From NCBI RefSeq assembly GCF_963676685.1, contig NC_092355.1, positions 40,610,001 through 40,674,000 on the forward strand: a DNA stretch of 64,000 nucleotides, written 5' to 3'. A model generated the notes under the pieces. That model saw nothing but the letters and a program-made list of their open reading frames with translations, ran no database searches and had not been told where the DNA came from. Shown piece after piece: positions 1 to 64,000 of this stretch. Source of the DNA: Mytilus edulis. Its lineage: Eukaryota. Each line of letters begins with the position of its first letter. The first letter of the stretch is position 1. Both the position numbers and the translations under genes were made by a program.

Positions 1-1109
1 ACTATATGTCACCGTACAGCCGAATGTTTACAAGTACTTTTTTCATACTCTTTTTGATACAATTTTATAAAAAAAAAAAAACGAGACGAAAGACAAATGA
101 TTTTCATTTGAATTCGTGATAGATATAAGTTTCAGAAAAGGTATCATCAAGGGAAATTGTATTTTTGGTCAAATTTCGGAAAATATGAGACACATCTTAG
201 GGCAGGTTGTTGCCATGGATACTCAAAAAAGAAATATCTTGAACCATTCAACTACTGTGTATCAGATATATGGAAAATACTAATAACATACATATGCACA
301 TAAACGACACAAACAGTAGGCTTAGTTTGTAAGAAAGCAAGGAAAAGGGGATGGACATATTTATGTTTATTTCTATTTGACATCACTACTAATCCAGTGA
401 CAAATCTCATTATGAGGAAAAGTTCAGAAACATTCACATAACAAATCAGCGACCTACTTTACTTTCAGGAAGTTTTTATAACAATTGGGGTCCTCTTTGT
501 TCAGTTCCTGCAAGTACCTCATACTTTTGATTTTGCCATTTGACATTTGACTTTCCGTTTTAAATTTTCCTCGGAGTTCAATATTTTTGAGATGATTATT
601 TATACTGCCCACACAGTGGTCGCCTTGTCAGCCACTGTATTATCTAGATTTTTCGGCACCATTTGCTGTTTATCCCTTTTTGTTTGTTTTCTACGCTCGA
701 TTCAAGCTCCGTCACAGCTATTAACCTGTCTATGCTTTAGTATCTGAGCTCTAACCACCTTGCCAAACAATCAAACTGATTTATTTCCATGTAGATATTT
801 TAAATGTATAATTTTACTCAGACCTTCTGTGAACTACCGAATCTAACCAAATAAACGGGGAACGTGTCCATTGGACACAGATAATGCCCAAGCTGGCATA
901 TAACTTTATAAAGAGTCATTACTCAAGAACGGTAAAAGTTACACCACCCTAATTCGCACCTGATATGTGTTTTATGGAATTTCGTTTCATAAAATTTGGT
1001 TGAGGCAAATTAAAAGAACGGAAACTTTACGTACTTACGGACAGACAAGCGTAACACTTAATGTCTCCTCCGTGTGATTTAAAAAAAAATCAGATGTTTT
1101 TATACTGAC

Positions 1110-2760
1110 ATTGCACATACCCGACCATTGCCCAACTATCTCTACGACCCTAATACGATCAAGACGATCTGGTCTGGCCGAGATCAGGCTGAAATCAAAT
1201 ATAGTTGATTTGGCATAGCTAATCGAGTAAAGATCGTGTAGAAATTGTGAATTGGTCGGAATTATCGAATATGTACTCAATTAGTGGTCGTGGTGGAGTC
1301 GTTATAGAGTCGTGAATGGTCGGGTTAAGGTCGTCTACAGTCGGATAGAAGTCGTATACAGGCCCGATCTGATCGGCAGTGTGAACCTAGCATTAATTGG
1401 GCTGATTTACACCAGTCAAGACAAAATTTGAAAGTCTAGACTAGTCGAGACAGGTCGAGACTGGTTGAAACTGAGTCGAGACTAGTCGAGACTGGTTGAG
1501 CCTTGGTCGAGACCATTTCAGATTACACCAAGATCATCAAGTACTGAATCAGACTAATTGAGTAAATTCGAGACCTAGTCGAATACAATTAAGTACAGCT
1601 AAGTACTGTCGAGACAATGTCGAGAATAGTTGAGTAAAATGTGTGCTCGACTTTACTGGTCGAGCACAAAATCTGGTCTTTTCAGACTCTGAGCAGTTTT
1701 TAGTATAATATGCTGTTAATGTTTAATATAAATCCCAAAACCAGTCGAAATTTGTACGTGCACTTATCATTTTTAATTGAATAAAAGAAGAGCAATGTGA
1801 TATAAAGCTGGGGTCACACATTCACGATTTTTACTGCCGTATTTCACAGGACCATTCCCGATTAAAATTTGTCAATAGTCTGATCAAGATCCTGTGAATC
1901 GTGGATGGAAATTCAAACTTTAATTAAAATTTGTAAAAAAATAATTTAATCACGACACCAATCAGATGTTGTTCAGGAAGCGTCGATATTAAACCGTTTC
2001 GAAGCCAATTTATCCTGATAATCCCGTTCGAAATTCGCTTCTAATCCGATTTGTATCTTTCGCCTGGTAAAATTCGACCGAGTCTGTCACGAATGCGTCC
2101 CGATTCGGTAATCCGACAGAGGTCAGACATTGACCAGACAGCTAACCGACGCTGACGGAAGTTATCCGTTAGAAAACTGTCGGCATTCTCGGGATGATCA
2201 GGTGCTGTCGGACTGTAATCCTATCACGGTCCGCTCTATCGCATTGCAAACGGTTTTGTCTGGTCTCAGTCGTATGTATTCTGTAACTGTCGGGGCTCTG
2301 ACGTGGGTATCTTGACGAATTTCAAATTAATAACGGGAATGTTTTGGAACGGTTTCGGCAAAAACGGTTCGCAATCGACAAGATCTGGATGCAATCTGGA
2401 CTCAATCGGTAGAAAAACAGCAATGAAAAATTTCTCCAGATCATTCCCGTTTCACAGGACACCGTCCAGAATACACAGAACATTGTTAGGAATTCGATTC
2501 CATTCAGCAGAATCTGTCGACATAGGCACGATTGTAATCCGACTAGACAAAATCCGCTAAGTTTCCCCGAATGTTACTGGACGCACCTAACTGTCGGGGT
2601 GCTTTGCCGAACTTTTCGGAACCTTCTCGACCCGTAGGAAGATGTTACGAACTTAAACGAATGCGTTCAGACAATGATAGGACATTCCAGATAATTGAGG
2701 ATAGTAATCCGACTTTTTCACTTTTCGTGTCGTATCGCTGTCTGATCTCAAACGGGAGCA
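1110..2760. mobile_element. Stack of GC-richer non-autonomous DNA transposon fragments (Harbinger-like termini)
   Basis: Right end GTGTGAACCTAGC-ATTAA at about 1379-1396; a block of GTCGAGAC-like motifs at 1420-1670; left end TAAA-GCTGGGGTCACAC at about 1807. Partner ends not found. Confidence 0.5.
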
Positions 2761-3089
2761 ATAATCGGTAATGTGTGAACAACTAAACTTACCGTATATC
2801 AGAATACGTGTCCAAATACTTTTGATACTATTCAAGTATTCGAACATATCATCGTATTTCAAAGATGTTAGTTTGATAAATAGACTGGCAGTAAGTCAAC
2901 TATATGTTATTTTAACTCAGAATTACTTTATTTTCAGTAGTTTTAAAAGAAGAAAAGAAATATTAGTGCTTACGTTGATGGGATTGCTCTGAATTGAAGA
3001 TATTCGTGTAACTCAAACCTTCTTGGTGATGCTATAACATTTGCAAAAATACATTCATATCATTAGAAAGCAGTATTAATTTCATCAAA

Positions 3090-4307
3090 ATGAATGTTTC
3101 CAAAGCCAACTACACTAACATAACTAAATATGGATATGACCTCAACGAACGTGTGTCTAACATTGTATCAATGGCAAATTTGCTGCAGATAATGTTTCTT
3201 TTAGTTGCAATGCCAGCAAATTGTTTTGTATTATATATTTACAAATTCAAAAAACCTAAAGGTGACAGATTTGGTGTCGTATTGTCTTCATTAGTCGATT
3301 TAACAGCTTCTGTATTTGGATCGGCATGTTGTTTTGCTATAAACACTAATCCAGTTAATTTTTATAGCGATTCACAATGTGCGTTCATTTTAGGTAGTAA
3401 TATGCTTTTGTGGAATTTATCTGGAGTTTGCATTCTTAACGTTACTACATACCGTTATATCCTCCTTAGATATCCTTCGTTTCAACTAAATAATAGGAAT
3501 CGACAAATCCTCACAGGGATAGTGATGTTAGTTGCCATCGGTTTCTCAATTCCGGCTTTCATATTTTATGGAGAAACAAAAATCGGCATTCGTCTCCAAA
3601 ACTTCACCGCTTTCGGGAAAATGTGTGGAGCATCGGGAATACTTGAAAAGGGACCATTATTTCAGGTATACCCGATAGTTGTTTCAGTCATTTATACTTT
3701 TGTATTTCTCTATTTAACTTTTATACAATTAAGACTATTAGTACTATTTTACAGAGGACTTGCTAAAATGGAGCGAATACCACCATCTTTCCGCCATGGA
3801 ACACTTGCACATCTTAAAATTATGGACAACTTCAAAATAATTGATAGATATGCAGACAAAAATTTCTTTGTCATAGGCTCAGATGCGTTGATTTGTAAGT
3901 CCTGTGAAAAAAAATCAATGAAAATAACATGTGGAACTGATGACAGACTGGGAAAAAAAAGTGCCTATGAAATGATGTTAGATATTGATATAATCATTCC
4001 AGAGAATACAAATCTAATTGATGATACGTCAAAAAATCTCAAAGATTCGAATAATTCAAAGTTAAAAATAGTTTCATCACCTAGGCGTGTCACGTGGTAC
4101 TTGAATCAGGCCCTTATACTAATTTTTTTTGTTTATTTACTAATTGAAAGAGCTAGAGAGATGTTTATAAATACAAGTGTTTGGAGTGATATAAGTGAAA
4201 TAGAATGGAGTTGGGGCTGGCTCTGTCTTGGAAATGTGATGTACGGTGCATTGAATCCATTTTTCCACTCGAATTTTCTCATTTTCGATACCCTAAGATC
4301 TATATAA
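3090..4307 (+). CDS. Divergent class A (rhodopsin-like) GPCR, single coding exon, 405 aa (GPCR-1)
   Basis: Long ORF with about 7 hydrophobic segments and N-terminal sequons (NVS, NYT, NIT). TM1 PANCFVLYIY, TM2 LVDL, TM3 TTYRY at the DRY position, TM4 SIPAF, ECL2 Cys (KMCG), TM7 LNPFFH. Alignable by eye to GPCR-2/3. Confidence 0.85.
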   Translation: MNVSKANYTNITKYGYDLNERVSNIVSMANLLQIMFLLVAMPANCFVLYIYKFKKPKGDRFGVVLSSLVDLTASVFGSACCFAINTNPVNFYSDSQCAFILGSNMLLWNLSGVCILNVTTYRYILLRYPSFQLNNRNRQILTGIVMLVAIGFSIPAFIFYGETKIGIRLQNFTAFGKMCGASGILEKGPLFQVYPIVVSVIYTFVFLYLTFIQLRLLVLFYRGLAKMERIPPSFRHGTLAHLKIMDNFKIIDRYADKNFFVIGSDALICKSCEKKSMKITCGTDDRLGKKSAYEMMLDIDIIIPENTNLIDDTSKNLKDSNNSKLKIVSSPRRVTWYLNQALILIFFVYLLIERAREMFINTSVWSDISEIEWSWGWLCLGNVMYGALNPFFHSNFLIFDTLRSI

Positions 4308-4892
4308 AAGCCTGAAATATATCTTATTAACAAAATTACTTTTCTGTACATATCATGTCAGCAATACGCTTTATAATTATTTATTTTGAGCCGATATATT
4401 TTTATTCTTAAACTTTGTAAAATTGTGTTTGCTACTGTAAGTGTAGAATTAGTATTTACCGGAAGAAGCTACGTGGTTTATAAGTAAAATTCGAAAATAG
4501 AAATAGAAAATAATGTTATTAACATTGAATAATATTTTCTATCCCAAGTGTCGCATTATCTATGAATATCGTACAAAGTTTTTTTTGCAACTGCATCAGA
4601 TGATTATGGTGTATTCGCAACGTGCATCTGAGGGATACACTTTGAAACTTGGATTATGATTAGTTGTTTATACTTACATAATACACAATTCGGAATATAA
4701 ACAGTAAACACATATGCCTTATATATATTTTTTATCATTGTGAGATCCTTTTTTCTAATTTTGACGAAACATCTTAACTATTGGTAAATAAAGTGTTACG
4801 TATAAAATCCATTAAGCATGCTGATCAACAATTTCCTTAATCTAAAGCTTCAATTAAGTATCCCTGTACTTTATCATATAACCATCACTTAA

Positions 4893-5403
4893 GGGGACCC
4901 GCGAGTCTGGATCATTATTCTTATTAAAAAAAAATTCTGTAAAGAAAGTTTATCCTATACTTAATTGAAAACTTAAATGATAATATGGGGTCACCGTTCA
5001 TTCAAGCTCACAATCTGCCTTTGAAAACATCCATTTTTGTTAAGGTACTTTTTTTCTGTTGAAGAAAAAAGGTAAATTACAAATAAAAAAAGAAAGAAAT
5101 TACAGAATCGCTCAAATTTTACAACAGGTTAGTTTTAGTAGAGTTTATTTGAAAAAATAATGCAAAATATTGGTCACCGATGAGTTAAAAAGTTATTTCA
5201 AATTTTATGCAAAACATATACATATTTTTCAGCAAAGGGAGATATTTTGGAGCTTCTTCAATGATATATACATTTTAAAAGTCATCCGGGGCCAAAACGA
5301 ATTGATTTTTTTTTGTTGATTTTTTTGTACTTTATCATAAAGTAACATCTAAAAGTGTAATAAATAAAATTTGTAATGAAAATAAAGTTTTAATTTTTGC
5401 TGA
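4893..5403 (+). mobile_element. Possible left part of a TTAA-inserting (Kolobok-like) non-autonomous element
   Basis: TTAA followed by GGGGACCCGCGAGTC; truncated by the element at 5404; no right end seen. Confidence 0.3.
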
Positions 5404-6521
5404 TTTTTAGCTCAACGGAGCCCGAAGGGCCCCATGTGAGCTTATGCCATCACTTAGCGTCCGTCGTCGCTTCTCTTCATCCGTCGTCTTCTGTCGCGAT
5501 CGTTGTCGTAAACTATTTCAAAAATCTTCTCCTCTGAAACTACTTTGCGAAATACCTTTAAACTTTAACTAAATGTTTCCTTACGGTATCTAGTTTATAA
5601 ATTGTACCCGAAGTTTTGATCTATCGACAAACATGGCCGCAATGGATAAAATAAGAACATAGGGGTCAAATGCAGTATTGGCTTATATCTAAAAAAAAAA
5701 AAGCTATTAGAGCAAATCTGACAATAGGGTTATAATGTTCAATTGGGCAAAATATATCAGCCCGAAAATTTTCAGACGAATCGGGCAAACCCATTGTCAC
5801 TAAGTGGGTAGTTTAAGGAAATTTTCAATTTTTTGTTATTATCTTGAATATAATTATACAAAGTTGATAGATATAAACTGTAAACAGCTATAACGTTCAG
5901 CAAAGTAAGATCTACATAAAAATTGATATAACCAAAATTGTCAATTGACCCCTTAAGGAGTTATTGTCCTTTTAAGACATTTTTTCACAATTTGTGCATC
6001 AAGTTTGCTATTAAAAAAACCTTTTCCTCTGCAACTACTATGTAAAATACCTTCAAACTCTAACTAAATGTTCCTAAGGGTATGTAGTTTATAAATTGTA
6101 TCCTAAGATTTGATCCATCGACAAACATCGAATACAGAGCATAGTGGTCAAATGCAGTTTTTGGCTTATATCTCAAAAACTATAATTGCTTTTAGAGCAA
6201 ATCTGACTTGGGTCAAATTGTCCAATAGGTCAAAATCTATCAGCCCTGAAAATTTCAGACGAACCGAACAACCAATGGTTGGGTTACTGGCACTGAATTG
6301 GTAGTTTTAACCAAATTTTGCAGTTTTTTGTTAATATTTTGAATACCATTATAGATAGATATAAACTGTAAACAGCAATAATTTTCTGCAAAGTAAGATC
6401 TACAAAACAATATTTGACAACAATTGTCAGTTGACCTCCTAATGAGTTATTGCTCTTTAAAGAATATTACACAATTTGTTCATCAAGTTTGCAGGTGAGC
6501 GATGTAGGCTTTTGAGAGCCT
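5404..6521 (+). mobile_element. Helentron-associated (HINE/DINE-like) element with two ~500 bp internal units
   Basis: Starts TTTTTAGCTCA...GTGAGCT, (CGT)n microsatellite, units starting near 5521 and 6017, ends CAGGTGAGCG plus short hairpin AGGCTTTTGAGAGCCT. Homologous to 52255-54053 and 46823-48115. Confidence 0.8.
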
Positions 6522-7594
6522 TAATTACACTGACGGAATTCGAAAATGTTCCCATGTTTTTGGTATTATTCCTTTTAACTTTCTTACCTGTAATTTTATT
6601 TATGTTAAAAATGCCCGTTTACTTCATTTTGAAGTTATAAGTGACCTTCACTTTCTTGTCAGACATATAATATGATCTATAGAGAGAGAAAAAAAATGTT
6701 GTTGATAGATAGTTTATTTGTTGTTTGAACGGTAGTTAAAAATAATTACAAATGTGGATTTAAGTTTTCTAGGCATTTTTTATGAAGATTCCAACATTAA
6801 AAGCCTCTCGGGTTTATCTTGTGTAAATTGACTGTGCAAGTTAGTATATAATTCTGGTGTAATTTCATGTTTTGTAGTACATGTATATTTGTTTTCTTTT
6901 TCTACAATATTTTGCCCGAGCTTTTTTAACTAATAAAAAATATCTAATCCAGTCTTCTGTATACTTTTTAGTTTTATAGTTTCTGATGAGATGTGTCCGT
7001 TCTCATATATTTTATTAGTAATTATGTACAAAATATTCAATTCAAATTTGAAAGAAAAGACATTTCCAATTTTCTTTGGTAAGATAGTTCCTTCATTTTT
7101 GTTTTCTTACCGTAATAAATTATATTGGTATAATTCTTTGACCTTCTTTTACTTTTAACAATGTTTGACTTACAATAATTTGTATATTTCTGGTAAAAAA
7201 TAGTTGTATTTAGCTAAGCATGTTTATATTTGTTGAGTTTATTCCGTATAAAAACAAGTCTCTCCAAAATTTGTTAAAGTAAAATCTGGAAATAGTTAGT
7301 CGGTTACATTTCTTCTTTTATAAGTGTTTAATCCCATCTGATTTTTAACATGCTTAATAATCTTAGTCAATATTTTTTATCCTCCATCAAGAAGCTGAAT
7401 ATAATGCAGAACGTTTAACTCAAATATTTGAAATGAAAGTCAGTAAAAATATGTTGAAACTTGAAGAAGGGCAAATTACCAAAAAGGATCGGTAACATGA
7501 AACATTTATCTTAATAGTTAAACTATGCCTGAGACAGGGATAACCAAGTTACTTAGCGATTCCTTACATTTTTTTTAAATAAAAAACAATTTAT

Positions 7595-8073
7595 TAAATT
7601 CCGAAGACTTCGCTCTTCATTACCCTTTATATCGTGTATCGCTGTAACGAAAAGCTATTTCAGAACAGGATATTTTGTGCTTTATCAAAACAAAACTAAT
7701 CATATATTTGTATATACTACTTCTTGGTAATATATTTGTGTTAATATAAGAAACAGAACTGAAACAAGGAAGTTTTGATGACTGACTATACTTTGATACA
7801 AGGGAGCTTTATATTGCGGACGCCATCAAGAGTTGGTTGACCGTAGTGAGTGATCCGTTTCACAGATAAATTCCGAAGACTTCTCTCTTCGTTACTGTTT
7901 ATATTGTTAATCGCTGTAACGAAAAGCTATTTCAGAACACGAGATATAATTTTATTTTATCATAACAAAATTAGGCATATTTTTGTATATACTACTTCTT
8001 GGTAATACATTTGTGTTAATATAAGAAACAGACCTGAAACAAGGAAGTTGTGATGACTGGCTATATTTTGATA
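7595..8073. repeat. ~200 bp direct duplication separated by a 70 bp Penelope-derived patch
   Basis: 7595-7798 resembles 7867-8073; spacer 7798-7867 matches 9703-9772. Confidence 0.85.
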
Positions 8074-9584
8074 AAATCAAATAAACCTGATAAAGAGATT
8101 AACATACGGGAAATGTATAATAACAGACGCAAATGAATGTCCTAATGATAAATTAAGCTTACAATGTTGTTTTTATCAATCTAACACTTTACTTTTCAAT
8201 TAAAGTTTTAATGAAATAACTTACATTTCAAATTAAGTGTAAAAGGGTGGTATGGGAAAGAAAAGTTTCATGCAATCTCATAAGTCGGAGTTACACTACC
8301 ATCGCCATTTAAAAGTCGAACAACGATAAAAAAAAAAAAAAAAAAAAATGAACACAACATGGAGCACTACACACTGTCAAACATGAAACTCTTCAAAAAC
8401 TTTGATTCAATATCTATGAATTATATCAGGTGATTTTAAAGGGTATGCAGATCCTGTCCCACATATTGCACCCATGATCATCCTTGTGAGTATTTAGGTG
8501 ACGAGTGTCATTCGCAAATGTCAAATTTGAAGCCAAATTGACAGGATTTTTATGGCAACCGGTTGATATCTACTAATACATACAGACATTCAATGAAAGT
8601 CACTCAACACGTGATTGTGTATGAAAATATTCTATAAAGAAAATGAAAATTAACCTTAAAGATTTATAACGCCCGAAGTGTATCTCTATATTTAACTTCT
8701 TCGGGGAGCTCTAACACAAATAATTGAAAGCAAAGGATAAATAAATACATCAAAACGTTAAGTCATATATATCTTTTTTTAAATTGTTAAAAAAAAAAAG
8801 TCATTTCTTGATTTCCCAGTTACATATATTAAATATTAAATGTTTGACCGAAGAAACATACCAATCAAGCGATTTTGTATTTCTAGGAAAAGGGAAATTC
8901 TTTTTCTTACTAGGTTATAACTTCGTGTATTTGTTAATTTTAGAAAAAAGAATAAAACAAGTCGAATACAATTCCTAATTAAACTTTTTTGATACAATCA
9001 ATTGGAAGGATACAAATTTTATCATACGGTATACTCACACTTAGCAAAGGAAGAAGATATTCTGATTAAAAGGTTTTATACAATGCAGGTATTTTTTTCT
9101 TCAAATTAACACCTATTTTTAAAAGTATTTTTACAATATATATTTCATGAAAAAAACCTACATTGGATTATGTTTTTAATTTTATGTTTAATCATTCCCA
9201 ACATTTCTTTATGTCATAGAAAATTGAATAATTATTATGTTGAAAATAGAGAAGTGATGAACTGTTTCAATATGAACAAATCCTTATATTTTACTTATTG
9301 TGGCTTCTTGATATATGTTCAAGACTTTACGTTACTGAATGTTTGTGTTGAAATTGCAAATGAGATGATAAGAACAGTCGAAAGAGTTTATTTCAAGCTG
9401 TTCACAAAATACAAATTTGAAAATCTGACAGAAGTGAGGTTCGTGAGATATTTCATGACGGTTAACTTAATTACGATGGCGTTCGTAAAACTGAATGACC
9501 GTAGTATATAGGAATGGTAAGTTTACTTCAAGAAAAGTCTATATTTTACAGATACTGGACTGTCAAACAACAGTAGGACTTTCC

Positions 9585-9850
9585 ATTTCTACATAGCAAC
9601 ATTCCAGCGGCGCCTGCATACTGCGTTTATATTCACCAATTGATACAATATTCCAAGGCTTGTATTTCCTGTCCTGATTGTCTTGATAAAGGGTCCCTGT
9701 TCACAAGGGAGCTTTATATTGCGGAAGCCATCAAGAGTTGGTTGACCGTAGTGAGTGATCCGTTTCACAGATAATAGTGGATATGCTCCTCAAGTCGTTA
9801 CTACAATCCCGCCGCATTTCACGAATGTAACCTACCGAATTAGACTTATC
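9585..9850 (+). mobile_element. Degraded Penelope-like retroelement fragment (RT C-terminal region)
   Basis: Reads SNIPAAPAYCVYIHQLIQYSKAC; homologous to the minus-strand copy at about 10170-10480, with an internal deletion. Confidence 0.8.
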
Positions 9851-9924
9851 TTATAGTCGAATATAAATTGCCTGCCTGATACATGTACGCACTAAGCGAT
9901 ATCCGATAAAAATATGATAAAACA

Positions 9925-10720
9925 GGACCGAAAGATACCAGAGAGACATTCAAACTCATAAATCAAACATAAGCTGACAACGCCAAGGCTAAAAATTAAA
10001 AAAACAAAACAAAACAGACAAATAATAGAACACATAAGACAGCATAGAAAACTAAAACCTCAGCAACATCAACCCCACCAAAAACTTTGGGTAATCTCAG
10101 GTGCTCCGGAAGGGTAAGCATTTCCTGCTCCACATGTGGCACCCGTCATATTTTTACAAACCCGGTATATAGTCTAATTCGGTAGGTCACATTCATGAAA
10201 AGGGAAGGGAATTGTAGTAACGACGAAAGGAACATATCCAATATCATCTGTGAAACATTTATTCCATAACGGTCAACCAACTCGTCATGGCGTCCGTAAA
10301 ATGAACGAAGGGATGATTTCAACTTCACCATTTGGAACTCTTTGTTTAATAGCTTTCTTGCAAGCAGCAACCCTCTATCAAGTAAATTATGATAGAAAAT
10401 ACAAGCCGGGAATTGTGTATCTATTGGGAGATGATGTATACCCTGTCCGCAGACGCTGCTGGAGTGTTGCTACATAGAAATGGAAAGTTCACAATTGGGA
10501 AGCTCAAATTACTTCTTTTGTCGTCAAGTTTTGTTTTCAACCGACCCTCAATGTCAATTGCTAGATGTAAGTCTAGATATTAGGCAGACTTCACTGTATC
10601 TGTTGTATCCTTTATCTCTAGTTCGATTGCATAGATTCGCTCAATAAAGTCACCAAATTTTGAATTATATAGTGAGAGAACACCATCTATATAGCGGAAA
10701 GTAAAGTTCAAGGATAAAGT
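9925..10720 (-). mobile_element. 5'-truncated Penelope-like retroelement: RT remnant plus 3' UTR
   Basis: Minus strand reads NFTFRYIDGVLSL...IELEIKDTTDTVKSA*YLDLHL...FPIVNFPFLCSNTPAA and LKSSLRSFYGRHDELVDRYG (catalytic YIDD decayed to YIDG, stops and frameshifts), running into the abundant GGTATCTTTCG-ending repeat. Confidence 0.85.
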
Positions 10721-11335
10721 TAAATTTGGTAGTAAATCATCAGTATAGACACGAGAGACAAAAACAAATCATGAAGGGATGCTGTAAATGTGAAGGCAAT
10801 AGTTAGGACACCCGTTATATAGAAGAGGGACGAGGGATACCAAAGAGACATTTAAACTCGAAATCAAACTGACAATGCAGGTCTTAAAAAAGAAAAACAA
10901 ACACAAACAGTGAAGAAAACAAAACTTAGAAATTCAAAGATTTGAGCAACACGAACACCACCAAAAACTAGGGGTGATCTCAGTTGCGATTGAAGGGTAC
11001 TCCGATCTAAATCCATGTGTGGCACTCGTTAAGATGCAACTTTGTGTTTTTATAAAATAACATTGTACTAAGAAGAACAGAATGCATATAACAATAGAAA
11101 CAAGACTGTAGAATAAAACACGGAACAATTATAAGCTGTGTTATATATGTATACTTAAGGGTCAATTCCTTTTTAATATCTCTGCCATTAATTAATTTCC
11201 TGTCTCGTTCAAATATCTCTTAAACCATTTAAATCATATCTCAATGTATAGGCGACACGTTTACACTTCGACACAGGAAAGGACTCTTTGGTTTATTTTA
11301 AGTAGATTTAATCATGTAAAATTGAATTAGTACAT

Positions 11336-12139
11336 AGACAATAACTGTTTAGTGTCTTTAAATATCAGCTGTATTTGTACGAGGCTAGGAAACAAGGTGT
11401 ATGCGAGCTTTTAGCGATTTATTACACCTGTTTCGAGCCGAGTACAAATACAGCTGATATTTAAAGACACTAAACAGTTATTGTCTTTATCCTGCAATTA
11501 ATTCTGTATATTATTTGTGTTTTGAAAGACACAAAACACATGTTTTGCATTTATTTTCGATTGAAAATCCCTTGAGGCCCGTGTAGTAATACGATACAGT
11601 AATCACACATTCAGCTGAAGACGGGGTCGCAAAAAAAGAATCTCGAATGGTCAACAATAATACATCGCTCAAGGTGAATAATTATCTATTTTAACATAAC
11701 AACTAAATTTAACGGGAAAAACAAATAACAAAACACTGTCCAATTTGAAACAGTAGTGTATGAGTTGTCATACGCTTCAGACTCTACATTCACTAAACAT
11801 GCATGCTGAAATTGACATGTTTGTTTTTGTTACACAATCCTACACATTCAAGTTTTGAAATCAATAGTTGTCATCGTAGTAAAGACTGCTGTTCATGTGT
11901 GTATGTTATCAGAAAATTGGTGTGATTCTTATTGCTCTAAAGAAATGATTGAAAACAAACCGAACGTTTAAAAGTAATCGTTAATCCGCAATACACATTC
12001 TGAGGTCACGCAGGTTCATACAATATTCAGTCCGGCAGTGGGCGGAGCTTTTAGGCGATATCTGTATAGTATACAGATACAGCATAGCGATATCTGTAGG
12101 GCTGTGTCTATATAGTAGAACACCCAATTGCAGGATAAA
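11336..12139 (-). mobile_element. Hairpin-terminated non-autonomous element (E1)
   Basis: Perfect 45 bp inverted repeat 11336-11380/11442-11486; 14 bp IR TTTATCCTGCAATT at 11486-11499 and 12126-12139. Confidence 0.75.
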
Positions 12140-12357
12140 TTTTGATAATATATTTAATTGATACAATAAAATTTATAAAATTTTACAGACTATAATTTAA
12201 TTATTTGCTTATGAGAATAACCATGTTGAATATTGGTAAACTACGTTGAATTCATTATATTTGTGGCTTGATAAATAACTTATAATTCAGAATGATTGAT
12301 GCTAGTCTACAGCACGACAAAAAAGTTTGAATTTTTATACACTATCAATACCATTAA

Positions 12358-12555
12358 GAAGTAAAATAACAAAAATACTGAACTCCGTGGAAAATTCAAA
12401 ACGGAAAGTCCCTAATCGAATGGCAAAATAAAAGCCCAAACACATCAAACGAATGGATAACAACTGTCACATTTCTGACTTGGTACAGGCATGTACAAAA
12501 TGAAGGATTAAACCTGGTTTAATAGTGCCAAACCTCTCACTTGTACAACAGTTAC
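12358..12555 (+). repeat. Dispersed repeat family AAGTAAAATCACAAAAATACTGAACTCCGAGG; other copies near 500-600 (-), 38545-38795, 39115-39225, 40055-40530, 55108-55352 (-)
   Basis: At least six mutually alignable copies with one shared end and variable truncation at the other. Confidence 0.8.
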
Positions 12556-13419
12556 GTGACTTTAGCTGACAGCATATTACCCTTCGATTCAGTAATCAAT
12601 ATATAATTTCAAATAGACTTTTGACTCATTCAATTTTTCTATTAATAACACAAAAACAAAATAAATAAATGCACAATCGTTATTTTCATTCTCCTCCTTA
12701 TATTCATAGCAATCTAACATAAAGAAAATTTATGAAACCATGCATCTACACATAAAAACCAATCTTTTGCCGTTATGAAATACTTAATAGTGTACTAACA
12801 ATTATAAGCACTGTGATTGAAACCTACAAGAAGGGTTTTCATGTGGAAATAAAGAGCGCAAATCTCAGCAGATTCTTCCTTTGGAAACCTACAAGAAGGC
12901 ATTCCATGAGAAAATTAAGAGCTCAAATCCCAGCGGAGTCTATGACGAAATCGAAAAGTACTGATATATATTATAACCGATATAATTGATCATTTGATTA
13001 CAAATGACCACGAAGAAGTAAGCAATAGTAAGAATTCTTGACTGGTAGAGCAGAATCTGTGAAAGCTAACAAAATCAAATATTGGAAAAATATATCAGTT
13101 TTTTAGTCGACAATATCTAATTTTATTTTTGTTTAGTATACATTTAAAAAAAAATCTATAAAATTTCGATCAGTGATTTTTGTTTGAAGCGTGTGTTGAA
13201 ACGTAGGAAATTGAATAAAAAAAACCATTGTATCTGAATTTGTATGCTATGTCTCATAATATTTTAAAAAATTATTAAGTAAATCTTATTCAAAAAATTC
13301 AGGCACAAATGGCGGATTATGGAATACTGTGGATATAGGGGTCTACACCTTTCAAAAAAAAGAATCAAAAGGGCATTTGAAAAAAACTATTCTATCCGTT
13401 AGAACTTTATATGGTCTCA

Positions 13420-14598
13420 TCAATTTCTACAACATAGTTGTTTGCATGAAGACCTAAAGTCCGTGTCGAAAATCAAATATATGACAGGATTAACAGCAGT
13501 ATTTAAAAGATATCCTCTGTAAAAACATAAAGCTATGAAGTATTCCACATCTGTTAACTCATCCCAGAAATTAGATATAACAGATCCTGCAATCATCAGG
13601 GCAAATCTAGGAAGATAAGAAATACAAGATAAAATCGCTATCAGGAAAAACATTATAAAGAATCGGTGTTTGTGCATTATTCGACATAGGATTTGAACAG
13701 TTGTTGATTTCCGCCTTGTACGGATTTCAGCGGGAACAGTTGATTTGTTCTCCTCGATTGTTCGTTCTCCCTCATTAGTCTGTTGTAGGTTGCTTGTTGT
13801 TGTTGAATCCAGATTTGTGCTGTAAGATTCAGCATCAGTGTAAGTTGATCCATCTGGATTGTTTGTATTTCCTAAACCCTGTTTTACATTGACGTTTTGT
13901 CCATAATTATTTTTCTTTCTAACAGATTCTTTCTTATAAATGATACGAAGTATTACAGAATATAATGAAATGAGTGCAAAAATCCCACACAAACTTGTCA
14001 ATAATAATGTTACTGAATAACCAAATAGTAAATCTCGGCTCACATTTGTCACAGCTCCGCAATTATACCCCGTTATTGTTCTATTGTTGTATTTCAATGG
14101 AACCTCAGCTTCGCCGTACAAAAATAAACACGGTATTGATATAATTATAGATCCAATGATGATTGCTGTAATTGTCAGTCGTTTACTTCTTAGGCTCATG
14201 GAAGAGTTTAATAGTCGACTAACCTTTATATACCGTTGCACAGCAATTGCTAATAGCAACAGAGCCGAAATTAAGGCAATTGAATGATTTAAACTCCAGA
14301 TCAATTTACATATCAAGTCATTTCGAAAATTTAAAGGATTAAAGTTCAAAGAAATGAGAAATGATGCGCCAGTACTACATGTTATAATATCAACAAAAGC
14401 TAAACATGGAATGAAATATCTGTCGTCCGTTTTTGATTTAAGTTTGAATGTATAAACGTACAAAACTAAGCCATTTCCAGCGAGGCTGGCGAATAGAAAC
14501 ACAAATAACAGTACAGTGTTTGGTATTAATAACTTAATCATGGCATTGTTAAGTTCCTTCAGATAAATGTTGCTGTGGCTTTCGTTTGAAAAATACAT
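13420..14598 (-). CDS. Class A orphan GPCR, peptide-receptor-like, 392 aa (GPCR-2)
   Basis: GNGLV (TM1), LAFVD (TM2), ICK...IAVQRY (TM3), GYNC (ECL2), SYLPR (TM6), VNPVIY (TM7), helix 8 DTDFR followed by Cys residues. Confidence 0.95.
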   Translation of the reverse strand: MYFSNESHSNIYLKELNNAMIKLLIPNTVLLFVFLFASLAGNGLVLYVYTFKLKSKTDDRYFIPCLAFVDIITCSTGASFLISLNFNPLNFRNDLICKLIWSLNHSIALISALLLLAIAVQRYIKVSRLLNSSMSLRSKRLTITAIIIGSIIISIPCLFLYGEAEVPLKYNNRTITGYNCGAVTNVSRDLLFGYSVTLLLTSLCGIFALISLYSVILRIIYKKESVRKKNNYGQNVNVKQGLGNTNNPDGSTYTDAESYSTNLDSTTTSNLQQTNEGERTIEENKSTVPAEIRTRRKSTTVQILCRIMHKHRFFIMFFLIAILSCISYLPRFALMIAGSVISNFWDELTDVEYFIALCFYRGYLLNTAVNPVIYLIFDTDFRSSCKQLCCRN

Positions 14599-14621
14599 CC
14601 TTATTGTTGGAATCTAGAGAT

Positions 14622-15294
14622 CTGAAATACAAAGTACATATTGCTCTTGTTAAAATATTGTTTCAAGCAAATTTGATGGCAATTACTTGATTTATTACAG
14701 TTAGTGTTAATAGCTGCATGTTTATTATATTGCTGTTCCATTTAAACCATAAAACCATATATTTCAAACTTATATATTTTACATTTTTTTTATTATCCAA
14801 AACAAGCACGTGGTCATGTCTGCATTATGCATGCTTCATTGAGAAAGATGTCACTATAAACATACAATCAAATCTGCTTTAGAGGCCACCTGTATTAAGC
14901 AAAACCCTGTGTTTAAAGACCACCAATTTTAAATCCCTCTGTAGTACATTTTATATAAATAACCTGTATCAAAAGACCTATTTTCTTAAGAGACCACTTT
15001 CTTGCTCTCCCTTAAGGTGTTTCTTAACAAAGGTTTGACTGTAGTTTTATTTTAAAGTTGGACAACAAGCCACTTTTTTTACACGATTTCATTTCAAAAA
15101 TTGTATTTTCGTCCATATCACTTCTTTGATTTTTTAAAGTACTATAAAATTATTACCATTTTAGGATTACAAGTGTCCTTGCTGTCTCATTACTAATTTT
15201 CATTATTTTGTTTCTTCTTTTTGACATTCAAAGTTTAATTTCTGTATACATCTTTAAAGATAGGAAGATTTCTGTTAAATATATAGGAACTTAC
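14622..15294 (-). other. Predicted 5' UTR intron of GPCR-2
   Basis: Minus-strand acceptor ctttgtatttcAG about 24 nt upstream of the ATG, and a consensus donor AAG|GTAAGT at 15294. Confidence 0.6.
14865..15041. mobile_element. Tc1/mariner-type MITE in the predicted GPCR-2 intron
   Basis: TA|CAATCAAATCT ... AGGTTTGACTG|TA: imperfect TIR with TA duplication. Confidence 0.65.
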
Positions 15295-15524
15295 CTTTTC
15301 AGCTCAAGTTTTAATCGTTTGCTTCTCAATAGTCAACTGATCTTAATATGCCGTTTTTCCTTTGTTATCTATGTTTCAATTCAGTAGCTCTTCTTCGTAG
15401 AGAGACTGTCGTGATCATTTCATAGATTTTAATGGACGGTCCTTTAAAAGCAGGAAACGTCTATGCAACTGAGATAATTGACAACGATTAAATTTATGTT
15501 TCCTGTACTTCCTTTTTAAATTTT

Positions 15525-16470
15525 ATGTTAAAAAACAAAATGTCAGTTTTCTACCCTTTAATCGTTATGCCCTGTCGTCTATTATCATATGTTAAGAAAA
15601 GAAAATGTCAGTTTTTTACCCTTTATTGTTATGTACTGTCGTCTATTATCCAATGTTAAAAAAATAAAATGTCAGTGTTTTACCCTTTATCGTTATGTAC
15701 TGTCGTCTATTATCCTATGTTAAAAAAAGAAAATATCAGTTTTTTACCTTTTATCGTTATATAGTGTCGTCTATTATCCTATGTTAAAAAAAGAAAATGT
15801 CAATTTTTTATCCTTTATCGTTATGTACTGTCGTCTATTATCCTATGTTAAGAAAAGAAAATATCAGTTTTTTACCCTTTATCGTTATATAGTGTCGTCT
15901 ATTATCCTATGTTAAAAAAAGAAAATGTCAGTGTTTTACCCTTTATCGTTATGTACTGTCGTCTATTATCCTATGTTAAGAAAAAAAAATATCAGTTTTT
16001 TACCTTTTATCGTTATGTACTGTCGTCTATTATCCTATGTTAAGAAAAAAAATATCAGTTTTTTACCTTTTATCGTTATGTAGTGTCGTCTATTATCCTG
16101 TGTTAAAAAAAGAAAATGTCAGTTTGTTACCCTTTATCGTTATGTACTGTTGACTATTATCCTATGTTAAAAAAAGAAAATGTAAGTGTTTTAACTTTTA
16201 TATTTATGTACTGTCGTCTTTTATTCTATGTTTAAAAAAAATGTCAGTTTTTTACCCTTCATCGTTATGTACTGTTGTCTATTATCCTGTGTTAAAAAAA
16301 TGTCAGTTTTTTACCCTGAATCATTCTGTACTGTCGTTTTTTATCCTTTGTTAAAAAAAGAAAATGTCAGTTTTTTACCCTTTATCGTTATGTATTGGCG
16401 TCTATTATCCTATGTTAAAAAAGAAAAAATCAGTTTTTTACACTTTATCGTTATGTATTGACGTCTATAA
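15525..16470. repeat. Minisatellite, ~64 bp unit, ~15 copies
   Basis: Unit TTATCGTTATGTACTGTCGTCTATTATCCTATGTTAAAAAAAGAAAATGTCAGTTTTTTACCCT, head-to-tail with no spacers. Confidence 0.95.
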
Positions 16471-17318
16471 TCATCATTATATTACCTGTTGTACATGTAA
16501 TAATTTGATGTCATGGATTATGTGATGTAGTTTTGACTAAGCTGTTTGGGCTTTACTCATTGTTGAAGTGCGATGACATATAGTTAAAAATGTCTGTGCC
16601 CTTTGGTCTTTTGTTGAGAGTTGTTTAATTTTCAATCATACCATATTTTCCTTTTATATTTTCAACAGATTTGAACTAAATAAAGGAAAGAGTCAGGTAC
16701 ATTTCGGTCCCATTTGTTTATGTTTCTGTACACAAGTGTTAATTTTAGTCTAATTCTTTGATAACATATGATTAACTAGCAATTGACACAAATCAAAAGT
16801 TTCATATCAGTACTTACTTCTTATAAAAAAAAAATTATGCAATATCCATTGATATCAAGGCCACTTTTCAGGATATATTTCTATCACAAAATACGGGATT
16901 TGTATATAAAATTTAAACAAAACAGTGATAAACTTGTGATTTTAGGTTGCATGTGCAGCAGGTTCAGCTTACCCTTCCGCAGCACCCGAGATCACCCCAA
17001 GTTATGTTACGGTACATGTTGCTCGGTCTTTTGTCTTCAATGTTATTTTGTGTACTGTTGTTTGTCGGTTCGTCTAATTTAGCCATGTCAGTTTATTTTC
17101 AACTTAAAGTTTGAATATCCCTTTGTATGCGTTGCCCCTCTTTAACATGTTTAACATCAATTATATGGTCATTTTTATAAATTTCCTGTTACAAAACTTT
17201 GAATTTTTCGAAAAGGATTTTCGTATCCCATGAATAGAATACCTTAGCCGTATTTGACACAAGTCTTTGGAATTTTGGGGTCTTCAATGGTCTTCAACTA
17301 GAACTTGTTTTGATCTGA

Positions 17319-17362
17319 GCGTCACTGGTGAGTCTTGTGAAAACGAAACGCACGTATGGCGT
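17319..17362 (+). ncRNA. Degenerate minimal type I hammerhead ribozyme
   Basis: GCGTCA CTGGTGA GTCT tgtga AAAC GAAA CGCACG TA TGGCGT; core and stem substitutions relative to the copy at 34196. Confidence 0.65.
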
Positions 17363-17412
17363 TTTAAATTATAATCCGGGTACCTTTGATAAATATTTAC
17401 ATCCCTGGGTCG

Positions 17413-17465
17413 ATGCCACTGCTGGTAGACGTTTCGTCCCTGAGGGTATCACCAGCCAAGTAGTA
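17413..17465 (-). ncRNA. Antisense hammerhead-like motif (non-canonical)
   Basis: Minus strand ACTACTTGG CTGGTGA TACCCTCAGGGAC GAAA CG TC TACCAGCAGT; GAAACGTC palindromic stem III, but stems I/II are imperfect and core A6 is G. Confidence 0.45.
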
Positions 17466-20400
17466 AGCACGTCGGTGTTCACGTGAATATCAATTATATG
17501 GTCATTTTTATAATTTTTTGTAACAAAACTTTGAATTTTTAGAAAAAGATTTTCTTATCCGAGGAATATATTATCTTAGCCGTATTTGGCACAATTTAAA
17601 TACTGTAATTTGTGCATTTACGATATCAAATAGAAAATTCCGTTTGTCCAGAGATTACGACAGTATTTAAACAAACAAAGGTAGATGAAAAAAACTTTTA
17701 CAGGTATTCTATGTATTTATTTTTTTTCGTGGGTAACAATTTTGTAGATTGAAGAAAACTTGATGTGGATACTTGATTCTATGTTTTTCCAAAATTCTGC
17801 ATATACATGTAATCGTACAGCAATTTCGCAACTCGTTGAACATTTAAATTCATGTTCTCAATGTTCCCACTAAATCAACGAAACAAAATCCACAGTAGTT
17901 TAATACATCATAATAGATAACTGTTATTTTGTTGTTTACTTCGAGATTTTAACAAAACGTCATTTTACAAACTAAGCCGAATTGGATTGGCTATGTACTA
18001 AATATTTGTCTGTAATGGTGTTCTAGGTCGCCCCTAAGTACCAGACGTGTTTGGAACACATGGAAGTCCTTACACATGATCATTGACATTGTTAATCAAC
18101 AGCCCAACGAGCAGGATGTTACAATATAAAAAGGAAGATTTGGTGTAACTGGTTATCAAATAAATCTCCACCAGAGACCACATGACGTATTAGCTAGCAA
18201 TTATTGATCTCCGTACGGCCTTCAATAATTAACATAGCCAATACCCTAGACTAGTTCCAGATTGCAATATTCAGTATGTTACACATATACCAATATAACT
18301 CATGAGAGGGTATGGCTTATAGCTAATACCTGGAACGTAGTACCGGGAACCAGGAAACCGATACCGTAAAATCAGCTGTAAATGGTTAAGCCAGAGTCTT
18401 TGAACAAATGTCATTACAAATTTGGATTAAAAGTATACATTTTATTTTATTTTTATTTATTTACTATTTTTTTGGGGGGAGCAGATTTGAGTTATGTGTA
18501 GTCTTTTACCGTGCCGAGATGAATCTATATTATTAAACGTAGTGTTGGTCATTCAGATGAAAACGTGTAGGCATGTATGAGTTAACTGTCTAAACAATTA
18601 ATGAATTATATATCAGTCAACATAAATTGTTTATCATAATAATTGCTGGATGAGGAAACCGCTACTTAATGACTACATTTTAAAAAAGAATCTTTCGAAA
18701 ATATTGTGATTTATAAGTGCAATATAGACAATATTGCACCTTTGAAATCACAATATTTAATTTGATTTACATTCCATATCACTACACAAAAGGAAAGGAC
18801 TTGTAAAAAAATAAATCGGACAAAAATTCAGGAAATCTGTATAGACTTTTTGTCTCACTTGTATTACATGCATAATGCTTCATTCCTTATTGAGCAATGT
18901 TCAATGGGTAAAAGTATAACAACAGTTATAAGATTTCTTTGCATATACAAATAACGCTGTATATGATGTATTTGTGTATGCCTCAGACACAAATGCTGGA
19001 AAGGATTTGGAATCCATATTTTTTTTAAATCATATCAAATTAATTTCATATTTCAAGAAACTATACGTATATTGTTTTTATACTGAAATCGATAAAAAAT
19101 TAAAAATTTTTAAAAATATGTAACAAATATTGTTAAAAAAAAAAGTGTTTGGAATTTCCCTCTTGGGGTACCATTTTGGGGTATTCCCTATGACCGTAGT
19201 ACAGGCGGTAGGACAATGACATTTTAAGGAATTAGAAAGAGAAAATGAACTTAATTAATAACATCTAATAAACATGGTATATAAATTACCAATTTGAAGA
19301 CATAACAAGTTTAAATCCATAAAAGTTTGATCATTTTTACTACACGTTGTTGATGAAATACAGTAGTTCCGGTAAGAAGGCGGGGCTTATAGGTTAGTTG
19401 AGGTCATTGACGTATAAAGCTAACGTTTATACGTATAGCTTTATATGTATAGTAAAATAGCTTATTGCAGTATAAATATGTTTATTTGTTTGTATTCAAT
19501 TACAGAAAACGGAGTTTTGATAAAAAGCCATCATTAAATTAACTGTTAATACCAAAATCTTTCAATAGAAATGTTATCTCCCGGCTCAGTGTTTCTTATG
19601 TTTTTTATTGTTTTCAATGTTCATCATATCTGTTTTGAATTGGCCAACTAACTGTTTAGATGCGGGGCGCTAATGGGTGGTCTTTTTTTAGACGAATCGC
19701 GTTTTTGTCAAATAATATGCCTTTCAGCTTTTTAACCACTGGGTCGATGCCACGGGTTATGGACTTTTCATTCTCGTCAGAAGCCTTGCATTGACATTTG
19801 ATATTATACAAAATACTATTGACTTGACATATCAACGATATAAGGATGAGGCTTAGAAAAGGAGCAATGCGAGGCACATTTGAGCTTTTCCCCGTGTCTT
19901 GCCGAATCCTTATACTGTCGGAAACAATAACAGGTTGAAAACCGAGCTTTTTTTCAAGAGGTCGTATGAATATTTAAATATAATTTCGGCAACTTGTATT
20001 TAAATATTCATGAGTAATAGTGATATCGGGTCAGTGACAGTATATGACATGGAAATATACAGTTAACTACTCAAATAGAACAAGTGCAGTATAAATTACT
20101 TTATAATATTTCAGTTGTTCTTACTACTGTGTTTTTGATTATGTCGGTATATAAGAATAATGTAGTACAAAAGCAGTTTAACTAATCCAATTATAAGCTG
20201 AGTAAATTGATATTTTTTCGTTTTTATAAATGTTGGCAACAATAATTTACGATTTTTAAATCTCTTAAATCTATTTAGAAGGCAAATTAAGGTTTCAAAA
20301 ACCGACACATTTGCATTGAACATTGTTCAGCTCCAACAGTAGACTGGCAAGTGTCTTTTGACTTTATTTATTCTACCATCATACAAAACTATAAATTCGA

Positions 20401-21094
20401 CTATAAATTACAGATTATCAACAAGATATAAGATATTTTAACCTCAAGAAGTAGAATGTTAGATCGACACATCTTGATGTCTTTTTGTTAATCTTTCGAA
20501 TACAAATATTTCACCTCTGATTATGTTACTACAGACCTATGCGTAGAACACGAAATGGTTTAGGTGTTGTTACTCAGTTAAAATAAAACATTTGAAGACA
20601 ATATTGGACTTCAAAGGATGATGTAACATATCATGAGCAGGCTGACACAGATATATAACGTATTGTTCAACCAATGTGTGATAGTCGTTCTTCATTATAA
20701 TGTTGTATAGGGGTTTATACGTAGCCCACTCCTGATTTTAAAGTAAGTATATTTTTTTATAATACACGAATTTAACATATCAACTGAGATATGCATATGT
20801 CTTACGATTTGGGCAATAATGTTACTTTTAAGAAATGAGAAGTTGACAATTTAAAAATCACTCTGGTCAATAGATACGGAATTTATAGATCAAAATATGA
20901 AGCAGACCGTCTTGTTTTACGGCACTATTAATTTAAAGTTGAATAAGGCCGTGTTCACATCAAACGCCATGTACAGTAAACTTGGTTACAATTAGTTTTA
21001 TGTACTGGACATTGGTTTCACATTAAATTTGTTCACATCCATACACCTTGTTTAATTACCTGTACATAAGATTTGTTCACACTTGTAAACTCTA

Positions 21095-21718
21095 AAAAAA
21101 CAGTTGTTGGCATGACACGGGTTATGTTCTTCTCATATATTTTATGATAGTATGATACTAAACCCCTAAAGGGAGGGATTGTACCTGATATTCATATGAT
21201 GAAGACATAATCTTTCAATCAGTTTAATTGAGGTCTGGAGCTGGCATGTCAGTTAACTGCTAGTAGTCTGTTGTTATTTATGTATTATTGTCATTTTATT
21301 TATTTTCTTTTGTTACATCTTTTGACATCGGACTCGGACTTCTCTTGAACTGAATTTTAATGTGCGTATTGTTATTCTTTTACTTTTCTACATTGGCTAG
21401 AGGTATAGGGGGAGGGTTGAGATCTCATAAACATGTTTAACCCCGCCGCAATTTTGCGCCTGTCCCAAGTCAGGAGCCTCTGGCCTTTGTTAGTCTTGTA
21501 TGATTTTAAATTTTAGTTTCTTGTGTATAATTCGGAGTTTAGTATGACGTCCATTATCACTGTACTATTATGCATATTTTAGGGGCCAGCTGAAGGACAC
21601 CTACGGGTGCGGGAATTCTCGCTACATTGAAGACCCATTGGTTGCCTTCAGCTGTTGTTTGCTCTATGGTCGGGTGGTTGTCGCTTTGACATATTCACCA
21701 TTTCCTTTCTCAATTTTA
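21095..21718. mobile_element. Dispersed repeat nested in the Harbinger-type element
   Basis: GC-richer block ending CCTTTCTCAATTTTA, flanked by TCTA on both sides; short related pieces near 27165-27210 and 59850. Confidence 0.55.
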
Positions 21719-21774
21719 TCTATTTCATTTAAATGTTCATTACGTAGAACCGAATGCAAAGTTTTCTAGCAGTA

Positions 21775-22066
21775 AGAGAACGACCATTTGACTTCAAATC
21801 AGCGCGAGGGGGGATCGATGGAAATATTCCGAACCCCAGTTGGATAAAAAAAAGGTCCTACAGATGATACAAAAATATTCTAAATCAAGAGTTTCCCAAA
21901 ATATTATAGTGTTAAATGTTGAAAAAAAGATTGATGACCAGCATCGAAAAAAAAGGGAATAAAACGTTTGCGCGGAAAAATTTCTTGCTCAGATAAATTA
22001 GCAAAATACCCCCCCCCCCCCCCCCCCCCCCCTCCCCCCTCTTTTTAAGTTAAGTGGTTGCTTCTT
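21775..22066. mobile_element. MITE with AGRGAACGACCATT-type TIRs and a poly-C tract, nested in the Harbinger-type element
   Basis: AGAGAACGACCATTTGACTT ... AAGTTAAGTGGTTGCTTCT imperfect TIR; the same right end recurs at about 56168-56200. Confidence 0.6.
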
Positions 22067-22921
22067 TATGAAAGCCATTTTGAGGATTTGCAGTAGTTTA
22101 AAAATAATAAAGATGTCTCGATTAAGCATTAGAAAACGTAGGCTGCAGCAGCATGCTTACAGGCAAAGAATATATATTTTTATTCTCATAAAGGCAATGC
22201 ATTCAATTTACATCGGTACCGAGATTGAAGGAAACGAAGGAATGATATATTAGGGATTACTATATTCCTATCTTTTCCGTTTGTTTCAAATGGTATTTCT
22301 TCTCCAAGAAGTATTTGCCAATGGGAGGTGGTAATGTTGGGTTTTTTTTTAGTTTTAAGGGTAATTTAACGGATCCGAGATACATGTACTAGACAAACAA
22401 TACATTTACCTCACACTTTTTAAGTAAAACCTTTATGAGTGAATCGTTGTTTGAGTAAAGACCAGTGGCAAACATTTCTGTGCAAGTCAAGTCGATTCGG
22501 AAAGACCTTAATTTTCAAATGAATTATGTTTTCGGCAATGATGCTGCTTTGAGTCTTGATAAGGGCTTAACAAAGCTACGTTAAGTTTTAAAAAAAAACA
22601 AATAAATATATCAAGTTTAGACAAATATTTTTGTAAAGAACTTTATTAATAATTGTTATAAATATCAATTTTATTCAAAAATTGTTTCTTCCTTCAATAT
22701 ACGCGGTGAAACTAATGTTTTAAATGCCTAGTTTTGTAAACACTTAACCTACACAAGGCCTACATCGATTGTCGACTGCATGTAGACAAAACATGATTTA
22801 AACTACATGTAAACATTGAGTTTTATCAATGGGAACGTAAGTTTGTTTAGTTTACGTGTGAGTTACACTGACACAACACCGAGTTTAGGTCAATGTGAAC
22901 ACGGCCTAAGATATATATATA

Positions 22922-23103
22922 TAGTGTAACCTGTCTTATCCTACACCTAAGTATTTCAAACATCCTGCTTTATCCAACACATGTTTATGGTCCCACACTC
23001 TCACGAATTTTCTTGTAGAAAAAAAATAAGTATTCCGACACTCTGCTTAATCCGACATTTTTTTCAGGTCATCCAGTGTGTCAGATTACACAGATTAAAC
23101 TGT
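22922..23103. mobile_element. Degenerate Tc/mariner-type MITE
   Basis: TAGTGTAACCTGTCTTATCC ... AGATTACACAGATTAAACTG imperfect TIR next to a (TA)n run. Confidence 0.5.
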
Positions 23104-24861
23104 GACGCACACACTATTTTAAATCTTGGTGGTGAAGTGAAAGTATATTATTAATATATCTGAAAATGGAAATACTGTTCAGGTTACATGTGTGTATACA
23201 TTTTCAAAAATCAGGAAACTGATGTTCAGTGGTTGTCGTTTGTTGATGTGGTTTATACGTTTTTTCTCCTTTTTTACATAGATTACATCTTTGGTTTTCT
23301 GTTCGTTTGGTTTGAAGGAAGTCATCTTTTGGGCCCTTTATAGCTTGATGTTCGGTGTGAGCCAAGGGTCAGTGTTAAAGATCGTACTTTGATCATTAAT
23401 GGTATACTTACTTTTGGTGTCCGTCCTCTTAACACGTTATTCAAAGTACGCACAAAACTGTTTTTTCTAACCAAACTCATCAGCTAAAAATATGTCAAAT
23501 GTGTCCAAGTCCGATGACAGACAAGGAAACAGAAAAAACTAAGCAAAATGACAAAGAGACAAAATTACCAAAGTTAAATAAAAAATTCTGACATTTATTC
23601 AAATAAAGATTTTGAAGGCTAACTAACAAGTGGTTTCAAAACAAACAGATGAGGAAACCATAAATATTAAAATCTTAAGTGTCATACGGATACACTCAAG
23701 ATAAAAATAGCAGAGATAGGAATGTTCATCCGTAGTTTAAGTACTTTTGTATGTTATTAATTCAATATATTTAACTGAGGAAATGTTATCTTTCACAAGT
23801 CAAATGTCTAAATTGCAAAAGAGGGGCGAAAGATACCAGAGAGAAAGTCAAACTCATAAATCGAAAATAAACTGACAATACCATGGCTAAAATGAAAATT
23901 ACAAACAGACAAAAATGGTGCACAAGAAACAATAAAGAAAACTTAAGACTGAGCAACATGAACTCCACTAAAAAATGGGGGTTATCGCAGGTGCTTTGGA
24001 AGGGTAAACAGATTCTGTTCCACATGTGACATACGTCGTGTTGTATGTTATTTCAAATCCGGTAATGGAAAAAACGTTTTTTTAATTACAATTTGATATG
24101 TGGAGAAAACTTCCATTTGATTATTATTTCATAACAATAAAATTGAGTGCAGAACTAAAGATTAGGCCAGTGGTCATTTACAATGCCATGACAATAATAT
24201 TGAAGTGACTACAAGACTACAGTCGACAAAACACAACAGATAGAAAATTCACTGAGCAACACAAACCCCAATGTTATAAAAGAGGGGCGAAATATACCAG
24301 ACGGACAGTCAAACTCATAAAACGAAAATAATTTGACAACGTTAACGCCATGGCTAAAATTTAAAAAGACAAACAGAAAAACAATAGTACACATGACACA
24401 ACATAAAAAACTCAAGAACAAGCAACACGATTTTTCATATAACGTAACTATTCATTGAGCAAGTCGTAAAAACCAAAACCTCGCAATGTTTTTGCAAATT
24501 TACATTCTTTATTAGTACATTCGATATTCTTCTAATATATTAGATGAAACTTTTTCTACGATACACATTGTTCTGAAACCTTCAGATAAGGTTTTGCATG
24601 GATAGTAATGCTTGCTTTTTAAGGTTCTAAAAGTTTAAATCAAATCAGAAACCTTTTAATTGCAGAGGTTAATTATAAGCATGTAACTTGTATGTGGACA
24701 CTATGTCTTCCATCAAGATTTTGAAAATGGCCTAACTTTTATGCCGGGAACATGTATATTACACGCTAACCTAACGTTCCAAACTACGGTGAATAATTAA
24801 TAAGCATTTCTACAGAAGGAAACTGGGATTTAAATATATTAAAATTAAAAGTTTTCTAAAG

Positions 24862-26049
24862 TTAGTTCCTGATACAGAGACTTCTACACTCTTTCTTGAA
24901 AGAAGTATCGAAAACCGAATAAACAACTGGATTTAAAATGTTGTTTAGTAAATATGCTCTGTATAAAAAAAGACAAAAGCTGTACTGACGAGTTGTCAAC
25001 GTTTGCCAAAAATTAATGTCAGCTGACTCTATAATCATAATAATGATTCTCGGAAAATAGGATACGGCAAATAAGGCTGTTACAATTATAAACATGACTG
25101 ATATTTTATACTTCCGTATCATGCATCTTAACACTTTTCCTAAGCTACTTCCTTGTTCCCTATTTATAGTATGTCCAGTCGTGTTATTAAGGTCGTTACA
25201 ATTGTGTGTGCTTTGACTATCTTCTCCGATATCACTGCTACTTTCAAAATGTTGTGGGTCGTGTTCTGACATTTCTGATATTTTATAAGATTGTGATGTT
25301 TCTTCGTTTTCTTTTTGATTACTCTTCTGTTCAGTTTTCCTCATGCTCTGATTTGACCTCTTCTTTTTCCAAAATGATTCCTGCTTATAAATTGTCTTCA
25401 TGATCAAAAAGTATAAGATCGATATTGTTAGGATACCAGTAAAACAGAAAAACAAGAGGAACACGGAATACCCTATATCATATCGTCTATCGATATTTGA
25501 ATCGACAGTACATCGATAAACTGTAATGTTGATACCATCGTTTTCAATATATTCATCATCTACCCCGTAGAGGAATCCACTAGGAACTACTAAAAGTATT
25601 GAAATGACTATAATCAATTTGATGGCAAAACGCTTACTGTTAATAGTCATGACTGATCTAAATGGTCTGCAAACTTTAATATATCGTTGAACGGCTATGG
25701 CAACTAGCATAAGTCCTGAACTAATCGATGTAAATTTATTCACAGTCCACATTAGCTTACAGATTAGGTTACTTCGGAATGTAAGTTGATTAGTATTTAC
25801 CGCAATTGAAAATGATGCACCAATTATACAGGCTATCATATCCATTAATGCTAAGAACGGAATAAAGTATCGGTCGTCTGTTTTTGATTTAAGCTTGAAT
25901 GTATAAATGTAGAGCACGAGTCCATTTCCAAATAATCCTGCTATCAAATACATTGCAAGTATAACTATGTTAGGAATAAGCGAAACAAGTTTATCATTAT
26001 TCAGTATTTCCAGATGATCTACAAATATTGCTTGTATTGAGGAATTCAT
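24862..26049 (-). CDS. Class A orphan GPCR, paralogue of GPCR-2, 395 aa from first ATG (GPCR-3)
   Basis: GNGLV, LALMD, ICK...IAVQRYIKVCRP, SYFPR, LNPVVY. The track starts at GTG 26070; the first in-frame ATG is at 26049 (MNSS). Confidence 0.95.
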   Translation of the reverse strand: MNSSIQAIFVDHLEILNNDKLVSLIPNIVILAMYLIAGLFGNGLVLYIYTFKLKSKTDDRYFIPFLALMDMIACIIGASFSIAVNTNQLTFRSNLICKLMWTVNKFTSISSGLMLVAIAVQRYIKVCRPFRSVMTINSKRFAIKLIIVISILLVVPSGFLYGVDDEYIENDGINITVYRCTVDSNIDRRYDIGYSVFLLFFCFTGILTISILYFLIMKTIYKQESFWKKKRSNQSMRKTEQKSNQKENEETSQSYKISEMSEHDPQHFESSSDIGEDSQSTHNCNDLNNTTGHTINREQGSSLGKVLRCMIRKYKISVMFIIVTALFAVSYFPRIIIMIIESADINFWQTLTTRQYSFCLFLYRAYLLNNILNPVVYSVFDTSFKKECRSLCIRN

Positions 26050-26148
26050 AACTCCGTCTTTTGTATTCACAGTCTCGCCAAAATGTTACAAACTCTTATT
26101 GGGTAGTTTTCAAACAATCGGCTAGTATTCATTCCTTGATATTACAAC

Positions 26149-26386
26149 CTAATATATAAAAAAGTACAATATTTGTTTTCGGAAGGCACAATTAACACGT
26201 ATTTAACTTGGAAAATGTATTTTTATATTTGTAAATCTGACAGTATTTCCTTTAAGAACTTCTATCTGCAAAAAACTATTAATTGTGACTCAATAAAACA
26301 TGACTGTGTATGATTATAATTAGAACACATATATATTTCTGAAACAATTAAAAGCACTCAAATCGACCTTTCTCATCATAACTTAC
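26149..26386 (-). other. Predicted 5' UTR intron of GPCR-3
   Basis: Minus-strand acceptor gtacttttttatatattAG resembling the GPCR-2 acceptor; nearest GTAAGT donor at 26386 (donor assignment uncertain). Confidence 0.45.
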
Positions 26387-29300
26387 AAAGCAGTTGAGTG
26401 AAGTATGAGTTATCATAGTAATGTCTAGATTATCCAACTGATCAGATGGTTTCATGTTTTTATTATTTTTTAGGAAAATTGTTCTGAAATTATTGGTAGT
26501 TCTTTATCTATATTTTTTTGTTATTTTTGCAGAAAGAATGAAACAGGTGTTACTTTATCTACGATAATTCCTTATTGACGTGTGACGTATGTAATAGGAG
26601 ATTTGACAAAGAAATTTAGATATGTTGGGCATTGGAAAATTCAGAAGAAGAAAAAAGCGACACATAGATTCATTTTGAAGCTCAGATATCATTTATCATA
26701 TTGTAAGAGTTTTTAATGTTAAAACAAATAAACCAACGAGAACAAAAAGAGTCTCGAAAGAGGCCTTTGTTTTTAAAGTAGTGGAATAAGCTGCAGAAAA
26801 TGTATAGGTCAAAATAGAATTGTATTATATTCCAATATTCCTTTTGTATAGAGCTCATGTATAATAAAACTCTTTTGTTGGCAAAACTAAAACTTAGTTT
26901 TGAAATTTCTTAAGTCAATAGGTGTAAGTCTAAAGACCTAAGTGGGAGAAAGGAATTAATGCTGTTTTATTTTTGGTACAATTGTTCAGTTTCGGAAATC
27001 AAATAGTAAATGTTTGACATATTGCAAAAGCGCTTATATAATTCCTTTTTAGTTATCAGACCAGATATCATTATAATGTACTAAGAGTATTCAAGAAATG
27101 GGTAAAACGTAAGTTCATTCAATTTGACAATGTTAACAGTGAATGTGTCATAAAGACATCAACCTGTCCAAATGAAGAAAAAAAAATACCCAACCACCAA
27201 TGGGTCTTAATTGTCTTATGGAAAAATGCCAAGTATATTGGGTGTTTTGTATGACGTGTTCTACAAAAACTCATCACTACAAATTATAAAGAAAAGTGGT
27301 TTCAAGGTCTCTAAACAGTTTGTCGAATTCATTTTTGTGTACCAGATTTATGTGAACTTAACCTTTTCAAAATATGTATCCCACACTAGGTCAAACGAAA
27401 CATTGTAATGTCCGCTCTACAAGTTTTATCCAAGAAAACCCATTAAGTCAAATAAATGCTCAAGAAACATTAACTCCCAAAAACATCGCGTAATTTAATA
27501 CCATATACTTACATAGCGTTCACACCATCAGTGCAGAAAAAATGTAATTGGTGAAAAATTACACCATGACCATAACCAGTAGGAATCTACCAACGAAGCC
27601 ATTAAAATTGATGTTTGAAATATAAACATAAGTATAATACCATTGCGTATATTTTAATATTAAAGCATGCGATACTAATAGGAGCACAAAACACCTCTTT
27701 CAAGAATAAGCATCATGGTCTGGATATTTTAAGGGCTATATTTAAAACGTCAAAATAAAGGCAACAGTAGTATACCGCTGTTCACAATTCATAAATCGAA
27801 AAAGAAAAAAACAAATCCGGATTCCAAACTAAAACTGAGGGAAACGTATCAATATAAGACACAACAAAGACACAGCACCGAAATGTAATACACACAAAAA
27901 CGAACTATAATGTAACAATGGCCATTTTCCTGAAAGCAGAACACATAATGATCATGATGATGACTATTCAGAACAGCCTCACACTATTTTCTTGGATTGC
28001 TAAAATTTAATTTGAACCTTATTTCAATTTAACACTGTTACACGTTTTTTTCCGATTGTTATATTGCTTTGGATTGGTTTGCATTTAAGATGAATGTATA
28101 AACAACAACAATATTTTACAAACTCAGCCATTTGTATTCGTTATGTTTAATACAATTCATATTTCGTTTGTCGTGAAGTTTGGAATTATACACATGCCTT
28201 CGTAGTTTTGAAATGTAATTAGAAAATATTTGAAGAAAATTAGTGTGTTAGCTTACTTTATTCAATACTTATAATTAATTATTTGGCCCCCTCCTGAAAA
28301 CAAACTTCAAAAAGTTGTATAATCAAAATATTGCAGCTTTCTTTTTAAGAAAAAATATGAATGTTTTAATGCAACATGCTCCAATAACTGTAGTTCATTA
28401 TTTGAAGCCCTTAACTCATTTATAAGTCTTAGATATTACTTATTGTTACACAAAATCGAAAACATGTTGTTAGCGCTCAAATTATATAATTATTGCAAAC
28501 AAAACAACGAAATATAAATAAACAAGAAATATGTACCATTACTTATTTACTTACTGTCTTTGTACGCCATTGGCGTGTAGCACAGTAACGAAAATTGTGT
28601 ACCCTTACATGCAGAATTTAATTATTTAACGTTCATTTTAATATAAATAATTTCAATAAAAATGTAAGATTCATTTTCCGGTGTGTTACTTATAAACACG
28701 TTAAATTTATCATATATTAAGATTAAGTTGTTAACAATCAACTAAAGGGAAGTAGCTAATACACGACTAAAAATAAACAAGTCATAGTAAGTTATCTTCT
28801 CTTTTCGCCATTGGTAAACGGTTTTCCATTTCAAACTATGATTTAAGATTCGAAGGACTTTTCTCTGTGACTACTGTTCATTTTGTTTTGCATATTTTCA
28901 GTGTTAAATATCCATTCCCTTTTTTAACTTTTTGTGTGCCTGTTCTTTTTAAGCAACGAGAACTAATATTTCCATTTGTCTTTATTTGTTTTAGGATTAT
29001 TTTGATCTTTAGATCTTGGAATCACATCATTTACCAATAACACGTTACCGGGCTTATCACATTTAGCCTTGAACTCAATAATATACAAAAGACAACCATT
29101 ATCTGTAAATGTTTGAGTTTGGTTTTTTTTGGGGGGAGGGGGACATAACAAATAACAATAGAACGAATGAGATCGCAGTTAAAGTATTGTGGGAACTCAT
29201 ATTTATTTAAAAAGTAACGAGTGCCATGATCCTGTTTACTTACACATGTTACAGTAACACTATTTTTTATTTAATATTGAACTCGGACCATACCAAATAA

Positions 29301-29526
29301 AGCAACTGCTCGTCAAAAGTAGCTTATAGAACGTCATAATCTTGGTAGGTTGACATATTTCTTCATGAACCAAGCGCCCTTAATCGATCCATTTTCATGT
29401 AAAACAGTAACAATAGTAATTGTTATAATTGACTTATATTTAATCATATCTTACAACTTAACGCTTGTAGGGTGCGTGATCCCTATTATACTTGTAATTT
29501 TTTCTCGATCGAAACAAGACACTGCT

Positions 29527-31101
29527 GACGTGTTTCTGTACTTGTTGATCCCAAATTCATGTATTTAGTTTACATGTTTAATGTTATATTTGTAATTCTC
29601 ATCGGATTTTGTCAAATGTGTTGACGTCTTTTTATTATATTTAGGTGTTACGGATAGAAAAATTAATCACCGCCTTTATTAATTATATTAAATTTTGAAC
29701 GATTATTTACGTTTGAAGTTGGATTCATAACAAACTGGACATATATATATATTACAGTTAATTGTTATTAATAAGTATTGCAATATGCATTTTGTTTAAA
29801 TGAATTATCAGTATTTAGTTCTAATATAATCTTAAATCAATCCTAATTCTATCTCACTTTGATAGTTTTTCATATGTGACGTCATGCTGTTTCTAAATTT
29901 CATAAATTCAAATGTGGCATAACGTTTGTGCCTTTTCACCATCGTATGTGACGTCACATTTTTTTAAATTACGTTGACGCCTGGACTGATTCGGGTGTGT
30001 CTATTCTGTGTTAAACTTTAATAGCATTATGTATTCGGGTTTAGTTTTCTGTAATTAGTTAATACTTCAGTTTCATTATGTATATCTCTTTCATATTCAT
30101 TTGTTAAAATTTACTGTTTGCAATAGCATGAATTGTTCTATATAATAAGGATGTTCTTATCCCGGGCATAAAAACAATGCCGTATTTGGCAAAACCTTTT
30201 CAACTTTTTATCTTCAGTGCTGTACAACTTTGTACCTTTTTCACTTTCGATCTTTTATATCTGGGCGTTATGTATTCGGTTTAGTTTTCTGTAATTAGTT
30301 AATACTTCAGTTTCTTTATGTATATCTCTTTCATATTCATTTGATAAAATTTACTGTTTGCAATAGCATGAATTGTTCTATATAATAAGAATGTTCTTAT
30401 CCAGGGCATAAAAACAATGCCGTATTTGGCGAAACCTTTTCAACTTTTGATCTTCAGTGTTGTACAACTTTGTACTTTTTTCACTTTCGATCTTTTATAT
30501 CTGGGCGTCACTTATGAGTCTTGTGTGGACAAGGCGCGTTTTTGGCGTATTGAATTTTAAACCTGATGCTTTTTGTTATCTTTTAGTCATGTTTTTCTTT
30601 GTCTGATATGTTCTATTAATTTATTGTATTGTAGTCCTGTAATATTATGTTGTCATTTCAATGTTATATTTAACTTTGCCATTAAAGTGCGAGGTTTGGC
30701 ATGCCACAAAACCAGGTTCAACCCACCACTTTTATTCCCCTTTAAAAGTGTCCTGTACCAAGTCAGGAAGATGGCCATTGTTATATTATTGTTCGTTTCT
30801 GTGTGTGTTGCATTTTAACGTTGAGTCGTTTGTGTTTTCTCTTATTTTTGAGAAATTGAGATAAGACGTGGCACGGTACTTGTCTATCCCAAATTCATGT
30901 ATTTGGTTTTCATGTTATATTTGTTATTCTCGTGGTGTTTTGTCTGATGCTTGGTCCGTTTCTGTGTGTGTTACGTTTCGGTGTTATGTCGTTGTTCTCC
31001 TCTTATATTCAATGCGTTTCCCTCGGTTTTAGTTTGTTACCCCGATTTTGTTTTTTGTCCATGGATTTATGAGTTTTGAACAGCGGTATACTACTGTTGC
31101 C
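29527..31101 (+). mobile_element. 1.6 kb composite repeat insertion with a decayed hammerhead motif and an internal ~240 bp tandem duplication
   Basis: Absent from unit B (GACACTGCT|TTTATTTAAAG). Duplication 30027-30267/30268-30508; HHR-like GCGTCA CTTATGA GTCT...GGAC AAGG CGCG at 30505-30548. Its end recurs at 27754-27932 and 39780-39808. Confidence 0.8.
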
Positions 31102-33434
31102 TTTATTTAAAGCACACTGTTTATCACGAAACTAAGGAAGTCCATGTCGTCACAGATAATTATGAAATAAGGTGAATATAAGATTTAAAAACACAGGTCG
31201 GTGCACGATTCATTGGCGTTAAAAGATGTTAACTTTCGGGCGAAGAAATAACCTCAAAATATACATTTAAAGAAGAAAAGATACGTGATCAACTACAGAA
31301 ACACACGATTAATACCGTACAGTTTGTTTTTTTTTTTTTTCTTTTTTTTGCTTTATTTTTTTTTCAAAAGATATACTGAATCTTTGTACACAACAGTTTG
31401 TAAACAGTAAATTAGAAAAATACCTAACTGAAAATAAAATTCAAATCCTATCTGAAAAGTTTTAAAGAAAAAAAGCGCTGTTATTAGAAACTGTACATTT
31501 TGCACGACATGAACTCAGTACCAATGAGTTTTTAATTGAGGCGTGAATAATGTAAAAATTGTTAACGCTAAAATCAGAAAATTAATTTACAGAGGACAAA
31601 ACATAAAGATAATAACAATCAATTAGTAAATAGAACAGACCAACAATTCAACATATAAACCTTGCACAAACACCACATTGTCGACCATGTAGTATTGATT
31701 AGTATCCAAAATTGGAATTAATTATCCAACAAAAGACAACTTTCGAGTTCGATCCATTTCCGTCAAAAACTCTGGTTTTAGTGAACGTCACTTCCATTCC
31801 AATGTTGAGCGAGTGGTTGGAAAACTATATTTATATATTGTACGAATTATTCGGCAAATTGAATTTTCAAAATTGACAATCAGCACTGCTGTCATTAGGG
31901 AATTGTCATTAGGTACCAACAGAACAACCATTATTTCTAGTTTATCCTGCACAATGACGATTACTTAGACGCTTGATGAACGTAAAAAGTGCAGGAATAC
32001 AGACGATCCCTTCTATCTGGTAAATGACGTCATAAAGGCGCGCATAATTGTCGATTTTTTTGCGGTATCTCAGAGCATTGTCAAGTGCAATTTATTGTAA
32101 TCGTCTAAAATAAATAACAGGTAATTTCAAGTGATAAGTGGCACTTTCAATTATTAAATGTGAATCTACATATATTTCTTTTTTTAATACTGATATGTTT
32201 ATTGCAAATCTGAATATGATGTACCTTGTATAAACCGGAGAGTTATACACAAGGGCCCCGTGTTCATACTGATCAGTCGTCCAGGTACAAACAATATAGG
32301 ACTCTACTCAAATAAAATATATTTTCCTTTTTTTGCAAATAAGTTACATAATCTAATTCTTAACGAAAGAATTATTTACTTTATTAAACATACTGTGGTT
32401 TTTGAAGGATAACTTTCTAGAACGTTTGAGACAAACCTGATATGGACAGACAATACGTTAATATATGATGTAACAAAACATTGGGTGGATTACATGTATG
32501 TTATAATACACGTCTTCCTTTAGTTTATCATTGTTTATGAAAAAGAAGTTTCAACAGACATTGTTATCATGATGATGAACGATTGAAATAAATAAATTAA
32601 ACACAGTTGTTATTGTTGGCATTTGTTTCGTATAGACAAATGCAAGTAGGTTTTTAATACTAACGTTATTGAAGAGTTGGTCATTTTTATAGGCCACTAG
32701 TCTAAATATCACAAGTTAAGATAGTCGGTAAGATAATATCTTTACATAGTGTGCTAGTGACCTATTACGATATTTATGGGGTCAGTAAATTCCATATATA
32801 TCGTATTAGGTCTCTAGCACACTATCTCACTAATTATATATATCAAAAGGGAAGTTATAAGGCTAGCACATTAATAACCACTTATCTGGTAAAATTTCCT
32901 AAATCAGGAACTTTCTATTCCATAGATTAAAGTTGCACAAAATCCAGTTTTTCTTGATAAATTGACTAAATAATATACTTGATATTGCGTGTATTATAAA
33001 TATTCAGCTCACGGTGCAACGGTATAATTTTCTGGGCAATTAGGATATAATCTGTTACATGCAGAATTTAATTATTTAATGTGTTCAAAGTATATTTTAA
33101 CGTTCATTTTGATATAAAAAAAATTCAATAAAAAATACGATTTATTTTCCGGTGTGTTACTTATAAACACGTTATATTTATCATATAAGATTAAGTTGTT
33201 AACAATCAACTAAAGGGAAGTAGCTAATACACGACTAAACATGAACTAGTCATAGTCAGTTATCTTCTCTTTCACCATGGGTAAACGGTTTTCCATTTCA
33301 AAACATGATTTACGATTCGAACGACTTTTTAATGCCTCGGTGTTCTCTGTGACTACTGTTCATTTCATTTTGTTTATTTTCAGTGTTAAATATCCATTCC
33401 CTTTTTTCACTCTTTGTGTGCCTGTTCTGTTTAA

Positions 33435-33823
33435 GGATGTTCGCCATTCTGTTCAAAAATAACAAGCTTTTAAAAAGACTGTTATAAATTGAAAGTATAT
33501 TAATATAGAAACTAAAAAAGCAGAAAAAAATGGAGTGTCCGTGTGCTTGTTTTCGAGATCTAAGCCGTAGAAAATTTGGCGGCAACACATTCTCTCTAGA
33601 TTTTTCTCTCATTTAACATCGGCACTGCTTTTTTTTAAAAAACAATGAAAAAATAACAAGGATTTCACACGATTTTGAAATATGGCTTTAAAAATAATAT
33701 GTAATAAAAATATGAAAAGAAAAGTAGAGGTTGTGGGCAATTTTTTTTAATGTTAATACATGGATAAAACCAGAGGATTCCGAAAATCTGGCAAACATTC
33801 AAAAAGTAGAGGAGCAAACATCC
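33435..33823. mobile_element. Kolobok-like MITE
   Basis: TTAA|GGATGTTCGC ... GCAAACATCC|TTAA; single TTAA at the empty site in unit A (about 28949). Confidence 0.85.
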
Positions 33824-34195
33824 TTAATAAACGAGACTTAATAATTTAATTTGTCTTTATTTGTTTTTAGATTATATTATTATTTAGATCTTGGGATCAC
33901 GTCGTTTACCAATTTCACGCTACAAGGCTAATCACGGTTAGCTTTGATGCTGTGCCTGTTGAATCAATGATATACGAAAGACAACAAATATATGTAAATG
34001 TTTGGGTTTTTTTGTGATATAACAAATACCATCAGATGAATGAGAACGCAGTTACAGTATTGTTGGTACTCATATTAATTTTTAAAGTAAGGAGTCGCCA
34101 TATGTTACTGGATTTTTTAATTATTTTTTTGGAATTTTGAATCCTCAATGCTCTTCAACTTTGTACTTGTTTGCTTTATAAATATTTTTATATGA

Positions 34196-34240
34196 GCGTC
34201 ACTGATGAGTCTTATGTAGACGAAACGCGCGTCTGGCGTA
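34196..34240 (+). ncRNA. Minimal type I hammerhead ribozyme with intact core
   Basis: Stem I GCGTCA/TGGCGT, core CTGATGA (34202-34208), stem II GTCT-tatgt-AGAC, GAAA, palindromic stem III ACGCGCGT, cleavage triplet GTC (cut after 34233). Confidence 0.88.
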
Positions 34241-34320
34241 CGAAATTATAAGTCTGGTACCTTTGAATACTATTTACTGTTTACTAACACTTGTTACAGT
34301 AACAATATTTTTTTATTTAA

Positions 34321-34545
34321 GGTGGTACCCAACACCTTAACTAAAATTTATTTGGCTCGTTTATTTAAAAAATTAAAAAGTTTGAACCAACCGTTTCATC
34401 AGAAAAATTACACTGGTTATATAGCAGTTTGAAAAACACTCATTTTGATCATTGAGAAGCTTAATATTCCCTTAACAACACAACGTCATTAAAACGTTTA
34501 GATGATTTTACAGAGTAACAGTTAACTGTAATGTTAGGTACCACC
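34321..34545. mobile_element. Kolobok-like MITE
   Basis: TTAA|GGTGGTACCCAACA ... TGTTAGGTACCACC|TTAC; empty TTAA site in unit A (about 29271). Confidence 0.8.
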
Positions 34546-36101
34546 TTACGATTGAACTCGGGACCATACCACATAACGCAACTGCTCGTCAAAAGTATCT
34601 TATTTCTTCAGGAACCAAGCGCCCTTTATCGATCCATCTTCATGTAAAACAGGAACAATAGTAATTGTTATAACTGACTCATATTTAATCATATCTTGCA
34701 ACTAATAAACGCTTGTAAGGTTCTTGAGCCCTATTATACTAGTAAGTAGCACTTAAATCGATCGAAACAAGACACTGCTTTTATTTAAAGCCCTGTTTAT
34801 TACAAAACTAAAGAAGTTCATATCGTCACAGATAATTATAAAATAAGATAAAAAGAAGATTTGAAAAAAAACAGAAATCTTCAACAGACATTGTAACCAT
34901 ATGATGAACGATTGAAATAAATAAATTAAACATGTTTAAAGCTAATCAGTTGTTATGGTTGGCATTTGTTTTGTATAGACTAATGAAAGTAGGTTCTTAA
35001 TACTAACGTTATTGAAGAGTTGGTAACTTGCATAGTCGATAAGATAAATTCTTTACATAGTGTGCTAGTGACCTAATACGATATAAATGGGGTCAGTCAA
35101 TTCCATACATATCGTAGTAGGTCACTAGCACACTATATCATTAATAATATATTTCAAAAGTTATAAGGCTAGCACTTGACATTAATATCCACTTATCTTA
35201 ACAAAATTTCCTAAATCAGGAATTTTCTATTCCATAGATTGAAGTTGCAAAAAATCCAGTTTTCTTGATAAATTGACTAAATAATATACTTGATATTGCG
35301 TGTATTATAAATATTCAGCTCAAGGTGCAACGGTAAAATTTTCTGGTCAATTAGGATAATTGTAACCATTTAAGATTTTATTAAACTTTTTAACTAGAAC
35401 CTATAATACATACAATATATTAATAAAGGCAGTTATTCCATTTTGAAAGGCCTTCTGGACATCTTAACAGGCTACGAGTACACCATATAAAATTCTTACG
35501 AAAATCACCTTTATTCAGAATTAATTCATATTTTCTTTGAGTTTTTTAAACTGATTCACCAAACTTGCGCAGTTGTTGTTCTGTATAATATGCTTCCATT
35601 TGTCCAATCACACTGATCATGGCTTTCGGTCATAAAACAGAAGTACAAATTCAGTATTTGTATTGGTTGATTCGACGATAATCGTACTCGAAATCTTTTT
35701 TGACCAGGAAAGGGTACACAAAATAGACACTATCTATATTACGATAAACACGCTCTTTTTTACAGACTTCGAGAGTTTTTGGTCAAGTTAAGAAGATTTT
35801 CATGATAAGAGTTTTCGACACACTTCGACAAACCGCACCTTAAATCGCTAAACCATTTAGTGCGACTTCTTGTATAAAATTATTCGTGAACGGAAGGAAG
35901 AAAATTACATGTTCATCTTAAAGTACATATATTGTTGATTATGTACAGGACTGACATTCAAAAACCGCAGACCAGAAAACTGTCAACAGTTAAAAAAACA
36001 TGTTAGACAGATACTTACTATTTACTTCGAAGTGAGATATGTTTGCTACATAAACTGTGGAGCAAACAATTGGCCAGAAACTTTGATTAAGATCAGGAGA
36101 T

Positions 36102-37517
36102 ATGAATAACAGGACTACGGTAAAGTTTGGTGAACTTGACAGAGTGAACGATGAAATGGCTGCAGTTTTACTTCCGGTTATATTAATTGTTGGTGTTTAT
36201 ATGATTGCAGGAATATTTGGAAACCCTCTAGTAATATATTATTATGGTTATTTAGTGAAACCTTCTCCATCGTATCATTTTATCGTTACAATGGCCGTGT
36301 TTGATCTTATTGTTTGCCTTGTGTCTATGCCGTTAGAAATCGTGGACATGAGATTTAATTATAAATTTCCGGACGCAACAGCATGTAAAATTTTCAGATT
36401 TGGGAATTACTTTTGTAGCATGGCATCAAGTTTCATTCTCATTGCAATAGCCGCTGATAGATATAGGAAAGTATGTCAGCCATTTCAAACTCAAATAACT
36501 TTTAAAACAGCCAAAATTATAACAGGATGTTTATGTTTGGCGGCTTTCTTTGTCGCAAGCCCATCATTTATTATTTACGACATTCGTACCGTAAATATCA
36601 GTGCTACATCTGGATTAGTAGGATATGACTGCACAGCCATAAGAGAAGCTCGATATACGCTTTACATATCAATATTCAATGGAATATGTTTTCTTATTTT
36701 CATTTGTTGCATTACCACGCTGACTGTTTTGTACATTCTTATAGCAAAGAAATTATGGCATCTAAAACGATTTCGTGTTATGGATACTACTCGGAAAATC
36801 TCTAACATGCCGTATACACCGCCTACCAGTTCATTTGATCTAGAGTCGTATAACAAACCACATTCAACTGTTGTCAGGTCAACTGGTGCTGTTCCGGTGA
36901 ACATCAAAGCATCAAACGATGACAAAAATATCCTCCACGGATGCAACGACAAGAAAAACTCCGAAATAGCGTCTTCTCCAACTGGTAAACATTTTGATTC
37001 CGAAACACCTTTTACAAAATTTAGAAGAGTCGTTTTACATTGCTGTGTTAATAGCAAAATACAAAATTTAGATAACGAATTTCACGAGCCTGGAACAATG
37101 GAAATATCAACTAATACTACAGATCTAGATACAGAGGCAAGAAAAATGCACATTAGGAACAGCAAAAACCAAATCCACCAGCAGTATATACATCTTAAAA
37201 AGTATACATTATTGATGGTATCAATAAGTGTAGGTTTTGTTGTTAGTTTCCTACCCTATCTTGGTTTAATGACATGGCAGACGTTAATTTCTCAGTATGA
37301 AGTTGATTTAATGTCCAATCTTGAACTGGTTCTTTATAATATATTTTTTCGTTCGTGGTTAATATCTAGTGTTGTTAACCCAATAATTTACGGATTTTTC
37401 AACACAGAGTTTAGGTCATTTTTCTTTAAGAATATTAGAAAATGTATTTGTTTTTGTTTCATTAAATCAACAAAAGCGGATATTCAATCTAAACAGGAGG
37501 CGTCCCAAACAATTTAA
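36102..37517 (+). CDS. Class A orphan GPCR (CCK/orexin-receptor-like bivalve type), 471 aa (GPCR-4)
   Basis: GNPLV, AVFDL, ACKIFR, ADRYRKVCQP, GYDC, SFLPY, VNPIIYGFFN. Confidence 0.95.
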   Translation: MNNRTTVKFGELDRVNDEMAAVLLPVILIVGVYMIAGIFGNPLVIYYYGYLVKPSPSYHFIVTMAVFDLIVCLVSMPLEIVDMRFNYKFPDATACKIFRFGNYFCSMASSFILIAIAADRYRKVCQPFQTQITFKTAKIITGCLCLAAFFVASPSFIIYDIRTVNISATSGLVGYDCTAIREARYTLYISIFNGICFLIFICCITTLTVLYILIAKKLWHLKRFRVMDTTRKISNMPYTPPTSSFDLESYNKPHSTVVRSTGAVPVNIKASNDDKNILHGCNDKKNSEIASSPTGKHFDSETPFTKFRRVVLHCCVNSKIQNLDNEFHEPGTMEISTNTTDLDTEARKMHIRNSKNQIHQQYIHLKKYTLLMVSISVGFVVSFLPYLGLMTWQTLISQYEVDLMSNLELVLYNIFFRSWLISSVVNPIIYGFFNTEFRSFFFKNIRKCICFCFIKSTKADIQSKQEASQTI

Positions 37518-37978
37518 TTGTAAATATCTGCAATGATTCAAATATTCATGTATCCTTTAATAAATGATAAATAAAAACAGAATATCTTTAAAAAAAATAG
37601 TTTGATATTAATGGACGTACCGGTGAAATTATATAGCTTCATTTAATAATTTTAAAGTTTTATTGTTCATTTTCTTGCGTTGCGTCTCCTCAAAAGCTCA
37701 CCAAACAGATAAAGCTTAAAATTTGATACAAGACTATTATAGTAACCCTGTAGGCCTAGGCATGTGCTGATGTTATTGCAGTGATATGGCCTATTTATCA
37801 TTTACGAAGAAATGTGTATCTGTCGCCTTTTTTTAACCTGACTAAATTGCAACCTTATTGTCATCTTGACAGTCGATTTTACAAGACAAATTTCCGATAA
37901 ACATAGATTTTAACTCATATACGTCTCTAAGAAAAAAGGCTGTATATTTCATTAACTAGAAATCAGCCCATAGACATT

Positions 37979-38236
37979 ATTTAGTCATGTGACCGTGACG
38001 TCATCAACGTTTGTTCATGGTTTTCTACGGTTTAAAATGGAATTTAGAATTAAATTATAAGAAATGCTTTTCCATTTAAAGAATGACTGAATTATTTTTT
38101 CTGTCTATTTGAAATATCATAAAAAAAAAATGTGGTGCACACTGTTAAATGACCCGCTACGCGCGTTATTCAGTGTGCACCAAATTTTTTATTTTATTTC
38201 TTCATAGACAGAAAAAATATTACAGTCATTCCTTAA
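37979..38236 (+). mobile_element. Hairpin-terminated element (E2)
   Basis: Imperfect ~75 bp-arm inverted repeat 38076-38236 with apex CGC-TAC-GCG. Confidence 0.65.
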
Positions 38237-41200
38237 ATAGAAAAGCATGGCTGACAGCTTTATTAAGATGAAAGAAATTTGACTTAAATTTGATTATTCG
38301 AATTGTTTGTTTAAAAGCATAAAATTATGGAAAAGTCTATCTTCTCTAAGGGGTGTAATTTGTTTTCATATAATTGTTATTGTTTGTGATAAATTTCGAT
38401 TATGTACATAGTATGTGTAATTTTTCATTTTACATTATACGACCAGCCACAAAAACAAGACAGAGCAGTGTTGATCGATTAATGTATTGGAGTTTTTTTA
38501 AGTGTTATTATGAATAATGTTTTTTTATATATTTGTAAAAAGTTATAACAAAAATGCTGCACTCCGCGGAATATTCAAAAAGGAAAGTCACTCATTACAA
38601 TGTAAATGGTAGTATGAAAAGCTTAAGACATCAAACGAATAGATAGCAACTGGTACATTCCAGAGTTGGTACAGGCATTTTCATATGTAAAATTTAGATT
38701 AAACCTGGTTTTCTAGATAGCATTACACTCTCACTTGTATGACAGTCGCATCAAATTCTATTATATCGATAAAGATGTGGGATCAAAACAAACATAAGCC
38801 CCTCTTTTTTATCGCAGGCGGGTATAAAAATTAATTTTAAAAAAAAAAGCTCTTCTATAAGATAGCAAATGTCGAAGTTAACGTAGTTTTTTCTTTAATT
38901 GTTGATAAATTGTGACTGTACATTTATGAAAAAAATAACAATTATATGTTTGCAACAGTAAACATTTCCTGTTCCCATTTTCACATTGTTTGACTCGGAT
39001 CGACGGAGAGCTTAACATATAGCATAGACACCAAGCTATTGACGGAGACTTTAGATGCACTTTTGTTATGAATGTCGTTTGGTTTCTCTCATGTTGAAAC
39101 GGACCTAGATATAAAAAAAGTAAAATCACAAAAATACTGAACTCCGAGGAAAATAAAATCGGTAGGTCCATAATCACAGGGCAAAATCAAATGGCAAAAC
39201 ACATCAAAAACATGGACAACAACGTAGAACGAGTGCCGATGAAACAACTCTCCAGACATGTCACAATTGCTTTAAAAGTAAAACATTATAGATCAAAGTA
39301 CGGTCTTCAACCCGGGGCCGTGGCTCACAACGAACAGAAGCTATAAAAAGGCTCCCAAAATGACTAATGTAAAAGCATTTAAACAGAAAAACCAACGGAA
39401 TAATCTTTTAAACGTAATCGATTGTTAGTTTACCAATCAAGTAATCAGGCTCAGACGAACAACACGAACAAATCTGTAAAAGTGGTTACAGTTCACTTTT
39501 GAATATCAGATGAAGGCAATTTTCAGATTTATAAGCATGTTGAAAAATTAGATAATACTCATAACAAACAAACAGAATTCTAAAGTCTAAGACTATGCTC
39601 CACATAAAACAGCAAATACCTAAGGATAGTTACGTTGTTTTAAATTTTATTTATTTAATAAGATTCAGTCATGCATCTGTACATATTGTCCAGCTGATTT
39701 GTGCATAATTTAAAAATTTGGGTTTGTGATCAAAGTACAAAACTTTGCACATTTGAAGATATTTATTTGGTAGTCAATTTAACAGCGGTATACTACTGTT
39801 GCCTTTATTCAAGCTATAGACCCACACTGAAAAATGCAATATGGCGGTCATTTTCAAGATGTTTGTCAATCCGTCCGATTTTCACAACCATGTATTACAT
39901 GTAATCAATAAAATAATATTCACTAAAATATTTAAAACGTAAACAATGAAATTCAACGTTTTAGTAATTCATGATGGAGTATTTTTTAGAAATTTGCAAT
40001 AGATGCCAAAGAAGTGAAAAATATACAAAACTGATACAAAGTTTTGTTGAAAAAAAAAGTAAAATCACAAAAATATTGAACTCCGAGGAAAACTCAAAAC
40101 GGAAAGTCCGTAATCATATGGTAAATTCAAAAGCTCAAACAAATCAAACGAACGGATAACAACTGTAATATTCCTGACTTGGTACAGGCAGTTTCTTATA
40201 TAGAAAATGGTGGATTGAACCTGGTTTGATAGCTACTTAAACCTCTCACTTGTATGACAGTCGCATCAAATGCCATTATATTGAAAACGATGCGTGAACA
40301 AAACAAACAGATATAATATATGAAAATGTCAAAAATACAGCAGTCAACATTGTGTTAAAATCTTATTCACTAAAAAACCCAAACAAATATGTAACAAAGA
40401 GGCAAAAATTGGCATATGTACCAAGCATATTAGGAAAAATTAAAGACCATAATACAATAACACAAAAACGGGATGTATAAGTACATAGCCACGTCATTTA
40501 TGTAACAAAGTATTAAAAAAAGGCATAGTCAATATTCTAGAGATTGTTTTCTCAGGATACATGGATGCTGCTTGCAGAACGTTCTGATTTGTTAGCATTA
40601 TAATATGTATAACGCTCACAGTACTTTGTAATATTGTTCGAAAAAAGCTTTGCCATCTAAAAAGATTCCGATTTTTTACATGTACTGATGGTTATTATAT
40701 TTTCCTACATTTTGTAATTCTTATTTTTAAGAAGACACATTTATAAATCCACTAGTATATAATTTATGCATAAATATTTGATAATATTTATCAATCCGTT
40801 TACACAATAGAACCTTAATTTTGATTTTTGATGGCTGTCATTTTGAAAAAAAGTACTACATGCAGAATTTTACACTATTATGAGATAACTGTACATTTTA
40901 ACATCCACAGTTATGACATTTCAGAAAGTGTGTCATATGAGTGTAATGAATTATTACAATTTTGAGTCCATAAGGTGTAATTCCACCATTGATTTATCCC
41001 TATTATTCTTATAGTGTTAAATTTGTACTTTTCAAAAACAATTGTACAGAATTTATCTTTGTTTCAAATAAAAAATACTTGGCATGAGTATAGTTTTATC
41101 CTGTCGTGTACTATAGACAAATTTTCACAGACCATTTAAAAATTGTAAATAAGAAAATAACCACCACTGGAAGTAAACCAATCATATTATCACCTCTCTT

Positions 41201-41881
41201 TACAGGCTTTAGTAACCATGATACCTCAAGTTTTCAAAATATTCTAGAGTAACACCAAATAAAAAAGGATTGGTGATTTGAAACACCCAAGATATATGTT
41301 TAGGACTAAGAAACTTGTTATTGCCATGAAATGAAGGATTAATTTCCTACAACTGTCAAATTCAATGGAATACAAATTATCGACTCTTTTTCGTATACCA
41401 CCGGTTTAGACGTACTATGATTTGGTGGTATTTCGCCATAATAAAACATAATTGAAAGTTAAGATTAAAACGGAAGACATTTGATACTGAAGTAATTGAC
41501 CTGTTTTCCCTTTAAACTACGCATCTTCCTTCTCAATCAGCAGGCGTGTACTTCCTTTATTTCGACCACTTGTAAATCTAAGTACTCATTTAAAGTGGAC
41601 TTGTGCATTATGAGAAGCTAGCACGTAGAATAAATTTGAAATATCTATTTAAAGATTCATGATGTATGAGCGATATTAATAATTAAAAATATGTTAAATG
41701 TTGAATATCATAATAAATCGCCTTGGAATTGCGTTTTATATTTTAGAAAGTTGTTAGCTATTTAATTCGTATGGATTTACTTTTATTGACTACTGATTTG
41801 AAGAGTAAATAGTGGTCAAAATAGGACCGCCAACGACCACATCTACATTGAAAACCAGCTGAAATTTGAAATTCACTGAGG

Positions 41882-43345
41882 ATGGATAATTCTACAGGAC
41901 TAAATGTTACTGCTAACGATCTTGATATAGCAAACGATGAAATGGCTGTGATTTTACAACCAGTTATAGCAATTGTTTGTATTTATATGGTTGTAGGTGT
42001 ATTAGGAAATCCTTTAGTTATATATTATTATGGATTCTCTGTTAAACCGTCTCCATCGTATAATTTTATAGTACTGGTAGCAGTGTTTGATCTGATAATA
42101 TGTTGCATTTGCATACCATTAGAAATTGTAGACATGCTGTTCAGTTATAAATTTCCCAGTGCAATTGGATGCAAAATTTTCCGATTCGTCAACTACTTTT
42201 CTAGTGTTGGTACGGGATTGGTGCTAATTGCGATAGCTGTTGATAGATATCGTAAGGTTTGTCAGCCATTTAAAACGCAAATTACTATGAAAATGGCAAA
42301 AATAGTCATATTTATTGTGTGCTTGACATCGGCCTGTATCTCGTGGCCGGGTTTTGTATTTTACGACATACATGCCGTAAACATTTCGTCCGTTCCTGGT
42401 TTAATTGGTTATGATTGCACTACAATACGTGAAAAACAATACAAATTGTATATATTAATTTTCAATGGAGTGTGTTTTCTCATTTTCCTTGTTAGCATAA
42501 TAACGCTTACAGTTCTTTATATTCTTGTTGGAAAGAAACTTTGCCATTTAAAAAGATTCCGATTTGCGACCACAACTCAGAAACCATCTAAGAATATCGA
42601 AACCCCGCCGACTAGTTCAAGTGAGGTAAACAGTCAAAGTGGTTTAAAGTTTAAACATGACATGAAACCAACTCAAAAACCTATCCAACTATTAAAGATA
42701 ATCAAGGCTAAAGATGCAAACTATAACACTTCGGTATATAATCAAGGAAAACGACAAACAAATGTGTCCTCTCCTGAAGGAACTCTAAATTCAAACAACA
42801 AAACGCCATTTTTAACGGGAAAAGACATTACTACCCTTTCAACTTTGAATAGCACAAGTACAAAAATAGAAAACTCGCATACAAATTTACAGCCTTTAAA
42901 GTTGAACATTATGTCTGATTTCACGGATTCTGACTCTGACACCAGAAATTCAAAATATGAATCAAGAAATATCAGACAGAGAAGCCTGGTGCATAGGAAA
43001 AAGAAAGTTCGAGATCAGTATATACATTTAAAGAAATACACGTTATTAATGTTTTCAGTCAGTTTGGCATTTATTTTGAGTTTTCTTCCTTACCTTGCTT
43101 TGATGACGTGGCGTACACTTGTGCCTCAACATGAAGGGAACCTGATGACTAAAGACCAACTTGTTGCATATAACATATTTCTACGGTCCTGGATTATTAG
43201 TAGTGTGGTAAATCCGTTGATATACGGATTTTTCAATGCCGATTTCAGCTCATTTGTTTTAAGTCGTATAAAAAGATGTCTTTTTTGTGGAAGTAAGCAA
43301 AAATACGAAACTAATTCAAAACAAGAATCGTCTCATACAGCCTGA
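41882..43345 (+). CDS. Class A orphan GPCR, 487 aa (GPCR-5)
   Basis: GNPLV, AVFDL, GCKIFR, VDRYRKVCQP, SWP, GYDC, SFLPY, VNPLIYGFFN. Confidence 0.95.
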   Translation: MDNSTGLNVTANDLDIANDEMAVILQPVIAIVCIYMVVGVLGNPLVIYYYGFSVKPSPSYNFIVLVAVFDLIICCICIPLEIVDMLFSYKFPSAIGCKIFRFVNYFSSVGTGLVLIAIAVDRYRKVCQPFKTQITMKMAKIVIFIVCLTSACISWPGFVFYDIHAVNISSVPGLIGYDCTTIREKQYKLYILIFNGVCFLIFLVSIITLTVLYILVGKKLCHLKRFRFATTTQKPSKNIETPPTSSSEVNSQSGLKFKHDMKPTQKPIQLLKIIKAKDANYNTSVYNQGKRQTNVSSPEGTLNSNNKTPFLTGKDITTLSTLNSTSTKIENSHTNLQPLKLNIMSDFTDSDSDTRNSKYESRNIRQRSLVHRKKKVRDQYIHLKKYTLLMFSVSLAFILSFLPYLALMTWRTLVPQHEGNLMTKDQLVAYNIFLRSWIISSVVNPLIYGFFNADFSSFVLSRIKRCLFCGSKQKYETNSKQESSHTA

Positions 43346-43847
43346 TTATAAAAAAAAATGTATTTCTAGTAAAGTAATGTTTTTTTTTCAATTTCAGATT
43401 TTTTTTAAATAATTTATTTGTATACTTGTTATATTTTTTTAGGTTTTTTTCAAGATTTAAAATAAACTTGAGTTATATTGATATTTACCAATGTACCCTT
43501 TTAAGACTAGTTCATTTGTAGTACAAAACAAATTTGGTCATTACGATCTGAAACAGTCATCCAATATTAAATATATATATACGCTGAAGTTAGGAGTATG
43601 GAAAAAAAACAGAAAGTTTTATACTGGTTAAATGTAGATGATATCGTGCTCTTTACAGAACTAGATATAACAAAAAATAAAAAAGACTATGCAAAGTTCT
43701 AATAATTATAAGAATTAAACGTTGAATCAACAGAAAAAAAATATTTGATAAAAACATTTTGCATAAAAAAATGATACAATATACTCCAAAAAAATGTTTT
43801 CAGCAAACAAACGGAAATCATTGAGCAACTAAACTTGTTTCCTTGCA

Positions 43848-45045
43848 ACATAACAAAAGAGACATCAACATAACAAAAGAGACATCAACATAACAAAAGA
43901 GACACCAACATAACAAAAGAGACATCAACATAACAAAAGAGACATCAACATAACAAAAGAGACATCAACATAAAAAAAAAGACATCAACATAACAAAAGA
44001 GGCATCAACATAACAAAAGAGACATCAACATAACAAAAGAGACATCAACATAACAAAAGAGACATCAACATAACAAAAGAGACACCAACATAACAAAAAA
44101 GACATCAACATAACAAAAGAGACATCAACATAACAAAAGAGACATCAACATAACAAAAGAGACACCAACATAACAAAAGAGACATCAACATAACAAAAGA
44201 GACACCAACATAACAAAAGAGACATCAACATAACAAAAGAGACATCAACATAACAAAAGAGACATCAACATAACAAAAGAGACATCAACATAACAAAAGA
44301 GGCATCAACATAACAAAAGAGACATCAACATAACAAAAGAGACACCAACATAACAAAAGAGGCATCAACATAACAAAAGAGACATCAACATAACAAAAGA
44401 GACACCAACATAACAAAAGAGACATCAACATAACAAAAGAGAATAACAAAAGAGACATCAACATAACAAAAGAGACATCAACATAACAAAAGAGACATCA
44501 ACATAACAAAAGAGACATCAACATAACAAAAGAGGCATCAACATAACAAAAGAGACACCAACATAACAAAAGAGGCATCAACATAACAAAAGAGACATCA
44601 ACATAACAAAAGAGGCATCAACATAACAAAAGAGACATCAACATAACAAAAGAGACATCAACATAACAAAAGAGACATCAACATAACAAAAGAGACATCA
44701 ACATAACAAAAAAGACATCAACATAACAAAAGAGGCATCAACATAACAAAAGAGGCATCAACATAACAAAAGAGACATCAACATAACAAAAAAGACATCA
44801 ACATAACAAAAGAGGCATCAACATAACAAAAGAGACACCAACATAACAAAAGAGGCATCAACATAACAAAAGAGACATCAACATAACAAAAAAGACATCA
44901 ACATAACAAAAGAGGCATCAACATAACAAAAGAGACATCAACATAACAAAAGAGGCATCAACATAACAAAAGAGACACCAACATAACAAAAGAGGCATCA
45001 ACATAACAAAAGAGACATCAACATAACAAAAGAGACATCAACATA
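43848..45045. repeat. Minisatellite, 20 bp unit CAACATAACAAAAGAGACAT, ~60 copies
   Basis: Head-to-tail array with GACAC, GGCAT and AAAGAC variants and one phase slip near 44441. Confidence 0.97.
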
Positions 45046-45761
45046 AGGTAGCACAATACAAAGATTTTTCATCCCCAATCAGACATCTTTAAACTGATGT
45101 AATTCCACTCATCTTTCTTTAAACTTTATAAATGAGGTACCAAAAGAAAGAAGAAGGATTAATCTTTCAAATTGTGATAATTTCATTATGACATAATTAT
45201 TACATAATTAATTGTTATGTAATTAGTTGCCATTCTGTGATGTCCATACTTGAATGAATTTAGCTTCTTTGTTCTTCATAGCATCCTAAAAAAAAATATA
45301 GATTCTTGCACAACACAGTTTGACCTCCAAAACAGTGTCTTAGATTTTTCCTATTGTATTTCATTCTCTCATAAATCTTCAATGAAGTTTGCAACATCAA
45401 TTCATTAGAGACCACTAAATTCAATTGGGTATAAAATTTGTTCTATTGATGTTTTTGGAAATCTGAGACACAGTTTTGGAGGTCAAGCTGTGTAGTACAA
45501 GAATCTATAAAATATTTTGGGATGCTATGAAGAACAAAGACGCTAAATTCATTCAAGTGTGGACATCACAATATAGCGACTCATTACATAATAATTAATT
45601 ATGTAATAATTATGTCATAATGAAATTATCACAATTTGATAGATTAATCTTTCTTCTTTCTTTGGGTACCTCATTTATAAGATATAAAGAAGGATGAAAT
45701 GAATTACATCAGTTTAAAGTTGTCTGATTGGTAGTGAAAAAATCTTTGTATTGTGCTACCT
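45046..45761. mobile_element. Foldback MITE with ~305 bp inverted arms
   Basis: TA|AGGTAGCACAATACAAAGATTTTT ... AAAAATCTTTGTATTGTGCTACCT|TA; arms about 45046-45351 and 45457-45761. Removing it restores a 20 bp repeat unit. Confidence 0.9.
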
Positions 45762-46126
45762 TAACAAAAGAGACATGTTATCTATTAAATCATTTCCCTC
45801 CAGAAGCATGTTTTTTTTTTCAATTTAAATCAACGACAAATATGTTTTTGCAAAATAAAATACTGCAATACGATATATTGTAACTCCCGTGGTGAAATAT
45901 TTTGTCACTCTCGTTTCAGTGCTAGAATGTATATGTTCATAGTACAACTGTTCTACACCGAGAATCTATACCAGTGCCAGAACACAAACCACCAGTTCAT
46001 AACACTTTCATTAAATGATACTACTTTTTCAATACAGATTTGTTCTGAATGTTGTATTACATACATCAAAGTGAATGTAGGGCCAATATTTCAAATTTGG
46101 ACTTGCAATGATGTGAATATAGGGCC

Positions 46127-46225
46127 AATATTTCCAATACGGACTAGCAATGAATCCTGAATTACATGCACAATATATGTTTACATGTAATTCAGGATTC
46201 ATTGCCAGTCCGTATTGGAAATATT
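46127..46225. repeat. ~43 bp-arm palindrome with a partial upstream duplication
   Basis: AATATTTCCAATACGGACTAGCAATGAATCCTGAATTACATG ... CATGTAATTCAGGATTCATTGCCAGTCCGTATTGGAAATATT. Confidence 0.8.
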
Positions 46226-46822
46226 TGACCGGGCCGAAAAGCAATATAGATCACGTGATTTATATGACCAGGACGACGTAACCAGTATGACACATGCCAT
46301 TTTGGTAGTATAAGGGCTGTTGTAATCATGTTATTTAATACAGCATGTACAGTATGATATAAGCGTACCCAAACTAACATTTTGTATGAGGGTCTAGATT
46401 GAGAATCCTTCAATTCTGTATTCTTTAATCTTTTAACCTATTTCTCTTCATTTTTTTTTTTGTGTTGCCCATTATAATCTTCTCTTCATAATTTAGCACC
46501 CTGTTATTCTCAATTATTTTGGTTCTATTTTCTCTTTTCTTTAAATTTGTTTGGTCATTTATTCTGCAAATTTTGTCCTATATTCCCTTATATCTAAACT
46601 CCTTCTAAACCCTTATGTTTACTAGACTGCGTTGGTGTATAACTTGTAATATCTGTTTTCCACTACAATGTTTTTAAAATGTAATGGCCTCCTGTGTTTT
46701 GGCTTTCATGTCCACTGATTCATTTACATATGTATAATCATATATGATATTGTTCTTATTAAATTCAATGGTATTTCCATAAACTAAATGTAATTCAATC
46801 TGACAAAGTCGTTAAGACTCCA

Positions 46823-48115
46823 TTTTAGCTCACCTTGCATAAAAGCATAATTGTGCTTTTCTCATCTCTGAAGGGGAGGACAGGGGTAAGGGAGACAGGG
46901 AGAAGGGGGTAGGAGAAAGGAGAAAGGGGGTGGGAGAAAGGAGAAAGGGGTAGGAGAAAGGAGAGGAAGGCTGGGAGAAAGGAGAAAAAGTTGGAGAAAG
47001 GAGAAAAAATTAAATATCTTTCCTTTTAAAATTTTTTCTAATATTTCAAGTAAAAATATCTCAAAAGGAGATGTTTTATTCTAATGGGAGAACGGAGAAC
47101 GGGGGTAGGAGAAAGGAGAATAGGGGTGGGAGAAGGGAGAAGGGTACCCCCCTGTCCTCCCCCTCATCTCTTGGATTTGTCGTTCGTCGTCGACTGTTAA
47201 CTTTTACAAAAATCTTCTCCTCTGAAACTACTTCACCAATTTAACCAAACTTGGACTCAATCATAAATGGAATGTCTAGTTAAACATTTGGCCGGTTACA
47301 TCGCCTGTCAATCAAGATAGACGACATGGTTAAAATTGAACATAGGGGTATAATGCAAGTTTAGCTAATTATATAGAAAACAGTTGTAAACAAAAAGAAA
47401 TAAGGCTTAGATTAGAATGTTTAACTCAATCTTTTGTTCATGTACATATGTCAAAACTATCAACAACCTCTTATATAAGTTATTGTCCTGAAATGGTGAA
47501 TTCTACAAATCTCGAAGATAACAATAGATGACCAGAAACTTCAAACAGCAAACATAATCAGCAAGATAAGCTCTATAAATAAGTCAAATATAGCCGAAAT
47601 CGTGAGTCGACTCTTTTTTAGAGTTATTGACGATTTTCACCATATTTTTTCCATTGTTTGCATAATATCTTAAAAACTATATTAAATAGATAAAAACTGT
47701 GTATTGCCAAAGTAATCTGCAAGAAAGTTCTATAGAAAAAAGTCATCAAGACCGACTTTGTTAGACGACTCCTTATTGAATTTATTGCCCTTCATCGGCG
47801 ATATCCTCAATTATGATTATTATGTTGAAAACTGTAAAAGATAGATAAAGACTTTAGATTACATTAAATAATTAACAAGAAAAGATCAAAATATTAGAGA
47901 GAATGGCCGAAATTTTAATATTGTTTTGCATTTTTTGCCTATTATCTTGAAAACTATAAAAGAAAAACAGACACTTTGAAAATGAAACTTTTCAACAGGA
48001 TACGATTTAAAACTATGTCAACATGACTGAACGCGTTGGTTAACTTTTAATCGAGTTATGTTCCTTTACTACAAAGATGCAGGTGGTCGACATAGGCCCT
48101 TTACATACTCTAGTT
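46823..48115 (+). mobile_element. Old Helentron-associated element (family of 5404-6521)
   Basis: TTTTAGCTCACC start, (CGT) repeats, AAAATCTTCTCCTCTGAAACTAC unit start, CAGGTG...CTCTAGTT end. Confidence 0.7.
46869..47166. mobile_element. Purine-rich MITE inserted in the Helentron-type element
   Basis: TIR TGA(A/G)GGGGAGGACAGGGG / CCCCTGTCCTCCCCCTCA flanked by TCTC (or ATCTCT); internal GGAGAAAGGAGAAAGGGG repeats. Confidence 0.8.
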
Positions 48116-48325
48116 GAATAATAGGATTTAAATAGTATGCACATGTTGAACACGCAAAGAAGTGTGTAAAGTCACCAATTTTGAACTCGATAGTATTCAT
48201 ATTAATTAAAGGAAATGTGTAATTCACGTTAACGAGACTTTGTGGAGATTAAATATACCATCCAGTGATTGATATCAAATTGGTATTCCCTGTTCTCCTC
48301 TTGTTGCAGATTTGTATCTTTGCTA

Positions 48326-48726
48326 TAATTACACCTTATGTAGGAATCCTGGGTTTTGATTGGTTGATAGCCAGTGTATTTTTCACCAATTTACTGCTAT
48401 CAAATGAATATCGTTCATTTTTAACGTTGCCGGGGTATATGCAAAAAGGATATGCCTTTTTTACCCTCTCTGCCGTGGTATTTGCCAAAAAATACTCTAT
48501 CCGACTGGACGCTTGTAACGTCACGATCATCAATGCGTTTTAGACATACGGTGTAATTAAACAGATATAGCATGTTCTTGAGGGGTATTTGCCAGCATAC
48601 ATGAGACATGAGGGGTAAAATACCAGTCTTGAGAATGAATTTTCCTCGCCTTACGGCTCGCGAAATTTAACATTCTCTCGACTGGTATTTTTCGCAAATA
48701 CCCCTCCTTAACATGATATATCTGTT
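48326..48726 (+). mobile_element. Hairpin-terminated element (E3)
   Basis: IR TAATTACACC at 48326 / GGTGTAATTA at 48550; GATTGG at 48358; hairpin 48560-48726 with apex GCC-TTAC-GGC. Confidence 0.75.
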
Positions 48727-49905
48727 CAGAATTCTACCATCATAATGTCATATGTAACCTGCAATAAATTAAATATCATTTGATAAGAAATAAATATTAT
48801 AAACTCTGTTTTTGTACAAAAATAGTATATTCATAAAGTTATGAAATGTACTTTAAATCTGTTGAATGCAGTAAATTAATTTGGTATATTTGTTTAAATT
48901 ATATAATTATATGGTTATTTTCATAGTTTAAAAACAAGTCTCAAATGTTTCTTCTATTTCTGTTGTGAAATTCCAAACAAAATATATTTTTTGCCTCAAA
49001 GTGTATTAATAATGCGTCTTCCTTTGCTTATTAAGATGGGTTTTTGTTGGAAACAACTTTTACGTTCAGCCACCAATTGTCACGTGAAAGTATCGGCATT
49101 ACGCCATGTCAGCATCTTTAGTGCTTTGAGAACACGTTCAGGTACCGCATTATTTGAACTGATAGTGTTTATTATTGTTTTATAATAAGTCTGTAATTTA
49201 AGACTGGTTCCGTTTCCTTAATTTTTTTGACTGTGAAAGATGTGTATGTATGACTCAAAACTATAAAATGGAGAGAGCAAGCCCATCTTTGATGTAAAGT
49301 AGTTATTTCATTTATTTGCAACTTCAAAAGAAGTTCTTTTAGTGAAAAAGACCTGATGACAACAGGAAGATATCAATTAGTCAAGATAGTCAATTACGAT
49401 CGTCTGACCCTAATAAACATCTTTTATATCCGACACGCAAAAGTAACCACTTCCTGATTGAATATTGAATTGTGTACATTAACCATGTTCTTGTTGACAT
49501 TTTCATAGTAAAAATAATAACAATTTCCATGAAAGACAAAACATTATGATGTTTTAAATATGAGGATGCATTTTCGACATATTCAACGACAGCAATAATA
49601 AGAAAATTTGCATTTTCAAAGATAGGATTTGATGATTTCGATGGTTCCATGTACCTACCGTGTACAAAGAAACGTGTATATTTAATGTACTTGTGAAAAT
49701 CGTAAACATCACTGAGGAAATGGGATTATCTTAGTTAATAATTAGAAGAAAAAAAACATCAACATCTCAATCCTATATCAAACACTACATATAAACATAA
49801 AAGTTAAACCTTGTTCAGTGAATACGTCATATATTTTTGGGTTTTCTATGGAGAGTACAAAATAAAAAGAAAATGTAAAATTATTGGATTGTAAAGCAAG
49901 TTATT

Positions 49906-51336
49906 ATGAATAATAGCACCAATTTTACGTCTTATCATCTTGACCAGATAAACGACGAAATGGCAATAAATGTACTTCCGGTCATTTTATTAATTTGCAT
50001 TTATATGTTCGTTGGACTATTTGGAAACCTTCTTGTAGCGTACTATTATGGATGCTTCGTTAATCCTTCACCTTCATATTATTTTATTGTAGCCATGGCG
50101 ATTTATGATATTATTTTGTGCTGTATATCTATGCCATTAGAAATTGTGGATCTAAGATTTAGTTATAACTTTCCGAGTGTAATAGCATGCAAAATTCTCC
50201 GGTTTGTGAACTACTTCTCTAGTACTGCGTCTGGATTAGTCTTGATTGCAGTAGCAGTCGACAGATATCGGAAAGTTTGTCAGCCATTCAAAACGCAAAT
50301 TACCATGACATCAGCAAAGATTATCATTGGAGTTTTATGCTTTGCTTCTGTATGTATTGCATGGCCAGCACTCGTTATTTACGACATCAATGTCGTAAAT
50401 ATATCGTCTGCACCAGGTTTGAATGGATACGATTGCACGACGATTCGAAATGAAGAATATAAAGTCTATATATCTATATATAACGGTGTTTGTTTCCTTA
50501 TTTTCATTGGTTGTATAACAACTTTAATCGTTTTGTATATTCTTATTGGAAAGAAATTATGTCATCTCAAAAAGTTCCGATTTTCGGCAACTGCTCGAAA
50601 ATCGGCCAACGTCAACTACACACCGCCTACAAGTGAAAGTGAAATTGATGCAAACTTCAGACGGTTTAAGCCAGTAGTTTATGCTAAACAACCAACAAGT
50701 ACATTCATACCTCTTTTGCAAATTAAAGAAACAAATAGTTTCAGCGATTCCACTGCACAGCAATCAAACAAGAAAGTAAATGCTATAAATTCTTCAAATA
50801 TTAAAAACAAAGTCCATGAAACAGCACTAAGCAAGGAAATTGTTACTCCTTTGCATTATAAAAACGAAATTTCATCACAAGCTAATCAAGAACCAAAGGG
50901 GTTATATACATCTGATTTATCAGATTCTGACTCTGACACGAGAGGTACGAAATTGAAGAAGAAAAGAAGCATATTGCATCGACGGAAGAAGATCCGTGAA
51001 CAGTACATACATTTGAGGAAGTACACGTTGTTAATGTTGTCAGTTAGTATGGCATTTATACTGAGTTTCCTCCCCTATCTTGGATTAATGACATGGCGGA
51101 CATTGGCGCTAAAATATGAAAGGGAAATCCTATCGAAAGTAGAACTAATTCTTTTCAATATATTCCTCCGCTCATGGATGTTGAGTAGCGTGGTGAATCC
51201 GATCATTTATGGCTTCTTTAATGCTGACTTCAGTACATTTGTTTGTGGTCGCCTGAGAAGAATGCTCTGTTCCCAATGTGTAAAACAGGCAGATGTCGAC
51301 AACGAAACAAGAATAGAATCGTCGCATACATTTTGA
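49906..51336 (+). CDS. Class A orphan GPCR, 476 aa (GPCR-6)
   Basis: GNLLV, AIYDI, ACKILR, VDRYRKVCQP, AWP, GYDC, SFLPY, VNPIIYGFFN. Confidence 0.95.
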   Translation: MNNSTNFTSYHLDQINDEMAINVLPVILLICIYMFVGLFGNLLVAYYYGCFVNPSPSYYFIVAMAIYDIILCCISMPLEIVDLRFSYNFPSVIACKILRFVNYFSSTASGLVLIAVAVDRYRKVCQPFKTQITMTSAKIIIGVLCFASVCIAWPALVIYDINVVNISSAPGLNGYDCTTIRNEEYKVYISIYNGVCFLIFIGCITTLIVLYILIGKKLCHLKKFRFSATARKSANVNYTPPTSESEIDANFRRFKPVVYAKQPTSTFIPLLQIKETNSFSDSTAQQSNKKVNAINSSNIKNKVHETALSKEIVTPLHYKNEISSQANQEPKGLYTSDLSDSDSDTRGTKLKKKRSILHRRKKIREQYIHLRKYTLLMLSVSMAFILSFLPYLGLMTWRTLALKYEREILSKVELILFNIFLRSWMLSSVVNPIIYGFFNADFSTFVCGRLRRMLCSQCVKQADVDNETRIESSHTF

Positions 51337-51379
51337 ATGTAAAAATGAGAAACATGAGTTTAAAAGATGTAATATTTAT

Positions 51380-51745
51380 ATAATTACATTAGATGTATGT
51401 TTCATTATAATACGTTATTCTGATTGGCTAACTAGCAATCTCGTGATATTCCTTAATCAATTGCATTACACAATGCAACTTTTCATTCTTGATGACACGA
51501 GGTCTCACAATAAAGTGCACAGGTAAATGAAATAAAAACTTGATAAAAGGCGTGTTTTCATAATCATATAGGTAAAAATGTAATTATAAGTATTGAATGC
51601 TCTTTTTTGTAAATTTATAGGGTTGTAAAAGCGTTGACCGTGCGCACATTTAGAGTATGAAGCGCTTCCGCGCTTCATACAAAATGTACTTCGGTCAACG
51701 CTTTTACACCCCAATAAATTTACAAAAAAGAGCATTCAATTCTTA
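51380..51745 (+). mobile_element. Hairpin-terminated element (E4), starting about 44 bp after the GPCR-6 stop
   Basis: IR ATAATTACATT at 51380 / AATGTAATTAT at 51577; GATTGG at 51422; hairpin 51587-51745 with apex GTATGAAGCGC-TTCC-GCGCTTCATAC. Confidence 0.8.
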
Positions 51746-51810
51746 AATGAAATTGTCCTCAGCAATATATAAAACTAACATACTACAGTGTTATTTGATA
51801 GACATGTATA

Positions 51811-52142
51811 AAAGAGGGACGAAAGATACCAAAGGGACAGTCAAACTCATAAATCGAAAATAAACTGACAACGCCATGGCTAAAAATGAAAAAGACAAAC
51901 AGACAAACAATAGTACACATGACACAACATAGAAAACTAAAGAGTAAACAACACGAACCCCACCTAAAATTAGGGGTGATGTCAGGTGCTCCGGAAGGGT
52001 AAGCAGATCCTGCTCCACATGTGGCACCCGTCGTGTTGCTTATGTGATAACAAATCCGGTAAATATTCTAATTAGGTAGGTCACATTCATAAAAGGGAAG
52101 GGGATTGTAGTTACGACGTAAGGAACATATCCGATATCATTT
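51811..52142 (-). mobile_element. 3' end fragment of the same Penelope-like family; further copies near 10822-11030, 16955-17143, 23818-24065, 24278-24430
   Basis: AAGAGGGACGAAAGATACCAAAGGGACAGTCAAACTCATAAATC...CCACATGTGGCACCCG shared with 9925-10260. Confidence 0.85.
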
Positions 52143-52254
52143 ATAAATTAATCAAATCTTTTACGAACACCATCATGTATTTAGTGGCCGTCGCGGAATT
52201 TTTATGCTAGAAATACCCACAGATAAGTCAAGATAAGATAAGATAAGATAAGTT

Positions 52255-54053
52255 AAACTAGAGGCTCTAAAGAGCCCGTGTCGCTCACCTTGGTCTATGT
52301 GCATATTAAACCAAAGGACACAGATGGATGCATGACAAAATTGTGTTTTAGTGATGGTGATTTGTTTGTATATCTTACTTTACTGAACATTCTTGCTGCA
52401 TACAAATAACTTCATCTATCAAGAACTTGGCCCAGTAGTTACAGTAGAAATATTTTGTAAAAATTTAAAAAAACAAATACAAAATTTATGAAAATTGTTA
52501 ATAATTTACTATAAAGGGACATAACTTCATTAGGGGTCAATTATTTGTAGGACTAACTTTGCTGTTCATTATTGCTGCTTACAGTTGATCTCTATCTATA
52601 ATAATATTGAAGATAATAACCAAAAGCTGCAAAATTTTCGATAAAATATCAATTCAGGGGCAACAACAACGGGTTGCCTGATTGGTCTGAAAATTTCAAG
52701 GTCAGGGCACATAGATCTTAACCTAATGAACAATGTAATCGTCATATTTGCTCTAAATGTTTTGGTTTCAGAGATATGAGCCAAAAAACTGCATTTTAAC
52801 CTATGTACTATTTTTAACCATGTCGGCCATCTTGCTCTGCCGGGGGTGGGGGTCATCTGACACATTTTTTAAACTAGATACCCTAATAATAATTGTGGAC
52901 AACTTCCATTGGTTAAACAGGTCTCAGTAGTTTCGGAGGAGAAGATTTTGTAAAAGATTACAAAAATTGACGAAAATTGACAAAAATTTACTATAAAGGG
53001 CAATAACTCCTTAAGGGGTCAACTGACCATTTTGGTCATTTGACTTATTTGTAGATCTTACTACGCTGAACTTTATTGCTGTTTACAGTTCATCTATATC
53101 TAAAATAATATTCAAGATAATAACCAAAAACGGCAAAATGTCCTTAAAATTACCAATTCAGGGGCAGCAACCCAACAACAGGTTGTCCGATTCATCTGAA
53201 ACTTTCAGGGCAGATAGGTCTTGACCTGATAAACAATTTACCTTGTGTTAGATTTGCTCTTAATACTTTGGTTTCAGAGATATCAACCAAAAACTGTATT
53301 TTACCCTATGTTCTATGCTTAACCATGTTGGCCATCTTGGTTCGCGGCTGGAGTCATCGGACACATTTTTAAAACTAGATACCCAAATGATGATTGTGGC
53401 CACGTTTGGTTAAATTTGGCCCAGTAGTTTCAGAGGAGAAGATTTTTTAAAAGAATACTAAAATTTTAGAAAATGGTTAAAAATTTACTAAAAAAGGGAA
53501 ATAACTCCTTAATGGGTCAACTGACAATTTTGGTCATGTTGACTTATTTGTAGATCTTACTTTGCTGAACATTATTGCTGTTTACAGTTTATCTCTATCT
53601 ATAATAATATTCAAGATAATAAGCAAAAACTGCAAAATTTCCTTAAAATTACTAATTCAGGTGCAGCAACCCAACAACGGGTTGTCCGATTCATCTCAAA
53701 AGTTCATGGCAGATAGATCTTGATCTGATAAACAATTTAATCCCCAAGTCAGATTTGCTATAAATGCTTTGGTTTTTGAGTTGTAAGCCCAAAACTGCAT
53801 TTTACCCTGTGTTCTATTTTTAGCCATGGCGGCCATCTTGGTTGGTTGGCTGGGTCACCGGACACATTTTCTAAACTAGATACCCCAATGATGAGTGTGG
53901 CCACGTTTGGTTAAATTTGGCTCAGTAGTTTCAGAGAAGAAATTTTGTAAAGGTAAACGACAGACTACGGACGACAGACGACGAACAACAGACGACGGAC
54001 GCCAAATGATGAGAAAAGATCACTTGGCCCTGTGGGCCAGATGAGCTAAAAAA
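52255..54053 (-). mobile_element. Helentron-associated element with ~3 internal ~500 bp units
   Basis: AACTAGAGGCTCTAAAGAGCCC...GCTCACCT at the left, (ACGG/GAC) microsatellite and GGCCCTGTGGGCCAGATGAGCTAAAA at the right; unit boundaries near 52941, 53438, 53939. Confidence 0.85.
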
Positions 54054-55539
54054 TTGGATCTGTTTCCCCTTCTGGAGTAATTGGTGCAAATACCCCACAT
54101 CTCAAGATCCTTTGGTTTATTATCAATGGTAAAGAGATTTACTACAGCTATCTCATAAGTATAATTTACCCTCAACCCTTACTTTATGAGTGTGTTGAAA
54201 AATCATACCATTAAAGAGATCATTTAACTATATTAGAATATAATAACCTACTAGGTTCTTGTAATGAATAATTATACACAAACATTTGCATTGTTCGGTT
54301 TTATTCTGACTTTTGTTTTTCAACTAATCGAACTGTAAACGGGTTGGTTTTAGACACATGAGCGTTCTGTATTTTTTTGTAAGGAGGTGGTCGGCATTTA
54401 GGAAACTCTGCAAAACATATAACTTTTATCGCAGACTTGTCTTCTGACCAATCATATAATGTTCAGTGGAATAGTCCATATGTTTTTTTTTTTGCTTTTT
54501 TTAGTCCTTGCGTTGCTGTCTAACTTAAGTAATGAAAGGACATATTTACACGAGCATTGACCTCTGCATCTTAACATTTTGACGTTCAAGGGGAGACAAA
54601 TCTTGATTTTTTTGAAAGACCGAAACAGGTTATACTTCAAGTTGTTAAATTCTGATAACGTATACTATGCACAAAACTATTTGCCGTGTTTGCCTTATTT
54701 TTCGGGGCGAAAAGAAGGGGGTTGGGGCATTGAAAAAAAACCAGCTCAAAGAATCAATGCTAGACTAAAAAAAAAATGTATAATAAAACAGTTATATTCA
54801 AAAAGGTTTTAAACATATTGTGAACTTGCATGGTCGTACAATACTAGCCTTCAATCTAGATTTTATATCTGCTGATAATTTTCATTCTCCTTTATGATAT
54901 TCTTGATTTATTTTTTTCTTTCGAAAGCTTAGACTAGTACTTATGAATTGATTACAGGACCCATTCTTTCAAGTGATACAATTACGAGTATTTTTCTTTT
55001 TTGTTGATTGTCCACATTTTTGAAATGCGGACGAACAATAAGTTCACAAGGTTGAAATGAGTCAAATTGCCAAACCTACTAAGGTATATATTTTTTAAAT
55101 CGCTTTTAGTTCACGCATCATTGTAAATATAACGGAATTTGATGAGACTGTCATCAAAGTGAGAGGTTTAGCGCTTTAAACCCAGGTTTAATCCACCATT
55201 TTCTACATTTGAAAATGCCTGTACCAAGTTAGAAATATGACAGTTCTTGTCCATTCGTTTTTGAATTATTTTGTCATTTGATTTTGCCATATGATTAGGG
55301 ACTTTCCGATTGGATTCTCCTCTGAGTTCAGTATTTTTGTGTTTTTACTTTTTAAGACGTATAAGAAATATGTTTCTTCGTGAACCTCTGAAACGACCGA
55401 AGTTTTGGAAACCTATTTATCTTATTATGCATGTATCTGTTAACCTCAACATTCTCAAAGCACAAGACTGGAAAGGGAGATTATGGGGTACAAGGGACCA
55501 GCCCCCTCCCCCTTTTCTGGGAAAAATTTGATTGATTAT

Positions 55540-55900
55540 ATAGGGAATCATTGAAGCATGACCGGAGACTGGACCCCAATTTAGAAATTTCTGTCACAAA
55601 GGAGAATTTATATAAAGTGCTATATCATGCAATGTAAACTTCCTGAATATAACTGAAATATTTGCAACCGAACATTGGGCAAACAGTATTCACTATTATA
55701 CACGTAAGAAAAATTAGAATGATTAGATAGGGAATCACTGAAGCATGACCAAGGACTGCACACCAATTTAGAAATTTCTGTCACAAAGGAGAATTTATAT
55801 GCAGTGCTACATGTATATCATACAATGTAAATTTCCAGAATATTACTGAAATATTTGCCACCGAATATTGGGCAAACAGTATTTATTATTATACACGTAA
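55540..55900. repeat. ~187 bp tandem duplication
   Basis: ATAGGGAATCA(T/C)TGAAGCATGACC...TTATACACGTAA occurs at about 55540 and 55727. Confidence 0.85.
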
Positions 55901-56483
55901 ATTCACAATTAAGAAGTTGTTTGTATAGATCGCAACTGAACAATGGAACAATCGTTTATTTTTAAGGTGGGTTGGTTTTATGGTTTTTGTCTGAGTCAGA
56001 AAAAAAACACTTTTTCTTAAAGTTTTTAGACGCTATCAATCAAATTATATTGTTTTCCATAATTTAACACTATATTTAAGGTATCATGCAGAAAATCTGG
56101 ATTCTGAATATATATATATTGTCATCTGTTTGACCACAGGAGACAGGAGACAGGAGACAAACAACATCCCCCTTTTGAAGTTGAATGGTCGTTCCCTTTA
56201 ATAGCAATTTATTAACTGGCCTTTAAAGATCAATATCATATGCACTAGACCTATGTCAAACAAAACTAACATTAAAAGAGTGTAAACAAGAAAAGATTAT
56301 TTAATTAAACCTAATTAATGTGGTGCGTTTGAATGGTTTTTTTTTTCTCCACCTTTTATTTACTTGTCTCCATAAAGAAAGTTTAAATCAAAACATTCAA
56401 ACATTAAGAAGTATGCATGTTACACTGCAGGAGCTATATACTGTCTTGACGGTCAATTTTACATCTATTTAAAAAGACTGTCT

Positions 56484-56533
56484 GCAGAAGACACATCGTT
56501 TCGTCTACATAAAAAGTCTCTTCAGAAGCGCTC
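56484..56533 (-). ncRNA. Degenerate hammerhead-like motif
   Basis: Minus strand GAGCGCTT CTGAAGA GACT ttttatgt AGAC GAAA CGATGTG TC; core intact, stems decayed. Confidence 0.5.
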
Positions 56534-56689
56534 GAATCAAAACGGTGTGGAAACTATCTCAAATACAAAATACCACGCAACCAGACAAGAGATAAACAAA
56601 ATGGTGGAAATGGACATTGTGTACTTGCTGAATGAATTAAAACCGTAGGAATTGGAAAACAAAATAATCAATTTTGGTGAAATATTTGG

Positions 56690-56900
56690 TACTATATTAT
56701 TTAGCAATTATTGAGATGTTTTTATTATTGCGAAAAATGCGACAGCGTTATATTCACAATAATTAAAACTCTCATTTTATAATTTTTTATATCAATTGAA
56801 CAGGATTTTTCTCAATATCTCAAAAGTTAAAATCGCATTTCAGTCCAAAATGACAAAATCGCAATAATTACTACACGCAATAATTTCTGAATTTACAGTA
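56690..56900. mobile_element. Degenerate TA-flanked MITE
   Basis: Right end CGCAATAATTTCTGAATTTACAG|TA; decayed left end TA|CTATATTATTTAGCAATTATTG. Confidence 0.5.
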
Positions 56901-57135
56901 ATAAAAAACTAATTGTCCAAGTATTGAAAAATATTCTACCTTTCTTTGCACTCGCAAGATGTGCAATATCAGTATGAAATACTGATCGCAATGAAATTTC
57001 TTAATAATTCTAGTAGTACAATAACCCCAAGTTTATAAAAGCGTGATACTATGGTCAGTTTCAGTAAGACACGACCCCATGCAGCTAGACACTATTTGCT
57101 TAAACTTACAGATTTTAATGATAAACCATAAGTTT

Positions 57136-57753
57136 ATTTATCTTACCTCCTATACATTTCTAGGAATGTGATTGGTTAAAAGCGCCCTCGTGGAGACCGT
57201 GTATATTTGATATTAGGTTAGTAGAGAGGCGGGGCTTATCTCATACACGGTTAGTAGTGGAGTTACGTCCCTTTATATTCCATATTAGGTAGTAGGGAGG
57301 CGGGGCTTATTTCATACACAGTTAGTAGTGGTGTTACGTCCCTTTATAAAAACAAAACGGTACTGAGAAAAAAATCGTAAAGGTTTGAACAGACGAAGAC
57401 ATTGATGATTAAGATTGAATAAATTCATCTAACACATTTAACCCTCACAAGTTTTTATTGTTGGTATCTGTTTTTGTAGGATCAATGGAAGTAATTTCTT
57501 AATACTAACAGTATTGAGGAGTTGCTCATTTTGATAGGTCTAAATTTCACACGTTAAGATAGTCGGTAAGATAAATTCGTTACATAGTATGCTAGTGACC
57601 TAATACGGTATATATGGGGTCAGTAAATTTCATATGGGGATTCGAGCTTCGCTCTCACCCCATATGAAATTTACTGACCCCATCGCTCGAATCCCCATAT
57701 GAAATTTACTGACCCCATATATACCGTATTAGGTCACTAGCACACTATGTAAC
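57136..57753 (+). mobile_element. Hairpin-terminated element (E5); truncated relatives near 32655-32830 and 34995-35140
   Basis: IR ATTTATCTTACC at 57136 / GGTAAGATAAAT at 57565; GATTGG at 57170; internal ~70 bp direct repeat; hairpin 57579-57753 with apex GAGC-TTC-GCTC. Confidence 0.85.
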
Positions 57754-59184
57754 TAATAATACCTTGCTGTTCAATTTACACTTCAAATAAAAAGACAGTG
57801 TCGTGATGGTCTATCTTATATACGGTGATTTTAATGATGGTTAATCCAATTCACACTTTCTTAAGACTGGTATTTTTAACGAGGGTTCATTAAACCTTAC
57901 AACCCTAATTCTAATCTTATATTCAATAATTTAACAGCTCTATTCATATACATGTTGAAAGATTAAATTCGGTTTTTATAATGTGTATTGCTCTGTTAAA
58001 TACCAATTCAAATGTTTTTCTTTAGTTGAATATTAGTTGTGAGTGTATGGATATGAAAAATGACATCGTAAGCTATGGAAGTACTATATTCTCCTGACGG
58101 TAAGATTGTTTTGTATTTTTCATTTTTTTTTCCTTTTTATTTTTGAAAATTTGTTGTAGTGATTTTAAAACAAAAAGGGGGATAACATGGAGCATATAAC
58201 AGAGATTTTGTAATCATATGGGTTATTATTTTTTGGTCATTGCTATTCAAAGTTTATTATGATTAAAATCAGATGTAGGTACAGGCATGTGAAGAGACAG
58301 TAATCCAACTACTATATGAAACAATCTTCCTTCTTTTCATGAATATAAAATATTACTATATAAGAAGTTCAAGAATTTCCAGCCTCAGTTCAATCGCGGG
58401 AGTAGCAAGTCTAGACTTATGTGTGCTGACGTTCAAACAAAGACTACATGTATCCAGATATGCATGTGATAGCTAAATACACAGGCATAACTATCTAACA
58501 GTAAAATTAAGATATATACATTATGGGATCAGCGTCAGAAATATCTCATTTAATGTTATCAGAAATAATTTTTGATCAAACGTAACAGAATAAATAAGCT
58601 GATTTTTTTTTATTGCTTAACGTTCAGTGGCAAATATTACATGCATGCTTAAAGGAAAATTATAATACAGATCAATTGGAAGAACAATAAAACCAATTAG
58701 AGTGAAATTGTAAAATATATATATATGTATAAAGAAACGATGATTCGATTCACCCCTCCCCTCCCCCATCAACACCATTACCTACCACACTCCACACTCT
58801 CTTAACCATGTCTAATTTTGGTCTCATGGTTCCCCCCTCCCGCCCAGATAGCAAGGTTCAGGTTCTGCTCCTGTGTATAACCCGTTTAACCATTGCTCTT
58901 CATCTCTATGTTGGTTGACCTAATTTCAACATTTTTTTTTAAAACAAATTGTTTTGTTTCCCTATTTACACGCCCAATTGTTGGCTAACGGCAATGCAAA
59001 TATGCCCGGATCTGTGTTTTTGCTTACTTTTAAAAACAGTTGTTTTACAATCGGTACGGCATATTTTTATATTTTTGTCTGAGTTTCCTTTAGACGTTAT
59101 GAAAAATGGATTCTGAAATTATGTATACATTAGTACAGCAGATTTTAATATATGGCACCAATAGCTGGTATTAGATAAAGAAAT

Positions 59185-59255
59185 AAGAAGATGTGGTATG
59201 ATTGCCAATGAGACAATTCACAAGAGGCCAAATGACACAGAGTTTAACAACTATA
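59185..59255 (+). repeat. SINE-like dispersed repeat end (AAGAAGATGTGGTATGATTGCCAATGAGACAA); decayed copies near 16540-16660 (-), 18128-18245, 39235-39410
   Basis: Mutually similar short copies; no tRNA-like head identified. Confidence 0.5.
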
Positions 59256-59902
59256 TATTTTGAGCTTTCTCGATGGAAGTAAATTCACAAAAGCGCTTCG
59301 GACGTTCTAAATTTCATGAAATGTTATTATTATCATTTTAAAAAGAGTTTGAATAAAAAACAATAAGTGGGCCATATTTATATACTATATGATTTTTAAA
59401 CCTTTCATGTCTATATTCTTCAAGCTATTCACTGATAGTTTACATTACAAACTTAGCTTATAGTCAAATAGACGCGAGATGAGTACTTTAAAAGGTTTCT
59501 TTGTATATTACTGTTTATAAAATTCTATCAAATATCTTACGAGGTCAACCAATTGCTCGTTTTTTAAGTACTGTATTTATTTGATGAATGTATTCAAATG
59601 AATGATCCTTTTAATATGTCGATTGCACTTGAAATGTTTTGAATTATATATAATAAGCTCCGTGTAATTATTAAAATCCAATTCTCTTTCATTCAAAAAA
59701 AGAATTTAAAATCAAGTACAGTGGAACAAAATAATTCACGCCTTATCGTAGGGGTTTCTGGTCTTTAGACTAGACATCAAAGCTGCTTACTAGATTTGGT
59801 AGTGGAAAGAGATAGTGAAACTATTCCCGCTCATTAGTATTTATTCGGGTCCTCTCCTGATCTAACGTCAGACTTACGAATATTCAAATATTTTGGCCTC
59901 GA

Positions 59903-59942
59903 GCATCACTAAAGAGACATTGTCGAAATGCGCATCTGTTGC
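59903..59942 (+). ncRNA. Minimal hammerhead-like motif of a second family (core mutated)
   Basis: GCATCA CTAAAGA GACA t TGTC GAAA TGCGCA TC TGTTGC; palindromic stem III ATGCGCAT, triplet ATC, G5 replaced by A. Confidence 0.65.
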
Positions 59943-60488
59943 AGAAAAATTGGTGGTTAATGTTATTACATTATGAAGTCGATTAAATGGTACCTACATT
60001 GAAGATTTATGTTACCTGATGACACGTACATACGTAAGGCCGTTCAACTGAACACCTGCCATTAGTACATAAGTACTTTTGGAAATTGTTAATATATGGA
60101 CATCTTTACTTAGGGTTTATTTTCTGTAAAAAACAACATGTCAGACTTAAATAGACTTACTAATTATTTCTACTGTATATGTAATTTATTTTAGTATTCA
60201 GCTGTCTATGAAGAATTTGAAAATTTTAGTTGACTTGAAAAATTGTTGATGATAATTGAAATTGAAGTTTAGCTGAATTACTGTACTTAATGTTGTGTCA
60301 CATGTCTACTCATAAGATGTTTTCCAGTTTTTAGTCCCGATTAGCTCAGTTACTATTAAGAGGTTATAATAAACAGCTGGTTAATACAAGTATACATGTT
60401 AGCTTGTTTCACTTGTTAAAATATAACGTTTCTGCCTGATGTTTTGACGATTTATAAACAGTAAATACATTTTTTTTTTCATTTACAT

Positions 60489-60507
60489 GTGTTTTATTTT
60501 TTAACAG
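60489..60507 (+). promoter_or_regulatory. Splice acceptor upstream of the GPCR-7 coding exon
   Basis: gtgttttattttttaacAG|G, about 67 nt before the ATG. Confidence 0.6.
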
Positions 60508-60574
60508 GATATTATTTCAAGAGATGATTGTATCAAAGAACCATTAATGAAGTCGGACTACTTTTAGTGTTATC

Positions 60575-62110
60575 ATGTCATCGTCAAAAGAACTTGACCA
60601 AGTAAATGATGATACGGCAGTTACACTTCTTCCCGCCATAATTCTCGTTGTAATCTACATGCTGATTGGACTATTCGGAAACCCTCTTGTAGCATTTTAT
60701 TATGGATGTCGTGCAAAAGCTACATCGTCTTATCATTTCATTGTGGCACTATCAGTTTTCGACCTTATAACATGTTGTATATCAATGCCTCTGGAAATCG
60801 TTGACATGAGAAATTCATTTAAGTTTGAAAATACAATTGCTTGTAAGATTCTCCGTTTTGTCAATTATTTTGCAAGCATATCATCTGGGGGAATTTTAAT
60901 AGCAATTGCAGTCGATCGTTATAGAAAAATTTGTCATCCTTTTAAAAAACAAATTACACTAAAGCTTACAAAAATTATCATCGTCATCACTTGCATGTTT
61001 TCTGCATGTGTATCATGGCCAAGTTTTGTCTTTTACGGAGCACATGAAGTTAATGTGACGTCAGTTCCGGGAGTTGTCGGTTACGACTGCACAACAACGA
61101 GAGATAGTTCATTTAAAATTTACATAACAATTTATAATATAATACTTTTCATATTTTTCTTTGTTGCGATCACTAGCATCATAGTTTTGTATTGTCTAGT
61201 TGGAAAGAGACTTATAAATTTGAAACAATTTCAATTCTATGCTGCAAAACCAAAATCGTCTAACACAAATAATGCCTCACATGATTCTAGTGATTTTAAA
61301 ACATCAATTGGAATATTAAGTCGAAGAACCTCGAATGTAATCGAAATACCCGACGAAACAGATGATAAACCTTTAGCTACAATCAAAGAACTCGATTCTT
61401 CGAGTAGACCTTCTTCGGCGACATCAAGCAGACCAGTGTCTTCCAAAAGTGAAAATCGAGTTCACCCTCAAAACTCTCACAAAAATTCAGCTTTTTCGGA
61501 TCAAAAATTGACGGAAGGAGCTTCGATAGCATCACCTTCCAAAGGAGTTTCATCTATTTCTATCCATATATCAAACGAAGTCAGAAACGGATCTGCCATG
61601 TCAAATTATTCGGATCGGTCAAAGTCAACTCGTCAAGGTTCGGCAACATCAGGAACATCACGTATATCTGGTTTATCAGAGTACAGTGACAGCAATTACG
61701 TTCCAGCAGCATCTGAATCAAGAGATCCAAGGGGTTCAATAGACATTGATAAAAATGACAAGAAACTACATGCTCAAAACGTAGATACTAAAAAATATAC
61801 AATTATCATGCTATCAATATCAATAGCATTTATTGTGAGCTTTCTGCCTTATCTTGGACTCGTCACATGGCGGACTTTAGCGGAAGAACACGAGTTTCAT
61901 CTTTTTTCGGATGCTGCTTATTGTGCTTACCAAATATTCATACGCTCTTTTCTAATAAGTAGTGCTGTAAATCCTTTGATTTATGGATTTTTTAATACAG
62001 AATTTCGTAACTTTGTCAAAACTATTTGTCAAAAATGCTGCTGCTGTTGTTGTTATAAGAAGAAACAAACTACACACAAGCAAGAACATTCGGCATCTTT
62101 CTCAAAATAA
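60575..62110 (+). CDS. Class A orphan GPCR, 511 aa (GPCR-7)
   Basis: GNPLV, SVFDL, ACKILR, VDRYRKICHP, SWP, GYDC, SFLPY, VNPLIYGFFN, Ser-rich ICL3, poly-Cys tail. Confidence 0.95.
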   Translation: MSSSKELDQVNDDTAVTLLPAIILVVIYMLIGLFGNPLVAFYYGCRAKATSSYHFIVALSVFDLITCCISMPLEIVDMRNSFKFENTIACKILRFVNYFASISSGGILIAIAVDRYRKICHPFKKQITLKLTKIIIVITCMFSACVSWPSFVFYGAHEVNVTSVPGVVGYDCTTTRDSSFKIYITIYNIILFIFFFVAITSIIVLYCLVGKRLINLKQFQFYAAKPKSSNTNNASHDSSDFKTSIGILSRRTSNVIEIPDETDDKPLATIKELDSSSRPSSATSSRPVSSKSENRVHPQNSHKNSAFSDQKLTEGASIASPSKGVSSISIHISNEVRNGSAMSNYSDRSKSTRQGSATSGTSRISGLSEYSDSNYVPAASESRDPRGSIDIDKNDKKLHAQNVDTKKYTIIMLSISIAFIVSFLPYLGLVTWRTLAEEHEFHLFSDAAYCAYQIFIRSFLISSAVNPLIYGFFNTEFRNFVKTICQKCCCCCCYKKKQTTHKQEHSASFSK

Positions 62111-64000
62111 GACTCTGACTTAGTTATTCAGTGCTCGAACATGCGTGTAGCGTGAGATTGACACCCGCCTTTTTACACATACGTGGGTACTGATTGTGTG
62201 TACGATTATATCGATAATGTACAATGGTAACGATACTGTTCTACAATCGATTGCATTGAAACTATATCAACCAATAATGCAAAAATATATTCGGAATTCT
62301 AAATAAAGATAAGGAATTATAGTTCATGCTAACTTGAATAAAGAAAAAAAATATTTCGAAAGAGCACTCACGTACATGCAACAATTAATAGAATATTTCT
62401 ACAAAGAGTATAGATGCAAATAACACTGAACATGGTCAGTGTTAACAAAGCATAAACTTGAGAATTACGATTACGTGCGATCTATTGTCATATATTGACA
62501 TATACATGTTTGCTTCAAAGAACATCCACAAAGCATTTATTTTTATATGGAATACATTATATTATTTTAGCTTAAATACAAAAAGAACAATTGTCTTGAT
62601 TTTAATTCATATACGTCTATATAGGAATTTACAATTTTGAACAGCCTGTTGGTCGAAAGAAGCTCCGTGATACATGTATATACCTGTTATGATCATTGTA
62701 TTTTTGAAGAAAAAGAAGCATGAAAATGGGCAAACTTACAGCACATTCATTCAAAAGCGAGCCTATCTAAGTAATCTCCCCTTATATGGCTATTTTTCGG
62801 GTTGTTTGGTTGTGTATTTTTGCTTGTTTTTTGTTGTGTTTTTTGTTGTTGTTGTTCTTTGGGAGGGGGTGACTCAAACTTAAAGTTTTTGTAATTTGTA
62901 AATACCTTTGTGATAATAATATAAATATTAGCCATTTCAACATCCATGCAAGATGGTGAAAGACACCCGGCCGATCTGCCTTAAGGTTGGAAGACATAAA
63001 GTTGGCCCTGGTGTAAAATAAATTAAGAGAAAATTAGCTGCCTCTTTAGGCATAAATGAAATTATTTCGTAACTGTACTTAATCCTTGCAAGAAAAGCTT
63101 TGAAAACTTTTCAAGGACTAAGATTTTGGTGCAAATATATTAAAGAATACATTATTTAACCACTAATCATACAAATTTTTGAAACGACAATTTAATTGAT
63201 GACAATCAAATTTAAAGTTAAAGTACAAAGTATCAATTTTCTTTGATTTTTATTCAAGATAACATTTTTAAATTTTAAAAAGGACAAGAAAAAGTCAACG
63301 GAGTCGTATAATGCTTGTACTTTAGAGATATTTTGAAGTACATTTTATTTACTAGCATTAAAATTCAGTTTGAACTTTATTTTGCATTAAAAAATTCTGT
63401 GTAGTCATGCAGTTAGCAAGGTAAATTAGTACTAATTCATGTCGACACTAGCAGATAGCATGCTTATTAGTATATAGCTTTGCTTAATCTGTTGTTTTCT
63501 GGTGTCAGTGTATTGTTAAATTGAATATCTCAACCAACACCCTTTCACCAAAAATTGAAATAAATATAACATTCTTCAATATTTTTGAATTATGCTAATT
63601 GGTGATTATGATAACGTTAATTATTGGACAATATAAATCAAAATTGAAATATCTGACCCATAAAATGTCGTTTAAAAAAAAGCTTATGTGTGGATAATTA
63701 CAAGTTACATGTACGTTTTATAGCCTTATTCTTCAAAGATATTTAAATTCACATTTAAGTTTATGTATAAAACACCTTGAAGCAAGTATCTGTTCGGTAA
63801 AGATGACTCACAGAGGATAACATCTTTATAATAAGGATAAGATCCAAAAATGTGGCTTTATTTTAAAACATTACATTCATAATTCAATGCAGGTATTTTT
63901 AGATCCTTAGGCAGATGTATACTTAGGCAAAATTTAGCAGTATGAATTCTAAATTGTAGCAGACTGCTACTGGAAAAAAAAGAAGGGGATGTTAGATATG

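Follow-up and report, generated by a model that had tools for sequence, protein, structure and literature searches.

Five elements (E1–E5) in a 64,000-nt stretch of the Mytilus edulis genome, hereafter the window, combine short inverted repeats (IRs) with a long hairpin at one end, which raises the question of what they are and what moves them. The original prediction had taken them for sequence-unrelated members of a new class of non-autonomous transposons. Our analysis supports a different placement: E1–E5 are high-copy, gene-less transposons, of which E3 and E5 share both ends with elements coding for a DUF3504 recombinase, and such a recombinase probably mobilises each of the five in the form of a single folded DNA strand.

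Five families with a common layout

The positions of the elements in the window are as follows.

11334..12138, minus strand: E1, non-autonomous element; outer IR 12126–12138, inner IR 11486–11499, hairpin 11336–11486
32605..32835, plus strand: partial E5-family copy, hairpin shortened
34901..35149, plus strand: second partial E5-family copy, hairpin shortened, in a local duplication of the 32605..32835 copy
37962..38236, plus strand: E2, 5'-truncated copy; inner IR 38048–38058, hairpin next
48326..48728, plus strand: E3, non-autonomous relative of the CryptonA-type family F453; outer IR 48326–48335, inner IR 48550–48559, hairpin 48560–48726
48358..48363, plus strand: GATTGG (reversed CCAAT) box of E3, its position matching F453 and F472
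51380..51746, plus strand: E4, young non-autonomous element; outer IR 51380–51390, GATTGG 51422–51427, inner IR 51577–51587, hairpin up to 51744
57138..57758, plus strand: E5, non-autonomous derivative of F299; outer IR 57138–57147, GATTGG 57170–57175, inner IR 57565–57574, hairpin 57575–57757

The coordinates bear out the shared blueprint. Exact IR pairs were found in E1 (14 bp, 11486–11499/12126–12139), E3 (10 bp, 48326–48335/48550–48559), E4 (12 bp, 51379–51390/51577–51588) and E5 (12 bp, 57136–57147/57565–57576), and in all four a hairpin lies directly outside the inner copy. These hairpins measure 150–180 bp, adjoin the inner repeat and extend to the element end. Element ends were set from family copies and fall 1–2 bases beyond the hairpin stem; the bounds first proposed for E1, E3, E4 and E5 give way to those listed. 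The E3 copy in the window carries a 22-base extra piece, the E5 hairpin has an internal duplication in the window copy, a 71-bp unit is present twice in E5 (57202–57348), and the E1 family ranges from 785 to 854 bp. E2 had been described as a hairpin only. This holds for the window copy, which lacks the first 53 bases of its family and thus the outer IR and GATTGG, but not for the family, which has both. In E3–E5 the GATTGG motif starts where predicted (48358, 51422 and 57170). The same motif also occurs near both ends of an inverted-repeat element at 45044–45763, so it is not restricted to this group.

All five elements belong to high-copy families, and the shared layout is not due to chance: first-look genome searches gave 1110–3022 candidates each (candidates, not copy numbers), and at least 40 matches per element were scored, mostly near full length. 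Among the matches scored for E4 were 40 copies with 95–100% identity. The description as sequence-unrelated stands insofar as self-BLAST of the window gave no alignment among the five. It fails at the ends, where E1 and E5 begin with TTATC, E2 and E4 begin with ATAATT and finish with TTAA, and TAATTACA is common to E3 and E4; judged by these words, the ends are akin despite the lack of mutual alignment.

Insertion into a palindromic target

The insertion point is one edge of a 6-bp spacer within a palindromic target, reading TAW-N6/WTA for E1, E2, E4 and E5 and ATTT-N6/AAAT for E3 and F453 (slash, insertion point). Symmetry between the left flank and the reversed right flank reached its maximum at a spacer of 6 in all five families (r 0.56–0.72), and the pooled flanks of E1, E2, E4 and E5 gave r 0.88 (n = 103). 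Copies of F453 and F299 occupy the same kinds of target as E3 and E5. This geometry is that of a tyrosine recombinase.

Empty sites were sought for comparison, and 22 matches, minus five self or tandem matches and one neighbouring E1 end, left 16 independent sites. Joins were clean in 14 of the 16, with the spacer derived from the target in 14/14 clean ones; the two left over were the independent E1 matches, which have gaps at the joint, so that a clean empty site is missing for E1. Target-site duplication was rejected, since it did not exceed the shuffled expectation and the empty sites were clean. Direct repeats of the 4–6 bp type known from CryptonF and CryptonS, here 6 bp, were likewise discarded: the target spacer equalled the last six bases of the element at 6/6 positions in just 1/133 copies, most copies matching at 1–4/6. 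A donor-derived coupling sequence was rejected as well, because the spacer comes from the target.

Recombinase-coding partners

Long coding copies with the same ends, which the original prediction had led us to expect, were found for E3 and E5. F453 (2.1 kb, L191:4061–6169) has both ends in common with E3 (identity of 88% in the initial 58 bases and of 92% in the final 161), and F472 shares the E3 ends too. Four copies of F453 exist, with protein identities of 97–99%. Its single long plus-strand frame of 451 aa (L191:4351–5703) exceeds the Pfam thresholds of both DUF3504 and Phage_integrase, and the catalytic R, H-x-x-R, H and Y motifs are present in three of the four copies. The protein model comes closest to Cre (Foldseek E 2.9e-9, rank 1), with the integron integrase only at rank 31; a sequence search of the PDB returned just a weak XerA match (E 0.19). 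F299 (2.6 kb, L299:3317–5930 and L313, two copies) has both ends in common with E5 (91% at one end, 89–92% at the other). Its catalytic motifs are spread over two predicted exons, either of which alone falls below the Pfam cut-off, and the predicted GT-AG intron is retained in both copies. Neither partner codes for a reverse transcriptase or a DDE transposase. Among 12 multi-copy DUF3504 families, nine end at a long hairpin and seven also carry the partner repeat at the far end; the other three (FB, FE and FF) are without a terminal hairpin. Raw RNA reads from three runs covered the F453 frame patchily (depth 0–4, one run zero), most reads at F453 coming from flanking repeats and short derivatives.

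E1, E2 and E4 had no coding partner in the 160 recombinase loci searched (from 430 and 811 first-look candidates); near these loci their ends belonged to whole short copies, with no gene between such ends. A weak hairpin likeness links E1 to L340 (77% over 62 bases). The genome also has 96 other Phage_integrase-family matches, mostly outside the partner search, and E1, E2 or E4 may have a partner from another recombinase group. What appears to tie these three to the E3/E5 group is layout, end words and target only.

On sequence grounds, E3 and E5 are non-autonomous CryptonA-type elements. The claim of a new transposon class falls, since partners coding for a DUF3504 recombinase belong to the described CryptonA group; the label follows from the DUF3504 match and from the use of DUF3504 for CryptonA in the available text of PMC13465315. 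As for the driver, a tyrosine recombinase is favoured by the DUF3504 partners and the target geometry, and the proposed HUH alternative is not.

The GATTGG motif probably represents a CCAAT box from the promoter of the recombinase gene, retained in the derivatives. This reading is not general, because the gene runs the opposite way with respect to the hairpin in two coding families and the box is absent from most of them.

A joint hairpin with one favoured strand

The inner repeat and the first hairpin arm are complementary to the right end joined to the left end. In each of the five families, joining the ends restores one long imperfect hairpin that has 1–2 additional bases at the joint. The two strands of these hairpins are not equivalent. 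On the bottom strand (as seen with the hairpin drawn at the right), 29 families together showed 30 tandem G·A pairs versus no tandem T·C, and 41 G·T versus 16 A·C; fold energy was lower for the bottom strand in 25/29. This bias agrees with the earlier suggestion that the hairpins point to a folded single strand. Tandem G·A pairs occur in 16 of 20 sequence clusters, and those below the apex may be of common origin. The minus-strand apices in the window are those reported, namely GC[GTA]GC in E2, CC[GTAA]GG in E3 and GC[GGAA]GC in E4; GC[GAA]GC of E5 was taken from a typical family copy, and E1 lies outside the proposed loop rule, as had been stated. The rule itself describes a tendency rather than a law: the predicted bottom-strand fold has G..A loops in 18/29 families and none in 11/29, and F260 has GAA on the opposite strand.

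Tyrosine recombinases cleave either strand at the spacer's 5' edge, so the G·A-rich strand would be the bottom, cut strand. The right end retains the family's own six bases in 132/133 copies and the top-strand product was seen in 0/133. For E3 and E4 these samples comprise the highest BLAST scores, a choice that enriches for copies sharing the query's right end. Bystander right ends were concordant in 23/24, a small sample that includes one unexplained E1 end. This footprint fits, indirectly and on a partly biased sample, the exchange of one strand only.

Proposed mechanism and alternatives

We infer a single-strand intermediate and propose the following course. The bottom strand would fold, either on its exposure at a replication fork or within a cruciform, and the inner stretch could then act as a splint that brings the two element ends together. 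The recombinase would cut and rejoin the bottom strand only, releasing a circle of single-stranded DNA whose hairpin resembles an attC site. An exchange between this circle and the bottom strand of a duplex target would follow, and replication would complete the insertion.

The strongest competitor, which we still consider unlikely, is the classical CryptonA route through a double-stranded circle with exchange of both strands, where the hairpin would only offer a series of binding sites or play an accessory structural part. This is the model in print, going by the available text of PMC3212892 and PMC13565253, and both the Cre-like protein model and a palindromic target with a 6-bp spacer, which suits any tyrosine recombinase, are compatible with it. 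However, two-strand exchange requires matching spacers or yields two product types, whereas most spacers match at only 1–4/6 and the second product type is missing from all 133 copies. Moreover, the restriction of G·A pairs and G..A loops to a single strand would go unexplained if the hairpin were a set of duplex binding sites. Exchange of one strand on ordinary double-stranded ends, with the hairpin serving later (e.g., in priming or protecting the copy), would account for the single product type and has a parallel in the SE elements, where according to part of PMC9345347 tyrosine recombinases make a one-strand circle. We regard it as distinctly improbable: SE elements carry a 6-bp piece of donor flank and are without such a palindromic target, while the spacer here is target-derived at every clean empty site, and this route would not account for the copy of the joined ends carried inside the element.

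There is very little to recommend the idea that DIRS-type retrotransposons carry E1–E5 along as non-autonomous passengers. The inner stretch can pair with both outer ends and in this does resemble the internal complementary region that closes the reverse-transcribed DIRS copy (available text of PMC13465315), and the 96 further Phage_integrase-family matches leave room for such partners. Yet the coding partners of E3 and E5 have one long frame and no space for a reverse transcriptase, F299 retains its predicted intron in both copies, and, unlike DIRS, our elements have neither reverse transcriptase nor long terminal repeats, their halves being 10–14 bp plus a hairpin arm of 70–90 bp. Least credible of all are Helentron-type (HINE/DINE-1) elements driven by a Rep/HUH helicase, which by the available text of Thomas et al. 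2014 (PMC4067079) resemble ours in short subterminal inverted repeats, a 3' stem-loop, an unmodified target without duplication and, for E5, a central tandem repeat, but differ in a 5–10 bp palindrome 8–35 bp from the end and insertion at TT, against a tenfold longer, terminal hairpin abutting the repeat, flanks that are not TT and end-sharing partners that encode a recombinase instead of Rep/helicase. The absence of duplication, the flanks and the partners uphold the proposal that these are non-autonomous transposons distinct from both TIR/TSD MITEs and Helentron-type elements.

The proposed movement as a folded single strand by a DUF3504 recombinase leads to a broader proposition, towards which we lean: animal CryptonA recombinases may be eukaryotic integron-like integrases that read structure (folded bottom strand, sheared G·A pairs, G..A loop, extra joint bases) rather than long sequence, carry out a one-strand exchange at short palindromic targets and leave completion to replication.

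Comparison with known systems

Like the CryptonA elements in the available text of Kojima and Jurka 2011 (PMC3212892), the E3/E5 group with its coding relatives has a DUF3504 recombinase as sole long frame in coding elements of 2–3.7 kb, short derivatives far commoner than coding elements, and no target-site duplication. It differs from them in the split repeat, the long terminal hairpin and the palindromic target. In that text the terminal repeats of animal Cryptons were not found (all n.d. in the table) and the word hairpin is absent; neither hairpin nor palindrome is reported in the accessible part of a 2026 CryptonA paper (PMC13465315). The sequence-level resemblance to integron attC sites (Bouvier et al. 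2009, PMC2727003, available portion) extends to a long imperfect palindrome complete only once the unit ends are joined, families with little sequence in common, bases left unpaired close to the crossover, a preference for one strand and head-to-tail stacking. Unlike integrons, the present system is eukaryotic, its recombinase gene lies inside the mobile unit, its targets are thousands of dispersed degenerate sites instead of attI, and the extra bases are at the joint itself; the partner enzyme is a DUF3504 recombinase, not IntI. The strand-biased, circularising integrative elements (SE) of Vibrio (PMC9345347, in part) likewise have a tyrosine recombinase acting on one strand, as proposed here, but they carry four genes and a donor 6-bp piece, end in 19-bp repeats and lack a hairpin of the attC type.

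What is new compared with the literature searched is thus the end design of split repeat, terminal hairpin and palindromic target: we found no description of it or of a single-strand Crypton mechanism, Repbase, Dfam and subscription journals lying outside the search and possibly holding the families together with remarks on the hairpin. Animal CryptonA elements had been described without recognisable ends (PMC3212892, available text), and the locus supplies exact ends, a target rule and a strand. F453 and E3 add a 451-residue enzyme, predicted to be intact, and its own short substrate. Crypton movement, never shown experimentally according to the accessible text of PMC13565253, thereby becomes a question for bench assays. 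If the mechanism is right, folded single-strand recombination, known from bacterial integrons and phage CTX, would work in animal genomes too; abundant unclassified mussel repeats would gain a class, and many unclassified hairpin-ended bivalve repeats would be recombinase cassettes, among them stacks in which the end of one family adjoins the start of another. Under the same condition, a compact eukaryotic recombinase that inserts at short targets and leaves no duplication could be attractive for genome engineering. The findings are also relevant to the origin of the DNA-binding domain in Crypton-derived KCTD1, QRICH1 and ZMYM2–4.

Beyond the mussel genome, a metagenome scan gave a single 1.3-kb contig without flanks and a viral scan gave no match. 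Proteins related to the recombinase were found in records from oyster, coral, anemone, sea urchin and priapulid.

The five families and recombinase-coding partners of two of them

The repeats, hairpins, GATTGG boxes and apex loops of the five elements E1-E5 were borne out in the window sequence at the positions of the original prediction. A search of the 1.37-Gb genome revealed that each element represents a family (40 scored matches per search), with 1381 (E1), 2065 (E2), 1110 (E3), 2399 (E4) and 3022 (E5) first-look candidates, numbers that do not correspond to copy numbers. Copies were retained if both ends were found and the flanks were distinct, yielding 133 copies from 150 loci; their ends are sharp. 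E2 had been described as a hairpin only; the E2 family possesses the outer repeat and the box, both lacking in the window copy. Head-to-tail contact with another member was observed in 6 of the 133 copies, once across families (E2 then E4). In locus L043, one E3 copy has inserted in reverse orientation into a second E3, the insertion point being a palindrome within its body that has a 6-bp spacer; E3 bears several target-like motifs of this kind.

The search for DUF3504, the CryptonA-type tyrosine recombinase domain, returned at least 150 scored matches in the genome. From this list and a protein search, 160 loci of 8-10 kb each were read. Copy-versus-copy comparison of 12 multi-copy coding families revealed that nine terminate in a long hairpin, and in seven of these the opposite end carries the short partner repeat. 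No hairpin end was seen in FB, FE and FF. Long elements with shared ends and a tyrosine recombinase, which the original prediction had proposed to look for, were found for E3 and E5; no coding partner of E1, E2 or E4 was detected among the 160 recombinase loci. The partner of E3, F453 (2.1 kb, four copies, 97-99% protein identity), shares 88% of the first 58 bases and 92% of the last 161 bases, and its copies occupy the same target as E3. Its 451-aa frame clears the Pfam cut-offs for DUF3504 and Phage_integrase, and the catalytic motifs are present in three of four copies. The best structural match of its AlphaFold model (mean pLDDT 74) was Cre (E 2.9e-9), with integron integrase at rank 31. 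In locus L193, an E3 copy abuts the start of an F453 copy with a base-exact junction. The ends of F299 (2.6 kb, two copies) are those of E5, and the first 148 bases of E5 correspond to the stretch immediately upstream of the F299 start codon; a predicted GT-AG intron interrupts the gene and keeps the frame. E3 and E5 are almost certainly Cryptons, and E1, E2 and E4 very probably belong here too.

In public mussel annotations, P0001, the intact transposon recombinase, is listed as a KIAA1958-like host gene and its close relatives as KCTD1_15. A database protein identical to the recombinase carries the label Mytilus edulis, which marks the genome as that of a mussel. At L201 (3753-9371), L208 (5430-9663) and L340 (1999-7111), the few kb after a recombinase locus contain four to seven hairpins, resembling cassette stacks or nested insertions.

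Target site and insertion product

Flanking sequences departed from randomness. The flanks of E1, E2, E4 and E5 exhibited T-A-W at -9 to -7 on the left and W-T-A at +1 to +3 on the right; the target arms of E3 are ATTT and AAAT. When the left flank profile was correlated with the reversed right profile across spacers of 0-12, all five families peaked at spacer 6 (r 0.56, 0.72, 0.66, 0.72 and 0.67), as did the pooled families minus E3 (r 0.88; next best 0.46), while the mirror placement gave no peak at spacer 6. The usual tyrosine-recombinase site is described as inverted arms flanking a 6-8 bp spacer (PMC3212892). Target duplications of 2-9 bases were no more frequent than by chance in the 133 copies. 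Rebuilt empty sites found a match in the DNA searched in 22 of 133 cases, of which 16 were left after omission of five self or tandem matches and one match to a neighbouring end. Joins were clean at 14 of the 16, the 6-base spacer agreeing at five or six places; both of the two E1 matches were gapped at the joint.

Cleavage by a tyrosine recombinase takes place, on either strand, at the spacer's 5' edge, so that insertion at the right edge indicates exchange of the bottom strand (hairpin drawn at the right), a line of evidence independent of the fold comparison below. Both-strand exchange without matching spacers would yield two kinds of product. The family's own 6 bases were present at the right end of 132 of 133 copies and the other-strand product in none of the 133, with the E3 and E4 samples biased by BLAST rank towards the family right end and those of E1, E2 and E5 spanning wide score ranges. 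Bystander copies in other loci contributed 23 agreeing right ends and one unexplained, a count leaving out nine further matches to inner arms (one judged by eye).

Design of the ends and strand asymmetry

When the left end is appended to the right end, the resulting sequence in each of the five families is the reverse complement of the inner repeat joined to the first arm of the hairpin, except for two extra bases at the joint (one in E5). Because the joined ends complement these segments, a folded strand holds both ends side by side. In a circle, the ends would form a single long, imperfect palindrome whose stem contains the crossover. The integron cassette site attC is described as likewise rebuilt by joining ends, and its strand choice as dependent on unpaired bases (PMC2727003). 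Several coding copies (L190, L196, L203, L215) have lost or collapsed the hairpin middle and kept the outer ends, as expected for an unstable palindrome.

Arms were aligned in 29 families (5 short, 24 near recombinase genes; 20 sequence clusters), all hand-picked for hairpin and partner repeat except the coding family FD, which was taken without the repeat criterion. On the bottom strand of this selection, we counted 30 tandem G·A pairs versus no tandem T·C, 41 G·T versus 16 A·C and 119 purine versus 49 pyrimidine mismatches; tandem G·A occurred in 16 of 20 clusters. The proposed loop rule applied to a majority, a G..A loop being found on the bottom strand in 18 of 29 families. Tandem G·A pairs and G..A loops stabilise hairpins of single-stranded DNA, and fold prediction rated the bottom strand more stable than the top in 25 of 29. 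In F339 and F426 (loci L181 and L186), the recombinase gene is oriented away from the hairpin, in the other families towards it; the fold bias still goes with the hairpin side.

Proposed mechanism

We regard the ends, the target, the partners for two families, the strand asymmetry and the single product type as shown. A fairly likely mechanism is that the bottom strand folds, a single-stranded circle would be released and would exchange one strand with the duplex target, and replication would complete the insertion. The rivals to this route are a classical double-stranded circle, as assumed in a 2026 review that describes the Crypton mechanism as undemonstrated (PMC13565253); exchange of a single strand on ends that stay duplex; copying of the DIRS type; and rolling circles as in Helentrons. 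Both CryptonA and its short derivatives have been described before. Kojima and Jurka found no terminal repeats in animal Cryptons (PMC3212892); a 2026 CryptonA paper describes poorly conserved repeats and reports no hairpin (PMC13465315), and Cryptons do not appear by term search in a bivalve transposon survey (PMC10294476). No description of this end design was found in the full-text literature searched, Repbase and Dfam being outside the scope.

The ATTGG box

In 8 of 19 clusters, an ATTGG motif begins at a distance of 33-44 bases from the left end, most often 33-35, compared with 1.6% expected for an interval of this size. In F453 and F299 the motif is located upstream of the gene, and E5 also bears GC boxes. 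On these grounds, a CCAAT promoter box seems the simplest reading, while the fixed distance to the end hints at a possible second role. In the window, an element with long terminal inverted repeats (45044-45763), adjoined by a 20-bp tandem array (43846-45046), likewise carries GATTGG/CCAATC, set in from either end by roughly 30-37 bases.

Genomic surroundings

Putative G-protein-coupled receptor frames lacking introns lie clustered in the window, which is filled with repeats. Frame prediction yielded seven open frames of 397-519 codons:

3030-4304, open frame
13423-14613, open frame
24865-26085, open frame
36087-37514, open frame
41870-43342, open frame
49879-51333, open frame
60551-62107, open frame

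Judged by sequence, the seven look like rhodopsin-type receptors: both of the two frames scanned matched Pfam 7tm_1, and four of the seven share 65-72% DNA likeness. The window scan also revealed further hairpins:

46122-46230, hairpin
19966-20011, hairpin
18699-18758, hairpin

The hairpin at 46122-46230 is nearly perfect and is preceded by a 42-bp duplication.
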